Of a stretch of DNA of 64,000 nucleotides, positions 1 to 64,000 are shown in pieces (within the stretch, counting starts at the first letter, position 1; each line of letters begins with the position of its first letter). Source of the DNA: Eledone cirrhosa (lineage: Eukaryota); contig OZ024741.1 of the NCBI GenBank assembly GCA_964016885.1, positions 261,578,001 to 261,642,000 on the forward strand, given 5' to 3'. The position numbers and the translations under genes are program-made. The notes under the pieces were generated by a model that saw only the letters and a program-made list of their open reading frames with translations, had not been told where the DNA came from and did not search any database.

Positions 1-918
1 TTCGACTTACGAGTATTTTTGGCTTACGAGTGTTTCGACTTACGAGTGTTTTGACTTACGAGTGTTCTGATTTACGGATGTTTCGACATACGAGTGTTTT
101 GACTTACGATGTTTCGACTTACGAGTGTTTCGACTTACGAGTGTTCTGACTTACGAGTGTTCTGACTTACGAGTGTTCCGGCTTACGAGTTTTTCGACTT
201 ACGAGTGTTTCGACTTACGAGTGTTTCGACTTACGAGTGTTTCGGCTTACGAGTGGTTTGACTTACGAGTGTTCTGACTACGAGTGTTCTGACTTACGAG
301 TGTTTCGGCTTATGAGTGTTTCGACTTACGAGTGTTTCGGTTTATGAGTGTTTCGACTTACGAGTGTTTCGGCTTACGAGTGTTTCGACTTACGAGTGTT
401 TCGACTTACGGGTGTTTCGACTTACGAGTGTTTCGTCTACGAGTGTTTCGACTTACGAGTGTATCGGCTTACGAGTGTTTCGACATACGGGTGTTTCGAC
501 TTACGGTGTTTCGGCTTACGAGTGTTTCGACTTACGAGTGTTCTGACTTACGAGTGTTCTGACTTATGAGTGTTCTGACTTACGAGTGTTCCGACTTACG
601 AGTGTTTCGGCTTACGAGTGTTTCGGCTTACGAGTGTTTCGACTTACGAGTGTTTCGACTTACGAGTGTTTCGACTTATGAGTGTTTTGACTTATGGTGT
701 TTCGGCTTACGAGTGTTTCGACTTACGAGTGTTTTGACTTACTGGTGTTTTGACATACGAGTGTTTCGATACGAGTGTTTCGACTTACGAGTGTTCTGAC
801 TTACGAGTGTTCTGACTTACGAGTGTTCTGACTTACGAGTGTTCTGACTTACGAGTGTTCCGACTTACGAGTGTTTCGGCTCACGAGTGTTTCGGCTTAC
901 GAGTGTTTCGACTTACGA

Positions 919-987
919 AAATAACAAATAGACGCGGTTTCAAATCTCTATGCTTTTCAAATTCAGTACATTAATCTTTATTTATAC
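919..987 (+). repeat. 69-bp AT-rich insert, copy 1 of 14
   Basis: AAATAACAAATAGACGCGGTTTCAAATCTCTATGCTTTTCAAATTCAGTACATTAATCTTTATTTATAC interrupts a monomer after GACTTACGA. Confidence 0.95.
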
Positions 988-1489
988 TTTCGCTTTACGA
1001 GTGTTTCGACTTAAGAGTGTTTCGACTTACGAGTGTTTCGGCTTACGAGTGTTTTGACTTTCGAGTGTTTTGACTTACATGTGTTTCGACTTACGCGTGT
1101 TTCGACTTACGAGTGTTTCGACTTGCGAGTGTTTCGACTACGGGTGTTTCGACTTACGAATGTTTTGACTTACGGATGTTTTGACTTACGGGTGTTTCGG
1201 CTTACGAGTGTTTCGACTTACGAGTGTTCTGACTTACGAGTGTTCTGACTTACGAGTGTTCTGACTTACGAGTGTTCCGACTTACGAGTGTTTCGACTTA
1301 AGAGTGTTTCGGATTACGAGTGCTTCGACTTACGAGTGTTTCGGCTTACGAGTGTTTCGGCTTACGAGTGTTTTGACTTACGAGTGTTCTGACTACGAGT
1401 GTTCTGACTTACGGGTGTTCTGACTTACGAGTGTTCCGACTTACGAGTGTTTCGGCTAATGAGTGTTTCGACTTACGGGCGTTTCGACT

Positions 1490-4400
1490 TACGGGTGTTT
1501 CGACTTACGAGTGTTTTGACTTACGAGTGTTCTGACTTACGAGTGTTCTGACTTACGAGAGTTCCGACTTACGACTGTTTCGACTTACGAGTGTTTTGAC
1601 TTACGAGTGTTCCGACTTACGAGTGTTTCGGCTTACGGGTGTTTTGACGTACGAGTATTTTTGGCTTACGAGTGTTTCTACTTACGAGTGTTTTGAATTA
1701 CGATTGTTTCGGCTTACGAGTGTTTCGACTTACGAGTATTTCGACTTACGAGTTTTTTTACTTACGGTGTTTCGGCTTACGAGTGTTTCGACTTATGTGT
1801 GTTCTGATTTACGGATGTTTCGACATACGAGTGTTTTGACTTACGGTGTTTCGACTTACGAGTGTTTCGACTTACGAGTGTTTCGACTTACGGGTGTTTC
1901 GACTTACGAGTGTTTCGACTTACGAGTGTTTCGACTTACGGGTGTTTCGGCTTACGAGTGTTTCAACTTACGAGTGTTCTGACTTACGAGTGTTCTGACT
2001 TACGAGTGTTCCGGCTTACGAGTTTTTCGACTTACGAGTGTTTCGACTTACGAGTGTTTCGGCTTACAAGTGTTTCGGCTTACGAGTGGTTTGACTTACG
2101 AGTGTTCTGACTACGAGTGTTCTGTCTTACGAGTGTTTCGACTTACGAGTGTTTCGGCTTATGAGTGTTTCGACTTACGAGTGTTTCGGCTTACGAGTGT
2201 TTCGACTTACGGGTGTTTCGACTTACGAGTGTTTCGACTTACGAGTGTTTCGACTTACGAGTGTTTCGGCTTACGAGTGTTTCGACTTATGGGTGTTTCG
2301 ACTTACGAGTGTTTTTACTTACGGTGTTTCGGCTTACGAGTGTTTCGACATACGAGTGTTTTGACTTACGGGTGTTTCGACTTACGAGTGTTTCGACTTA
2401 CGAATGTTTTGACTTACGGGTGTTTCGGCTTACGAGTGTTTCGATTTATGAGTGTTTCGGCTTACGAGTGTTTCGACTTACTAATGTTTTTACTTACGAG
2501 TGTTTCGGCGTACGAGAGTTTTGACTTACGAGTGTTTCTACTTACGAGTGTTTCGACTTACGAGTGTTTTGACTTACGAATGTTTTGACTTACGGGTGTT
2601 TCGGCTTACGAGTGTTTCGACTTACGAGTCTTTCGGCTTACGAGTGTGTCGACTTACTAATGTTTTTACTTACGAGTGTTTCGGCGTACGAGTGTTTCGA
2701 CGTACGAGTGTTTAGACTTACGGGTGTTTTGACTTACGGGTGTTTCGGCTTACGAGTGTTTCGACTTACGAGTGTTTTGACTTAAGGGTGTTTCGACTTA
2801 CGAGTATTTTTGGCTTACGAGTGTTTCGACTTACGAGTGTTTCGGCTTACGAGTGTTTTGACTTACGAATGTTTTGACTTACGGGTGTTTCGGCTTACGA
2901 GTGTTTCGACTTACGAGTCTTTCGGCTTACGAGTGTGTCGACTTACTAATGTTTTGACTTACGAGTGTTTCGGCTTATGAGTGTTTCGACTTACGAGTGT
3001 TTCGGCTTATGAGTGTTTCGACTTACGAGTGTTTCGGTTTACGAGTGTTTCGACTTACAAGTGTTTCGACTTACGGGTGTTTCGACTTACGAGTGTTTCG
3101 ACTACGAGTGTTTCGACTTACGAGTGTTTCGGCTTACGAGTGTTTCGACATACGGGTGTTTCGACTTACGATGTTTCGGCTTACGAGTGTTTCGACTTAC
3201 GAGTGTTCTGACTTACGAGTGTTCTGACTTATGAGTGTTCTGACTTACGAGTGTTCCGACTTACGAGTGTTTCGGCTTACGAGTGTTTCGGCTTACGAGT
3301 GTTTCGACTTACGGGTGTTTCGACTTACGAGTGTTTTGACTTACGAGTGTTCTGACTTACGAGTGTTCTGACTTACGAGAGTTCCGACTTACGACTGTTT
3401 CGACTTACGAGTGTTTTGACTTACGAGTGTTCCGACTTACGAGTGTTTCGGCTTACGGGCGTTTTGACGTACGAGTATTTTTGGCTTACGAGTGTTTCTA
3501 CTTACGAGTGTTTTGAATTACGATTGTTTCGGCTTACGAGTGTTTCGACTTACGAGTATTTCGACTTACGAGTTTTTTTACTTACGGTGTTTCGGCTTAC
3601 GAGTGTTTCGACTTATGAGTGTTCTGATTTACGGATGTTTCGACATACGAGTGTTTTGACTTACGATGTTTCGACTTACGAGTGTTTCGACTTACGAGTG
3701 TTTCGACTTACGGGTGTTTCGACTTACGAGTGTTTCGACTTACGAGTGTTTCGACTTACGGGTGTTTCGGCTTACGAGTGTTTCAACTTACGAGTGTTCT
3801 GACTTACGAGTGTTCTGACTTACGAGTGTTCCGGCTTACGAGTTTTTCGACTTACGAGTGTTTCGACTTACGAGTGTTTCGGCTTACAAGTGTTTCGGCT
3901 TACGAGTGGTTTGACTTACGAGTGTTCTGACTACGAGTGTTCTGTCTTACGAGTGTTTCGACTTACGAGTGTTTCGGCTTATGAGTGTTTCGACTTACGA
4001 GTGTTTCGTCTTACGAGTGTTTCGACTTACGAGTGTTTCGACTTACGGGTGTTTCGACTTACGAGTGTTTCGACTTACGAGTGTTTCGACTTACGAGTGT
4101 TTCGGCTTACGAGTGTTTCGACTTATGGGTGTTTCGACTTACGAGTGTTTTTACTTACGGTGTTTCGGCTTACGAGTGTTTCGACATACGAGTGTTTTGA
4201 CTTACGCGTGTTTCGACTTACGAGTGTTTCGACTTACGAATGTTTTGACTTACGGGTGTTTCGGCTTACGAGTGTTTCGATTTATGAGTGTTTCGGCTTA
4301 CGAGTGTTTAGACTTACTAATGTTTTTACTTACGAGTGTTTCGGCGTACGAGAGTTTTGACTTACGAGTGTTTCTACTTACGAGTGTTTCGACTTACGAG

Positions 4401-4930
4401 TGTTTTGACTTACGAATGTTTTGACTTACGGGTGTTTCGGCTTACGAGTGTTTCGACTTACGAGTCTTTCGGCTTACGAGTGTGTCGACTTACTAATGTT
4501 TTTACTTACGAGTGTTTCGGCGTACGAGTGTTTCGACGTACGAGTGTTTCGACTTACGGGTGTTTTGACTTACGGGTGTTTCGGCTTACGAGTGTTTCGA
4601 CTTACGAGTGTTTTGACTTAAGGGTGTTTCGACTTACGAGTATTTTTGGCTTACGAGTGTTTCGACTTACGAGTGTTTCGGCATACGAGTGTTTTGACTT
4701 ACGAATGTTTTGACTTACGGGTGTTTCGGCTTACGAGTGTTTCGACTTACGAGTCTTTCGGCTTACGAGTGTGTCGACTTACTAATGTTTTGACTTACGA
4801 GTGTTTCGGCTTATGAGTGTTTCGACTTACGAGTGTTTCGGCTTATGAGTGTTTCGACTTACGAGTGTTTCGGTTTACGAGTGTTTCGACTTACGAGTGT
4901 TTCGACTTACGGGTGTTTCGACTTACGAGT
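1490..4930 (+). repeat. ~1.82-kb tandem duplication of satellite variants
   Basis: Matching variant strings at offset 1,820-1,836 (1596/3416, 1862/3682, 2585/4421). Boundaries are approximate. Confidence 0.8.
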
Positions 4931-7900
4931 GTTCTGACTTACGAGTGTTCTGACTTATGAGTGTTCTGACTTACGAGTGTTCCGACTTACGAGTGTTTCG
5001 GCTTACGAGTGTTTCGGCTTACGAGTGTTTCGACTTACGAGTGTTTCGACTTACGAGTGTTTCGACTTACGAGTGTTTCGACTTACGAGTGTTTTGAGAT
5101 ACGGTGTTTCGGCTTACGAGTGTTTCGACTTACGAGTGTTTCGACTTACGAGTGTTTTGACATACGGTGTTTCGGCTTACGAGTGTTTCGACATACGAGT
5201 GTTTTGACTTACGGGTGTTTCGACTTACGGGTGTTTCGACTTAAGAGTGTTTCGACTTACGAGCGCTTCGACTTACGAGTGTTCTGATTTACGAGTGTTC
5301 CGACTTACGAGTGTTTCTGCTTACGAGTGTTTCGACTTACGAGTGTTTCGACTTACGAGTGTTTCGGCGTACGAGTGTTTTGACTTACGAGTGTTTCGAC
5401 TTACGAGTGTTTCGACTTACGAGTGCTTTGACTTACGAATGTTTTGACTTACTTCGACTTACGAGTGATCTGACTTACGAGTGTTCCTACTTACGAGTGT
5501 TTCGACTTACGAGTGTTTCGACTTGCGAGTGTTTCGACTTACGAGTGTTTCGACTTACGAGTGTTCTGACTTACGAGTGTTCTGACTTACGAGTGTTCCG
5601 ACTTACGAGTGTTTCGGCTTACGAGTGTTTCGACTTACGAGTGTTCCGGCTTACGCGTGTTTCGACTTACGAGTGTTTCGGCTTATGAGTGTTTCGACTT
5701 ACGAGGGCTTCGGCTTACGAGTGTTTCGACTTACGAGTGTTCTGACTTACGAGTGTTCTGACTTACGAATGTTCCGACTTACGAGTCTTTCGACTTACGA
5801 ATGTTTTGGCTTACGAGTGTTTCGGCTTATGAGTGTTTCGACTTACGAGTGTTTCGACATACGAGTGTTTTGACTTACGGGTGTTTCGACTTACGGTTGT
5901 TTCGACTTAAGAGTGTTTCGACTTACGAGTGTTTCGACTTACGAGTGTTCCGGCTTACGCGTGTTTCGACTTACGAGTGTTTCGGCTTATGAGTGTTTCG
6001 ACTTACGAGTGCTTCGGCTTACGAGTGTTTCGACTTACGAGTGTTTCGGCTTACGAGTGTTTCGACTTACGAATGTTTTGGCTTACGAGTGTTTCGGCTT
6101 ACGAGTGTTTCGACTTACGGGTGTTTCGACTTACGGGTGTTCCGACTTAAGAGTGATTCGACTTACGAGCGCTTCGACTTACGAGTGTTCCGACTTACGA
6201 GTTTTTCTGCTTACGAGTGTTTCGACTTACGAATGTTTCGACTTACGAGTGTTTCGGCTTACGAGTGTTTCGACTTACTAATGTTTTTACTTACGAGTGT
6301 TTCGGCGTACGAGTGTTTCGACTTACGAGTGTTTCGGCTTACGAGTGTTTCGACTTACGAGTGTTTTTACTTAAGGGTGTTTCGACTTACGAGTATTTTT
6401 GGCTTACGAGTGTTTCGACTTACGAGTGTTTTGACTTACGAGTGTTCTGATTTACGAATGTTTCGACATACGAGTGTTTTGACATACGATGTTTCGACTT
6501 ACGAGTGTTTCGACTTACGAGTGTTTCGACTTACGGGTGTTTCGACTTACGAGTGTTTCGACTTACGAATGTTTCGACTTACGGGTGTTTCGGCTTACGA
6601 GTGTTTCGACTTACGAGTGTTCTGACTTACGAGTGTTCTGACTTACGAGTGTTCCGGCTTACGAGTTTTTCGACTTACGAGTGTTTCGACTTACGAGTGT
6701 TTCGACTTACGAGTGTTTCGGCTTACGAGTGGTTTGAATTACGAGTGTTCTGACTACGAGTGTTCTGACTTACGAGTGTTTCGGCTTATGAGTGTTTCGA
6801 CTTACGAGTGTTTCGGTTTATGAGTGTTTCGACTTACGAGTGTTTCGGCTTACGAGTGTTTCGACTTACGAGTGTTTCGACTTACGGGTGTTTCGACTTA
6901 AGAGTGTTTCGTCTACGAGTGTTTCGACTTACGAGTGTTTCGGCTTACGAGTGTTTCGACATACGGGTGTTTCGACTTACGGTGTTTCGGCTTACGAGTG
7001 TTTCGACTTACGAGTGTTTTGACTTACGAGTGTTCTGACTTACGAGTGTTCCGACTTACGAGTGTTCCGACTTACGAGTGTTTCGGCTTACGAGTGTTTC
7101 GGCTTACGAGTGTTTCGGCTTACGAGTGTTTTGACTTACGAGTGTTCTGACTACGAGTGTTCTGACTTACGGGTGTTCTGACTTACGGTGTTCCGACTTA
7201 CGAGTGTTTCGGCTAATGAGTGTTTCGACTTACGGGCGTTTCGACTTACGGGTGTTTCGAATTACGAGTGTTTTGACTTACGAGTGTTCTGACTTACGAG
7301 TGTTCTGACTTACGAGTGTTCCGACTTACGACTGTTTCGACTTACGAGTGTTTTGACTTACGAGTGTTCCGACTTACGAGTGTTTCGGCTTACGGGTGTT
7401 TCGACGTACGAGTATTTTTGGCTTACGAGTGTTTCGAGTTACGAGTGTTTTGAATTACGATTGTTTCGGCTTACGAGTGTTTCGACTTACGAGTATTTCG
7501 ACTTACGAGTTTTTTTACTTACGGTGTTTCGGCTTACGAGTGTTTCGACTTACGAGTGTTTCGACTTACGAATGTTTTGGCTTACGAGTGTTTCGGCTTA
7601 CGAGTGTTTCGACTTACGAATGTTTTGGCTTACGAGTGTTTCGGCTTATGAGTGTTTCGACTTACGAGTGTTTCGACTTACGAGTGTTTTGACTTACGGT
7701 GTTTCGGCTTACAAGTTATTCGACATACGAGTGTTTCGACTTACGGGTGTTTCGACTTACGGGTGTTTCGACTTACGAGTGTTTCGACTTACGAGTGTTC
7801 TGACTTACGAGTGTTCTGACTTACGAGTGTTCTGACTTACGAGTGTTCTGACTTACGAGTGTTCCGTCTTACGAGTGTTCCGACTTACGAGTGTTTTGAC

Positions 7901-9659
7901 TTACGAGTGTTCTGACTTACGAGTGTTCTGACTTACGAGTGTTCCGACTTACGAGTGTTCCGACTTACGAGTGTTTCGGCTTACGAGTGTTTCGGCTTAC
8001 TAATGTTTTTACTTACGAGTGTTTCGGTGTACGAGTGTTTCGACTTAAGGATGTTTCGACTTACGAGTGTTTCGACTTACGAGTGTTTCGACTTACGAGT
8101 GTTTCGACTTACGAGTGTTTTGGCTTACGAATGTTTTGACTTACGGGTGTTTCGACTTACGGGTGTTTCGGCTTACGAGTGTTTCGACTTACGAGTGTTC
8201 TGACTTACGAGTGTTCCGACTTACGAGTGTTCTGCCTTACGAGTGTTCCGACTTACGAGTGTTTTGACTTACGAGTGTTCCGACTTACGATTGTTTCGGC
8301 TTACGGGTGTTTCGACGTACGAGTATTTTTGGCTTACGAGTGTTTCGACTTACGAGTGTTTTGAATTACGATTGTTTCGGCTTACGAGTGTTTCGACTTA
8401 CGAGTATTTCGACTTACGAGTTTTTTTACTTACGGTGTTTCGGCTTACGAGTGTTTCGACTTATGAGTGTTTCGACTTACGAGTGTTCTGACTTACGAGT
8501 GTTCTGACTTGCGAGTGTTCCGACTTACGAGTGTTTCGGCTTACGAGTGTTTCGACATACGAGTGTTTTGACTTACGGATGTTTCGACTTACGGGTGTTT
8601 CGACTTACGAGTGTTTCGACTTACGAGTGTTCTGACTACGAGTGTTCTGACTTACGGGTGTTTCGACTAACGAGTGTTTCGACTTACGAGTGTTCCGACC
8701 TACAAGGGTTTCAGCTTACGGGTGTTCCGGCTTATGAGTATTTTCGGCTTACGTGTGTTTCGACTTACGAGTGTTTTGACTTACGATTGTTTCGGCTTAC
8801 GAGTGTTTCGACTTACGAGTGTTTCGACTTACGAGTGTTTTGACTTACGGGTGTTTTGACATACGAGTGTTTCGATACGAGTGTTCTGACTTTCGAGTGT
8901 TCTGACTTACGAGTGTTCTGACTTACGAGTGTTCTGACTTACGAGTGTTCCGACTTACGAGTGTTCCGACTTACGAGTGTTTCGGCTTACGAGTGTTTCG
9001 GCTTACGAGTGTTTCGACTTACGAGTGTTTCGGCTTACGAGTGTTTTGACTTACGAGATTTTTGACTTACGGGTCTTTCGACTTACGCGTGTTTCCACTT
9101 ACGAGTGTTCTGACTTACGCGTGTTCTGACTTACGAGTGTTCCGACTTACGAGCGTTTCGACTTACGAGTGTTTTGGCTTACGAGTGTTTTGACTTAAGG
9201 GTGTTTCGACTTACGAGTGTTTCGATACGAGTGTTTCGACTTACGAGTGTTTCGGCTTACGAGTGTTTCGACTTACGAGTGTTTCGACTTACGAGTGTTC
9301 AGATTTACGGATGTTTCGACATACGAGTGTTTCGACTTACGAGTGTTTCGACTTACGAGTGTTTTGACATACGGGTGTTTTGACATACGAATGTTTCGAT
9401 ACGAGTGTTTCGACTTACGAGTGTTCTGACTTACGAGTGTTCTGACTTACGAGTGTTCTGACTTACGAGTGTTCCGACTTACGAGTGTTCCGACTTACGA
9501 GTGTTTCGGCTTACGAGTGTTTCGGCTTACGAGTGTTTCGACTTACGAGTGTTTCGACTTACGAGTGTTCCGACTTACGGGTGTTTCGACTTACGAGTGT
9601 TTTGGCTTACGGTGTTTCGGCTTACGAGTGTTTCGACTTACGAGTGTTTCGACTTACGA

Positions 9660-12600
9660 GTGTTTCGGCTTACGAGTGGTTTGACTTACGAGTGTTCTGA
9701 CTACGAGTGTTCTGACTTACGAGTGTTTCGGCTTATGAGTGTTTCGACTTACGAGTGTTTCGGTTTATGAGTGTTTCGACTTACGAGTGTTTCGGCTTAC
9801 GAGTGTTTCGACTTACGAGTGTTTCGACTTACGGGTGTTTCGACTTACGAGTGTTTCGTCTACGAGTGTTTCGACTTACGAGTGTTTCGGCTTACGAGTG
9901 TTTCGACATACGGGTGTTTCGACTTACGGTGTTTCGGCTTACGAGTGTTTCGACTTACGAGTGTTCTGACTTACGAGTGTTCTGACTTATGAGTGTTCTG
10001 ACTTACGAGTGTTCCGACTTACGAGTGTTTCGGCTTACGAGTGTTTCGGCTTACGAGTGTTTCGACTTACGAGTGTTTCGACTTACGAGTGTTTCGACTT
10101 ATGAGTGTTTTGACTTATGGTGTTTCGGCTTACGAGTGTTTCGACTTACGAGTGTTTTGACTTACTGGTGTTTTGACATACGAGTGTTTCGATACGAGTG
10201 TTTCGACTTACGAGTGTTCTGACTTACGAGTGTTCTGACTTACGAGCGTTCTGACTTACGAGTGTTCTAACTTACGAGTGTTCTGACTTACGAGTGTTCT
10301 GACTTACGAGTGTTTCGACTTACGAGTGTTTCGGCTCACGAGGGTTTCGGCTTACGAGTGTTTCGACTTACGAAAATAACAAATAGACGCGGTTTCAAAT
10401 CTCTATGCTTTTCAAATTCAGTACATTAATCTTTATTTATACGTTTCGCTTTACGAGTGTTTCGACTTACTAGTGTTTCGACTTACGAGTGTTTCGGCTT
10501 ACGAGTGTTTTGACTTTCGAGTGTTTGACTTACATGTGTTTCGACTTACGCGTGTTTCGACTTACGAGTGTTTCGACTTGCGAGTGTTTCGACTACGGGT
10601 GTTTCGACTTACGAATGTTTTGACTTACGGATGTTTTGACTTACGGGTGTTACGGCTTACGAGTGTTTCGACTTACGAGTGTTCTGACTTACGAGTGTTC
10701 TGACTTACGAGTGTTCTGACTTACGAGTGTTCCGACTTAAGAGTGTTTCGACTTAAGAGTGTTTCGGATTACGAGTGCTTCGACTTACGAGTGTTTCGGC
10801 TTACGAGTGTTTCGGCTTACGAGTGTTTTGACTTACGAGTGTTCTGACTACGAGTGTTCTGACTTACGGGTGTTCTGACTTACGAGTGTTCCGACTTACG
10901 AGTGTTTCGGCTAATGAGTGTTTCGACTTACGGGCGTTTCGACTTACGGGTGTTTCGACTTACGAGTGTTTTGACTTACGAGTGTTCTGACTTACGAGTG
11001 TTCTGACTTACGAGAGTTCCGACTTACGACTGTTTCGACTTACGAGTGTTTTGACTTACGAGTGTTCCGACTTACGAGTGTTTCGGCTTACGGGTGTTTT
11101 GACGTACGAGTATTTTTGGCTTACGAGTGTTTCTACTTACGAGTGTTTTGAATTACGATTGTTTCGGCTTACGAGTGTTTCGACTTACGAGTATTTCGAC
11201 TTACGAGTTTTTTTACTTACGGTGTTTCGGCTTACGAGTGTTTCGACTTATGAGTGTTCTGATTTACGGATGTTTCGACATACGAGTGTTTTGACTTACG
11301 GTGTTTCGACTTACGAGTGTTTCGACTTACGAGTGTTTCGACTTACGGATGTTTCGACTTACGAGTGTTTCGACTTACGAGTGTTTCGACTTACGGGTGT
11401 TTCGGCTTACGAGTGTTTCGACTTACGAGTGTTCTGACTTACGAGTGTTCTGACTTACGAGTGTTCCGGCTTACGAGTTTTTCGACTTACGAGTGTTTCG
11501 ACTTACGAGTGTTTCCGCTTACAAGTGTTTCGGCTTACGAGTGGTTTGACTTACGAGTGTTCTGACTACGAGTGTTCTGTCTTACGAGTGTTTCGACTTA
11601 CGAGTGTTTCGGCTTATGAGTGTTTCGACTTACGAGTGTTTCGGCTTACGAGTGTTTCGACTTACGAGTGTTTCGACTTACGGGTGTTTCGACTTACGAG
11701 TGTTTCGACTTACGAGTGTTTCGACTTACGAGTGTTTCGGCTTACGAGTGTTTCGACTTATGGGTGTTTCGACTTACGAGTGTTTTTACTTACGGTGTTT
11801 CGGCTTACGAGTGTTTCGACATACGAGTGTTTTGACTTACGGGTGTTTCGACTTACGAGTGTTTCGACTTACGAATGTTTTGACTTACGGGTGTTTCGGC
11901 TTACGAGTGTTTCGATTTATGAGTGTTTCGGCTTACGAGTGTTTCGACTTACTAATGTTTTTACTTACGAGTGTTTCGGCGTACGAGAGTTTTGACTTAC
12001 GAGTGTTTCTACTTACGAGTGTTTCGACTTACGAGTGTTTTGACATACGAATGTTTTGACTTACGGGTGTTTCGGCTTACGAGTGTTTCGACTTACGAGT
12101 CTTTCGGCTTACGAGTGTGTCGACTTACTAATGTTTTTACTTACGAGTGTTTCGGCGTACGAGTGTTTCGACGTACGAGTGTTTCGACTTACGGGTGTTT
12201 TGACTTACGGGTGTTTCGGCTTACGAGTGTTTCGACTTACGAGTGTTTTGACTTAAGGGTGTTTCGACTTACGAGTATTTTTGGCTTACGAGTGTTTCGA
12301 CTTACGAGTGTTTCGGCTTACGAGTGTTTTGACTTACGAATGTTTTGACTTACGGGTGTTTCGGCTTACGAGTGTTTCGACTTACGACTCTTTCGGCTTA
12401 CGAGTGTGTCGACTTACTAATGTTTTGACTTACGAGTGTTTCGGCTTATGAGTGTTTCGACTTACGAGTGTTTCGGCTTATGAGTGTTTCGACTTACGAG
12501 TGTTTCGGTTTACGAGTGTTTCGACTTACGAGTGTTTCGACTTACGGGTGTTTCGATTTACGAGTGTTTCGACTACGAGTGTTTCGACTTACGAGTGTTT

Positions 12601-15480
12601 CGGCTGACGAGAGTTTTGACATACGGGTGTTTCGACTTACGATGTTTCGGCTTACGAGTGTTTCGACTTACGAGTGTTCTGACTTACGAGTGTTCTGACT
12701 TATGAGTGTTCTGACTTACGAGTGTTCCGACTTACGAGTGTTTCGGCTTACGAGTGTTTCGGCTTACGAGTGTTTCGACTTACGAGTGTTTCGACTTACG
12801 AGTGTTTCGACTTACGAGTGTTTCGACTTACGAGTGCTTTGACTTACGAATGTTTTGACTTACTTCGACTTACGAGTGATCTGACTTACGAGTGTTCCTA
12901 CTTACGAGTGTTTCGACTTACGAGTGTTTCGACTTGCGAGTGTTTCGAGTTACGAGTGTTTTGAGATACGGTGTTTCGGCTTACGAGTGTTTCGACTTAC
13001 GAGTGTTTCGAGTTACGAGTGTTTTGACATACGGTGTTTCGGCTTACGAGTGTTTCGACATACGAGTGTTTTGACTCACGGGTGTTTCGACTTACGGGTG
13101 TTTCGACTTAAGAGTGTTTCGACTTACGAGCGCTTCGACTTACGAGTGTTCTGACTTACGAGTGTTCCGACTTACGAGTGTTTCTGCTTACGAGTGTTTC
13201 GACTTACGAGTGTTTCGACTTACGAGTGTTTCGGCGTACGAGTGTTTTGACTTACGAGTGTTTCGACTTACGAGTGTTTCGACTTACGAGTGCTTTGACT
13301 TACGAATGTTTTGACTTACTTCGACTTACGAGTGATCTGACTTACGAGTGTTCCTACTTACGAGTGTTTCGACTTACGAGTGTTTCGACTTGCGAGTGTT
13401 TCGACTTACGAGTGTTTCGACTTACGAGTGTTCTGACTTACGAGTGTTCTGACTTACGAGTGTTCCGACTTACGAGTGTTTCGGCTTACGAGTGTTTCGA
13501 CTTACGAGTGTTCCGTCTAACGCGTGTTTCGACTTACGAGTGTTTCGGCTTATGAGTGTTTCGACTTACGAGGGCTTCGGCTTACGAGTGTTTCGACTTA
13601 CGAGTGTTCTGACTTACGAGTGTTCTGACTTACGAATGTTCCGACTTACGAGTCTTTCGACTTACGAATGTTTTGGCTTACGAGTGTTTCGGCTTATGAG
13701 TGTTTCGACTTACGAGTGTTTCGACATACGAGTGTTTTGACTTACGGTTTTTTCGACTTACGGTTGTTTCGACTTAAGAGTGTTTCGACTAACGAGCGCT
13801 TCGACTTACGAGTGTTCTGACTTACGAGTGTTCCGACTTACGAGTGTTTCGGCTTACGAGTGTTTCGACTTACGAGTGTTCCGGCTTACGCGTGTTTCGA
13901 CTTACGAGTGTTTCGGCTTATGAGTGTTTCGACTTACGAGTGCTTCGGCTTACGAGTGTTTCGACTTACGAGTGTTTCGGCTTACGAGTGTTTCGACTTA
14001 CGAATGTTTTGGCTTACGAGTGTTTCGGCTTACGAGTGTTTCGACTTACGGGTGTTTCGACTTACGGGTGTTCCGACTTAAGAGTGATTCGACTTACGAG
14101 CGCTTCGACTTACGAGTGTTCCGACTTACGAGTGTTTCTGCTTACGAGTGTTTCGACTTACGAATGTTTCGACTTACGAGTGTTTCGGCTTACGAGTGTT
14201 TCGACTTACTAATGTTTTTACTTACGAGTGTTTCGGCGTACGAGTGTTTCGACTTACGAGTGTTTCGGCTTACGAGTGTTTCGACTTACGAGTGTTTTTA
14301 CTTAAGGGTGTTTCGACTTACGAGTATTTTTGGCTTACGAGTGTTTCGACTTACGAGTGTTTTGACTTACGAGTGTTCTGATTTACGAATGTTTCGACAT
14401 ACGAGTGTTTTGACATACGATGTTTCGACTTACGAGTGTTTCGACTTACGAGTGTTTCGACTTACGGGTGTTTCGACTTACGAGTGTTTCGACTTACGAA
14501 TGTTTCGACTTACGGGTGTTTCGGCTTACGAGTGTTTCGACTTACGAGTGTTCTGACTTACGAGTGTTCTGACTTACGAGTGTTCCGGCTTACGAGTTTT
14601 TCGACTTACGAGTGTTTCGACTTACGAGTGTTTCGACTTACGAGTGTTTCGGCTTACGAGTGGTTTGAATTACGAGTGTTCTGACTACGAGTGTTCTGAC
14701 TTACGAGTGTTTCGGTTTATGAGTGTTTCGACTTACGAGTGTTTCGGCTTACGAGTGTTTCGACTTACGAGTGTTTCGACTTACGGGTGTTTCGACTTAC
14801 GAGTGTTTCGTCTACGAGTGTTTCGACTTACGAGTGTTTCGGCTTACGAGTGTTTCGACATACGGGTGTTTCGACTTACGGTGTTTCGGCTTACGAGTGT
14901 TTCGACTTACGAGTGTTTTGACTTACGAGTGTTCTGACTTACGAGTGTTCCGACTTACGAGTGTTCCGACTTACGAGTGTTTCGGCTTACGAGTGTTTCG
15001 GCTTACGAGTGTTTCGGCTTACGAGTGTTTTGACTTACGAGTGTTCTGACTACGAGTGTTCTGACTTACGGGTGTTCTGACTTACGATGTTCCGACTTAC
15101 GAGTGTTTCGGCTAATGAGTGTTTCGACTTACGGGCGTTTCGACTTACGGGTGTTTCGAATTACGAGTGTTTTGACTTACGAGTGTTCTGACTTACGAGT
15201 GTTCTGACTTACGAGTGTTCCGACTTACGACTGTTTCGACTTACGAGTGTTTTGACTTACGAGTGTTCCGACTTACGAGTGTTTCGGCTTACGGGTGTTT
15301 CGACGTACGAGTATTTTTGGCTTACGAGTGTTTCGAGTTACGAGTGTTTTGAATTACGATTGTTTCGGCTTACGAGTGTTTCGACTTACGAGTATTTCGA
15401 CTTACGAGTTTTTTTACTTACGGTGTTTCGGCTTACGAGTGTTTCGACTTACGAGTGTTTCGACTTACGAATGTTTTGGC
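9660..15480 (+). repeat. Diverged higher-order copy of ~240-7580 that lacks the 1.8-kb duplication
   Basis: Offsets are 9,423-9,471 for the first part (316/9739, 1596/11051, 2997/12468), then about 7,870-7,930 (5247/13114, 5913/13844, 7353/15252). Confidence 0.75.
10374..10442 (+). repeat. 69-bp AT-rich insert, copy 2
   Basis: Same sequence and insertion point as copy 1. Confidence 0.95.
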
Positions 15481-17047
15481 TTACGAGTGTTTCGACATAC
15501 GAGTGTTCTGACTACGAGTGTTCTGACTTACGGGTGCTCTGACTTACGAGTGTTTCGACTTACGAGTGTTTCGACTTACGAGTGTTTCGACTTACGAGTG
15601 TTTCGGCTTACGAGTGTTTCGACTTACTAATGTTTTTACTTACGAGTGTTTCGGTGTACGAGTGTTTCGACTTAAGGATGTTTCGACTTACGAGTGTTTC
15701 GACTTACGTGTGTTTCGGCTTACGTGAGTTTCGACTTAAGAGTGTTCTGATTTACGAGTGTTCTGACTTACGAGTGTTTCGGCTTATGAGTGTTTCGACT
15801 TACGAGTGTTTCGGCTTACGAGTGTTTCGACTTATGGGCGTTTCGACTTACGAGTGTTTTTACTTACGGTGTTTCGGCTTACGAGTGCTTCGACATACGA
15901 GTGTTTTGACTTACGTGTGTTTCGACTTACGAGTGTTTTGACTTACGAATGTTTTGACTTACGAGTGTTTCGGCGTACGAGAGTTTTGACTTACGAGTGT
16001 TTCTACTTACGAGTGTTTCGACTTACGAGTGTTTTGACTTACGAATGTTTTGACTTACGGGTGTTTCGGCTTACGAGTGTTTCGACTTACGAGTCTTTCG
16101 GCTTACGAGTGTTTCGACTTACTAATGTTTTTACTTACGAGTGTTTCGGCGTACGAGTGTTTCGACTTACGAGTGTTTTTATTTAAGGGTGTTTCGACTT
16201 ACGAGTATTTTTGGCTTACGAGTGTTTCGACTTACGAGTGTTTTGACTTACGAGTGTTCTGATTTACGGATGTTTCGACATACGAGTGTTTTGACTTTCC
16301 ATGTTTCGACTTACGAGTGTTTCGACTTACGGGTGTTTCGACTTACGAGTGTTTCAACTTACGAGTGTTTCGACTTACGAATGTTTCGACTTACAGGTGT
16401 TTCGGCTTACGAGTGTTTCGACTTACGAGTGTTCTGACTTACGAGTGTTCTGACTTACGAGTGTTCCGGCTTACGAGTGTTCTGACTTAAGAGTGTTCCG
16501 ACTTACGAGTGTTTCGACTTACGAGTGTTTCGGCTTACGAGTGTTTCGACTTACGAGTGTTTCGACTTACGAGTGTTTCGGCTTACGAGTGGTTTGACTT
16601 ACGAGTGTTCTGACTACGAGTGTTCTGACTTACGAGTGTTTCGGCTTATGAGTGTTTCGACTTACGAGTGTTTCGGTTTATGAGTGTTTCGACTTAAGAG
16701 TGTTTCGGCTTACGAGTGTTTCGACTTACGAGTGTTTCGACTTACGTGTGTTTCGACTTACGAGTGTTTCGTCTACGAGTGTTTCGGCTTACGAGTGTTT
16801 CGACTTACGAGTGTTCTGACTTACGAGTGTTCTGACTTATGAGTGTTCTGACTTAAGAGTGTTCCGACTTACGAGTGTTTCGGCTTACGAGTGTTTCGGC
16901 TTACGAGTGTTTCGACTTACGAGTGTTTCGACTTATGAGTGTTTTGACTTACGGTGTTTCGGCTTACGAGTGTTTCGACTTACGAGTGTTTTGACTTACT
17001 GGTGTTTTGACATACGAGTGTTTCGATACGAGTGTTTCGACTTACGA

Positions 17048-17116
17048 AAATAACAAATAGACGCGGTTTCAAATTTCTATGCTTTTCAAATTCAGTACAT
17101 TAATCTTTATTTATAC
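17048..17116 (+). repeat. 69-bp AT-rich insert, copy 3
   Basis: Same sequence with one C>T variant. Confidence 0.95.
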
Positions 17117-19773
17117 GTTTCGCTTTACGAGTGTTTCGACTGACGAGTGTTTCGACTTACGAGTGTTTCGGCTTACGAGTGTTTTGACTTACATGTGTTT
17201 CGACTTACGCGTGTTTCGACTTACGAGTGTTTCGACTTGCGAGTGTTTCGACTACGGGTGTTTCGACTTTCGAATGTTTTGACTTACGGATGTTTTGACT
17301 TACGGGTGTTTCGGCTTACGAGTGTTTCGACTTACGAGTGTTCTGACTTACGAGTGTTCTGACTTACGAGTGTTCTGACTTACGATTGTTCCCACTTACG
17401 AGTGTTTCGACTTAAGAGTGTTTCGGATTACGAGTGCTTCGACTTACGAGTGTTTCGGCTAACGAGTGTTTCGACTTACGAGTATTCTGACTACGAGTGT
17501 TCTGACTTACGGGTGTTCTGACTTACGAGTGTTTCGACTTACGAGTGTTTCGGCTTTCGAGTGTTTCGACTTACGAGTGTTTCGGGTTACGAGTGTTTCG
17601 ACTTACGAATATTTTCGCTTACGAGTGTTTCCGCTTACGAGTGTTTCGACTTACGAGTGTTTCGACTTACGAGTGTTTTGACTTACGGTTTTTCGGCTTG
17701 CGAGTGTTTCGACATACGAGTGTTTTGACTTACGGATGTTTCAACTTACGGGTGTTTCGACTTACGAGTGTTTCGACTTACGAGTGTTCTGACTACGAGT
17801 GTTCTGACTTACGGGTGCTCTGACTTACGAGTGTTTCGACTTACGAGTGTTTCAACTTACGAGTGTTTCGGCTTACGAGTGTTTCGACTTACGAGTGTTT
17901 TGACTTACGAATGTTTGCCTTACGGGTGTTCCCGTTTACGAGTGTTTCGACTTACGAGTATTCTGACTTACGAGTGTTCCGACTTACGGGTGTTTCGACT
18001 TACGAGTGTTTCGACTTACGAGTGTTCCGACCTATGAGGGTTTCGGCTTACTGGTGTTCCGACTTACGAGTATTTTCGGCTGACGAGTGTTTCGAGTTAC
18101 GAGTGTTTTGACTTACGATTGTTTCGGCTTACGAGTGTTTCGGCTTACGAGTGTTTTGATTTACGAGTGTTTTGACTTACGGGTGTTTCGACTCACGCGT
18201 GTTTCGACTTACGAGTGTTTCGACTTACGAGTGTTTCGGCTTATGAGTGTTTCGAATTACGAGTGTTTTGACTTACGGGTGTTTTGACATACGAGTGTTT
18301 CGGTACGAGTGTTCTGACTTACGAGTGTTCTGACTTACGAGTGTTCTGACTTACGAGTGTTCTGACTAACGGGTGTTCTGATTTACGAGTGTTCCGACTT
18401 ACGAGTGTTTCGGCTTACGAGTGTTTCGGCTTACGAGTATTTCGGCTTACGAGTGTTTCAACTTACGAGTGTTCTGACTACGAGTGTTCTGACTTACGGG
18501 TGTTCTGACTTACGAGTGTTCCGACTTACGAGTGTTTCGGCTAATGAGTGTTTCGACTTACGGGCGTTTCGACTTACGGGTGTTTTTACTTACGGTGTTT
18601 CGGCTTACGAGTGCTTCGACATACGAGTGTTTTGACTTACGTGTGTTTCGACTTACGAGTGTTTTGACTTACGAATGTTTTGACTTACGAGTGTTTCGGC
18701 GTACGAGAGTTTTGACTTACGAGTGTTTCTACTTACGAGTGTTTCGACTTACGAGTGTTTTGACTTACGAATGTTTTGACTTACGGGTGTTTCGGCTTAC
18801 GAGTGTTTCGACTTACGAGTCTTTCGGCTTACGAGTGTTTCGACTTACTAATGTTTTTACTTACGAGTGTTTCGGCGTACGAGTGTTTCGACTTACGAGT
18901 GTTTTTACTTAAGGGTGTTTCGACTTACGAGTATTTTTGGCTTACGAGTGTTTCGACTTACGAGTGTTTTGACTTACGAGTGTTCTGATTTACGGATGTT
19001 TCGACATACGAGTGTTTTGACTTTCCATGTTTCGACTTACGAGTGTTTCGACTTACGGGTGTTTCGACTTACGAGTGTTTCAACTTACGAGTGTTTCGAC
19101 TTACGAATGTTTCGACTTACAGGTGTTTCGGCTTACGAGTGTTTCGACTTACGAGTGTTCTGACTTACGAGTGTTCTGACTTACGAGTGTTCCGGCTTAC
19201 GAGTGTTCTGACTTAAGAGTGTTCCGACTTACGAGTGTTTCGACTTACGAGTGTTTCGGCTTACGAGTGTTTCGACTTACGAGTGTTTCGACTTACGAGT
19301 GTTTCGGCTTACGAGTGGTTTGACTTACGAGTGTTCTGACTACGAGTGTTCTGACTTACGAGTGTTTCGGCTTATGAGTGTTTCGACTTACGAGTGTTTC
19401 GGTTTATGAGTGTTTCGACTTAAGAGTGTTTCGGCTTACGAGTGTTTCGACTTACGAGTGTTTCGACTTACGTGTGTTTCGACTTACGAGTGTTTCGTCT
19501 ACGAGTGTTTCGGCTTACGAGTGTTTCGACTTACGAGTGTTCTGACTTACGAGTGTTCTGACTTATGAGTGTTCTGACTTAAGAGTGTTCCGACTTACGA
19601 GTGTTTCGGCTTACGAGTGTTTCGGCTTACGAGTGTTTCGACTTACGAGTGTTTCGACTTATGAGTGTTTTGACTTACGGTGTTTCGGCTTACGAGTGTT
19701 TCGACTTACGAGTGTTTTGACTTACTGGTGTTTTGACATACGAGTGTTTCGATACGAGTGTTTCGACTTACGA

Positions 19774-19842
19774 AAATAACAAATAGACGCGGTTTCAAAT
19801 TTCTATGCTTTTCAAATTCAGTACATTAATCTTTATTTATAC
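19774..19842 (+). repeat. 69-bp AT-rich insert, copy 4
   Basis: Carries the same C>T variant as copy 3. Confidence 0.95.
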
Positions 19843-22800
19843 GTTTCGCTTTACGAGTGTTTCGACTGACGAGTGTTTCGACTTACGAGTGTTTCGGCTT
19901 ACGAGTGTTTTGACTTACATGTGTTTCGACTTACGCGTGTTTCGACTTACGAGTGTTTCGACTTGCGAGTGTTTCGACTACGGGTGTTTCGACTTTCGAA
20001 TGTTTTGACTTACGGATGTTTTGACTTACGGGTGTTTCGGCTTACGAGTGTTTCGACTTACGAGTGTTCTGACTTACGAGTGTTCTGACTTACGAGTGTT
20101 CTGACTTACGATTGTTCCCACTTACGAGTGTTTCGACTTAAGAGTGTTTCGGATTACGAGTGCTTCGACTTACGAGTGTTTCGGCTAACGAGTGTTTCGA
20201 CTTACGAGTATTCTGACTACGAGTGTTCTGACTTACGGGTGTTCTGACTTACGAGTGTTTCGACTTACGAGTGTTTCGGCTTTCGAGTGTTTCGACTTAC
20301 GAGTGTTTCGGGTTACGAGTGTTTCGACTTACGAATATTTTCGCTTACGAGTGTTTCCGCTTACGAGTGTTTCGACTTACGAGTGTTTCGACTTACGAGT
20401 GTTTTGACTTACGGTTTTTCGGCTTGCGAGTGTTTCGACATACGAGTGTTTTGACTTACGGATGTTTCAACTTACGGGTGTTTCGACTTACGAGTGTTTC
20501 GACTTACGAGTGTTCTGACTACGAGTGTTCTGACTTACGGGTGCTCTGACTTACGAGTGTTTCGACTTACGAGTGTTTCAACTTACGAGTGTTTCGGCTT
20601 ACGAGTGTTTCGACTTACGAGTGTTTTGACTTACGAATGTTTGCCTTACGGGTGTTCCCGTTTACGAGTGTTTCGACTTACGAGTATTCTGACTTACGAG
20701 TGTTCCGACTTACGGGTGTTTCGACTTACGAGTGTTTCGACTTACGAGTGTTCCGACCTATGAGGGTTTCGGCTTACTGGTGTTCCGACTTACGAGTATT
20801 TTCGGCTGACGAGTGTTTCGAGTTACGAGTGTTTTGACTTACGATTGTTTCGGCTTACGAGTGTTTCGGCTTACGAGTGTTTTGATTTACGAGTGTTTTG
20901 ACTTACGGGTGTTTCGACTCACGCGTGTTTCGACTTACGAGTGTTTCGACTTACGAGTGTTTCGGCTTATGAGTGTTTCGAATTACGAGTGTTTTGACTT
21001 ACGGGTGTTTTGACATACGAGTGTTTCGGTACGAGTGTTCTGACTTACGAGTGTTCTGACTTACGAGTGTTCTGACTTACGAGTGTTCTGACTAACGGGT
21101 GTTCTGATTTACGAGTGTTCCGACTTACGAGTGTTTCGGCTTACGAGTGTTTCGGCTTACGAGTATTTCGGCTTACGAGTGTTTCAACTTACGAGTGTTC
21201 TGACTACGAGTGTTCTGACTTACGGGTGTTCTGACTTACGAGTGTTCCGACTTACGAGTGTTTCGGCTAATGAGTGTTTCGACTTACGGGCGTTTCGACT
21301 TACGGGTGTTTCGACTTACGAGTGTTTTGACTTACGAGTGTTCTGACTTACGAGTGTTCTGACTTACGAGAGTTCCGACTTACGACTGTTTCGACTTACG
21401 AGTGTTTTGACTTACGAGTGTTCCGACTTACGAGTGTTTCGGCTTACGGGTGTTTCGACGTACGAGTATTTTTGGCTTACGAGTGTTTCTACTTACGAGT
21501 GTTTTGAATTACGATTGTTTCGGCTTACGAGTGTTTCGACTTACGAGTATTTCGACTTACGAGTTTTTTTACTTACGGTGTTTCGGCTTACGAGTGTTTC
21601 GACTTATGAGTGTTCTGATTTACGGATGTTTCGACATACGAGTGTTTTGACTTACGGTGTTTCGACTTACAAGTGTTTCGGCTTACGAGTGGTTTGACTT
21701 ACGAGTGTTCTGACTACGAGTGTTCTGTCTTACGAGTGTTTCGACTTACGAGTGTTTCGGCTTATGAGTGAGTCGACTTACGAGTGTTTCGGCTTACGAG
21801 TGTTTCGACTTACGAGTGTTTCGACTTACGGGTGTTTCGACTTAGGAGTGTTTCGACTACGAGTGTTTCGACTTACGAGTGTTTCGGCTTACGAGTGTTT
21901 CGACTTATGGGTGTTTCGACTTACGAGTGTTTTTACTTACGGTGTTTCGGCTTACGAGTGTTTCGACATACGAGTATTTTGACTTACGGGTGTTTCGACT
22001 TACGAGTGTTTCGACTTACGAATGTTTTGATTTACGGGTGTTTCGGCTTACGAGTGTTTCGATTTATGAGTGTTTCGGCTTACGAGTGTTTCGACTTACT
22101 AATGTTTTTACTTACGAGTGTTTCGGCGTACGAGAGTTTTGACTTACGAGTGTTTCTACTTACGAGTTTTTCGACTTACGAGTGTTTTGACTTACGAATG
22201 TTTTGAGTTACGGGTGTTTCGGCTTACGAGTGTTTCGACTTACGAGTCTTTCGGCTTACGAGTGTTTCGACTTACTAATGTTTTTACTTACGAGTGTTTC
22301 GGCGTACGAGTGTTTCGACTTACGAGTGTTTCGACTTACGGGTGTTTTGACTTACGGGTGTTTCGGCTTACGTGAGTTTCGACTTAAGGGTGTTCTGATT
22401 TACGAGTGTTCTGACTTGCGGGTGTTCTGATTTACGAGTGTTCCGACTTACGAGTGTTTCGGCTTATGAGTGTTTCGACTTACGAGTGTTTCGGCTTACG
22501 AGTGTTTCGACTTATGGGCGTTTCGACTTACGAGAGTTTTTACTTAGGGTGTTTCGGCTTACGAGTGCTTCGACATACGAGTGTTTTGACTTACGTGTGT
22601 TTCGACTTACGAGTGTTTTGACTGACGAATGTTTTGACTTACGAGTGTTTCGGCGTACGAGAGTTTTGACTTACGAGTGTTTCTACTTACGAGTGTTTCG
22701 ACTTACGAGTGTTTTGACTTACGAATGTTTTGACTTACGGGTGTTTCGGCTTACGAGTGTTTCGACTTACGAGTCTTTCGGCTTACGAGTGTTTCGACTT

Positions 22801-25800
22801 ACTAATGTTTTTACTTACGAGTGTTTCGGCGTACGAGTGTTTCGACTTACGAGTGTTTCGGCTTACGAGTGTTTCGACTTATTAATGTTTTTACTTACGA
22901 GTGTTTCGGCGTACGAGTGTTTCTACTTACGAGTGTTTTTACTTAACGGTGTTTCGACTTACGAGTATTTTTAGCTTACGAGTGTTTCGACTTACGAGTG
23001 TTTCGACTTACGAGTGTTCTGACTTACGAGTGTTCTGACTTACGAGTGTTCCGGCCTACGAGTTTTTCGACTTACGAGTGTTTCGACTTACGAGTGTTTC
23101 GGCTTACGAGTGGTTTGACTTACAAGTGTTCTGACTACGAGTGTTCTGACTTACGAGCGTTTCGGCTTATGAGTGTTTCGACTTACGAGTGTTTCGGTTT
23201 ATGAGTGTTTCGACTTACGAGTGTTTCGACTTACGGGTGTTTCGACTTACGAGTGTTTCGTCTACGAGTGTTTCGGCTTACGAGTGTTTCGACATACGGG
23301 TGTTTCGACTTACGGTGTTTCGGCTTACGAGTGTTTCGACTTACGAGTGTTCTGACTTCCGAGTGTTCTGACATATGAGTGTTCTGACTTACGAGTGTTC
23401 CGACTTACGGGTGTTTCGACTTACGAGTGTTTCGACTTACGAGTGTTCCGACCTATGAGGGTTTCGGCTTACTGGTGTTCCGACTTACGAGTATTTTCGG
23501 CTGACGAGTGTTTCGAGTTACGAGTGTTTTGACTTACGATTGTTTCGGCTTACGAGTGTTTCGGCTTACGAGTGTTTTGATTTACGAGTGTTTTGACTTA
23601 CGGGTGTTTCGACTTACGCGTGTTTCGACTTACGAGTGTTTCGACTTACGAGTGTTTCGGCTTATGAGTGTTTCGAATTACGAGTGTTTTGACTTACGGG
23701 TGTTTTGACATACGAGTGTTTCGGTACGAGTGTTCTGACTTACGAGTGTTCTGACTTACGAGTGTTCTGACTTACGAGTGTTCTGACTAACGAGTGTTCT
23801 GACTTACGAGTGTTCCGACTTACGAGTGTTTCGGCTATGAGTGTTTTGACTTACGGGTGTTTCGACTTACGGGTGTTTCGACTTACGAGTGTTTCGACTT
23901 ACGTGGGTTTCCGCTTACGAGTGTTTCGGCTTACGAGTGTTTCGAATTACGAGTGTTTTGGCTTACGAATGTTCTTACGGGTGTTTCGTTGTACGAGTGT
24001 TTCGACTTAAGGATGTTTCGACTTACGAGTGTTTCGACTTACGAGTGTTTCGACTTACGAGTGTTTCGACTTACGAGTGTTTTGGCTTACGAATGTTTTG
24101 ACTTACGGGTGTTTCGACTTACGGGTGTTTCGGCTTACGAGTGTTTCGACTTACGAGTGTTTTGACTTACGAGTGTTCTGACTTACGAGTGTTCTGACTT
24201 ACGAGTGTTCCGACTTACGAGTGTTCCGACTTACGAGTGTTTCGGCTTACGAGTGTTTCGGCTTACGAGTGTTTCGGCTTACGAGTGTTTTGACTTACGA
24301 GTGTTCTGACTACGAGTGTTCTGACTTACGGGTGTTCTGACTTACGAGTGTTCCGACTTACGAGTGTTTCGGCTAATGAGTGTTTCGACTTACGGGCGTT
24401 TCGACTTACGGGTGTTTCGACTTACGAGTGTTTTGACTTACGAGTGTTCTGACTTACTAGTGTTCTGACTTACGAGAGTTCCGACTTACGACTGTTTCGA
24501 CTTACGAGTGTTTTGACTTACGAGTGTTCCGACTTACGAGTGTTTCGGCTTACGGGTGTTTCGACGTACGAGTATTTTTGGCTTACGAGTGTTTCTACTT
24601 ACGAGTGTTTTGAATTACGTTTGTTTCGGCTTACGAGTGTTTCGACTTACGAGTATTTCGACTTACGAGTTTTTTTACTTACGGTGTTTCGGCTTACGAG
24701 TGTTTCGACTTATGAGTGTTCTGATTTACGGATGTTTCGACATACGAGTGTTTTGACTTACGGTCTTTCGACTTACGAGTGTTTCGACTTACGAGTGTTT
24801 CGACTTACGGGTGTTTCGACTTACGAGTGTTTCGACTTACGAGTGTTTCGACTTACGGGTGTTTCGGCTTACGAGTGTTTCGACTTACGAGTGTTCTGAC
24901 TTACGAGTGTTCTGACTTACGAGTGTTTCGACTTACGAGTGCTTCGACTTACGAGTGTTTCGGCTTACAAGTGTTTCGGCTTACGAGTGGTTTGACTTAC
25001 GAGTGTTCTGACTACGAATGTTCTGTCTTACGAGTGTTTCGACTTACGAGTGTTTCGGCTTATGAGTGTTTCAACTTACGAGTGTTTCGGCTTACGAGTG
25101 TTTCGACTTACGAGTGTTTCGACTTACGGGTGTTTCGACTTAGGAGTGTTTCGACTACGAGTGTTTCGACTTACGAGTGTTTCGGCTTACGTGTGGTTCT
25201 ACTCATGGGTGTTTCGACTTACGAGTGTTTTTACTTACGGTGTTTCGGCTTACGAGTGTTTCGACATACGAGTGTTTTGACTTACGGGTGTTTCGACTTA
25301 CGAGTGTTTCGACTTACGAATGTTTTGACTTACGGGTGTTTCGGCTTACGAGTGTTTCGATTTATGAGTGTTTCGGCTTACGAGTGTTTCGACTTACTAA
25401 TGTTTTTACTTACGAGTGTTTCGGCGTACGAGAGTTTTGACTTACGAGTGTTTCTACTTACGAGTGTTTCGACTTACGAGTGTTTTGACTTACGAATGTT
25501 TTGACTTACGGGTGTTTCGGCTTACGAGTGTTTCGACTTACGAGTCTTTCGGCTTACGAGTGTTTCGACTTACTAATGTTTTTACTTACGAGTGTTTCCG
25601 CGTACGAGTGTTTCGACTTACGAGTGTTTCGACTTACGGGTGTTTTGACTTACGGGTGTTTCGGCTTACGAGTGTTTCGACTTACGAGTGTTTTGACTTA
25701 AGGGTGTTTCGACTTACGAGTATTTTTGGCTTACGAGAGTTTCGACTTACGAGTGTTTTGTCTTACGAGTGTTCTAATTTACGGATGTTTCGACATAGGA

Positions 25801-27390
25801 GTGTTTTGACTTACGAGTGTTTCGACTTACGAGTGTTTCGACTTACGAGTGTTTCGGCTTACGAATGGTTTGACTTACGAATGTTCTGACTACGAGTGTT
25901 TTGACTTAGGAGTGTTTCGGCTTATGAGTGTTTCGACTTACGAGTGTTTCAGCTTATGAGTGTTTCGACTTACGAGTGTTTCGGTTTACGAGTGTTTCGA
26001 CTTACGAGTGTTTCGACTTACGGGTGTTTCGACTTACGAGTGTTTCGACTACGAGTGTTTCGACTTACGAGTGTTTCGGCTTACGAGTGTTTCGACATAC
26101 GGGTGTTTCGACTTACGATGTTTCGGCTTACGAGTGTTTCGACTTACGAGTGTTCTGACTTACGAGTGTTCTGACTTATGAGTGTTCTGACTTACGAGTG
26201 TTCCAACTTACGAGTGTTTCGGCTTACGAGTGTTTCGGCTTACGAGTGTTTCGACTTACGAGTGTTTCGACTTACGAGTGTTTCGAATTACGAGTGTTTC
26301 GACTTACGAGTGTTTTGACATACGGTGTTTCGGCTTACGAGTGTTTCGACATACGAGTGTTTTGACTTACGGGTGTTTCGACTTACGGGTGTTCCGGCTT
26401 ACGCGTCTTTCGACTTACGAGTGTTTCGGCTTATGAGTGTTTCGACTTACGAGTGCTTCGGCTTACGAGTGTTTCGACTTACGAGTGTTCTGACTTACGA
26501 CTGTTCTGAGTTACGAATGTTCCGACTTACGAGTCTTTCGACTTACGAATGTTTTGGCTTACGAGTGTTTCGGCTTATGAGTGTTTCGACTTACGAGTGT
26601 TTCGACATACGAGTGTTTTGACTTACGGGTGTTTCGACTTACGGGTGTTTCGACTTAAGAGTGTTTCGACTTACGAGCGCTTCGACTTACGAGTGTTCTG
26701 ACTTACGAGTGTTCCGACTTACGAGTGTTTCGGCTTACGAGTGTTTCGACTTACGAGTGTTCCGGCTTACGCGTGTTTCGACTTACGAGTGTTTCGGCTT
26801 ATGAGTGTTTCGTCTTACGAGTGCTTCGGCTTACGAGTGTTTCGACTTACGAGTGTTTCGGCTTACGAGTGTTTCGACTTACGAATGTTTTGGCTTACGA
26901 GTGTTTCGGCTTACGAGTGTTTCGACTTACGGGTGTTTCGACTTACGGGTGTTCCGTCTTAAGAGTGATTCGACTTACGAGCGCTTCGACTTACGAGTGT
27001 TCCGACTTACGAGTGTTTCTGCTTACGAGTGTTTCGACTTACGAATGTTTCGACTTACGAGTGTTTTGACTTACGGTTGTTTCGGCTTACGACTGTTTCG
27101 ACTTACGAGTGTTTCGGCTTACGAATGTTTTGACTTACGAGTATTTCGGCTTACAAGTGTTTCGACTTACGACTGTTTTGACTTACGGTTGTTTCGGCTT
27201 ACGACTGTTTCGACTTACGAGTGTTTCGGCTTACGAGTGTTTCGGCTTACGAGTGTTTCGACTTACGAGTGTTTGGGCTTACGAGTGTTTCAGTGTTTCG
27301 GCTTACGTGTGTTTCGACTTACGAGTGTTTCGATTTACGAGTGTTTCGGCTTACGAGTGTTTTGGCTTACGAGTGTTTCGGCTTATTATA

Positions 27391-27473
27391 TATAAACGTT
27401 TCTATTTCCATCGTTTTATCGTAAACGTTTATATATTTCCATCGTTATATCATAACGTTTATATTTCCGTCAC
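27391..27473 (+). repeat. ~30-bp minisatellite, about 2.7 copies, at the left end of each island
   Basis: An AACGTTT..TATTTCC(ATCGTT.TATC) unit occurs three times, the last one truncated. The same structure is in all four islands. Confidence 0.85.
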
Positions 27474-27647
27474 TAATCTCTTTTTCTCCTTTTTCGTTTT
27501 AACATATATTTATTTCAAAGATTTCACCGTATAGATAACATATATATTTATACATGCATAAAAGACACACTGAGAGACGGTGAACATGTGGTGCCAAAAA
27601 CATTTCTAATCCAAATCTCAACAATATCAGTATATACACTAGATTTG

Positions 27648-27684
27648 CTAGCAGAAAACCGCCCACCGGGTGGTTTTCTGCTAG
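27648..27684. repeat. 37-nt inverted repeat/hairpin ending in CTAG (also at 34763-34799, 48223-48259, 61683-61719)
   Basis: CTAGCAGAAAACCGCCC-ACC-GGGTGGTTTTCTGCTAG: 17-bp arms, 3-nt loop, and one G-T mismatch in this copy. Confidence 0.95.
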
Positions 27685-27699
27685 TCTATATATATAAAA

Positions 27700-28091
27700 C
27701 TGAGGATGTCTGTCTGTGTGTGAGTTTGAATCCCTAAAACTCGAGAACCACCCAACCGACTGTTTTCAAACTTTACACATGTAATACTTACGTTTCAGGG
27801 AGTGTTCTGAGCAAACAATATTTCAAATTTTCAATGCCCTAGGGACCACATTAGGCGATTTAGCGATCTCTCTCTATAATTCTTAGTCTTTCTCTTTTTA
27901 GATAGATACATACATATAACGTCGTGCCCTTATAATATCTGTCTGTATGTCTGGCTGTCTGCATTACGTCACTTCCCTGAGGATGTCTGTCTGTGTGTGT
28001 GTCTGTGAGTTTGAATCCCTAAAATGCGAGAAGTACCCAACCGATTTTTTTCAAACTTTACATGTGTATTACTTATGTTTCAGGGAGTGTT
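27700..28091 (+). repeat. Diverged ~110-bp direct repeat pair within the island (27700-27806 and 27977-28091)
   Basis: Both copies run CTGAGGATGTCTGTCTGTGTG...GAGTTTGAATCCCTAAAA...CCCAACCGA...TTCAAACTTTACA...TTTCAGGGAGTGTT, with multiple substitutions and different GT-tract lengths. Confidence 0.92.
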
Positions 28092-28560
28092 TGTTATGCA
28101 CATAAAATTCAACCTTTTGATCTGGTGTTTCGACTTACGAGTGTTTCGACTTACGAGTGTTTCGACTTACGAGTGTTTTGACTTACGAGTGTTTTGACTT
28201 ACGGTATTTCTGCTTACGAGTGTTTCGACTTACGAGTGTTACGAGTGTTCTGACTACGAGTGTTTCGACTTACGAGTGTTTCGACTTACGAGTGTTTCGA
28301 CTTATGAGTGTTTTGACTTACGGTGTTTCGGCTTACGAGTGTTTCGACTTACGAGTGTTTTGACTTACTGGTGTTTTGACATACGAGTGTTACGATACGA
28401 GTGTTTCGACTTACGAGTGTTCTGACTTACGAGTGTTCTGACTTACGAGTGATCTAACTTACGAGTGTTCTGACTTACGAGTGTTCTGACTTACGAGTGT
28501 TCCGACTTACGAGTGTTTCGGCTCACGAGTGTTTCGGCTTACGAGTGTTTCGACTTACGA

Positions 28561-28629
28561 AAATAACAAATAGACGCGGTTTCAAATCTCTATGCTTTTC
28601 AAATTCAGTACATTAATCTTTATTTATAC
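28561..28629 (+). repeat. 69-bp AT-rich insert, copy 5
   Basis: Same sequence and insertion point. Confidence 0.95.
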
Positions 28630-30519
28630 GTTTCGCTTTACGAGTGTTTCGACTTACGAGTGTTTTGACTTACGAGTGTTTCGGCTTACGAGTGTTTTGA
28701 CTTACGAGTGTTTTGACTTACATGTGTTTCGACTTACGCGTGTTTCGACTTACGAGTGTTTCGACTTGCGAGTGTTTCGACTACGGGTGTTTCGACTTAC
28801 GAATGTTTTGACTTACGGATGTTTTGACTTACGGGTGTTTCGGCTTACCAGTGTTTCGACTTACGAGTGTTCTGACTTACGAGTGTTCTGACTTAGAGTG
28901 TTCCGACTTACGAGTGTTTCGACTTAAGAGTGTTTCGGATTACGAGTGCTTCGACTTACGAGTGTTTCGGCTAACGAGTGTTTCGACTTACGAGTGTTCT
29001 GACTACGAGTGTTCTGACTTACGGGTGTTCTGACTTACGAGTGTTCCGACTTACGAGTGTTCGGCTTTCGAGTGTTTCGACTTACGAGTGTTTCGGGTTA
29101 CGAGTGTTTCGACTTACGAATGTTTTCGCTTACGAGTGTTTCCGCTTACGAGTGTTTCGACTTACGAGTGTTTCGACTTACGAGTGTTTTGACTTACGGT
29201 TGTTCGGCTTGCGAGTGTTTCGACATACGACTGTTTTGACTTACGGGCGTTTCGACTTACGGGTGTTTCGACTTACGAGTGTTTCGACTTACGAGTGTTC
29301 TGACTTACGAGTGTTCTGACTTGCGAGTGTTCCGACTTACGAGTGTTTCGGCTTACGAGTGTTTCGACATACGAGTGTTTTGACTTACGGATGTTTCAAC
29401 TTACGGGTGTTTCGACTTACGAGTGTTTCGTCTTACGAGTGTTCTGACTACGAGTGTTCTGACTTACGGGTGCTCTGACTTACGAGTGTTTCGACTTACG
29501 AGTGTTTCGACTTACGAGTGTTTCGGCTTACGAGTGTTTCGACTTACGAGTGTTTTGACTTACGAATGTTTTGCCTTACGGGTGTTCCGGTTTACGAGTG
29601 TTTCGACTTACGAGTATTCTGACTTACGAGTGTTCCGACTTACGGGTGTTTCGACTTACGAGTGTTTCGACATACGAGTGTTCCGACCTATGAGGGTTTC
29701 GGCTTACTGGTGTTCCGACTTACGAGTATTTTCGGCTGACGAGTATTTCGAGTTACGAGTGTTTTGACTTACGATTGTTTCGGCTTACGAGTGGTTTGAC
29801 TTACGAGTGTTTCGGCTTACGAGTGGTTTGACTTACGAGTGTTCTGACTACGAGTGTTCTGACTTACGAGTGTTTCGGCTTATGAGTGTTTCGACTTACG
29901 AGTGTTTCGGTTTATGAGTGTTTCGACTTACGAGTGTTTCGGCTTACGAGTGTTTCGACTTACGAGTGTTTCGACTTACGGGTGTTTCGACTTACGAGTG
30001 TTTCGTCTACGAGTGTTTCGACTTACGAGTGTTTCGGCTTACGAGTGTTTCGACATACGGGTGTTCGACTTACGGTGTTTCGGCTTACGAGTGTTTCGAC
30101 TTACGAGTGTTCTGACTTACGAGTGTTCTGACTTATGAGTGTTCTGACTTACGAGTGTTCCGACTTACGAGTGTTTCGGCTTACGAGTGTTTCGGCTTAC
30201 GAGTGTTTCGACTTACGAGTGTTTCGACTTACGAGTGTTTCGACTTATGAGTGTTTTGACTTACGGTGTTTCGGCTTACGAGTGTTTCGACTTACGAGTG
30301 TTTTGACTTACTGGTGTTTTGACATACGAGTGTTTCGATACGAGTGTTTCGACTTACGAGTGTTCTGACTTACGAGTGTTCTGACTTACGAGTGTTCTGA
30401 CTTACGAGTGTTCTAACTTACGAGTGTTCTGACTTACGAGTGTTCTGACTTACGAGTGTTCCAACTTACGAGTGTTTCGGCTCACGAGTGTTTCGGCTTA
30501 CGAGTGTTTCGACTTACGA

Positions 30520-30588
30520 AAATAACAAATAGACGCGGTTTCAAATCTCTATGCTTTTCAAATTCAGTACATTAATCTTTATTTATAC
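30520..30588 (+). repeat. 69-bp AT-rich insert, copy 6
   Basis: Same sequence and insertion point. Confidence 0.95.
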
Positions 30589-33420
30589 GTTTCGCTTTAC
30601 GAGTGTTTCGACTTACGAGTGTTTCGACTTACGAGTGTTTCGGCTTACGAGTGTTTTGACTTACGAGTGTTTTGACTTACATGTGTTTCGACTTACGCGT
30701 GTTTCGATTTACGAGTGTTTCGACTTGCGAGTGTTTCGACTACGGGTGTTTCGACTTACGAATGTTTTGACTTACGGATGTTTTGACTTACGGGTGTTTC
30801 GTCTTACGAGTGTTTCGACTTACGAGTGTTCTGACTTACGAGTGTTCTGACTTACGAGTGTTCCGACTTACGAGTGTTTCGACTTAAGAGTGTTTCGGAT
30901 TACGAGTGCTTCGACTTACAAGTGTTTCGGCTAACGAGTGTTTCGACTTACGAGTGTTCTGACTACGAGTGTTCTGACTTACGGGTGTTCTGACTTACGA
31001 GTGTTCCGACTTACGTGTGTTTCGGCTTTCGAGTGTTTCGACTTACGAGTGTTTCGGGTTACGAGTGTTTCGACTTACGAATGTTTTCGCTTACGAGTGT
31101 TTCCGCTTACGAGTGTTTCGACTTACGAGTGTTTCGGCTTGCGAGTGTTTCGACATACGAGTGTTTTGACTTACGGGCGTTTCGACTTACGGGTGTTTCG
31201 ACTTACGAGTGTTTCGACTTACGAGTGTTCTGACTTACGAGTGTTCTGACTTGCGAGTGTTCCGACTTACGAGTGTTTCGGCTTACGAGTGTTTCGACAT
31301 ACGAGTGTTTTGACTTATGGATGTTTCAACTTACGGGTGTTTCGACTTACGAGTGTTTCGACTTACGAGTGTTCTGACTACGAGTGTTCTGACTTACGGG
31401 TGCTCTGACTTACGAGTGTTTCGACTTACGAGTGTTTCGACTTACGAGTGTTTCGGCTTACGAGTGTTTCGACTTACGAGTGTTTTGACTTACGAATGTT
31501 TTGCCTTACGGGTGTTCCGGTTTACGAGTGTTTCGACTTACGAGTATTCTGACTTACGAGTGTTCCGACTTACGGGTGTTTCGACTTACGAGTGTTTCGA
31601 CATACGAGTGTTCCGACCTATGAGGGTTTCGGCTTACTGGTGTTCCGACTTACGAGTATTTTCGGCTGACGAGTGTTTCGAGTTACGAGTGTTTTGACTT
31701 ACGATTGTTTCGGCTTACGAGTGTTTCGGCTTACGAGTGTTTTAATTTACGAGTGTTTTGACTTACGGGTGTTTCGACTTACGCGTGTTTCGACTTACGA
31801 GTGTTTCGACTTACGAGTGTTTCGGCTTATGAGTGTTTCGAATTACGAGTGTTTTGACTTACGGGTGTTTTGACATACGAGTGTTTCGGTACGAGTGTTC
31901 TGACTTACGAGTGTTCTGACTTACGAGTGTTCTGACTTACGAGTGTTCTGACTAACGGGGTTCTGACTTACGAGTGTTGCGACTTACGAGTGTTTCGGCT
32001 ATGAGTGTTTTGACTTACGTGTGTTTCGACTTACGGGTGTTTCGACTTACGAGTGTTTCGACTTACGTGTGTTTCCGCTTACGAGTGTTTCGGCTTACGA
32101 GTGTTTCGAATTACGAGTGTTTTGGCTTACGAATGTTTTGACTTACGGGTGTTTCGGTGTACGAGTGTTTCGACTTAAGGATGTTTCGACTTACGAGTGT
32201 TTCGACTTACGAGTGTTTCGACTTACGAGTGTTTCGACTTACGAGTGTTTTGGCTTACGAATGTTTTGACTTACGGGTGTTTCGACTTACGGGTGTTTCG
32301 GCTTACGAGTGTTTCGACTTACGAGTGTTTTGACTTACGAGTGTTCTGACTTACGAGTGTTCTGACTTACGAGTGTTCCGACTTACGAGTGTTTCGGCTT
32401 ACGAGTGTTTCGGCTTACGAGTGTTTCGGCTTATGAGTGTTTTGACTTACGAGTGTTCTGACTACGAGTGTTCTGACTTACGGGTGTTCTGACTTACGAG
32501 TGTTCCGACTTACGAGTGTTTCGGCTAATGAGTGTTTCGACTTACGGGCGTTTCGACTTACGGGTGTTTCGACTTACGAGTGTTTCGACTTACGGGTGTT
32601 TCGACTTACGAGTGTTTTGAATTACGATTGTTTCGGCTTACGAGTGTTTCGACTTACGAGTATTTCGACTTACGAGTTTTTTTACTTACGGTGTTTCGGC
32701 TTACGCGTGTTTCGACTTATGAGTGTTCTGATTTACGGATGTTTCGACATACGAGTGTTTCGACTTACGGTGTTTCGACTTACGAGTGTTTCGACTTACG
32801 AGTGTTTCGACTTACGGGTGTTTCGACTTACGAGTGTTTCGACTTACGAGTGTTTCGACTTACGGGTGTTTCGGCTTACGAGTGTTTCGACTTACGAGTG
32901 TTCTGACTTACGAGTGTTCCGGCTTACGAGTTTTTCGACTTACGAGTGTTTCGACTTACGAGTGTTTCGGCTTACAAGTGTTTCGGCTTACGAGTGGTTT
33001 GACTTACGAATGTTCTGACTACGAGTGTTCTGTCTTACGAGTGTTTCGACTTACGAGTGTTTCGGCTTATGAGTGTTTCGACTTACGAGTGTTTCGGCTT
33101 ACGAGTGTTTCGACTTACGAGTGTTTCGACTTACGGGTGTTTCGACTTACGAGTGTTTCGACTACGAGTGTTTCGACTTATGAGTGTTTTGACTTACGGT
33201 GTTTCGGCTTACGAGTGTTTCGACTTACGAGTGTTTTGACTTACTGGTGTTTTGACATACGAGTGTTTCGATACGAGTGTTTCGACTTACGAGTGTTCTG
33301 ACTTACGAGTGTTCTGACTTACGAGTGTTCTGACTTACGAGTGTTCTAACTTACGAGTGTTCTGACTTACGAGTGTTCTGACTTACGAGTGTTTCGGCTT
33401 ACGAGTGTTTCGACTTACGA

Positions 33421-33489
33421 AAATAACAAATAGACGCGGTTTCAAATCTCTATGCTTTTCAAATTCAGTACATTAATCTTTATTTATAC
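33421..33489 (+). repeat. 69-bp AT-rich insert, copy 7
   Basis: Same sequence, but the downstream satellite context differs from most copies. Confidence 0.95.
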
Positions 33490-34500
33490 GTTTCGCTTTA
33501 CGAGTGTTCCGGCTTACGCGTCTTTCGACTTACGAGTGTTTCGGCTTATGAGTGTTTCGACTTACGAGTGCTTCGGCTTACGAGTGTTTCGACTTACGAG
33601 TGTTCTGACTTACGACTGTTCTGACTTACGAATGTTCCGACTTACGAGTCTTTCGACTTACGAATGTTTTGGCTTACGAGTGTTTCGGCTTATGAGTGTT
33701 TCGACTTACGAGTGTTTCGACATACGAGTGTTTTGACTTACGGGTGTTTCGACTTACGGGTGTTTCGACTTAAGAGTGTTTCGACTTACGAGCGCTTCGA
33801 CTTACGAGTGTTCTGACTTACGAGTGTTCCGACTTACGAGTGTTTCGGCTTACGAGTGTTTCGACTTACGAGTGTTCCGGCTTACGCGTGTTTCGACTTA
33901 CGAGTGTTTCGGCTTATGAGTGTTTCGTCTTACGAGTGCTTCGGCTTACGAGTGTTTCGACTTACGAGTGTTTCGGCTTACGAGTGTTTCGACTTACGAA
34001 TGTTTTGGCTTACGAGTGTTTCGGCTTACGAGTGTTTCGACTTACGGGTGTTTCGACTTACGGGTGTTCCGTCTTAAGAGTGATTCGACTTACGAGCGCT
34101 TCGACTTACGAGTGTTCCGACTTACGAGTGTTTCTGCTTACGAGTGTTTCGACTTACGAATGTTTCGACTTACGAGTGTTTTGACTTACGGTTGTTTCGG
34201 CTTACGACTGTTTCGACTTACGAGTGTTTCGGCTTACGAATGTTTTGACTTACGAGTATTTCGGCTTACAAGTGTTTCGACTTACGACTGTTTTGACTTA
34301 CGGTTGTTTCGGCTTACGACTGTTTCGACTTACGAGTGTTTCGGCTTACGAGTGTTTCGGCTTACGAGTGTTTCGACTTACGAGTGTTTGGGCTTACGAG
34401 TGTTTCAGTGTTTCGGCTTACGTGTGTTTCGACTTACGAGTGTTTCGATTTACGAGTGTTTCGGCTTACGAGTGTTTCGGCTTACGAGTGTTTCGGCTTA

Positions 34501-35239
34501 TTATATATAAACGTTTCTATTTCCATCGTTTTATCGAAAACGTTTATATATTTCCATCGTTATATCATAACGTTTATATTTCCGTCACTAATCTCTTTTT
34601 CTCCTTTTTCGTTTTAACATATATTTATTTCAAAGATTTCACCGTATAGATAACATATATATTTATACATGCATAAAAGACACACTGAGAGACGGTGAAC
34701 ATGTGGTGCCAAAAACATTTCTAATCCAAATCTCAACAATATCAGTATATACACTAGATTTGCTAGCAGGAAACCGCCCACCGGGTGGTCTTCTGCTAGT
34801 CTATATATATAAAACTGAGGATGTCTGTCTGTGTGTGAGTTTGAATCCCTAAAACTCGAGAACCACCCAACCGACTGTTTTCAAACTTTACACATGTAAT
34901 ACTTACGTTTCAGGGAGTGTTCTGAGCAAACAATATTTCAAATTTTCAATGCCCTAGGGACCACATTAGGCGATTTAGCGATCTCTCTCTATAATTCTTA
35001 GTCTTTCTCTTTTTAGATAGATACATACATATAACGTCGTGCCCTTATAATATCTGTCTGTATGTCTGGCTGTCTGCATTACGTCACTTCCCTGAGGATG
35101 TCTGTCTGTGTGTGTGTCTGTGAGTTTGAATCCCTAAAATGCGAGAAGTACCCAACCGATTTTTTTCAAACTTTACATGTGTATTACTTATGTTTCAGGG
35201 AGTGTTTGTTATGCACATAAAATTCAACCTTTTGATCTG
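34501..35239 (+). mobile_element. 739-bp island, copy 2: putative Helitron head-to-tail junction
   Basis: Near-identical to 27386-28124 at offset 7,115. CTAG|TC junction at 34799/34800. Confidence 0.7.
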
Positions 35240-36431
35240 GTGTTTCGACTTACGAGTGTTTCGACTTACGAGTGTTTCGACTTACGAGTGTTTTGACTTA
35301 CGAGTGTTTTGACTTACGGTATTTCTGCTTACGAGTGTTTCGACTTACGAGTGTTCTGACCTACGAGTGTTCTGACTTACGAGTTTTTCGACTTACGAGT
35401 GTTTTGACTTACGGGTGTTTCGACTTGCGAGTGTTTCGAGTTACGAGTGTTTCGAGTTACGAGTGTTTCGACTTACGAGTATTTTGACTTACGAATGTTC
35501 TGACTTACGGGTGTTTCGGCTTCCGAGTGTTTCGACTTACGAGTGTTATAACTTGCGGGTCTTTCGATTTACGCGTGTTTTGACTTACGGGCGTTTCGAC
35601 TTAGGAGTGTTTCGACTACGAATGTTCCGACATACGAGTGTTTCGACTTACGAGTGTTTCGACTTACGAGTGTTCTGACTTACGAGTGTTCCGGCTTACG
35701 AGTTTTTCGACTTACGAGTGTTTCGACTTACGAGTGTTTCGACTTACGAGTGTTTCGGCTTACGAGTGGTTTGACTTACGAGTGTTCTGACTACGAGTGT
35801 TCTGACTTACGAGTGTTTCGGTTTATGAGTGTTTCGACTTACGAGTGTTTCGGCTTACGAGTGTTTCGACTTACGAGTGTTTCGACTTACGGGTGTTTCG
35901 ACTTACGAGTGTTTCGTCTACGAGTGTTTCGACTTACGAGTGTTTCGGCTTACGAGTGTTTCGACATACGGATGTTTCGACTTACGGTGTTTCGGCTTAC
36001 GAGTGTTTCGACTTACGAGTGTTCTGACTTACGAGTGTTCTGACTTATGAGTGTTCTGACTTACGAGTGTTCCGACTTACGAGTGTTTCGGCTTACGAGT
36101 GTTTCGGCTTACGAGTGTTTCGACTTACGAGTGTTTCGACTTACGAGTGTTTCGACTTATGAGTGTTTTGAGTTACGGTGTTTCGGCTTACGAGTGTTTC
36201 GACTTACGAGTGTTTTGACTTACTGGTGTTTTGACATACGAGTGTTTCGATACGAGTGTTTCGACTTACGAGTGTTCTGACTTACGAGTGTTCTGACTTA
36301 CGAGTGTTCTGACTTACGAGTGATCTAACTTACGAGTGTTCTGACTTACGAGTGTTCTGACTTACGAGTGTTCTGACTTACGAGTGTTTCGGCTCACGAG
36401 TGTTTCGGCTTACGAGTGTTTCGACTTACGA

Positions 36432-36500
36432 AAATAACAAATAGACGCGGTTTCAAATCTCTATGCTTTTCAAATTCAGTACATTAATCTTTATTTATAC
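36432..36500 (+). repeat. 69-bp AT-rich insert, copy 8
   Basis: Same sequence and insertion point. Confidence 0.95.
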
Positions 36501-38249
36501 GTTTCGCTTTACGAGTGTTTCGACTTACGAGTGTTTCGACTTACGAGTGTTTCGGCTTACGAGTGTTTTGACTTACGAGTGTTTTGACTTACATGTTTTT
36601 CGACTTACGCGTGTTTCGACTTACGAGTGTTTCGACTTGCGAGTGTTTCGACTACGGGTGTTTCGACTTACGAATGTTTTGACTTACGGATGTTTTGACT
36701 TACGGGTGTTTCGGCTTATGAGTGTTTCGACTTACGAGTGTTCTGACTTACGAGTGTTCTGACTTACGAGTGTTCCGACTTACGAGTGTTTCGACTTAAG
36801 AGTGTTTCGGATTACGAGTGCTTCGACTTACGAGTGTTTCGGCTAACGAGTGTTTCGACTTACGAGTGTTCTGACTACGAGTGTTCTGACTTACGGGTGT
36901 TCTGACTTACGAGTGTTCCGACTTACGAGTGTTCGGCTTTCGAGTGTTTCGACTTACGAGTGTTTCGGGTTACGAGTGTTTCGACTTACGAATGTTTTCG
37001 CTTACGAGTGTTTCCGCTTACGAGTGTTTCGACTTACGAGTGTTTCGACTTACGAGTGTTTTGACTTACGGTTGTTCGGCTTGCGAGTGTTTCGACATAC
37101 GAGCGTTTTGACTTACGGGCGTTTCGACCTACGGGTGTTTCGACTTACGAGTGTTTCGACTTACGAGTGTTCTGACTTACGAGTGTTCTGACTTGCGAGT
37201 GTTCCGACTTACGAGTGTTTCGGCTTACGAGTGTTTCGACTTACGAGTGTTTCGGCTTACGAGTGTTTCGACTTACGAGTGTTTTGACTTACGAATGTTT
37301 TGCCTTACGGGTGTTCCGGTTTACGAGTGTTTCGACTTACGAGTATTCTGACTTACGAGTGTTCCGACTTACGGGTGTTTCGACTTACGAGTGTTTCGAC
37401 ATACGAGTGTTCCGACCTATGAGGGTTTCGGCTTACTGGTGTTCCGACTTACGAGTATTTTCGGCTGACGAGTGTTTCGAGTTACGAGTGTTTTGACTTA
37501 CGATTGTTTCGGCTTACGAGTGGTTTGACTTACGAGTGTTTCGGCTTACGAGTGGTTTGACTTACGAGTGTTCTGACTACGAGTGTTCTGACTTACGAGT
37601 GTTTCGGCTTATGAGTGTTTCGACTTACGAGTGTTTCGGTTTATGAGTGTTTCGACTTACGAGTGTTTCGGCTTACGAGTGTTTCGACCTACGAGTGTTT
37701 CGACTTACGGGTGTTTCGACTTACGAGTGTTTCGTCTACGAGTGTTTCGACTTACGAGTGTTTCGGCTTACGAGTGTTTCGACATACGGGTGTTTCGACT
37801 TACGGTGTTTCGGCTTACGAGTGTTTCGACTTACGAGTGTTCTGACTTACGAGTGTTCTGACTTATGAGTGTTCTGACTTACGAGTGTTCCGACTTACGA
37901 GTGTTTCGGCTTACGAGTGTTTCGGCTTACGAGTGTTTCGACTTACGAGTGTTTCGACTTACGAGTGTTTCGACTTATGAGTGTTTTGACTTACGGTGTT
38001 TCGGCTTACGAGTGTTTCGACTTACGAGTGTTTTGACTTACTGGTGTTTTGACATACGAGTGTTTCGATACGAGTGTTTCGACTTACGAGTGTTCTGACT
38101 TACGAGTGTTCTGACTTACGAGTGTTCTGACTTACGAGTGTTCTAACTTACGAGTGTTCTGACTTACGAGTGTTCTGACTTACGAGTGTTCCAACTTACG
38201 AGTGTTTCGGCTCACGAGTGTTTCGGCTTACGAGTGTTTCGACTTACGA

Positions 38250-38318
38250 AAATAACAAATAGACGCGGTTTCAAATCTCTATGCTTTTCAAATTCAGTAC
38301 ATTAATCTTTATTTATAC
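38250..38318 (+). repeat. 69-bp AT-rich insert, copy 9
   Basis: Same sequence and insertion point. Confidence 0.95.
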
Positions 38319-39599
38319 GTTTCGCTTTATGAGTGTTTCGACTTACGAGTGTTTCGACTTACGAGTGTTTCGGCTTACGAGTGTTTTGACTTACGAGTGT
38401 TTTGACTTACATGTGTTTCGACTTACGCGTGTTTCGACTTACGAGTGTTTCGACTTGCGAGTGTTTCGACTACGGGTGTTTCGACTTACGAATGTTTTGA
38501 CTTACGGATGTTTTGACTTACGGGTGTTTCGGCTTACGAGTGTTTCGACTTACGAGTGTTCTGACTTACGAGTGTTCTGACTTACGAGTGTTCCGACTTA
38601 CGAGTGTTTCGACTTAAGAGTGTTTCGGATTACGAGTGCTTCGACTTACGAGTGTTTCGGCTAACGAGTGTTTCGACTTACGAGTGTTCTGACTACGAGT
38701 GTTCTGACTTACGGATGTTCTGACTTACGAGTGTTCCGACTTACGAGTGTTTCGGCTTTCGAGTGTTTCGACTTACGAGTGTTTCGGGTTACGAGAGTTT
38801 CGACATACGAATGTTTTCGCTTACGAGTGTTTCCGCTTACGAGTGTTTCGACTTACGAGTGTTTCGGCTTGCGAGTGTTTCGACATACGAGTGTTTTGAC
38901 TTACGGGCGTTTTGACTTACGGGTGTTTCGACTTACGAGTGTTTCCACTTACGAGTGTTCTGACTTACGAGTGTTCTGACTTGCGAGTGTTCCGACTTAC
39001 GAGTGTTTCGGCTTACGAGTGTTTCGACATACGAGTGTTTTGACTTACGGATGTTTCAACTTACGGGTGTTTCGACTTACGAGTGTTTCGACTTACGAGT
39101 GTTCTGACTACGAGTGTTCTGACTTACGGGTGCTCTGACTTACGAGTGTTTCGACTTACGAGTGTTTCGACTTACGAGTGTTTCGGCTTACGAGTGTTTC
39201 GACTTACGAGTGTTTTGACTTACGAATGTTTTGCCTTACGGGTGTTCCGGTTTACGAGTGTTTCGACTTACGAGTATTCTGACTTACGAGTGTTCCGACT
39301 TACGGGTGTTTCGACTTACGAGTGTTTCGACATACGAGTGTTCCGACCTATGAGGGTTTCGGCTTACTGGTGTTCCGACTTACGAGTATTTTCGGCTGAC
39401 GAGTGTTTCGAGTTACGAGTGTTTTGACTTACGATTGTTTCGGCTTACGAGTGTTTCGGCTTACGAGTGTTTTGATTTACGAGTGTTTTGACTTACGGGT
39501 GTTTCGACTTACGCGTGTTTCGACTTACGAGTGTTTCGACTTACGAGTGTTTCGGCTTATGAGTGTTTCGAATTACGAGTGTTTTGACTTACGGGTGTT

Positions 39600-40041
39600 T
39601 TGACATACGAGTGTTTCGGTACGAGTGTTCTGACTTACGAGTGTTCTGACTTACGAGTGTTGCGACTTACGAGTGTTTCGGCTATGAGTGTTTTGACTTA
39701 CGTGTGTTTCGACTTACGGGTGTTTCGACTTACGAGTGTTTCGACTTACGTGTGTTTCCGCTTACGAGTGTTTCGGCTTACGAGTGTTTCGAATTACGAG
39801 TGTTTTGACTTACGGGTGTTTTGACATACGAGTGTTTCGGTACGAGTGTTCTGACTTACGAGTGTTCTGACTTACGAGTGTTGCGACATACGAGTGTTTC
39901 GGCTATGAGTGTTTTGACTTACGTGTGTTTCGACTTACGGGTGTTTCGACTTACGAGTGTTTCGACTTACGTGTGTTTCCGCTTACGAGTGTTTCGGCTT
40001 ACGAGTGTTTCGAATTACGAGTGTTTTGGCTTACGAATGTT
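39600..40041 (+). repeat. 221-bp local tandem duplication (recurs at 53060-53501)
   Basis: Near-identical variant strings start at 39600 and 39821, both containing the rare variants TTCGGTACG, GTTGCGAC and GGCTATGAG. Confidence 0.8.
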
Positions 40042-43000
40042 TTGACTTACGGGTGTTTCGGTGTACGAGTGTTTCGACTTAAGGATGTTTCGACTTACGA
40101 GTGTTTCGACTTACGAGTGTTTCGAGTTACGAGTGTTTCGACTTACGATTGTTTTGGCTTACGAATGTTTTGACTTACGGGTGTTTCGACTTACGGGTGT
40201 TTCGGCTTACGAGTGTTTTGACTTACGAGTGTTCTGACTACGAGTGTTCTGACTTACGGGTGTTCTGACTTACGAGTGTTCCGACTTACGAGTGTTTCGG
40301 CTAATGAGTGTTTCGACTTACGGGCGTTTCGACTTACGGGTGTTTCGACTTACGAGTGTTTCGACTTACGGGTGTTTCGACTTACGAGTGTTTTGAATTA
40401 CGATTGTTTCGGCTTACGAGTGTTTCGACTTACGAGTATTTCGACTTACGAGTTTTTTTACTTACGGTGTTTCGGCTTACGAGTGTTTCGACTTATGAGT
40501 GTTCTGATTTACGGATGTTTCGACATACGAGTGTTTCGACTTACGGTGTTTCGACTTACGAGTGTTTCGACTTGCGAGTGTTTCGACTACGGGTGTTTCG
40601 ACTTACGAATGTTTTGACTTACGGATGTTTTGACTTACGGGTGTTTCGGCTAACGAGTGTTTCGACTTACGAGTGTTCTGACTACGAGTGTTCTGACTTA
40701 CGGGTGTTCTGACTTACGAGTGTTCCGACTTACGAGTGTTTCGGCTTTCGAGTGTTTCGACTTACGAATGTTTTGCCTTACGGGTGTTCCGGTTTACGAG
40801 TGTTTCGACTTACGAGTATTCTGACTTACGAGTGTTCTGACTTACGAGTGTTCCGACTTACGAGTGTTTCGGCTTTCGAGTGTTTCGACTTACGAGTGTT
40901 TCGGGTTACGAGTGTTTCGACTTACGAATGTTTTCGCTTACGAGTGTTTCCGCTTACGAGTGTTTCGACTTACGAGTGTTTCGACTTACGAGTGTTTTGA
41001 CTTACGGTTTTTCGGCTTGCGAGTGTTTCGACATACGAGTGTTTTGACTTACGGGCGTTTCGACTTACGGGTGTTTCGACTTACGAGTGTTTCGACTTAC
41101 GAGTGTTCTGACTTACGAGTGTTCTGACTTGCGAGTGTTCCGACTTACGAGTGTTTCGGCTTACGAGTGTTTCGACATACGAGTGTTTTGACTTACGGAT
41201 GTTTCAACTTACGGGTGTTTCGACTTACGAGTGTTTCGACTTACGAGTGTTCTGACTACGAGTGTTCTGACTTACGGGTGCTCTGACTTACGAGTGTTTC
41301 GACTTACGAGTGTTTCGACTTACGAGTGTTTCGGCTTACGAGTGTTTCGACTTACGAGTGTTTTGACTTACGAATGTTTTGCCTTACGGGTGTTCCGGTT
41401 TACGAGTGTTTCGACTTACGAGTATTCTGACTTACGAGTGTTCCGACTTACGGGTGTTTCGACTTACGAGTGTTTCGACATACGAGTGTTCCGACCTATG
41501 AGGGTTTCGGCTTACTGGTGTTCCGACTTACGAGTATTTTCGGCTGACGAGTGTTTCGAGTTACGAGTGTTTTGACTTACGATTGTTTCGGCTTACGAGT
41601 GTTTCGGCTTACGAGTGTTTTGATTTACGAGTGTTTTGACTTACGGGTGTTTCGACTTACGCGTGTTTCGACATACGAGTGTTTCGACTTACGAGTGTTT
41701 CGGCTTATGAGTGTTTCGAATTACGAGTGTTTTGACTTACGGGTGTTTTGACATACGAGTGTTTCGGTACGAGTGTTCTGACTTACGAGTGTTCTGACTT
41801 ACGAGTGTTCTGACTAACGGGTGTTCTGACTTACGAGTGTTGCGACTTACGAGTGTTTCGGCTATGAGTGTTTTGACTTACGTGTGTTTCGACTTACGGG
41901 TGTTTCGACTTACGAGTGTTTCGACTTACGTGTGTTTCCGCTTACGAGTGTTTCGGCTTACGAGTGTTTCGAATTACGAGTGTTTTGGCTTACGAATGTT
42001 TTGACTTACGGGTGTTTCGGTGTACGAGTGTTTCGACTTAAGGATGTTTCGACTTACGAGTGTTTTGACTTACGAGTGTTCTGACTTACGAGTGTTCTGA
42101 CTTACGAGTGTTCCGACTTACGAGTGTTCCGACTTACGAGTGTTTCGGCTTACGAGTGTTTCGGCTTACGAGTGTTTCGGCTTATGAGTGTTTTGACTTA
42201 CGAGTGTTCTGACTACGAGTGTTCTGACTTACGGGTGTTCTGACTTACGAGTGTTCCGACTTACGAGTGTTTCGGCTAATGAGTGTTTCGACTTACGGGC
42301 GTTTCGACTTACGGGTGTTTCGACTTACGAGTGTTTCGACTTACGGGTGTTTCGACTTACGAGTGTTTTGAATTACGATTGTTTCGGCTTACGAGTGTTT
42401 CGACTTACGAGTATTTCGACTTACGAGTTTTTTTACTTACGGTGTTTCGGCTTACGAGTGTTTCGACTTATGAGTGTTCTGATTTACGGATGTTTCGACA
42501 TACGAGTGTTTTGACTTACGGTGTTTCGGCTTACGAGTGTTTCGACTTACGAGTGTTTCGACTTACGGGTGTTTCGACTTACGAGTGTTTCGACTTACGA
42601 GTGTTTCGACTTACGGGTGTTTCGGCTTACGAGTGTTTCGACTTACGAGTGTTCTGACTTACGAGTGTTCCGGCTTACGAGTTTTTCGACTTACGAGTGT
42701 TTCGACTTACGAGTGTTTCGGCTTACAAGTGTTTCGGCTTACGAGTGGTTTGACTTACGAGTGTTCTGACTACGAGTGTTCTGTCTTACGAGTGTTTCGA
42801 CTTACGAGTGTTTCGGCTTATGAGTGTTTCGACTTACGAGTGTTTCGGCTTACGAGTGTTTCGACTTACGAGTGTTTCGACTTACGGGTGTTTCGACTTA
42901 CGAGTGTTTCGACTACGAGTGTTTCGACTTACGAGTGTTTCGGCTTACGAGTGTTTCGACTTATGGGTGTTTCGACTTACGAGTGTTTTTACTTACGGTG

Positions 43001-46000
43001 TTTCGGCTTACGAGTGTTTCGACATACGAGTGTTTTGACTTACGGGTGTTTCGACTTACGAGTGTTTCGACTTACGAATGTTTTGACTTACGGGTGTTTC
43101 GGCTTACGAGTGTTTCGATTTATGAGTGTTTCGGCTTACGAGTGTTTCGACTTACTAATGTTTTTACTTACGAGTGTTTCGGCGTACGAGAGTTTTGACT
43201 TACGAGTGTTTCTACTTACGAGTGTTTCGACTTACGAGTGTTTTGACTTACGAATGTTTTGACTTACGGGTGTTTCGGCTTACGAGTGTTTCGACTTACG
43301 AGTCTTTCGGCTTACGAGTGTTTCGACTTACCAATGTTTTTACTTACGAGTGTTTCGGCGTACGAGTGTTTCGACTTACGAGTGTTTCGACTTACGGGTG
43401 TTTTGACTTACGGGTGTTTCGGCTTACGAGTATTTTTGGCTTACGAGTGTTTCGACTTACGAGTGTTTTGACTTACGAGTGTTCTAATTTACGGATGTTT
43501 CGACATACGAGTGTTTTGACTTACGAGTGTTTCGACTTACGACTGTTTCGACTTACGAGTGTTTCGGCTTACGAGTGGTTTGACTTACGACTGTTCTGAC
43601 TACGAGTGTTTTGACTTACGAGTGTTTCGGCTTATGAGTGTTTCGACTTACGAGTGTTTCGGCTTATGAGTGTTTCGACTTACGAGTGTTTCGGTTTACG
43701 AGTGTTTCGACTTACGAGTGTTTCGACTTACGGGTGTTTCGACTTACGAGTGTTTCGACTACGAGTGTTTCGACTTACGAGTGTTTCGGCTTACGAGTGT
43801 TTCGACATACGGGTGTTTCGACTTACGATGTTTCGGCTTACGAGTGTTTCGACTTACGAGTGTTCTGACTTACGAGTGTTCTAATTTACGGATGTTTCGA
43901 CATACGAGTGTTTTGACTTACGAGTGTTTCGACTTACGAGTGTTTCGACTTACGAGTGTTCCGACTTACGAGTGTTTCGGCTTACGAGTGTTTCGGCTTA
44001 CGAGTGTTTCGACTTACGAGTGTTTCGACTTACGAGTGTTTCGACTTACGAGTGTTTCGACTTACGAGTGTTTTGAGATACGGTGTTTCGGCTTACGAGT
44101 GTTTCGACTTACGAGTGTTTCGACTTACGAGTGTTTTGATATACGGTGTTTCGGCTTACGAGTGTTTCGACATACGAGTGTTTTGACTTACGGGTGTTTC
44201 GACTTTCGGGTGTTTCGACTTAAGAGTGTTTCGACTTACGAGCGCTTCGACTTACGAGTGTTCTGACTTACCAGTGTTCCGACTTACGAGTGTTTCTGCT
44301 TACGAGTGTTTCGACTTACGAGTGTTTCGACTTACGAGTGTTTCGGCGTACGAGTGTTTTGACTTACGAGTGTTTCGACTTACGAGTGTTTCGACTTACG
44401 AGTGCTTTGACTTACGAATGTTTTGACTTACTTCGACTTACGAGTGATCTGACTTACGAGTGTTCCTACTTACGAGTGTTTCGACTTACGAGTGTTTCGA
44501 CTTGCGAGTGTTTCGACTTACGAGTGTTTCGACTTACGAGTGTTCTGACTTACGAGTGTTCTGACTTACGAGTGTTCCGACTTACGAGTGTTTCGGCTTA
44601 CGAGTGTTTCGACTTACGAGTGTTCCGGCTTACGCGTCTTTCGACATACGAGTTTTTCGGCTTATGAGTGTTTCAACTTACGAGTGCTGCGGCTTACGAG
44701 TGTTTCGACTTACGAGTGTTCTGACTTACGAGTGTTCTGACTTACGAATGTTCCGACTTACGAGTCTTTCGACTTACGAATGTTTTGGCTTACGAGTGTT
44801 TCGGCTTATGAGTGTTTCGACTTACGAGTGTTTCGACATACGAGTGTTTTGACTTACGGATGTTTCGACTTACGGGTGTTTCGACTTAAGAGTGTTTCGA
44901 CTTACGAGCGCTTCGACTCACGAGTGTTCTGACTTACGAGTGTTCTGACTTACGAATGTTCCGACTTACGAGTCTTTCGACTTACGAATGTTTTGGCTTA
45001 CGAGTGTTTCGGCTTATGAGTGTTCCGACTTACGGGTGTTTCGACTTACGAGTGTTTCGACATTCGAGTGTTCCGACCTATGAGGGTTTCGGCTTACTGG
45101 TGTTCCGACTTACGAGTATTTTCGGCTGACGAGTGTTTCGAGTTACGAGTGTTTTGACTTACGATTGTTTCGGCTTACGAGTGTTTCGGCTTACGAGTGT
45201 TTTAATTTACGAGTGTTTTGACTTACGGGTGTTTCGACTTACGCGTGTTTCGACTTACGAGTGTTTCGACTTACGAGTGTTTCGGCTTATGAGTGTTTCG
45301 AATTACGAGTGTTTTGACTTACGGGTGTTTTGACATACGAGTGTTTCGGTACGAGTGTTCTGACTTACGAGTGTTCTGACTTACGAGTGTTCTGACTTAC
45401 GAGTGTTCTGACTAACGGGGTTCTGACTTACGAGTGTTGCGACTTACGAGTGTTTCGGCTATGAGTGTTTTGACTTACGTGTGTTTCGACTTACGGGTGT
45501 TTCGACTTACGAGTGTTTCGACTTACGTGTGTTTCCGCTTACGAGTGTTTCGGCTTACGAGTGTTTCGAATTACGAGTGTTTTGGCTTACGAATGTTTTG
45601 ACTTACGGGTGTTTCGGTGTACGAGTGTTTCGACTTAAGGATGTTTCGACTTACGAGTGTTTCGACTTACGAGTGTTTCGACTTACGAGTGTTTCGACTT
45701 ACGAGTGTTTTGGCTTACGAATGTTTTGACTTACGGGTGTTTCGACTTACGGGTGTTTCGGCTTACGAGTGTTTCGACTTACGAGTGTTTTGACTTACGA
45801 GTGTTCTGACTTACGAGTGTTCTGACTTACGAGTGTTCCGACTTACGAGTGTTTCGGCTTACGAGTGTTTCGGCTTACGAGTGTTTCGGCTTATGAGTGT
45901 TTTGACTTACGAGTGTTCTGACTACGAGTGTTCTGACTTACGGGTGTTCTGACTTACGAGTGTTCCGACTTACGAGTGTTTCGGCTAATGAGTGTTTCGA

Positions 46001-46880
46001 CTTACGGGCGTTTCGACTTACGGGTGTTTCGACTTACGAGTGTTTCGACTTACGGGTGTTTCGACTTACGAGTGTTTTGAATTACGATTGTTTCGGCTTA
46101 CGAGTGTTTCGACTTACGAGTATTTCGACTTACGAGTTTTTTTACTTACGGTGTTTCGGCTTACGCGTGTTTCGACTTATGAGTGTTCTGATTTACGGAT
46201 GTTTCGACATACGAGTGTTTCGACTTACGGTGTTTCGACTTACGAGTGTTTCGACTTACGAGTGTTTCGACTTACGGGTGTTTCGACTTACGAGTGTTTC
46301 GACTTACGAGTGTTTCGACTTACGGGTGTTTCGGCTTACGAGTGTTTCGACTTACGAGTGTTCTGACTTACGAGTGTTCCGGCTTACGAGTTTTTCGACT
46401 TACGAGTGTTTCGACTTACGAGTGTTTCGGCTTACAAGTGTTTCGGCTTACGAGTGGTTTGACTTACGAATGTTCTGACTACGAGTGTTCTGTCTTACGA
46501 GTGTTTCGACTTACGAGTGTTTCGGCTTATGAGTGTTTCGACTTACGAGTGTTTCGGCTTACGAGTGTTTCGACTTACGAGTGTTTCGACTTACGGGTGT
46601 TTCGACTTACGAGTGTTTCGACTACGAGTGTTTCGACTTATGAGTGTTTTGACTTACGGTGTTTCGGCTTACGAGTGTTTCGACTTACGAGTGTTTTGAC
46701 TTACTGGTGTTTTGACATACGAGTGTTTCGATACGAGTGTTTCGACTTACGAGTGTTCTGACTTACGAGTGTTCTGACTTACGAGTGTTCTGACTTACGA
46801 GTGTTCTAACTTACGAGTGTTCTGACTTACGAGTGTTCTGACTTACGAGTGTTTCGGCTTACGAGTGTTTCGACTTACGA

Positions 46881-46949
46881 AAATAACAAATAGACGCGGT
46901 TTCAAATCTCTATGCTTTTCAAATTCAGTACATTAATCTTTATTTATAC
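46881..46949 (+). repeat. 69-bp AT-rich insert, copy 10
   Basis: Copy 7 position + 13,460. Confidence 0.95.
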
Positions 46950-47960
46950 GTTTCGCTTTACGAGTGTTCCGGCTTACGCGTCTTTCGACTTACGAGTGTT
47001 TCGGCTTATGAGTGTTTCGACTTACGAGTGCTTCGGCTTACGAGTGTTTCGACTTACGAGTGTTCTGACTTACGACTGTTCTGACTTACGAATGTTCCGA
47101 CTTACGAGTCTTTCGACTTACGAATGTTTTGGCTTACGAGTGTTTCGGCTTATGAGTGTTTCGACTTACGAGTGTTTCGACATACGAGTGTTTTGACTTA
47201 CGGGTGTTTCGACTTACGGGTGTTTCGACTTAAGAGTGTTTCGACTTACGAGCGCTTCGACTTACGAGTGTTCTGACTTACGAGTGTTCCGACTTACGAG
47301 TGTTTCGGCTTACGAGTGTTTCGACTTACGAGTGTTCCGGCTTACGCGTGTTTCGACTTACGAGTGTTTCGGCTTATGAGTGTTTCGTCTTACGAGTGCT
47401 TCGGCTTACGAGTGTTTCGACTTACGAGTGTTTCGGCTTACGAGTGTTTCGACTTACGAATGTTTTGGCTTACGAGTGTTTCGGCTTACGAGTGTTTCGA
47501 CTTACGGGTGTTTCGACTTACGGGTGTTCCGTCTTAAGAGTGATTCGACTTACGAGCGCTTCGACTTACGAGTGTTCCGACTTACGAGTGTTTCTGCTTA
47601 CGAGTGTTTCGACTTACGAATGTTTCGACTTACGAGTGTTTTGACTTACGGTTGTTTCGGCTTACGACTGTTTCGACTTACGAGTGTTTCGGCTTACGAA
47701 TGTTTTGACTTACGAGTATTTCGGCTTACAAGTGTTTCGACTTACGACTGTTTTGACTTACGGTTGTTTCGGCTTACGACTGTTTCGACTTACGAGTGTT
47801 TCGGCTTACGAGTGTTTCGGCTTACGAGTGTTTCGACTTACGAGTGTTTGGGCTTACGAGTGTTTCAGTGTTTCGGCTTACGTGTGTTTCGACTTACGAG
47901 TGTTTCGATTTACGAGTGTTTCGGCTTACGAGTGTTTCGGCTTACGAGTGTTTCGGCTTA

Positions 47961-48699
47961 TTATATATAAACGTTTCTATTTCCATCGTTTTATCGAAAA
48001 CGTTTATATATTTCCATCGTTATATCATAACGTTTATATTTCCGTCACTAATCTCTTTTTCTCCTTTTTCGTTTTAACATATATTTATTTCAAAGATTTC
48101 ACCGTATAGATAACATATATATTTATACATGCATAAAAGACACACTGAGAGACGGTGAACATGTGGTGCCAAAAACATTTCTAATCCAAATCTCAACAAT
48201 ATCAGTATATACACTAGATTTGCTAGCAGGAAACCGCCCACCGGGTGGTCTTCTGCTAGTCTATATATATAAAACTGAGGATGTCTGTCTGTGTGTGAGT
48301 TTGAATCCCTAAAACTCGAGAACCACCCAACCGACTGTTTTCAAACTTTACACATGTAATACTTACGTTTCAGGGAGTGTTCTGAGCAAACAATATTTCA
48401 AATTTTCAATGCCCTAGGGACCACATTAGGCGATTTAGCGATCTCTCTCTATAATTCTTAGTCTTTCTCTTTTTAGATAGATACATACATATAACGTCGT
48501 GCCCTTATAATATCTGTCTGTATGTCTGGCTGTCTGCATTACGTCACTTCCCTGAGGATGTCTGTCTGTGTGTGTGTCTGTGAGTTTGAATCCCTAAAAT
48601 GCGAGAAGTACCCAACCGATTTTTTTCAAACTTTACATGTGTATTACTTATGTTTCAGGGAGTGTTTGTTATGCACATAAAATTCAACCTTTTGATCTG
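47961..48699 (+). mobile_element. 739-bp island, copy 3: putative Helitron head-to-tail junction
   Basis: Matches copy 2 at offset 13,460. CTAG|TC junction at 48259/48260. Confidence 0.7.
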
Positions 48700-49891
48700 G
48701 TGTTTCGACTTACGAGTGTTTCGACTTACGAGTGTTTCGACTTACGAGTGTTTTGACTTACGAGTGTTTTGACTTACGGTATTTCTGCTTACGAGTGTTT
48801 CGACTTACGAGTGTTCTGACCTACGAGTGTTCTGACTTACGAGTTTTTCGACTTACGAGTGTTTTGACTTACGGGTGTTTCGACTTGCGAGTGTTTCGAG
48901 TTACGAGTGTTTCGAGTTACGAGTGTTTCGACTTACGAGTATTTTGACTTACGAATGTTCTGACTTACGGGTGTTTCGGCTTCCGAGTGTTTCGACTTAC
49001 GAGTGTTATAACTTGCGGGTCTTTCGATTTACGCGTGTTTTGACTTACGGGCGTTTCGACTTAGGAGTGTTTCGACTACGAATGTTCCGACATACGAGTG
49101 TTTCGACTTACGAGTGTTTCGACTTACGAGTGTTCTGACTTACGAGTGTTCCGGCTTACGAGTTTTTCGACTTACGAGTGTTTCGACTTACGAGTGTTTC
49201 GACTTACGAGTGTTTCGGCTTACGAGTGGTTTGACTTACGAGTGTTCTGACTACGAGTGTTCTGACTTACGAGTGTTTCGGTTTATGAGTGTTTCGACTT
49301 ACGAGTGTTTCGGCTTACGAGTGTTTCGACTTACGAGTGTTTCGACTTACGGGTGTTTCGACTTACGAGTGTTTCGTCTACGAGTGTTTCGACTTACGAG
49401 TGTTTCGGCTTACGAGTGTTTCGACATACGGATGTTTCGACTTACGGTGTTTCGGCTTACGAGTGTTTCGACTTACGAGTGTTCTGACTTACGAGTGTTC
49501 TGACTTATGAGTGTTCTGACTTACGAGTGTTCCGACTTACGAGTGTTTCGGCTTACGAGTGTTTCGGCTTACGAGTGTTTCGACTTACGAGTGTTTCGAC
49601 TTACGAGTGTTTCGACTTATGAGTGTTTTGAGTTACGGTGTTTCGGCTTACGAGTGTTTCGACTTACGAGTGTTTTGACTTACTGGTGTTTTGACATACG
49701 AGTGTTTCGATACGAGTGTTTCGACTTACGAGTGTTCTGACTTACGAGTGTTCTGACTTACGAGTGTTCTGACTTACGAGTGATCTAACTTACGAGTGTT
49801 CTGACTTACGAGTGTTCTGACTTACGAGTGTTCTGACTTACGAGTGTTTCGGCTCACGAGTGTTTCGGCTTACGAGTGTTTCGACTTACGA

Positions 49892-49960
49892 AAATAACAA
49901 ATAGACGCGGTTTCAAATCTCTATGCTTTTCAAATTCAGTACATTAATCTTTATTTATAC
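49892..49960 (+). repeat. 69-bp AT-rich insert, copy 11
   Basis: Copy 8 position + 13,460. Confidence 0.95.
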
Positions 49961-51709
49961 GTTTCGCTTTACGAGTGTTTCGACTTACGAGTGTTTCGAC
50001 TTACGAGTGTTTCGGCTTACGAGTGTTTTGACTTACGAGTGTTTTGACTTACATGTTTTTCGACTTACGCGTGTTTCGACTTACGAGTGTTTCGACTTGC
50101 GAGTGTTTCGACTACGGGTGTTTCGACTTACGAATGTTTTGACTTACGGATGTTTTGACTTACGGGTGTTTCGGCTTATGAGTGTTTCGACTTACGAGTG
50201 TTCTGACTTACGAGTGTTCTGACTTACGAGTGTTCCGACTTACGAGTGTTTCGACTTAAGAGTGTTTCGGATTACGAGTGCTTCGACTTACGAGTGTTTC
50301 GGCTAACGAGTGTTTCGACTTACGAGTGTTCTGACTACGAGTGTTCTGACTTACGGGTGTTCTGACTTACGAGTGTTCCGACTTACGAGTGTTCGGCTTT
50401 CGAGTGTTTCGACTTACGAGTGTTTCGGGTTACGAGTGTTTCGACTTACGAATGTTTTCGCTTACGAGTGTTTCCGCTTACGAGTGTTTCGACTTACGAG
50501 TGTTTCGACTTACGAGTGTTTTGACTTACGGTTGTTCGGCTTGCGAGTGTTTCGACATACGAGCGTTTTGACTTACGGGCGTTTCGACCTACGGGTGTTT
50601 CGACTTACGAGTGTTTCGACTTACGAGTGTTCTGACTTACGAGTGTTCTGACTTGCGAGTGTTCCGACTTACGAGTGTTTCGGCTTACGAGTGTTTCGAC
50701 TTACGAGTGTTTCGGCTTACGAGTGTTTCGACTTACGAGTGTTTTGACTTACGAATGTTTTGCCTTACGGGTGTTCCGGTTTACGAGTGTTTCGACTTAC
50801 GAGTATTCTGACTTACGAGTGTTCCGACTTACGGGTGTTTCGACTTACGAGTGTTTCGACATACGAGTGTTCCGACCTATGAGGGTTTCGGCTTACTGGT
50901 GTTCCGACTTACGAGTATTTTCGGCTGACGAGTGTTTCGAGTTACGAGTGTTTTGACTTACGATTGTTTCGGCTTACGAGTGGTTTGACTTACGAGTGTT
51001 TCGGCTTACGAGTGGTTTGACTTACGAGTGTTCTGACTACGAGTGTTCTGACTTACGAGTGTTTCGGCTTATGAGTGTTTCGACTTACGAGTGTTTCGGT
51101 TTATGAGTGTTTCGACTTACGAGTGTTTCGGCTTACGAGTGTTTCGACCTACGAGTGTTTCGACTTACGGGTGTTTCGACTTACGAGTGTTTCGTCTACG
51201 AGTGTTTCGACTTACGAGTGTTTCGGCTTACGAGTGTTTCGACATACGGGTGTTTCGACTTACGGTGTTTCGGCTTACGAGTGTTTCGACTTACGAGTGT
51301 TCTGACTTACGAGTGTTCTGACTTATGAGTGTTCTGACTTACGAGTGTTCCGACTTACGAGTGTTTCGGCTTACGAGTGTTTCGGCTTACGAGTGTTTCG
51401 ACTTACGAGTGTTTCGACTTACGAGTGTTTCGACTTATGAGTGTTTTGACTTACGGTGTTTCGGCTTACGAGTGTTTCGACTTACGAGTGTTTTGACTTA
51501 CTGGTGTTTTGACATACGAGTGTTTCGATACGAGTGTTTCGACTTACGAGTGTTCTGACTTACGAGTGTTCTGACTTACGAGTGTTCTGACTTACGAGTG
51601 TTCTAACTTACGAGTGTTCTGACTTACGAGTGTTCTGACTTACGAGTGTTCCAACTTACGAGTGTTTCGGCTCACGAGTGTTTCGGCTTACGAGTGTTTC
51701 GACTTACGA

Positions 51710-51778
51710 AAATAACAAATAGACGCGGTTTCAAATCTCTATGCTTTTCAAATTCAGTACATTAATCTTTATTTATAC
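51710..51778 (+). repeat. 69-bp AT-rich insert, copy 12
   Basis: Copy 9 position + 13,460. Confidence 0.95.
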
Positions 51779-54700
51779 GTTTCGCTTTATGAGTGTTTCG
51801 ACTTACGAGTGTTTCGACTTACGAGTGTTTCGGCTTACGAGTGTTTTGACTTACGAGTGTTTTGACTTACATGTGTTTCGACTTACGCGTGTTTCGACTT
51901 ACGAGTGTTTCGACTTGCGAGTGTTTCGACTACGGGTGTTTCGACTTACGAATGTTTTGACTTACGGATGTTTTGACTTACGGGTGTTTCGGCTTACGAG
52001 TGTTTCGACTTACGAGTGTTCTGACTTACGAGTGTTCTGACTTACGAGTGTTCCGACTTACGAGTGTTTCGACTTAAGAGTGTTTCGGATTACGAGTGCT
52101 TCGACTTACGAGTGTTTCGGCTAACGAGTGTTTCGACTTACGAGTGTTCTGACTACGAGTGTTCTGACTTACGGATGTTCTGACTTACGAGTGTTCCGAC
52201 TTACGAGTGTTTCGGCTTTCGAGTGTTTCGACTTACGAGTGTTTCGGGTTACGAGAGTTTCGACATACGAATGTTTTCGCTTACGAGTGTTTCCGCTTAC
52301 GAGTGTTTCGACTTACGAGTGTTTCGGCTTGCGAGTGTTTCGACATACGAGTGTTTTGACTTACGGGCGTTTTGACTTACGGGTGTTTCGACTTACGAGT
52401 GTTTCCACTTACGAGTGTTCTGACTTACGAGTGTTCTGACTTGCGAGTGTTCCGACTTACGAGTGTTTCGGCTTACGAGTGTTTCGACATACGAGTGTTT
52501 TGACTTACGGATGTTTCAACTTACGGGTGTTTCGACTTACGAGTGTTTCGACTTACGAGTGTTCTGACTACGAGTGTTCTGACTTACGGGTGCTCTGACT
52601 TACGAGTGTTTCGACTTACGAGTGTTTCGACTTACGAGTGTTTCGGCTTACGAGTGTTTCGACTTACGAGTGTTTTGACTTACGAATGTTTTGCCTTACG
52701 GGTGTTCCGGTTTACGAGTGTTTCGACTTACGAGTATTCTGACTTACGAGTGTTCCGACTTACGGGTGTTTCGACTTACGAGTGTTTCGACATACGAGTG
52801 TTCCGACCTATGAGGGTTTCGGCTTACTGGTGTTCCGACTTACGAGTATTTTCGGCTGACGAGTGTTTCGAGTTACGAGTGTTTTGACTTACGATTGTTT
52901 CGGCTTACGAGTGTTTCGGCTTACGAGTGTTTTGATTTACGAGTGTTTTGACTTACGGGTGTTTCGACTTACGCGTGTTTCGACTTACGAGTGTTTCGAC
53001 TTACGAGTGTTTCGGCTTATGAGTGTTTCGAATTACGAGTGTTTTGACTTACGGGTGTTTTGACATACGAGTGTTTCGGTACGAGTGTTCTGACTTACGA
53101 GTGTTCTGACTTACGAGTGTTGCGACTTACGAGTGTTTCGGCTATGAGTGTTTTGACTTACGTGTGTTTCGACTTACGGGTGTTTCGACTTACGAGTGTT
53201 TCGACTTACGTGTGTTTCCGCTTACGAGTGTTTCGGCTTACGAGTGTTTCGAATTACGAGTGTTTTGACTTACGGGTGTTTTGACATACGAGTGTTTCGG
53301 TACGAGTGTTCTGACTTACGAGTGTTCTGACTTACGAGTGTTGCGACATACGAGTGTTTCGGCTATGAGTGTTTTGACTTACGTGTGTTTCGACTTACGG
53401 GTGTTTCGACTTACGAGTGTTTCGACTTACGTGTGTTTCCGCTTACGAGTGTTTCGGCTTACGAGTGTTTCGAATTACGAGTGTTTTGGCTTACGAATGT
53501 TTTGACTTACGGGTGTTTCGGTGTACGAGTGTTTCGACTTAAGGATGTTTCGACTTACGAGTGTTTCGACTTACGAGTGTTTCGAGTTACGAGTGTTTCG
53601 ACTTACGATTGTTTTGGCTTACGAATGTTTTGACTTACGGGTGTTTCGACTTACGGGTGTTTCGGCTTACGAGTGTTTTGACTTACGAGTGTTCTGACTA
53701 CGAGTGTTCTGACTTACGGGTGTTCTGACTTACGAGTGTTCCGACTTACGAGTGTTTCGGCTAATGAGTGTTTCGACTTACGGGCGTTTCGACTTACGGG
53801 TGTTTCGACTTACGAGTGTTTCGACTTACGGGTGTTTCGACTTACGAGTGTTTTGAATTACGATTGTTTCGGCTTACGAGTGTTTCGACTTACGAGTATT
53901 TCGACTTACGAGTTTTTTTACTTACGGTGTTTCGGCTTACGAGTGTTTCGACTTATGAGTGTTCTGATTTACGGATGTTTCGACATACGAGTGTTTCGAC
54001 TTACGGTGTTTCGACTTACGAGTGTTTCGACTTGCGAGTGTTTCGACTACGGGTGTTTCGACTTACGAATGTTTTGACTTACGGATGTTTTGACTTACGG
54101 GTGTTTCGGCTAACGAGTGTTTCGACTTACGAGTGTTCTGACTACGAGTGTTCTGACTTACGGGTGTTCTGACTTACGAGTGTTCCGACTTACGAGTGTT
54201 TCGGCTTTCGAGTGTTTCGACTTACGAATGTTTTGCCTTACGGGTGTTCCGGTTTACGAGTGTTTCGACTTACGAGTATTCTGACTTACGAGTGTTCTGA
54301 CTTACGAGTGTTCCGACTTACGAGTGTTTCGGCTTTCGAGTGTTTCGACTTACGAGTGTTTCGGGTTACGAGTGTTTCGACTTACGAATGTTTTCGCTTA
54401 CGAGTGTTTCCGCTTACGAGTGTTTCGACTTACGAGTGTTTCGACTTACGAGTGTTTTGACTTACGGTTTTTCGGCTTGCGAGTGTTTCGACATACGAGT
54501 GTTTTGACTTACGGGCGTTTCGACTTACGGGTGTTTCGACTTACGAGTGTTTCGACTTACGAGTGTTCTGACTTACGAGTGTTCTGACTTGCGAGTGTTC
54601 CGACTTACGAGTGTTTCGGCTTACGAGTGTTTCGACATACGAGTGTTTTGACTTACGGATGTTTCAACTTACGGGTGTTTCGACTTACGAGTGTTTCGAC

Positions 54701-57700
54701 TTACGAGTGTTCTGACTACGAGTGTTCTGACTTACGGGTGCTCTGACTTACGAGTGTTTCGACTTACGAGTGTTTCGACTTACGAGTGTTTCGGCTTACG
54801 AGTGTTTCGACTTACGAGTGTTTTGACTTACGAATGTTTTGCCTTACGGGTGTTCCGGTTTACGAGTGTTTCGACTTACGAGTATTCTGACTTACGAGTG
54901 TTCCGACTTACGGGTGTTTCGACTTACGAGTGTTTCGACATACGAGTGTTCCGACCTATGAGGGTTTCGGCTTACTGGTGTTCCGACTTACGAGTATTTT
55001 CGGCTGACGAGTGTTTCGAGTTACGAGTGTTTTGACTTACGATTGTTTCGGCTTACGAGTGTTTCGGCTTACGAGTGTTTTGATTTACGAGTGTTTTGAC
55101 TTACGGGTGTTTCGACTTACGCGTGTTTCGACATACGAGTGTTTCGACTTACGAGTGTTTCGGCTTATGAGTGTTTCGAATTACGAGTGTTTTGACTTAC
55201 GGGTGTTTTGACATACGAGTGTTTCGGTACGAGTGTTCTGACTTACGAGTGTTCTGACTTACGAGTGTTCTGACTAACGGGTGTTCTGACTTACGAGTGT
55301 TGCGACTTACGAGTGTTTCGGCTATGAGTGTTTTGACTTACGTGTGTTTCGACTTACGGGTGTTTCGACTTACGAGTGTTTCGACTTACGTGTGTTTCCG
55401 CTTACGAGTGTTTCGGCTTACGAGTGTTTCGAATTACGAGTGTTTTGGCTTACGAATGTTTTGACTTACGGGTGTTTCGGTGTACGAGTGTTTCGACTTA
55501 AGGATGTTTCGACTTACGAGTGTTTTGACTTACGAGTGTTCTGACTTACGAGTGTTCTGACTTACGAGTGTTCCGACTTACGAGTGTTCCGACTTACGAG
55601 TGTTTCGGCTTACGAGTGTTTCGGCTTACGAGTGTTTCGGCTTATGAGTGTTTTGACTTACGAGTGTTCTGACTACGAGTGTTCTGACTTACGGGTGTTC
55701 TGACTTACGAGTGTTCCGACTTACGAGTGTTTCGGCTAATGAGTGTTTCGACTTACGGGCGTTTCGACTTACGGGTGTTTCGACTTACGAGTGTTTCGAC
55801 TTACGGGTGTTTCGACTTACGAGTGTTTTGAATTACGATTGTTTCGGCTTACGAGTGTTTCGACTTACGAGTATTTCGACTTACGAGTTTTTTTACTTAC
55901 GGTGTTTCGGCTTACGAGTGTTTCGACTTATGAGTGTTCTGATTTACGGATGTTTCGACATACGAGTGTTTTGACTTACGGTGTTTCGGCTTACGAGTGT
56001 TTCGACTTACGAGTGTTTCGACTTACGGGTGTTTCGACTTACGAGTGTTTCGACTTACGAGTGTTTCGACTTACGGGTGTTTCGGCTTACGAGTGTTTCG
56101 ACTTACGAGTGTTCTGACTTACGAGTGTTCCGGCTTACGAGTTTTTCGACTTACGAGTGTTTCGACTTACGAGTGTTTCGGCTTACAAGTGTTTCGGCTT
56201 ACGAGTGGTTTGACTTACGAGTGTTCTGACTACGAGTGTTCTGTCTTACGAGTGTTTCGACTTACGAGTGTTTCGGCTTATGAGTGTTTCGACTTACGAG
56301 TGTTTCGGCTTACGAGTGTTTCGACTTACGAGTGTTTCGACTTACGGGTGTTTCGACTTACGAGTGTTTCGACTACGAGTGTTTCGACTTACGAGTGTTT
56401 CGGCTTACGAGTGTTTCGACTTATGGGTGTTTCGACTTACGAGTGTTTTTACTTACGGTGTTTCGGCTTACGAGTGTTTCGACATACGAGTGTTTTGACT
56501 TACGGGTGTTTCGACTTACGAGTGTTTCGACTTACGAATGTTTTGACTTACGGGTGTTTCGGCTTACGAGTGTTTCGATTTATGAGTGTTTCGGCTTACG
56601 AGTGTTTCGACTTACTAATGTTTTTACTTACGAGTGTTTCGGCGTACGAGAGTTTTGACTTACGAGTGTTTCTACTTACGAGTGTTTCGACTTACGAGTG
56701 TTTTGACTTACGAATGTTTTGACTTACGGGTGTTTCGGCTTACGAGTGTTTCGACTTACGAGTCTTTCGGCTTACGAGTGTTTCGACTTACCAATGTTTT
56801 TACTTACGAGTGTTTCGGCGTACGAGTGTTTCGACTTACGAGTGTTTCGACTTACGGGTGTTTTGACTTACGGGTGTTTCGGCTTACGAGTATTTTTGGC
56901 TTACGAGTGTTTCGACTTACGAGTGTTTTGACTTACGAGTGTTCTAATTTACGGATGTTTCGACATACGAGTGTTTTGACTTACGAGTGTTTCGACTTAC
57001 GACTGTTTCGACTTACGAGTGTTTCGGCTTACGAGTGGTTTGACTTACGACTGTTCTGACTACGAGTGTTTTGACTTACGAGTGTTTCGGCTTATGAGTG
57101 TTTCGACTTACGAGTGTTTCGGCTTATGAGTGTTTCGACTTACGAGTGTTTCGGTTTACGAGTGTTTCGACTTACGAGTGTTTCGACTTACGGGTGTTTC
57201 GACTTACGAGTGTTTCGACTACGAGTGTTTCGACTTACGAGTGTTTCGGCTTACGAGTGTTTCGACATACGGGTGTTTCGACTTACGATGTTTCGGCTTA
57301 CGAGTGTTTCGACTTACGAGTGTTCTGACTTACGAGTGTTCTAATTTACGGATGTTTCGACATACGAGTGTTTTGACTTACGAGTGTTTCGACTTACGAG
57401 TGTTTCGACTTACGAGTGTTCCGACTTACGAGTGTTTCGGCTTACGAGTGTTTCGGCTTACGAGTGTTTCGACTTACGAGTGTTTCGACTTACGAGTGTT
57501 TCGACTTACGAGTGTTTCGACTTACGAGTGTTTTGAGATACGGTGTTTCGGCTTACGAGTGTTTCGACTTACGAGTGTTTCGACTTACGAGTGTTTTGAT
57601 ATACGGTGTTTCGGCTTACGAGTGTTTCGACATACGAGTGTTTTGACTTACGGGTGTTTCGACTTTCGGGTGTTTCGACTTAAGAGTGTTTCGACTTACG

Positions 57701-60340
57701 AGCGCTTCGACTTACGAGTGTTCTGACTTACCAGTGTTCCGACTTACGAGTGTTTCTGCTTACGAGTGTTTCGACTTACGAGTGTTTCGACTTACGAGTG
57801 TTTCGGCGTACGAGTGTTTTGACTTACGAGTGTTTCGACTTACGAGTGTTTCGACTTACGAGTGCTTTGACTTACGAATGTTTTGACTTACTTCGACTTA
57901 CGAGTGATCTGACTTACGAGTGTTCCTACTTACGAGTGTTTCGACTTACGAGTGTTTCGACTTGCGAGTGTTTCGACTTACGAGTGTTTCGACTTACGAG
58001 TGTTCTGACTTACGAGTGTTCTGACTTACGAGTGTTCCGACTTACGAGTGTTTCGGCTTACGAGTGTTTCGACTTACGAGTGTTCCGGCTTACGCGTCTT
58101 TCGACATACGAGTTTTTCGGCTTATGAGTGTTTCAACTTACGAGTGCTGCGGCTTACGAGTGTTTCGACTTACGAGTGTTCTGACTTACGAGTGTTCTGA
58201 CTTACGAATGTTCCGACTTACGAGTCTTTCGACTTACGAATGTTTTGGCTTACGAGTGTTTCGGCTTATGAGTGTTTCGACTTACGAGTGTTTCGACATA
58301 CGAGTGTTTTGACTTACGGATGTTTCGACTTACGGGTGTTTCGACTTAAGAGTGTTTCGACTTACGAGCGCTTCGACTCACGAGTGTTCTGACTTACGAG
58401 TGTTCTGACTTACGAATGTTCCGACTTACGAGTCTTTCGACTTACGAATGTTTTGGCTTACGAGTGTTTCGGCTTATGAGTGTTCCGACTTACGGGTGTT
58501 TCGACTTACGAGTGTTTCGACATTCGAGTGTTCCGACCTATGAGGGTTTCGGCTTACTGGTGTTCCGACTTACGAGTATTTTCGGCTGACGAGTGTTTCG
58601 AGTTACGAGTGTTTTGACTTACGATTGTTTCGGCTTACGAGTGTTTCGGCTTACGAGTGTTTTAATTTACGAGTGTTTTGACTTACGGGTGTTTCGACTT
58701 ACGCGTGTTTCGACTTACGAGTGTTTCGACTTACGAGTGTTTCGGCTTATGAGTGTTTCGAATTACGAGTGTTTTGACTTACGGGTGTTTTGACATACGA
58801 GTGTTTCGGTACGAGTGTTCTGACTTACGAGTGTTCTGACTTACGAGTGTTCTGACTTACGAGTGTTCTGACTAACGGGGTTCTGACTTACGAGTGTTGC
58901 GACTTACGAGTGTTTCGGCTATGAGTGTTTTGACTTACGTGTGTTTCGACTTACGGGTGTTTCGACTTACGAGTGTTTCGACTTACGTGTGTTTCCGCTT
59001 ACGAGTGTTTCGGCTTACGAGTGTTTCGAATTACGAGTGTTTTGGCTTACGAATGTTTTGACTTACGGGTGTTTCGGTGTACGAGTGTTTCGACTTAAGG
59101 ATGTTTCGACTTACGAGTGTTTCGACTTACGAGTGTTTCGACTTACGAGTGTTTCGACTTACGAGTGTTTTGGCTTACGAATGTTTTGACTTACGGGTGT
59201 TTCGACTTACGGGTGTTTCGGCTTACGAGTGTTTCGACTTACGAGTGTTTTGACTTACGAGTGTTCTGACTTACGAGTGTTCTGACTTACGAGTGTTCCG
59301 ACTTACGAGTGTTTCGGCTTACGAGTGTTTCGGCTTACGAGTGTTTCGGCTTATGAGTGTTTTGACTTACGAGTGTTCTGACTACGAGTGTTCTGACTTA
59401 CGGGTGTTCTGACTTACGAGTGTTCCGACTTACGAGTGTTTCGGCTAATGAGTGTTTCGACTTACGGGCGTTTCGACTTACGGGTGTTTCGACTTACGAG
59501 TGTTTCGACTTACGGGTGTTTCGACTTACGAGTGTTTTGAATTACGATTGTTTCGGCTTACGAGTGTTTCGACTTACGAGTATTTCGACTTACGAGTTTT
59601 TTTACTTACGGTGTTTCGGCTTACGCGTGTTTCGACTTATGAGTGTTCTGATTTACGGATGTTTCGACATACGAGTGTTTCGACTTACGGTGTTTCGACT
59701 TACGAGTGTTTCGACTTACGAGTGTTTCGACTTACGGGTGTTTCGACTTACGAGTGTTTCGACTTACGAGTGTTTCGACTTACGGGTGTTTCGGCTTACG
59801 AGTGTTTCGACTTACGAGTGTTCTGACTTACGAGTGTTCCGGCTTACGAGTTTTTCGACTTACGAGTGTTTCGACTTACGAGTGTTTCGGCTTACAAGTG
59901 TTTCGGCTTACGAGTGGTTTGACTTACGAATGTTCTGACTACGAGTGTTCTGTCTTACGAGTGTTTCGACTTACGAGTGTTTCGGCTTACGAGTGTTTCG
60001 ACTTACGAGTGTTTCGGCTTACGAGTGTTTCGACTTACGAGTGTTTCGACTTACGGGTGTTTCGACTTACGAGTGTTTCGACTACGAGTGTTTCGACTTA
60101 TGAGTGTTTTGACTTACGGTGTTTCGGCTTACGAGTGTTTCGACTTACGAGTGTTTTGACTTACTGGTGTTTTGACATACGAGTGTTTCGATACGAGTGT
60201 TTCGACTTACGAGTGTTCTGACTTACGAGTGTTCTGACTTACGAGTGTTCTGACTTACGAGTGTTCTAACTTACGAGTGTTCTGACTTACGAGTGTTCTG
60301 ACTTACGAGTGTTTCGGCTTACGAGTGTTTCGACTTACGA

Positions 60341-60409
60341 AAATAACAAATAGACGCGGTTTCAAATCTCTATGCTTTTCAAATTCAGTACATTAATCTT
60401 TATTTATAC
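60341..60409 (+). repeat. 69-bp AT-rich insert, copy 13
   Basis: Copy 10 position + 13,460. Confidence 0.95.
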
Positions 60410-61420
60410 GTTTCGCTTTACGAGTGTTCCGGCTTACGCGTCTTTCGACTTACGAGTGTTTCGGCTTATGAGTGTTTCGACTTACGAGTGCTTCGGCTTA
60501 CGAGTGTTTCGACTTACGAGTGTTCTGACTTACGACTGTTCTGACTTACGAATGTTCCGACTTACGAGTCTTTCGACTTACGAATGTTTTGGCTTACGAG
60601 TGTTTCGGCTTATGAGTGTTTCGACTTACGAGTGTTTCGACATACGAGTGTTTTGACTTACGGGTGTTTCGACTTACGGGTGTTTCGACTTAAGAGTGTT
60701 TCGACTTACGAGCGCTTCGACTTACGAGTGTTCTGACTTACGAGTGTTCCGACTTACGAGTGTTTCGGCTTACGAGTGTTTCGACTTACGAGTGTTCCGG
60801 CTTACGCGTGTTTCGACTTACGAGTGTTTCGGCTTATGAGTGTTTCGTCTTACGAGTGCTTCGGCTTACGAGTGTTTCGACTTACGAGTGTTTCGGCTTA
60901 CGAGTGTTTCGACTTACGAATGTTTTGGCTTACGAGTGTTTCGGCTTACGAGTGTTTCGACTTACGGGTGTTTCGACTTACGGGTGTTCCGTCTTAAGAG
61001 TGATTCGACTTACGAGCGCTTCGACTTACGAGTGTTCCGACTTACGAGTGTTTCTGCTTACGAGTGTTTCGACTTACGAATGTTTCGACTTACGAGTGTT
61101 TTGACTTACGGTTGTTTCGGCTTACGACTGTTTCGACTTACGAGTGTTTCGGCTTACGAATGTTTTGACTTACGAGTATTTCGGCTTACAAGTGTTTCGA
61201 CTTACGACTGTTTTGACTTACGGTTGTTTCGGCTTACGACTGTTTCGACTTACGAGTGTTTCGGCTTACGAGTGTTTCGGCTTACGAGTGTTTCGACTTA
61301 CGAGTGTTTGGGCTTACGAGTGTTTCAGTGTTTCGGCTTACGTGTGTTTCGACTGACGAGTGTTTCGATTTACGAGTGTTTCGGCTTACGAGTGTTTCGG
61401 CTTACGAGTGTTTCGGCTTA

Positions 61421-62159
61421 TTATATATAAACGTTTCTATTTCCATCGTTTTATCGAAAACGTTTATATATTTCCATCGTTATATCATAACGTTTATATT
61501 TCCGTCACTAATCTCTTTTTCTCCTTTTTCGTTTTAACATATATTTATTTCAAAGATTTCACCGTATAGATAACATATATATTTATACATGCATAAAAGA
61601 CACACTGAGAGACGGTGAACATGTGGTGCCAAAAACATTTCTAATCCAAATCTCAACAATATCAGTATATACACTAGATTTGCTAGCAGGAAACCGCCCA
61701 CCGGGTGGTCTTCTGCTAGTCTATATATATAAAACTGAGGATGTCTGTCTGTGTGTGAGTTTGAATCCCTAAAACTCGAGAACCACCCAACCGACTGTTT
61801 TCAAACTTTACACATGTAATACTTACGTTTCAGGGAGTGTTCTGAGCAAACAATATTTCAAATTTTCAATGCCCTAGGGACCACATTAGGCGATTTAGCG
61901 ATCTCTCTCTATAATTCTTAGTCTTTCTCTTTTTAGATAGATACATACATATAACGTCGTGCCCTTATAATATCTGTCTGTATGTCTGGCTGTCTGCATT
62001 ACGTCACTTCCCTGAGGATGTCTGTCTGTGTGTGTGTCTGTGAGTTTGAATCCCTAAAATGCGAGAAGTACCCAACCGATTTTTTTCAAACTTTACATGT
62101 GTATTACTTATGTTTCAGGGAGTGTTTGTTATGCACATAAAATTCAACCTTTTGATCTG
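61421..62159 (+). mobile_element. 739-bp island, copy 4: putative Helitron head-to-tail junction
   Basis: Matches copy 3 at offset 13,460. CTAG|TC junction at 61719/61720. Confidence 0.7.
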
Positions 62160-63351
62160 GTGTTTCGACTTACGAGTGTTTCGACTTACGAGTGTTTCGA
62201 CTTACGAGTGTTTTGACTTACGAGTGTTTTGACTTACGGTATTTCTGCTTACGAGTGTTTCGACTTACGAGTGTTCTGACCTACGAGTGTTCTGACTTAC
62301 GAGTTTTTCGACTTACGAGTGTTTTGACTTACGGGTGTTTCGACTTGCGAGTGTTTCGAGTTACGAGTGTTTCGAGTTACGAGTGTTTCGACTTACGAGT
62401 ATTTTGACTTACGAATGTTCTGACTTACGGGTGTTTCGGCTTCCGAGTGTTTCGACTTACGAGTGTTATAACTTGCGGGTCTTTCGATTTACGCGTGTTT
62501 TGACTTACGGGCGTTTCGACTTAGGAGTGTTTCGACTACGAATGTTCCGACATACGAGTGTTTCGACTTACGAGTGTTTCGACTTACGAGTGTTCTGACT
62601 TACGAGTGTTCCGGCTTACGAGTTTTTCGACTTACGAGTGTTTCGACTTACGAGTGTTTCGACTTACGAGTGTTTCGGCTTACGAGTGGTTTGACTTACG
62701 AGTGTTCTGACTACGAGTGTTCTGACTTACGAGTGTTTCGGTTTATGAGTGTTTCGACTTACGAGTGTTTCGGCTTACGAGTGTTTCGACTTACGAGTGT
62801 TTCGTCTTACGGGTGTTTCGACTTACGAGTGTTTCGTCTACGAGTGTTTCGACTTACGAGTGTTTCGGCTTACGAGTGTTTCGACATACGGATGTTTCGA
62901 CTTACGGTGTTTCGGCTTACGAGTGTTTCGACTTACGAGTGTTCTGACTTACGAGTGTTCTGACTTATGAGTGTTCTGACTTACGAGTGTTCCGACTTAC
63001 GAGTGTTTCGGCTTACGAGTGTTTCGGCTTACGAGTGTTTCGACTTACGAGTGTTTCGACTTACGAGTGTTTCGACTTATGAGTGTTTTGAGTTACGGTG
63101 TTTCGGCTTACGAGTGTTTCGACTTACGAGTGTTTTGACTTACTGGTGTTTTGACATACGAGTGTTTCGATACGAGTGTTTCGACTTACGAGTGTTCTGA
63201 CTTACGAGTGTTCTGACTTACGAGTGTTCTGACTTACGAGTGATCTAACTTACGAGTGTTCTGACTTACGAGTGTTCTGACTTACGAGTGTTCTGACTTA
63301 CGAGTGTTTCGGCTCACGAGTGTTTCGGCTTACGAGTGTTTCGACTTACGA

Positions 63352-63420
63352 AAATAACAAATAGACGCGGTTTCAAATCTCTATGCTTTTCAAATTCAGT
63401 ACATTAATCTTTATTTATAC
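63352..63420 (+). repeat. 69-bp AT-rich insert, copy 14
   Basis: Copy 11 position + 13,460. Confidence 0.95.
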
Positions 63421-64000
63421 GTTTCGCTTTACGAGTGTTTCGACTTACGAGTGTTTCGACTTACGAGTGTTTCGGCTTACGAGTGTTTTGACTTACGAGT
63501 GTTTTGACTTACATGTTTTTCGACTTACGCGTGTTTCGACTTACGAGTGTTTCGACTTGCGAGTGTTTCGACTACGGGTGTTTCGACTTACGAATGTTTT
63601 GACTTACGGATGTTTTGACTTACGGGTGTTTCGGCTTATGAGTGTTTCGACTTACGAGTGTTCTGACTTACGAGTGTTCTGACTTACGAGTGTTCCGACT
63701 TACGAGTGTTTCGACTTAAGAGTGTTTCGGATTACGAGTGCTTCGACTTACGAGTGTTTCGGCTAACGAGTGTTTCGACTTACGAGTGTTCTGACTACGA
63801 GTGTTCTGACTTACGGGTGTTCTGACTTACGAGTGTTCCGACTTACGAGTGTTCGGCTTTCGAGTGTTTCGACTTACGAGTGTTTCGGGTTACGAGTGTT
63901 TCGACTTACGAATGTTTTCGCTTACGAGTGTTTCCGCTTACGAGTGTTTCGACTTACGAGTGTTTCGACTTACGAGTGTTTTGACTTACGGTTGTTCGGC

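Follow-up and report, generated by a model that had tools for sequence, protein, structure and literature searches.

Joined ends of two Helitron families within a 16-bp satellite array of Eledone cirrhosa

The window, i.e., the whole stretch of 64,000 nt that was analysed, consists largely of a 16-bp satellite which is interrupted by four islands, each containing a hairpin that ends in CTAG and is fused without a gap to a sequence starting with TC. This raises the question of whether the satellite is the cargo of Helitrons amplified head to tail by rolling circle, as a sequence-only reading had proposed, or whether joints and satellite came together in another way.

Joints and islands in the window

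CTAGTC occurs only four times in the window (27684/5, 34799/800, 48259/60 and 61719/20), each time as CTAG directly followed by TCTATATATATAAAACTGAGGATGTCTG. These are exactly the positions given in the sequence-only reading, which had also correctly described the first 27 kb as free of junctions. Its spacings and its satellite share of more than 85% were reproduced as well: the segments from joint to joint span 7,115, 13,460 and 13,460 bp, of which 86.6%, 92.7% and 92.7% are satellite. All joints in the window have the same orientation. The features are as follows.

1..64000, + strand: 16-bp satellite, consensus TTCGACTTACGAGTGT (TRF period 16, 4005 copies, 93.6% coverage)
15783..21326, + strand: 2,726-bp tandem duplication in junction-free satellite (99.5% identity)
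27387..27684, + strand: island copy 1, left half, the 298-bp 3′ end of Helitron family B (positions 10688-11001 of an 11-kb RepHel-coding copy)
27648..27684, + strand: family B terminator, a 37-bp palindrome with CTAG at both feet (sequence reading, hairpin folding)
27685..28121, + strand: island copy 1, right half, the first 437 bp of the non-autonomous Helitron family A, truncated and fused to satellite
28563..28629, + strand: 67-bp spacer, one of 14 in the window, corresponding to the family B sequence directly 5′ of its 16-mer seed (98.6% to element positions 10565-10635)
31537..64000, + strand: recent tandem duplication with blocks of 13,460 bp (2.6 copies at 99.9% identity, continuing to about 66605)
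34502..35236, + strand: island copy 2, B tail to 34799 and A head from 34800, with 3 substitutions relative to copy 1
47962..48696, + strand: island copy 3, with three variants identical to copy 2
61422..62156, + strand: island copy 4, with three variants identical to copy 2

The three substitutions that separate island copy 2 from copy 1 all lie within the B half. In island 1 the terminal hairpin has a 17-bp stem that includes the terminal CTAG among its paired bases (-17.9 kcal/mol, z -6.9; none of 200 shuffles was as stable), and two stem changes leave the hairpin of islands 2-4 at -11.1 kcal/mol. The 14 spacer copies measure 67-74 bp, and four of them lie within the junction-free first 27 kb. 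The 13.46-kb periodicity does indeed not start at a junction, with a measured start at about 31537 instead of the proposed 31560; the block begins in satellite 3.3 kb ahead of a joint and also ends in satellite, 4.9 kb past a joint.

Two Helitron families and their joints

Dispersed copies elsewhere in the genome identify both island halves as genuine Helitron termini, as had been supposed, and assign them to two separate families. Genome-wide, the head of family A has 1237 exact matches and is preceded by A in 99 of the 100 listed, the search pattern having excluded G at this base. Its own 3′ end is a different hairpin-CTAG followed by T, which lies within 1.5 kb in 18 of 30 fetched loci. With 29 distinct 3′ ends consisting of a hairpin plus CTRR before a host T, and a 5′-TC after a host A, family A has the ends of Helitron1/HLE1. 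This 3′ end is absent from the window and from 40 array stretches, none of the 30 fetched A-head loci contains a 16-mer match, and the A head does not match the family B coding element. The 7-13 kb elements that had been drawn from TC to CTAG therefore pair mismatched ends and are not supported.

The tail of family B has 877 exact matches. A parent element, located via B's own start, is represented by an 11,001-bp copy with PF14214 and PF05970 which covers at least 91% of each of 22 out of 23 short B copies; the two domains were found in B copies at C1:146.585 Mb and C2:86.75 Mb, and every coding copy that was read carries stops, shifts or deletions. Family B is a family of 11-kb RepHel-coding Helitrons with many deletion derivatives. 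Like Helitron1/HLE1 it starts with 5′-TC after A (21 of 23 starts), ends with a hairpin-CTAG before T (28 of 28 intact tails) and has a RepHel-coding parent sharing both ends. No target-site duplication is evident in the printed family B flanks, which offer no empty site for a strict comparison. The B RepHel shares 27-32% identity with 10 other RepHel loci over long alignments (tblastn), and neither A nor B ends were found on ten RepHel loci with long frames. The sequence-only reading had suggested looking for an autonomous RepHel element with the island's termini. For B a RepHel-coding parent exists; for A there was none among 10 examined of 150 scored RepHel loci, four of which had a similar, not identical, 3′ hairpin. 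Membership in the Helentron/HINE group (DINE-1, Cg_HINE) was rejected for both families, as they start with TC after A and end with CTAG before T, whereas that group has subterminal inverted repeats and a TT target. The palindrome is also not a stand-alone MITE, as it terminates longer elements with a common start.

Family B carries the 16-mer itself. All 13 single copies fetched contain about three 16-mers (1.5-3.5 monomers) in the order spacer, seed, tail, with the B 3′ end following the seed directly in dispersed copies. The idea of the satellite as Helitron cargo therefore holds insofar as the 16-mer is internal to a dispersed Helitron; a satellite-filled element from TC to CTAG was not among the matches listed outside the array.

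Joints of the B/A type are dispersed as well, with 679 exact matches, of which the 100 listed are scattered along C1; in 13 of 20 fetched joints A continues to its own 3′ end. In all 28 intact B tails the T after CTAG is the first base of a Helitron-like start, compared to 0 of 23 older look-alike tails and 0 of 29 A tails. Across 18 pairs the divergence from consensus was 0.7% for B and 6.5% for the partner, and attached A heads were about nine times more diverged than B, a distance inflated by the subfamily structure of A. B tails hence abut Helitron starts, and the partners are more diverged than B, which suggests that B inserted in front of a resident partner. As B stands almost always directly before other Helitrons, it likely inserts there, at the A/TC boundary of resident Helitrons. 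The B RepHel might nick the boundary between host A and TC of a resident Helitron, the same bond that is nicked to start transposition, and use it as target, which would result in the order host A, B, TC-partner. The fully paired stem as sole cause of the fusion was rejected, as host T follows the tail in an older family whose stem is similar.

It is unlikely that B lacks such targeting and instead moves with its partner as a read-through composite, or that partners insert behind B's CTAG. Terminator read-through was demonstrated for Helraiser (PMC4778049), B itself looks extended in this manner (all 11 matches show an inner hairpin end running into a start-like piece), and B and partner distances correlate weakly (rho 0.30, pairs not independent). 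The partners, however, come from many families, among them B itself and one that codes for RepHel, and they differ among themselves by 11%, compared to 1.5% for B copies, with the nearest sampled relative of a partner being 2-14% away. Partners arriving later should be younger than B, yet they are the more diverged.

A partner without B, i.e., an empty site, was not seen: L122 in public runs X1-X4 gave 15 of 162 joints, none skipping B, and was swamped by repeats, and the L187 flank (public runs X3, X4, X8 and X9) proved to be repeated itself. The runs X1-X3, with their small shares, were left out as evidence on species. Maize Helitrons are reportedly found near members of their own family; a family-wide preference for Helitron starts was not found in the literature searched, with subscription journals and supplements outside its scope. 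Overall, it appears reasonably probable that family B is a site-specific Helitron whose RepHel takes the 5′ nick sites of further Helitrons, belonging to many families, as integration target, and that one such insertion gave rise to a satellite domain of about 6.9 Mb, starting from three 16-bp repeats within the parent's 3′ region.

Growth of the satellite array

The array extends over about C2:254.735-261.669 Mb, roughly 6.9 Mb, with both ends read and the interior sampled. As far as position goes, 255-262 Mb of a 416-Mb contig would be compatible with a centromere. The join from A head to satellite has 105 exact matches, and the 100 listed all lie within C2:256.6-261.6 Mb; a longer A-to-satellite pattern, also exact, lies in the array in 16 of 16 cases. 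Among the matches listed and for these exact patterns, the join is confined to the array, and the predicted dispersed copies with TC 5′ end, 16-mer array and hairpin-CTAG did not appear among them. At its left edge the array begins with B sequence 5′ of the seed, where a precise start at TC is missing, and its right edge is formed by satellite instead of an A tail. A single element thus does not delimit the array neatly, which counts against the origin favoured below. Further arrays of 96 kb on C1 and of 4 kb, 14 Mb away, show that blocks also moved, another point against it.

Broken-end joints, which read CTAT, lie in the array in 63 of 64 cases, many of them in tandem runs of 2.8-4 kb, and none of 12 duplication blocks (114 kb mapped) ends at a joint. 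The islands therefore likely spread by recombination. The distance between block ends and joints is 0.46-4.9 kb or more, equally young blocks exist without any joint, and junction units 1 and 2 have only about 560 bp in common after TC.

It appears very probable that the island consists of a B tail and the first 437 bp of an older A, likely resulting from one B insertion at the start of A, and that the satellite likely grew from the three-copy 16-mer of B and likely spread with the islands by recombination. Within one B/A pair the seed would have grown by slippage and unequal exchange, and out-of-register exchanges may have copied its flanks into the array, the spacer on the left and the tail with the A head on the right. 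Blocks of 2-13 kb would later have been duplicated regardless of Helitron ends. The sequence-only reading had itself named a single junction fragment spread by unequal exchange as alternative, and this fits better than its TC-to-CTAG units.

Monomers deviate from consensus by about 6% at non-CpG sites and island halves from that of their family by about 2%, which may reflect a satellite of greater age than the young B burst or one that mutates faster. That the satellite predates B altogether, with a B ancestor capturing a short piece and the array later gaining B/A by insertion or gene conversion, is nevertheless quite unlikely. Helitrons do capture flanking DNA (PMC4778049), and both scenarios are discussed for oyster elements (PMC7492417). 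However, both flanks of the seed are Helitron-like and in native order, with a Helitron-start-like piece preceding the spacer and a tail related to an older family with 2751 copies; the spacer is present in every array sampled, and B sequence forms the start of the left edge. Three or four columns account for much of the spread among monomers, as expected from few early amplified variants, and the two commonest monomers are the two seed variants.

Satellite-filled non-autonomous Helitrons, reaching from TC to the next CTAG and copied head to tail by RepHel rolling circle, are largely refuted and very unlikely: the precise CTAG/TC joints resemble those of Helraiser circles (PMC4778049) and face one way in the window, RepHel-coding DNA is plentiful (3704 candidates), and an A head could in principle fire and stop at a B tail, given that Helraiser depends on its left end while the right one is not strictly required (PMC5876387), yet the ends come from two families, no such element lies outside the array among the matches listed, and the CTAT runs, the block ends and the short likeness of units 1 and 2 all speak against it. 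A rolling-circle amplification of kilobase satellite blocks is hence not supported.

Implications and comparison with known systems

Genomic CTAG/TC joints are commonly taken as traces of rolling-circle concatemers; as hundreds of them likely stem from targeted insertion here, caution is advisable. If true, a Helitron integrating at the start sites of its relatives would be a natural tool for studying RepHel target choice and might provide a basis for site-directed insertion. The birth of a satellite can also be traced in this array: a single genome contains the seed, the parent element, the flanks on both sides and an intermediate of 4 kb.

Among canonical Helitron1/HLE1 elements, Helraiser, as described in PMC4778049, PMC5876387 and PMC11417382, shares the 5′-TC, the 3′ hairpin-CTAG, A/T insertion, Rep plus PIF1 helicase, and deletion derivatives with both ends. 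It inserts at AT in AT-rich DNA without clustering at donor sites, whereas the T that follows family B almost always begins another Helitron, and unlike in Helraiser the family B stem pairs the terminal CTAG. Adjacent dissimilar head-to-tail Helitrons at maize r1 also form a CTAG/TC joint of different elements, explained there by consecutive insertion; the AT formed by host A and the resident's T as insertion site is one of two models given (Du et al., 2008, PMC2267711). That report describes one case with unresolved order, whereas here a family whose tail has 877 exact matches forms such joints as a rule, and the age asymmetry gives the order. Centromeric Helitron tandem arrays formed by rolling circle (Xiong et al., 2016, as cited in PMC12628747 and PMC5148889) likewise have head-to-tail joints in a large array, but by these accounts repeat the 5′ part of one element, often with a single 3′ end, whereas here a two-family joint was copied passively inside satellite blocks. 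TE dimers arising from insertion-site preference share the double insertion at one site followed by expansion through unequal exchange (McGurk and Barbash, 2018, PMC5932611); the available text of that study contains no occurrence of Helitrons, and here the expanded unit is an internal 16-mer, not the dimer.

The closest likeness in the satellite itself is to Drosophila DINE-TR1/154TR and oyster Cg_HINE and Cg170, whose satellites derive from internal tandem repeats of a Helitron or Helentron (PMC7492417, PMC12628747). There too, a short array inside a rolling-circle element also occurs as long stand-alone arrays, some attached to element parts. As far as these sources describe them, the carriers are mostly non-autonomous Helentrons with TT targets, whereas here a canonical TC...CTAG element with a RepHel-coding parent is involved. 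In contrast to DINE-TR1 and Cg_HINE, the seed comprises only about three 16-mers, and both of its flanks recur in the array of about 6.9 Mb.

Two Helitron families within each island

The window (C2:261.578-261.642 Mb in a genome of 3.0 Gb, C2 being contig OZ024741.1) consists to 93.6% of the 16-bp satellite, with four islands of 735 bp each and 14 spacers (67-74 bp) interrupting it. The flanking repeats have an octopus-like look. Four hairpin-CTAG|TC joints are present exactly where the sequence-only reading had placed them, the hairpin having a 17-bp stem within which the terminal CTAG is paired. To the right of the joint, the island is family A, a non-autonomous Helitron of 0.4-1.4 kb, of which it keeps the first 437 bp. 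The 29-base head of A yielded 1237 exact matches genome-wide (those with G before it excluded, the CTAT joints of the array counted in), and was preceded by A in 99 of the 100 matches listed. A different hairpin-CTAG|T closes 18 of 30 fetched A-head loci within 1.5 kb, and the 16-mer was matched in none of these 30. A's own 3′ end was found neither in the window nor in 40 array stretches. Inside the A head, positions 27977-28121 of the window are an internal duplicate of the first ~150 bp of A.

The left half belongs to a second family, B. In all 13 single dispersed copies fetched, the spacer comes first, then 1.5-3.5 copies of the 16-mer, then the left half of the island and finally the palindrome. 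Copies of B begin with a TC head unlike that of A (1023 exact matches for one variant), with an A before it in 21 of 23 placeable copies, and by tracing this head RepHel-coding copies were reached:

C1:146.585-146.595 Mb, RepHel-coding B copy
C2:86.75 Mb, RepHel-coding B copy of 11,001 bp, with a 1458-residue frame containing PF14214 and PF05970

The 11,001-bp element covers at least 91% of 22 of the 23 short B copies; its last 314 bases are the island left half, and the right half has no match in it. The satellite unit is therefore internal to family B, and what had been taken for the two ends of one element is the head of A paired with the tail of B. Both halves do belong to Helitrons and the 16-mer does lie inside one of them, as had been proposed, but satellite units in the form of rolling-circle elements were not supported. 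The seed, about three copies of the 16-mer within B, was found by a strict pattern in five of 11 coding B loci. None of the coding copies read was intact, and the longest lacks four residues from the tyrosine motif present in another copy. Upstream of the B RepHel frame (L293:3800-3900, L-numbers denoting fetched loci) lies a reading frame with a QQTNGTDCG-like stretch, presumably reminiscent of cysteine proteases. At 10046 of L293+L294, also coding B, a start-like piece is fused to an inner hairpin end (11 of 11 matches genome-wide), which suggests that B formerly ended here, before this terminus was skipped and the seed-bearing segment added.

Helitron starts next to family B tails

The B|A joint is matched exactly 679 times, with the first 100 listed spread over C1, and in 13 of 20 fetched joint loci A extends beyond it to its own 3′ end. 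The B tail has 877 exact matches; CTAG is retained in 28 of the first 30, and a Helitron-like start, from one of several Helitron families, is next in all 28 (starts being classified by a simple pattern devised for this analysis). Starting from the B head, the palindrome is found within 1.5 kb at 16 of 30 loci; each of these 16 continues with a start, in one case after two extra letters, and nine of 11 coding B loci have the tail and then a start, the other two being cut short. In the controls, by contrast, a start followed 0 of 29 A tails and 0 of 23 intact tails of an older family with a tail similar to B's (2751 matches), which had T next in 23 and TC in two cases. For 18 pairs with both parts aligned, B lay 0.7% and its partner 6.5% from consensus, the partner value being inflated by subfamily structure, with nearest neighbours still 2-14% away. 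Solo A copies were 4.4% from consensus (24 of 30 passing the filter), and pairwise differences amounted to 11% among partners and 1.5% among B copies. B is likely a Helitron-targeting Helitron. As the Helraiser transposase makes a left-end nick in the plus strand of its element and cleaves the RTS-LTS joint in vitro (available text of PMC5876387), it is plausible that the same A|TC bond of a resident Helitron would serve as B's target.

Five C1 loci (L097, L099, L102, L107 and L110) have outward-facing Helitron starts on either side of the 37-bp palindrome. Some short B derivatives enter the palindrome from the opposite direction with a start still adjoining, so that the symmetric palindrome seems usable as an end in both directions. 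At C4:22.21 Mb, C10:54.86 Mb and C27:15.45 Mb, other RepHel-coding elements likewise end immediately in front of a Helitron-like start; the habit may thus be wider than family B. Many near-identical RepHel matches ~100-170 kb apart (C20:3.5-5.2 Mb, C27:13-15.5 Mb, C19 and C16) suggest possible very large tandem duplications carrying a Helitron.

Extent and origin of the satellite array

Both edges of the array were read and its interior was sampled. The left edge, at ~C2:254.735 Mb, starts with the part of B that lies 5′ of the seed, at 91.7% over 181 bp and with no precise TC start in it, and the right edge, at 261.669 Mb, comes 306 bp of satellite after an island. Of 2475 pieces, 609 and 302 are the two most frequent monomers, which are the two variants of the seed. 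The array is likely a Helitron-born satellite. Against this stand boundaries without a clean Helitron head and tail, and monomers that are ~6% from consensus at non-CpG sites, three times the 2% of the islands; the direction from seed to array would hence follow from flank order and not from dating.

The A-head-to-satellite join has 105 matches, and all 100 listed fall within C2:256.6-261.6 Mb, which points to one origin; 24 of these 100, on the opposite strand at C2:258.91-259.00 Mb, represent an inverted stretch within the array, and five islands are known beyond the 100. An assembly error is unlikely, since the join reaches a depth of ~300 in contigs of the public run X4, which may be the assembly's own sample, compared with 8-9 for exact single pieces. 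A 4-kb array of satellite and spacers (L147, C2:240.963-240.967 Mb, minus strand) begins in (TA)n and ends with B tail and A head, the latter carrying the island's diagnostic variants and extending beyond base 437. It is likely a sister of the uncut state, an intermediate or moved copy being possible. The same satellite with spacers also forms a 96-kb array at C1:279.297-279.393 Mb, which adjoins two unrelated satellites and has no Helitron ends at its edges.

Block amplification and described systems

Kilobase units bounded by joints and amplified by rolling circles, as initially envisaged, were not borne out. CTAT replaces CTAG at 63 array joints, many of them in tandem runs of 2.8-4 kb, and in 114 kb around the window all 12 near-identical blocks (11 lags) end off joints at a resolution of ~200 bp. 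The 13,460 block spans 31537 to ~66605, joint-free satellite holds duplication blocks of 2.7 and 5 kb with 99.5-99.8% identity, and joint-to-joint spacings are 43,259, 7,115, 13,460, 13,460, 11,851, 9,822 and 6,467. This pattern fits unequal exchange or repair-driven duplication. Blocks may also have been amplified through host-driven circles, not directed by Helitron ends.

A literature search, mostly outside subscription journals and of texts without supplements, yielded no family-wide preference for Helitron starts, and the available text of PMC5148889, PMC13085455, PMC13286980, PMC12001565 and PMC11934779 contained no family-wide targeting of such starts. Related cases can be found in the available text of other sources: satellites are already known to arise from repeats inside rolling-circle elements (PMC7492417, PMC12628747), one dissimilar head-to-tail Helitron pair has been described in maize (PMC2267711), and dimers formed through insertion-site preference are known in other transposons (PMC5932611).
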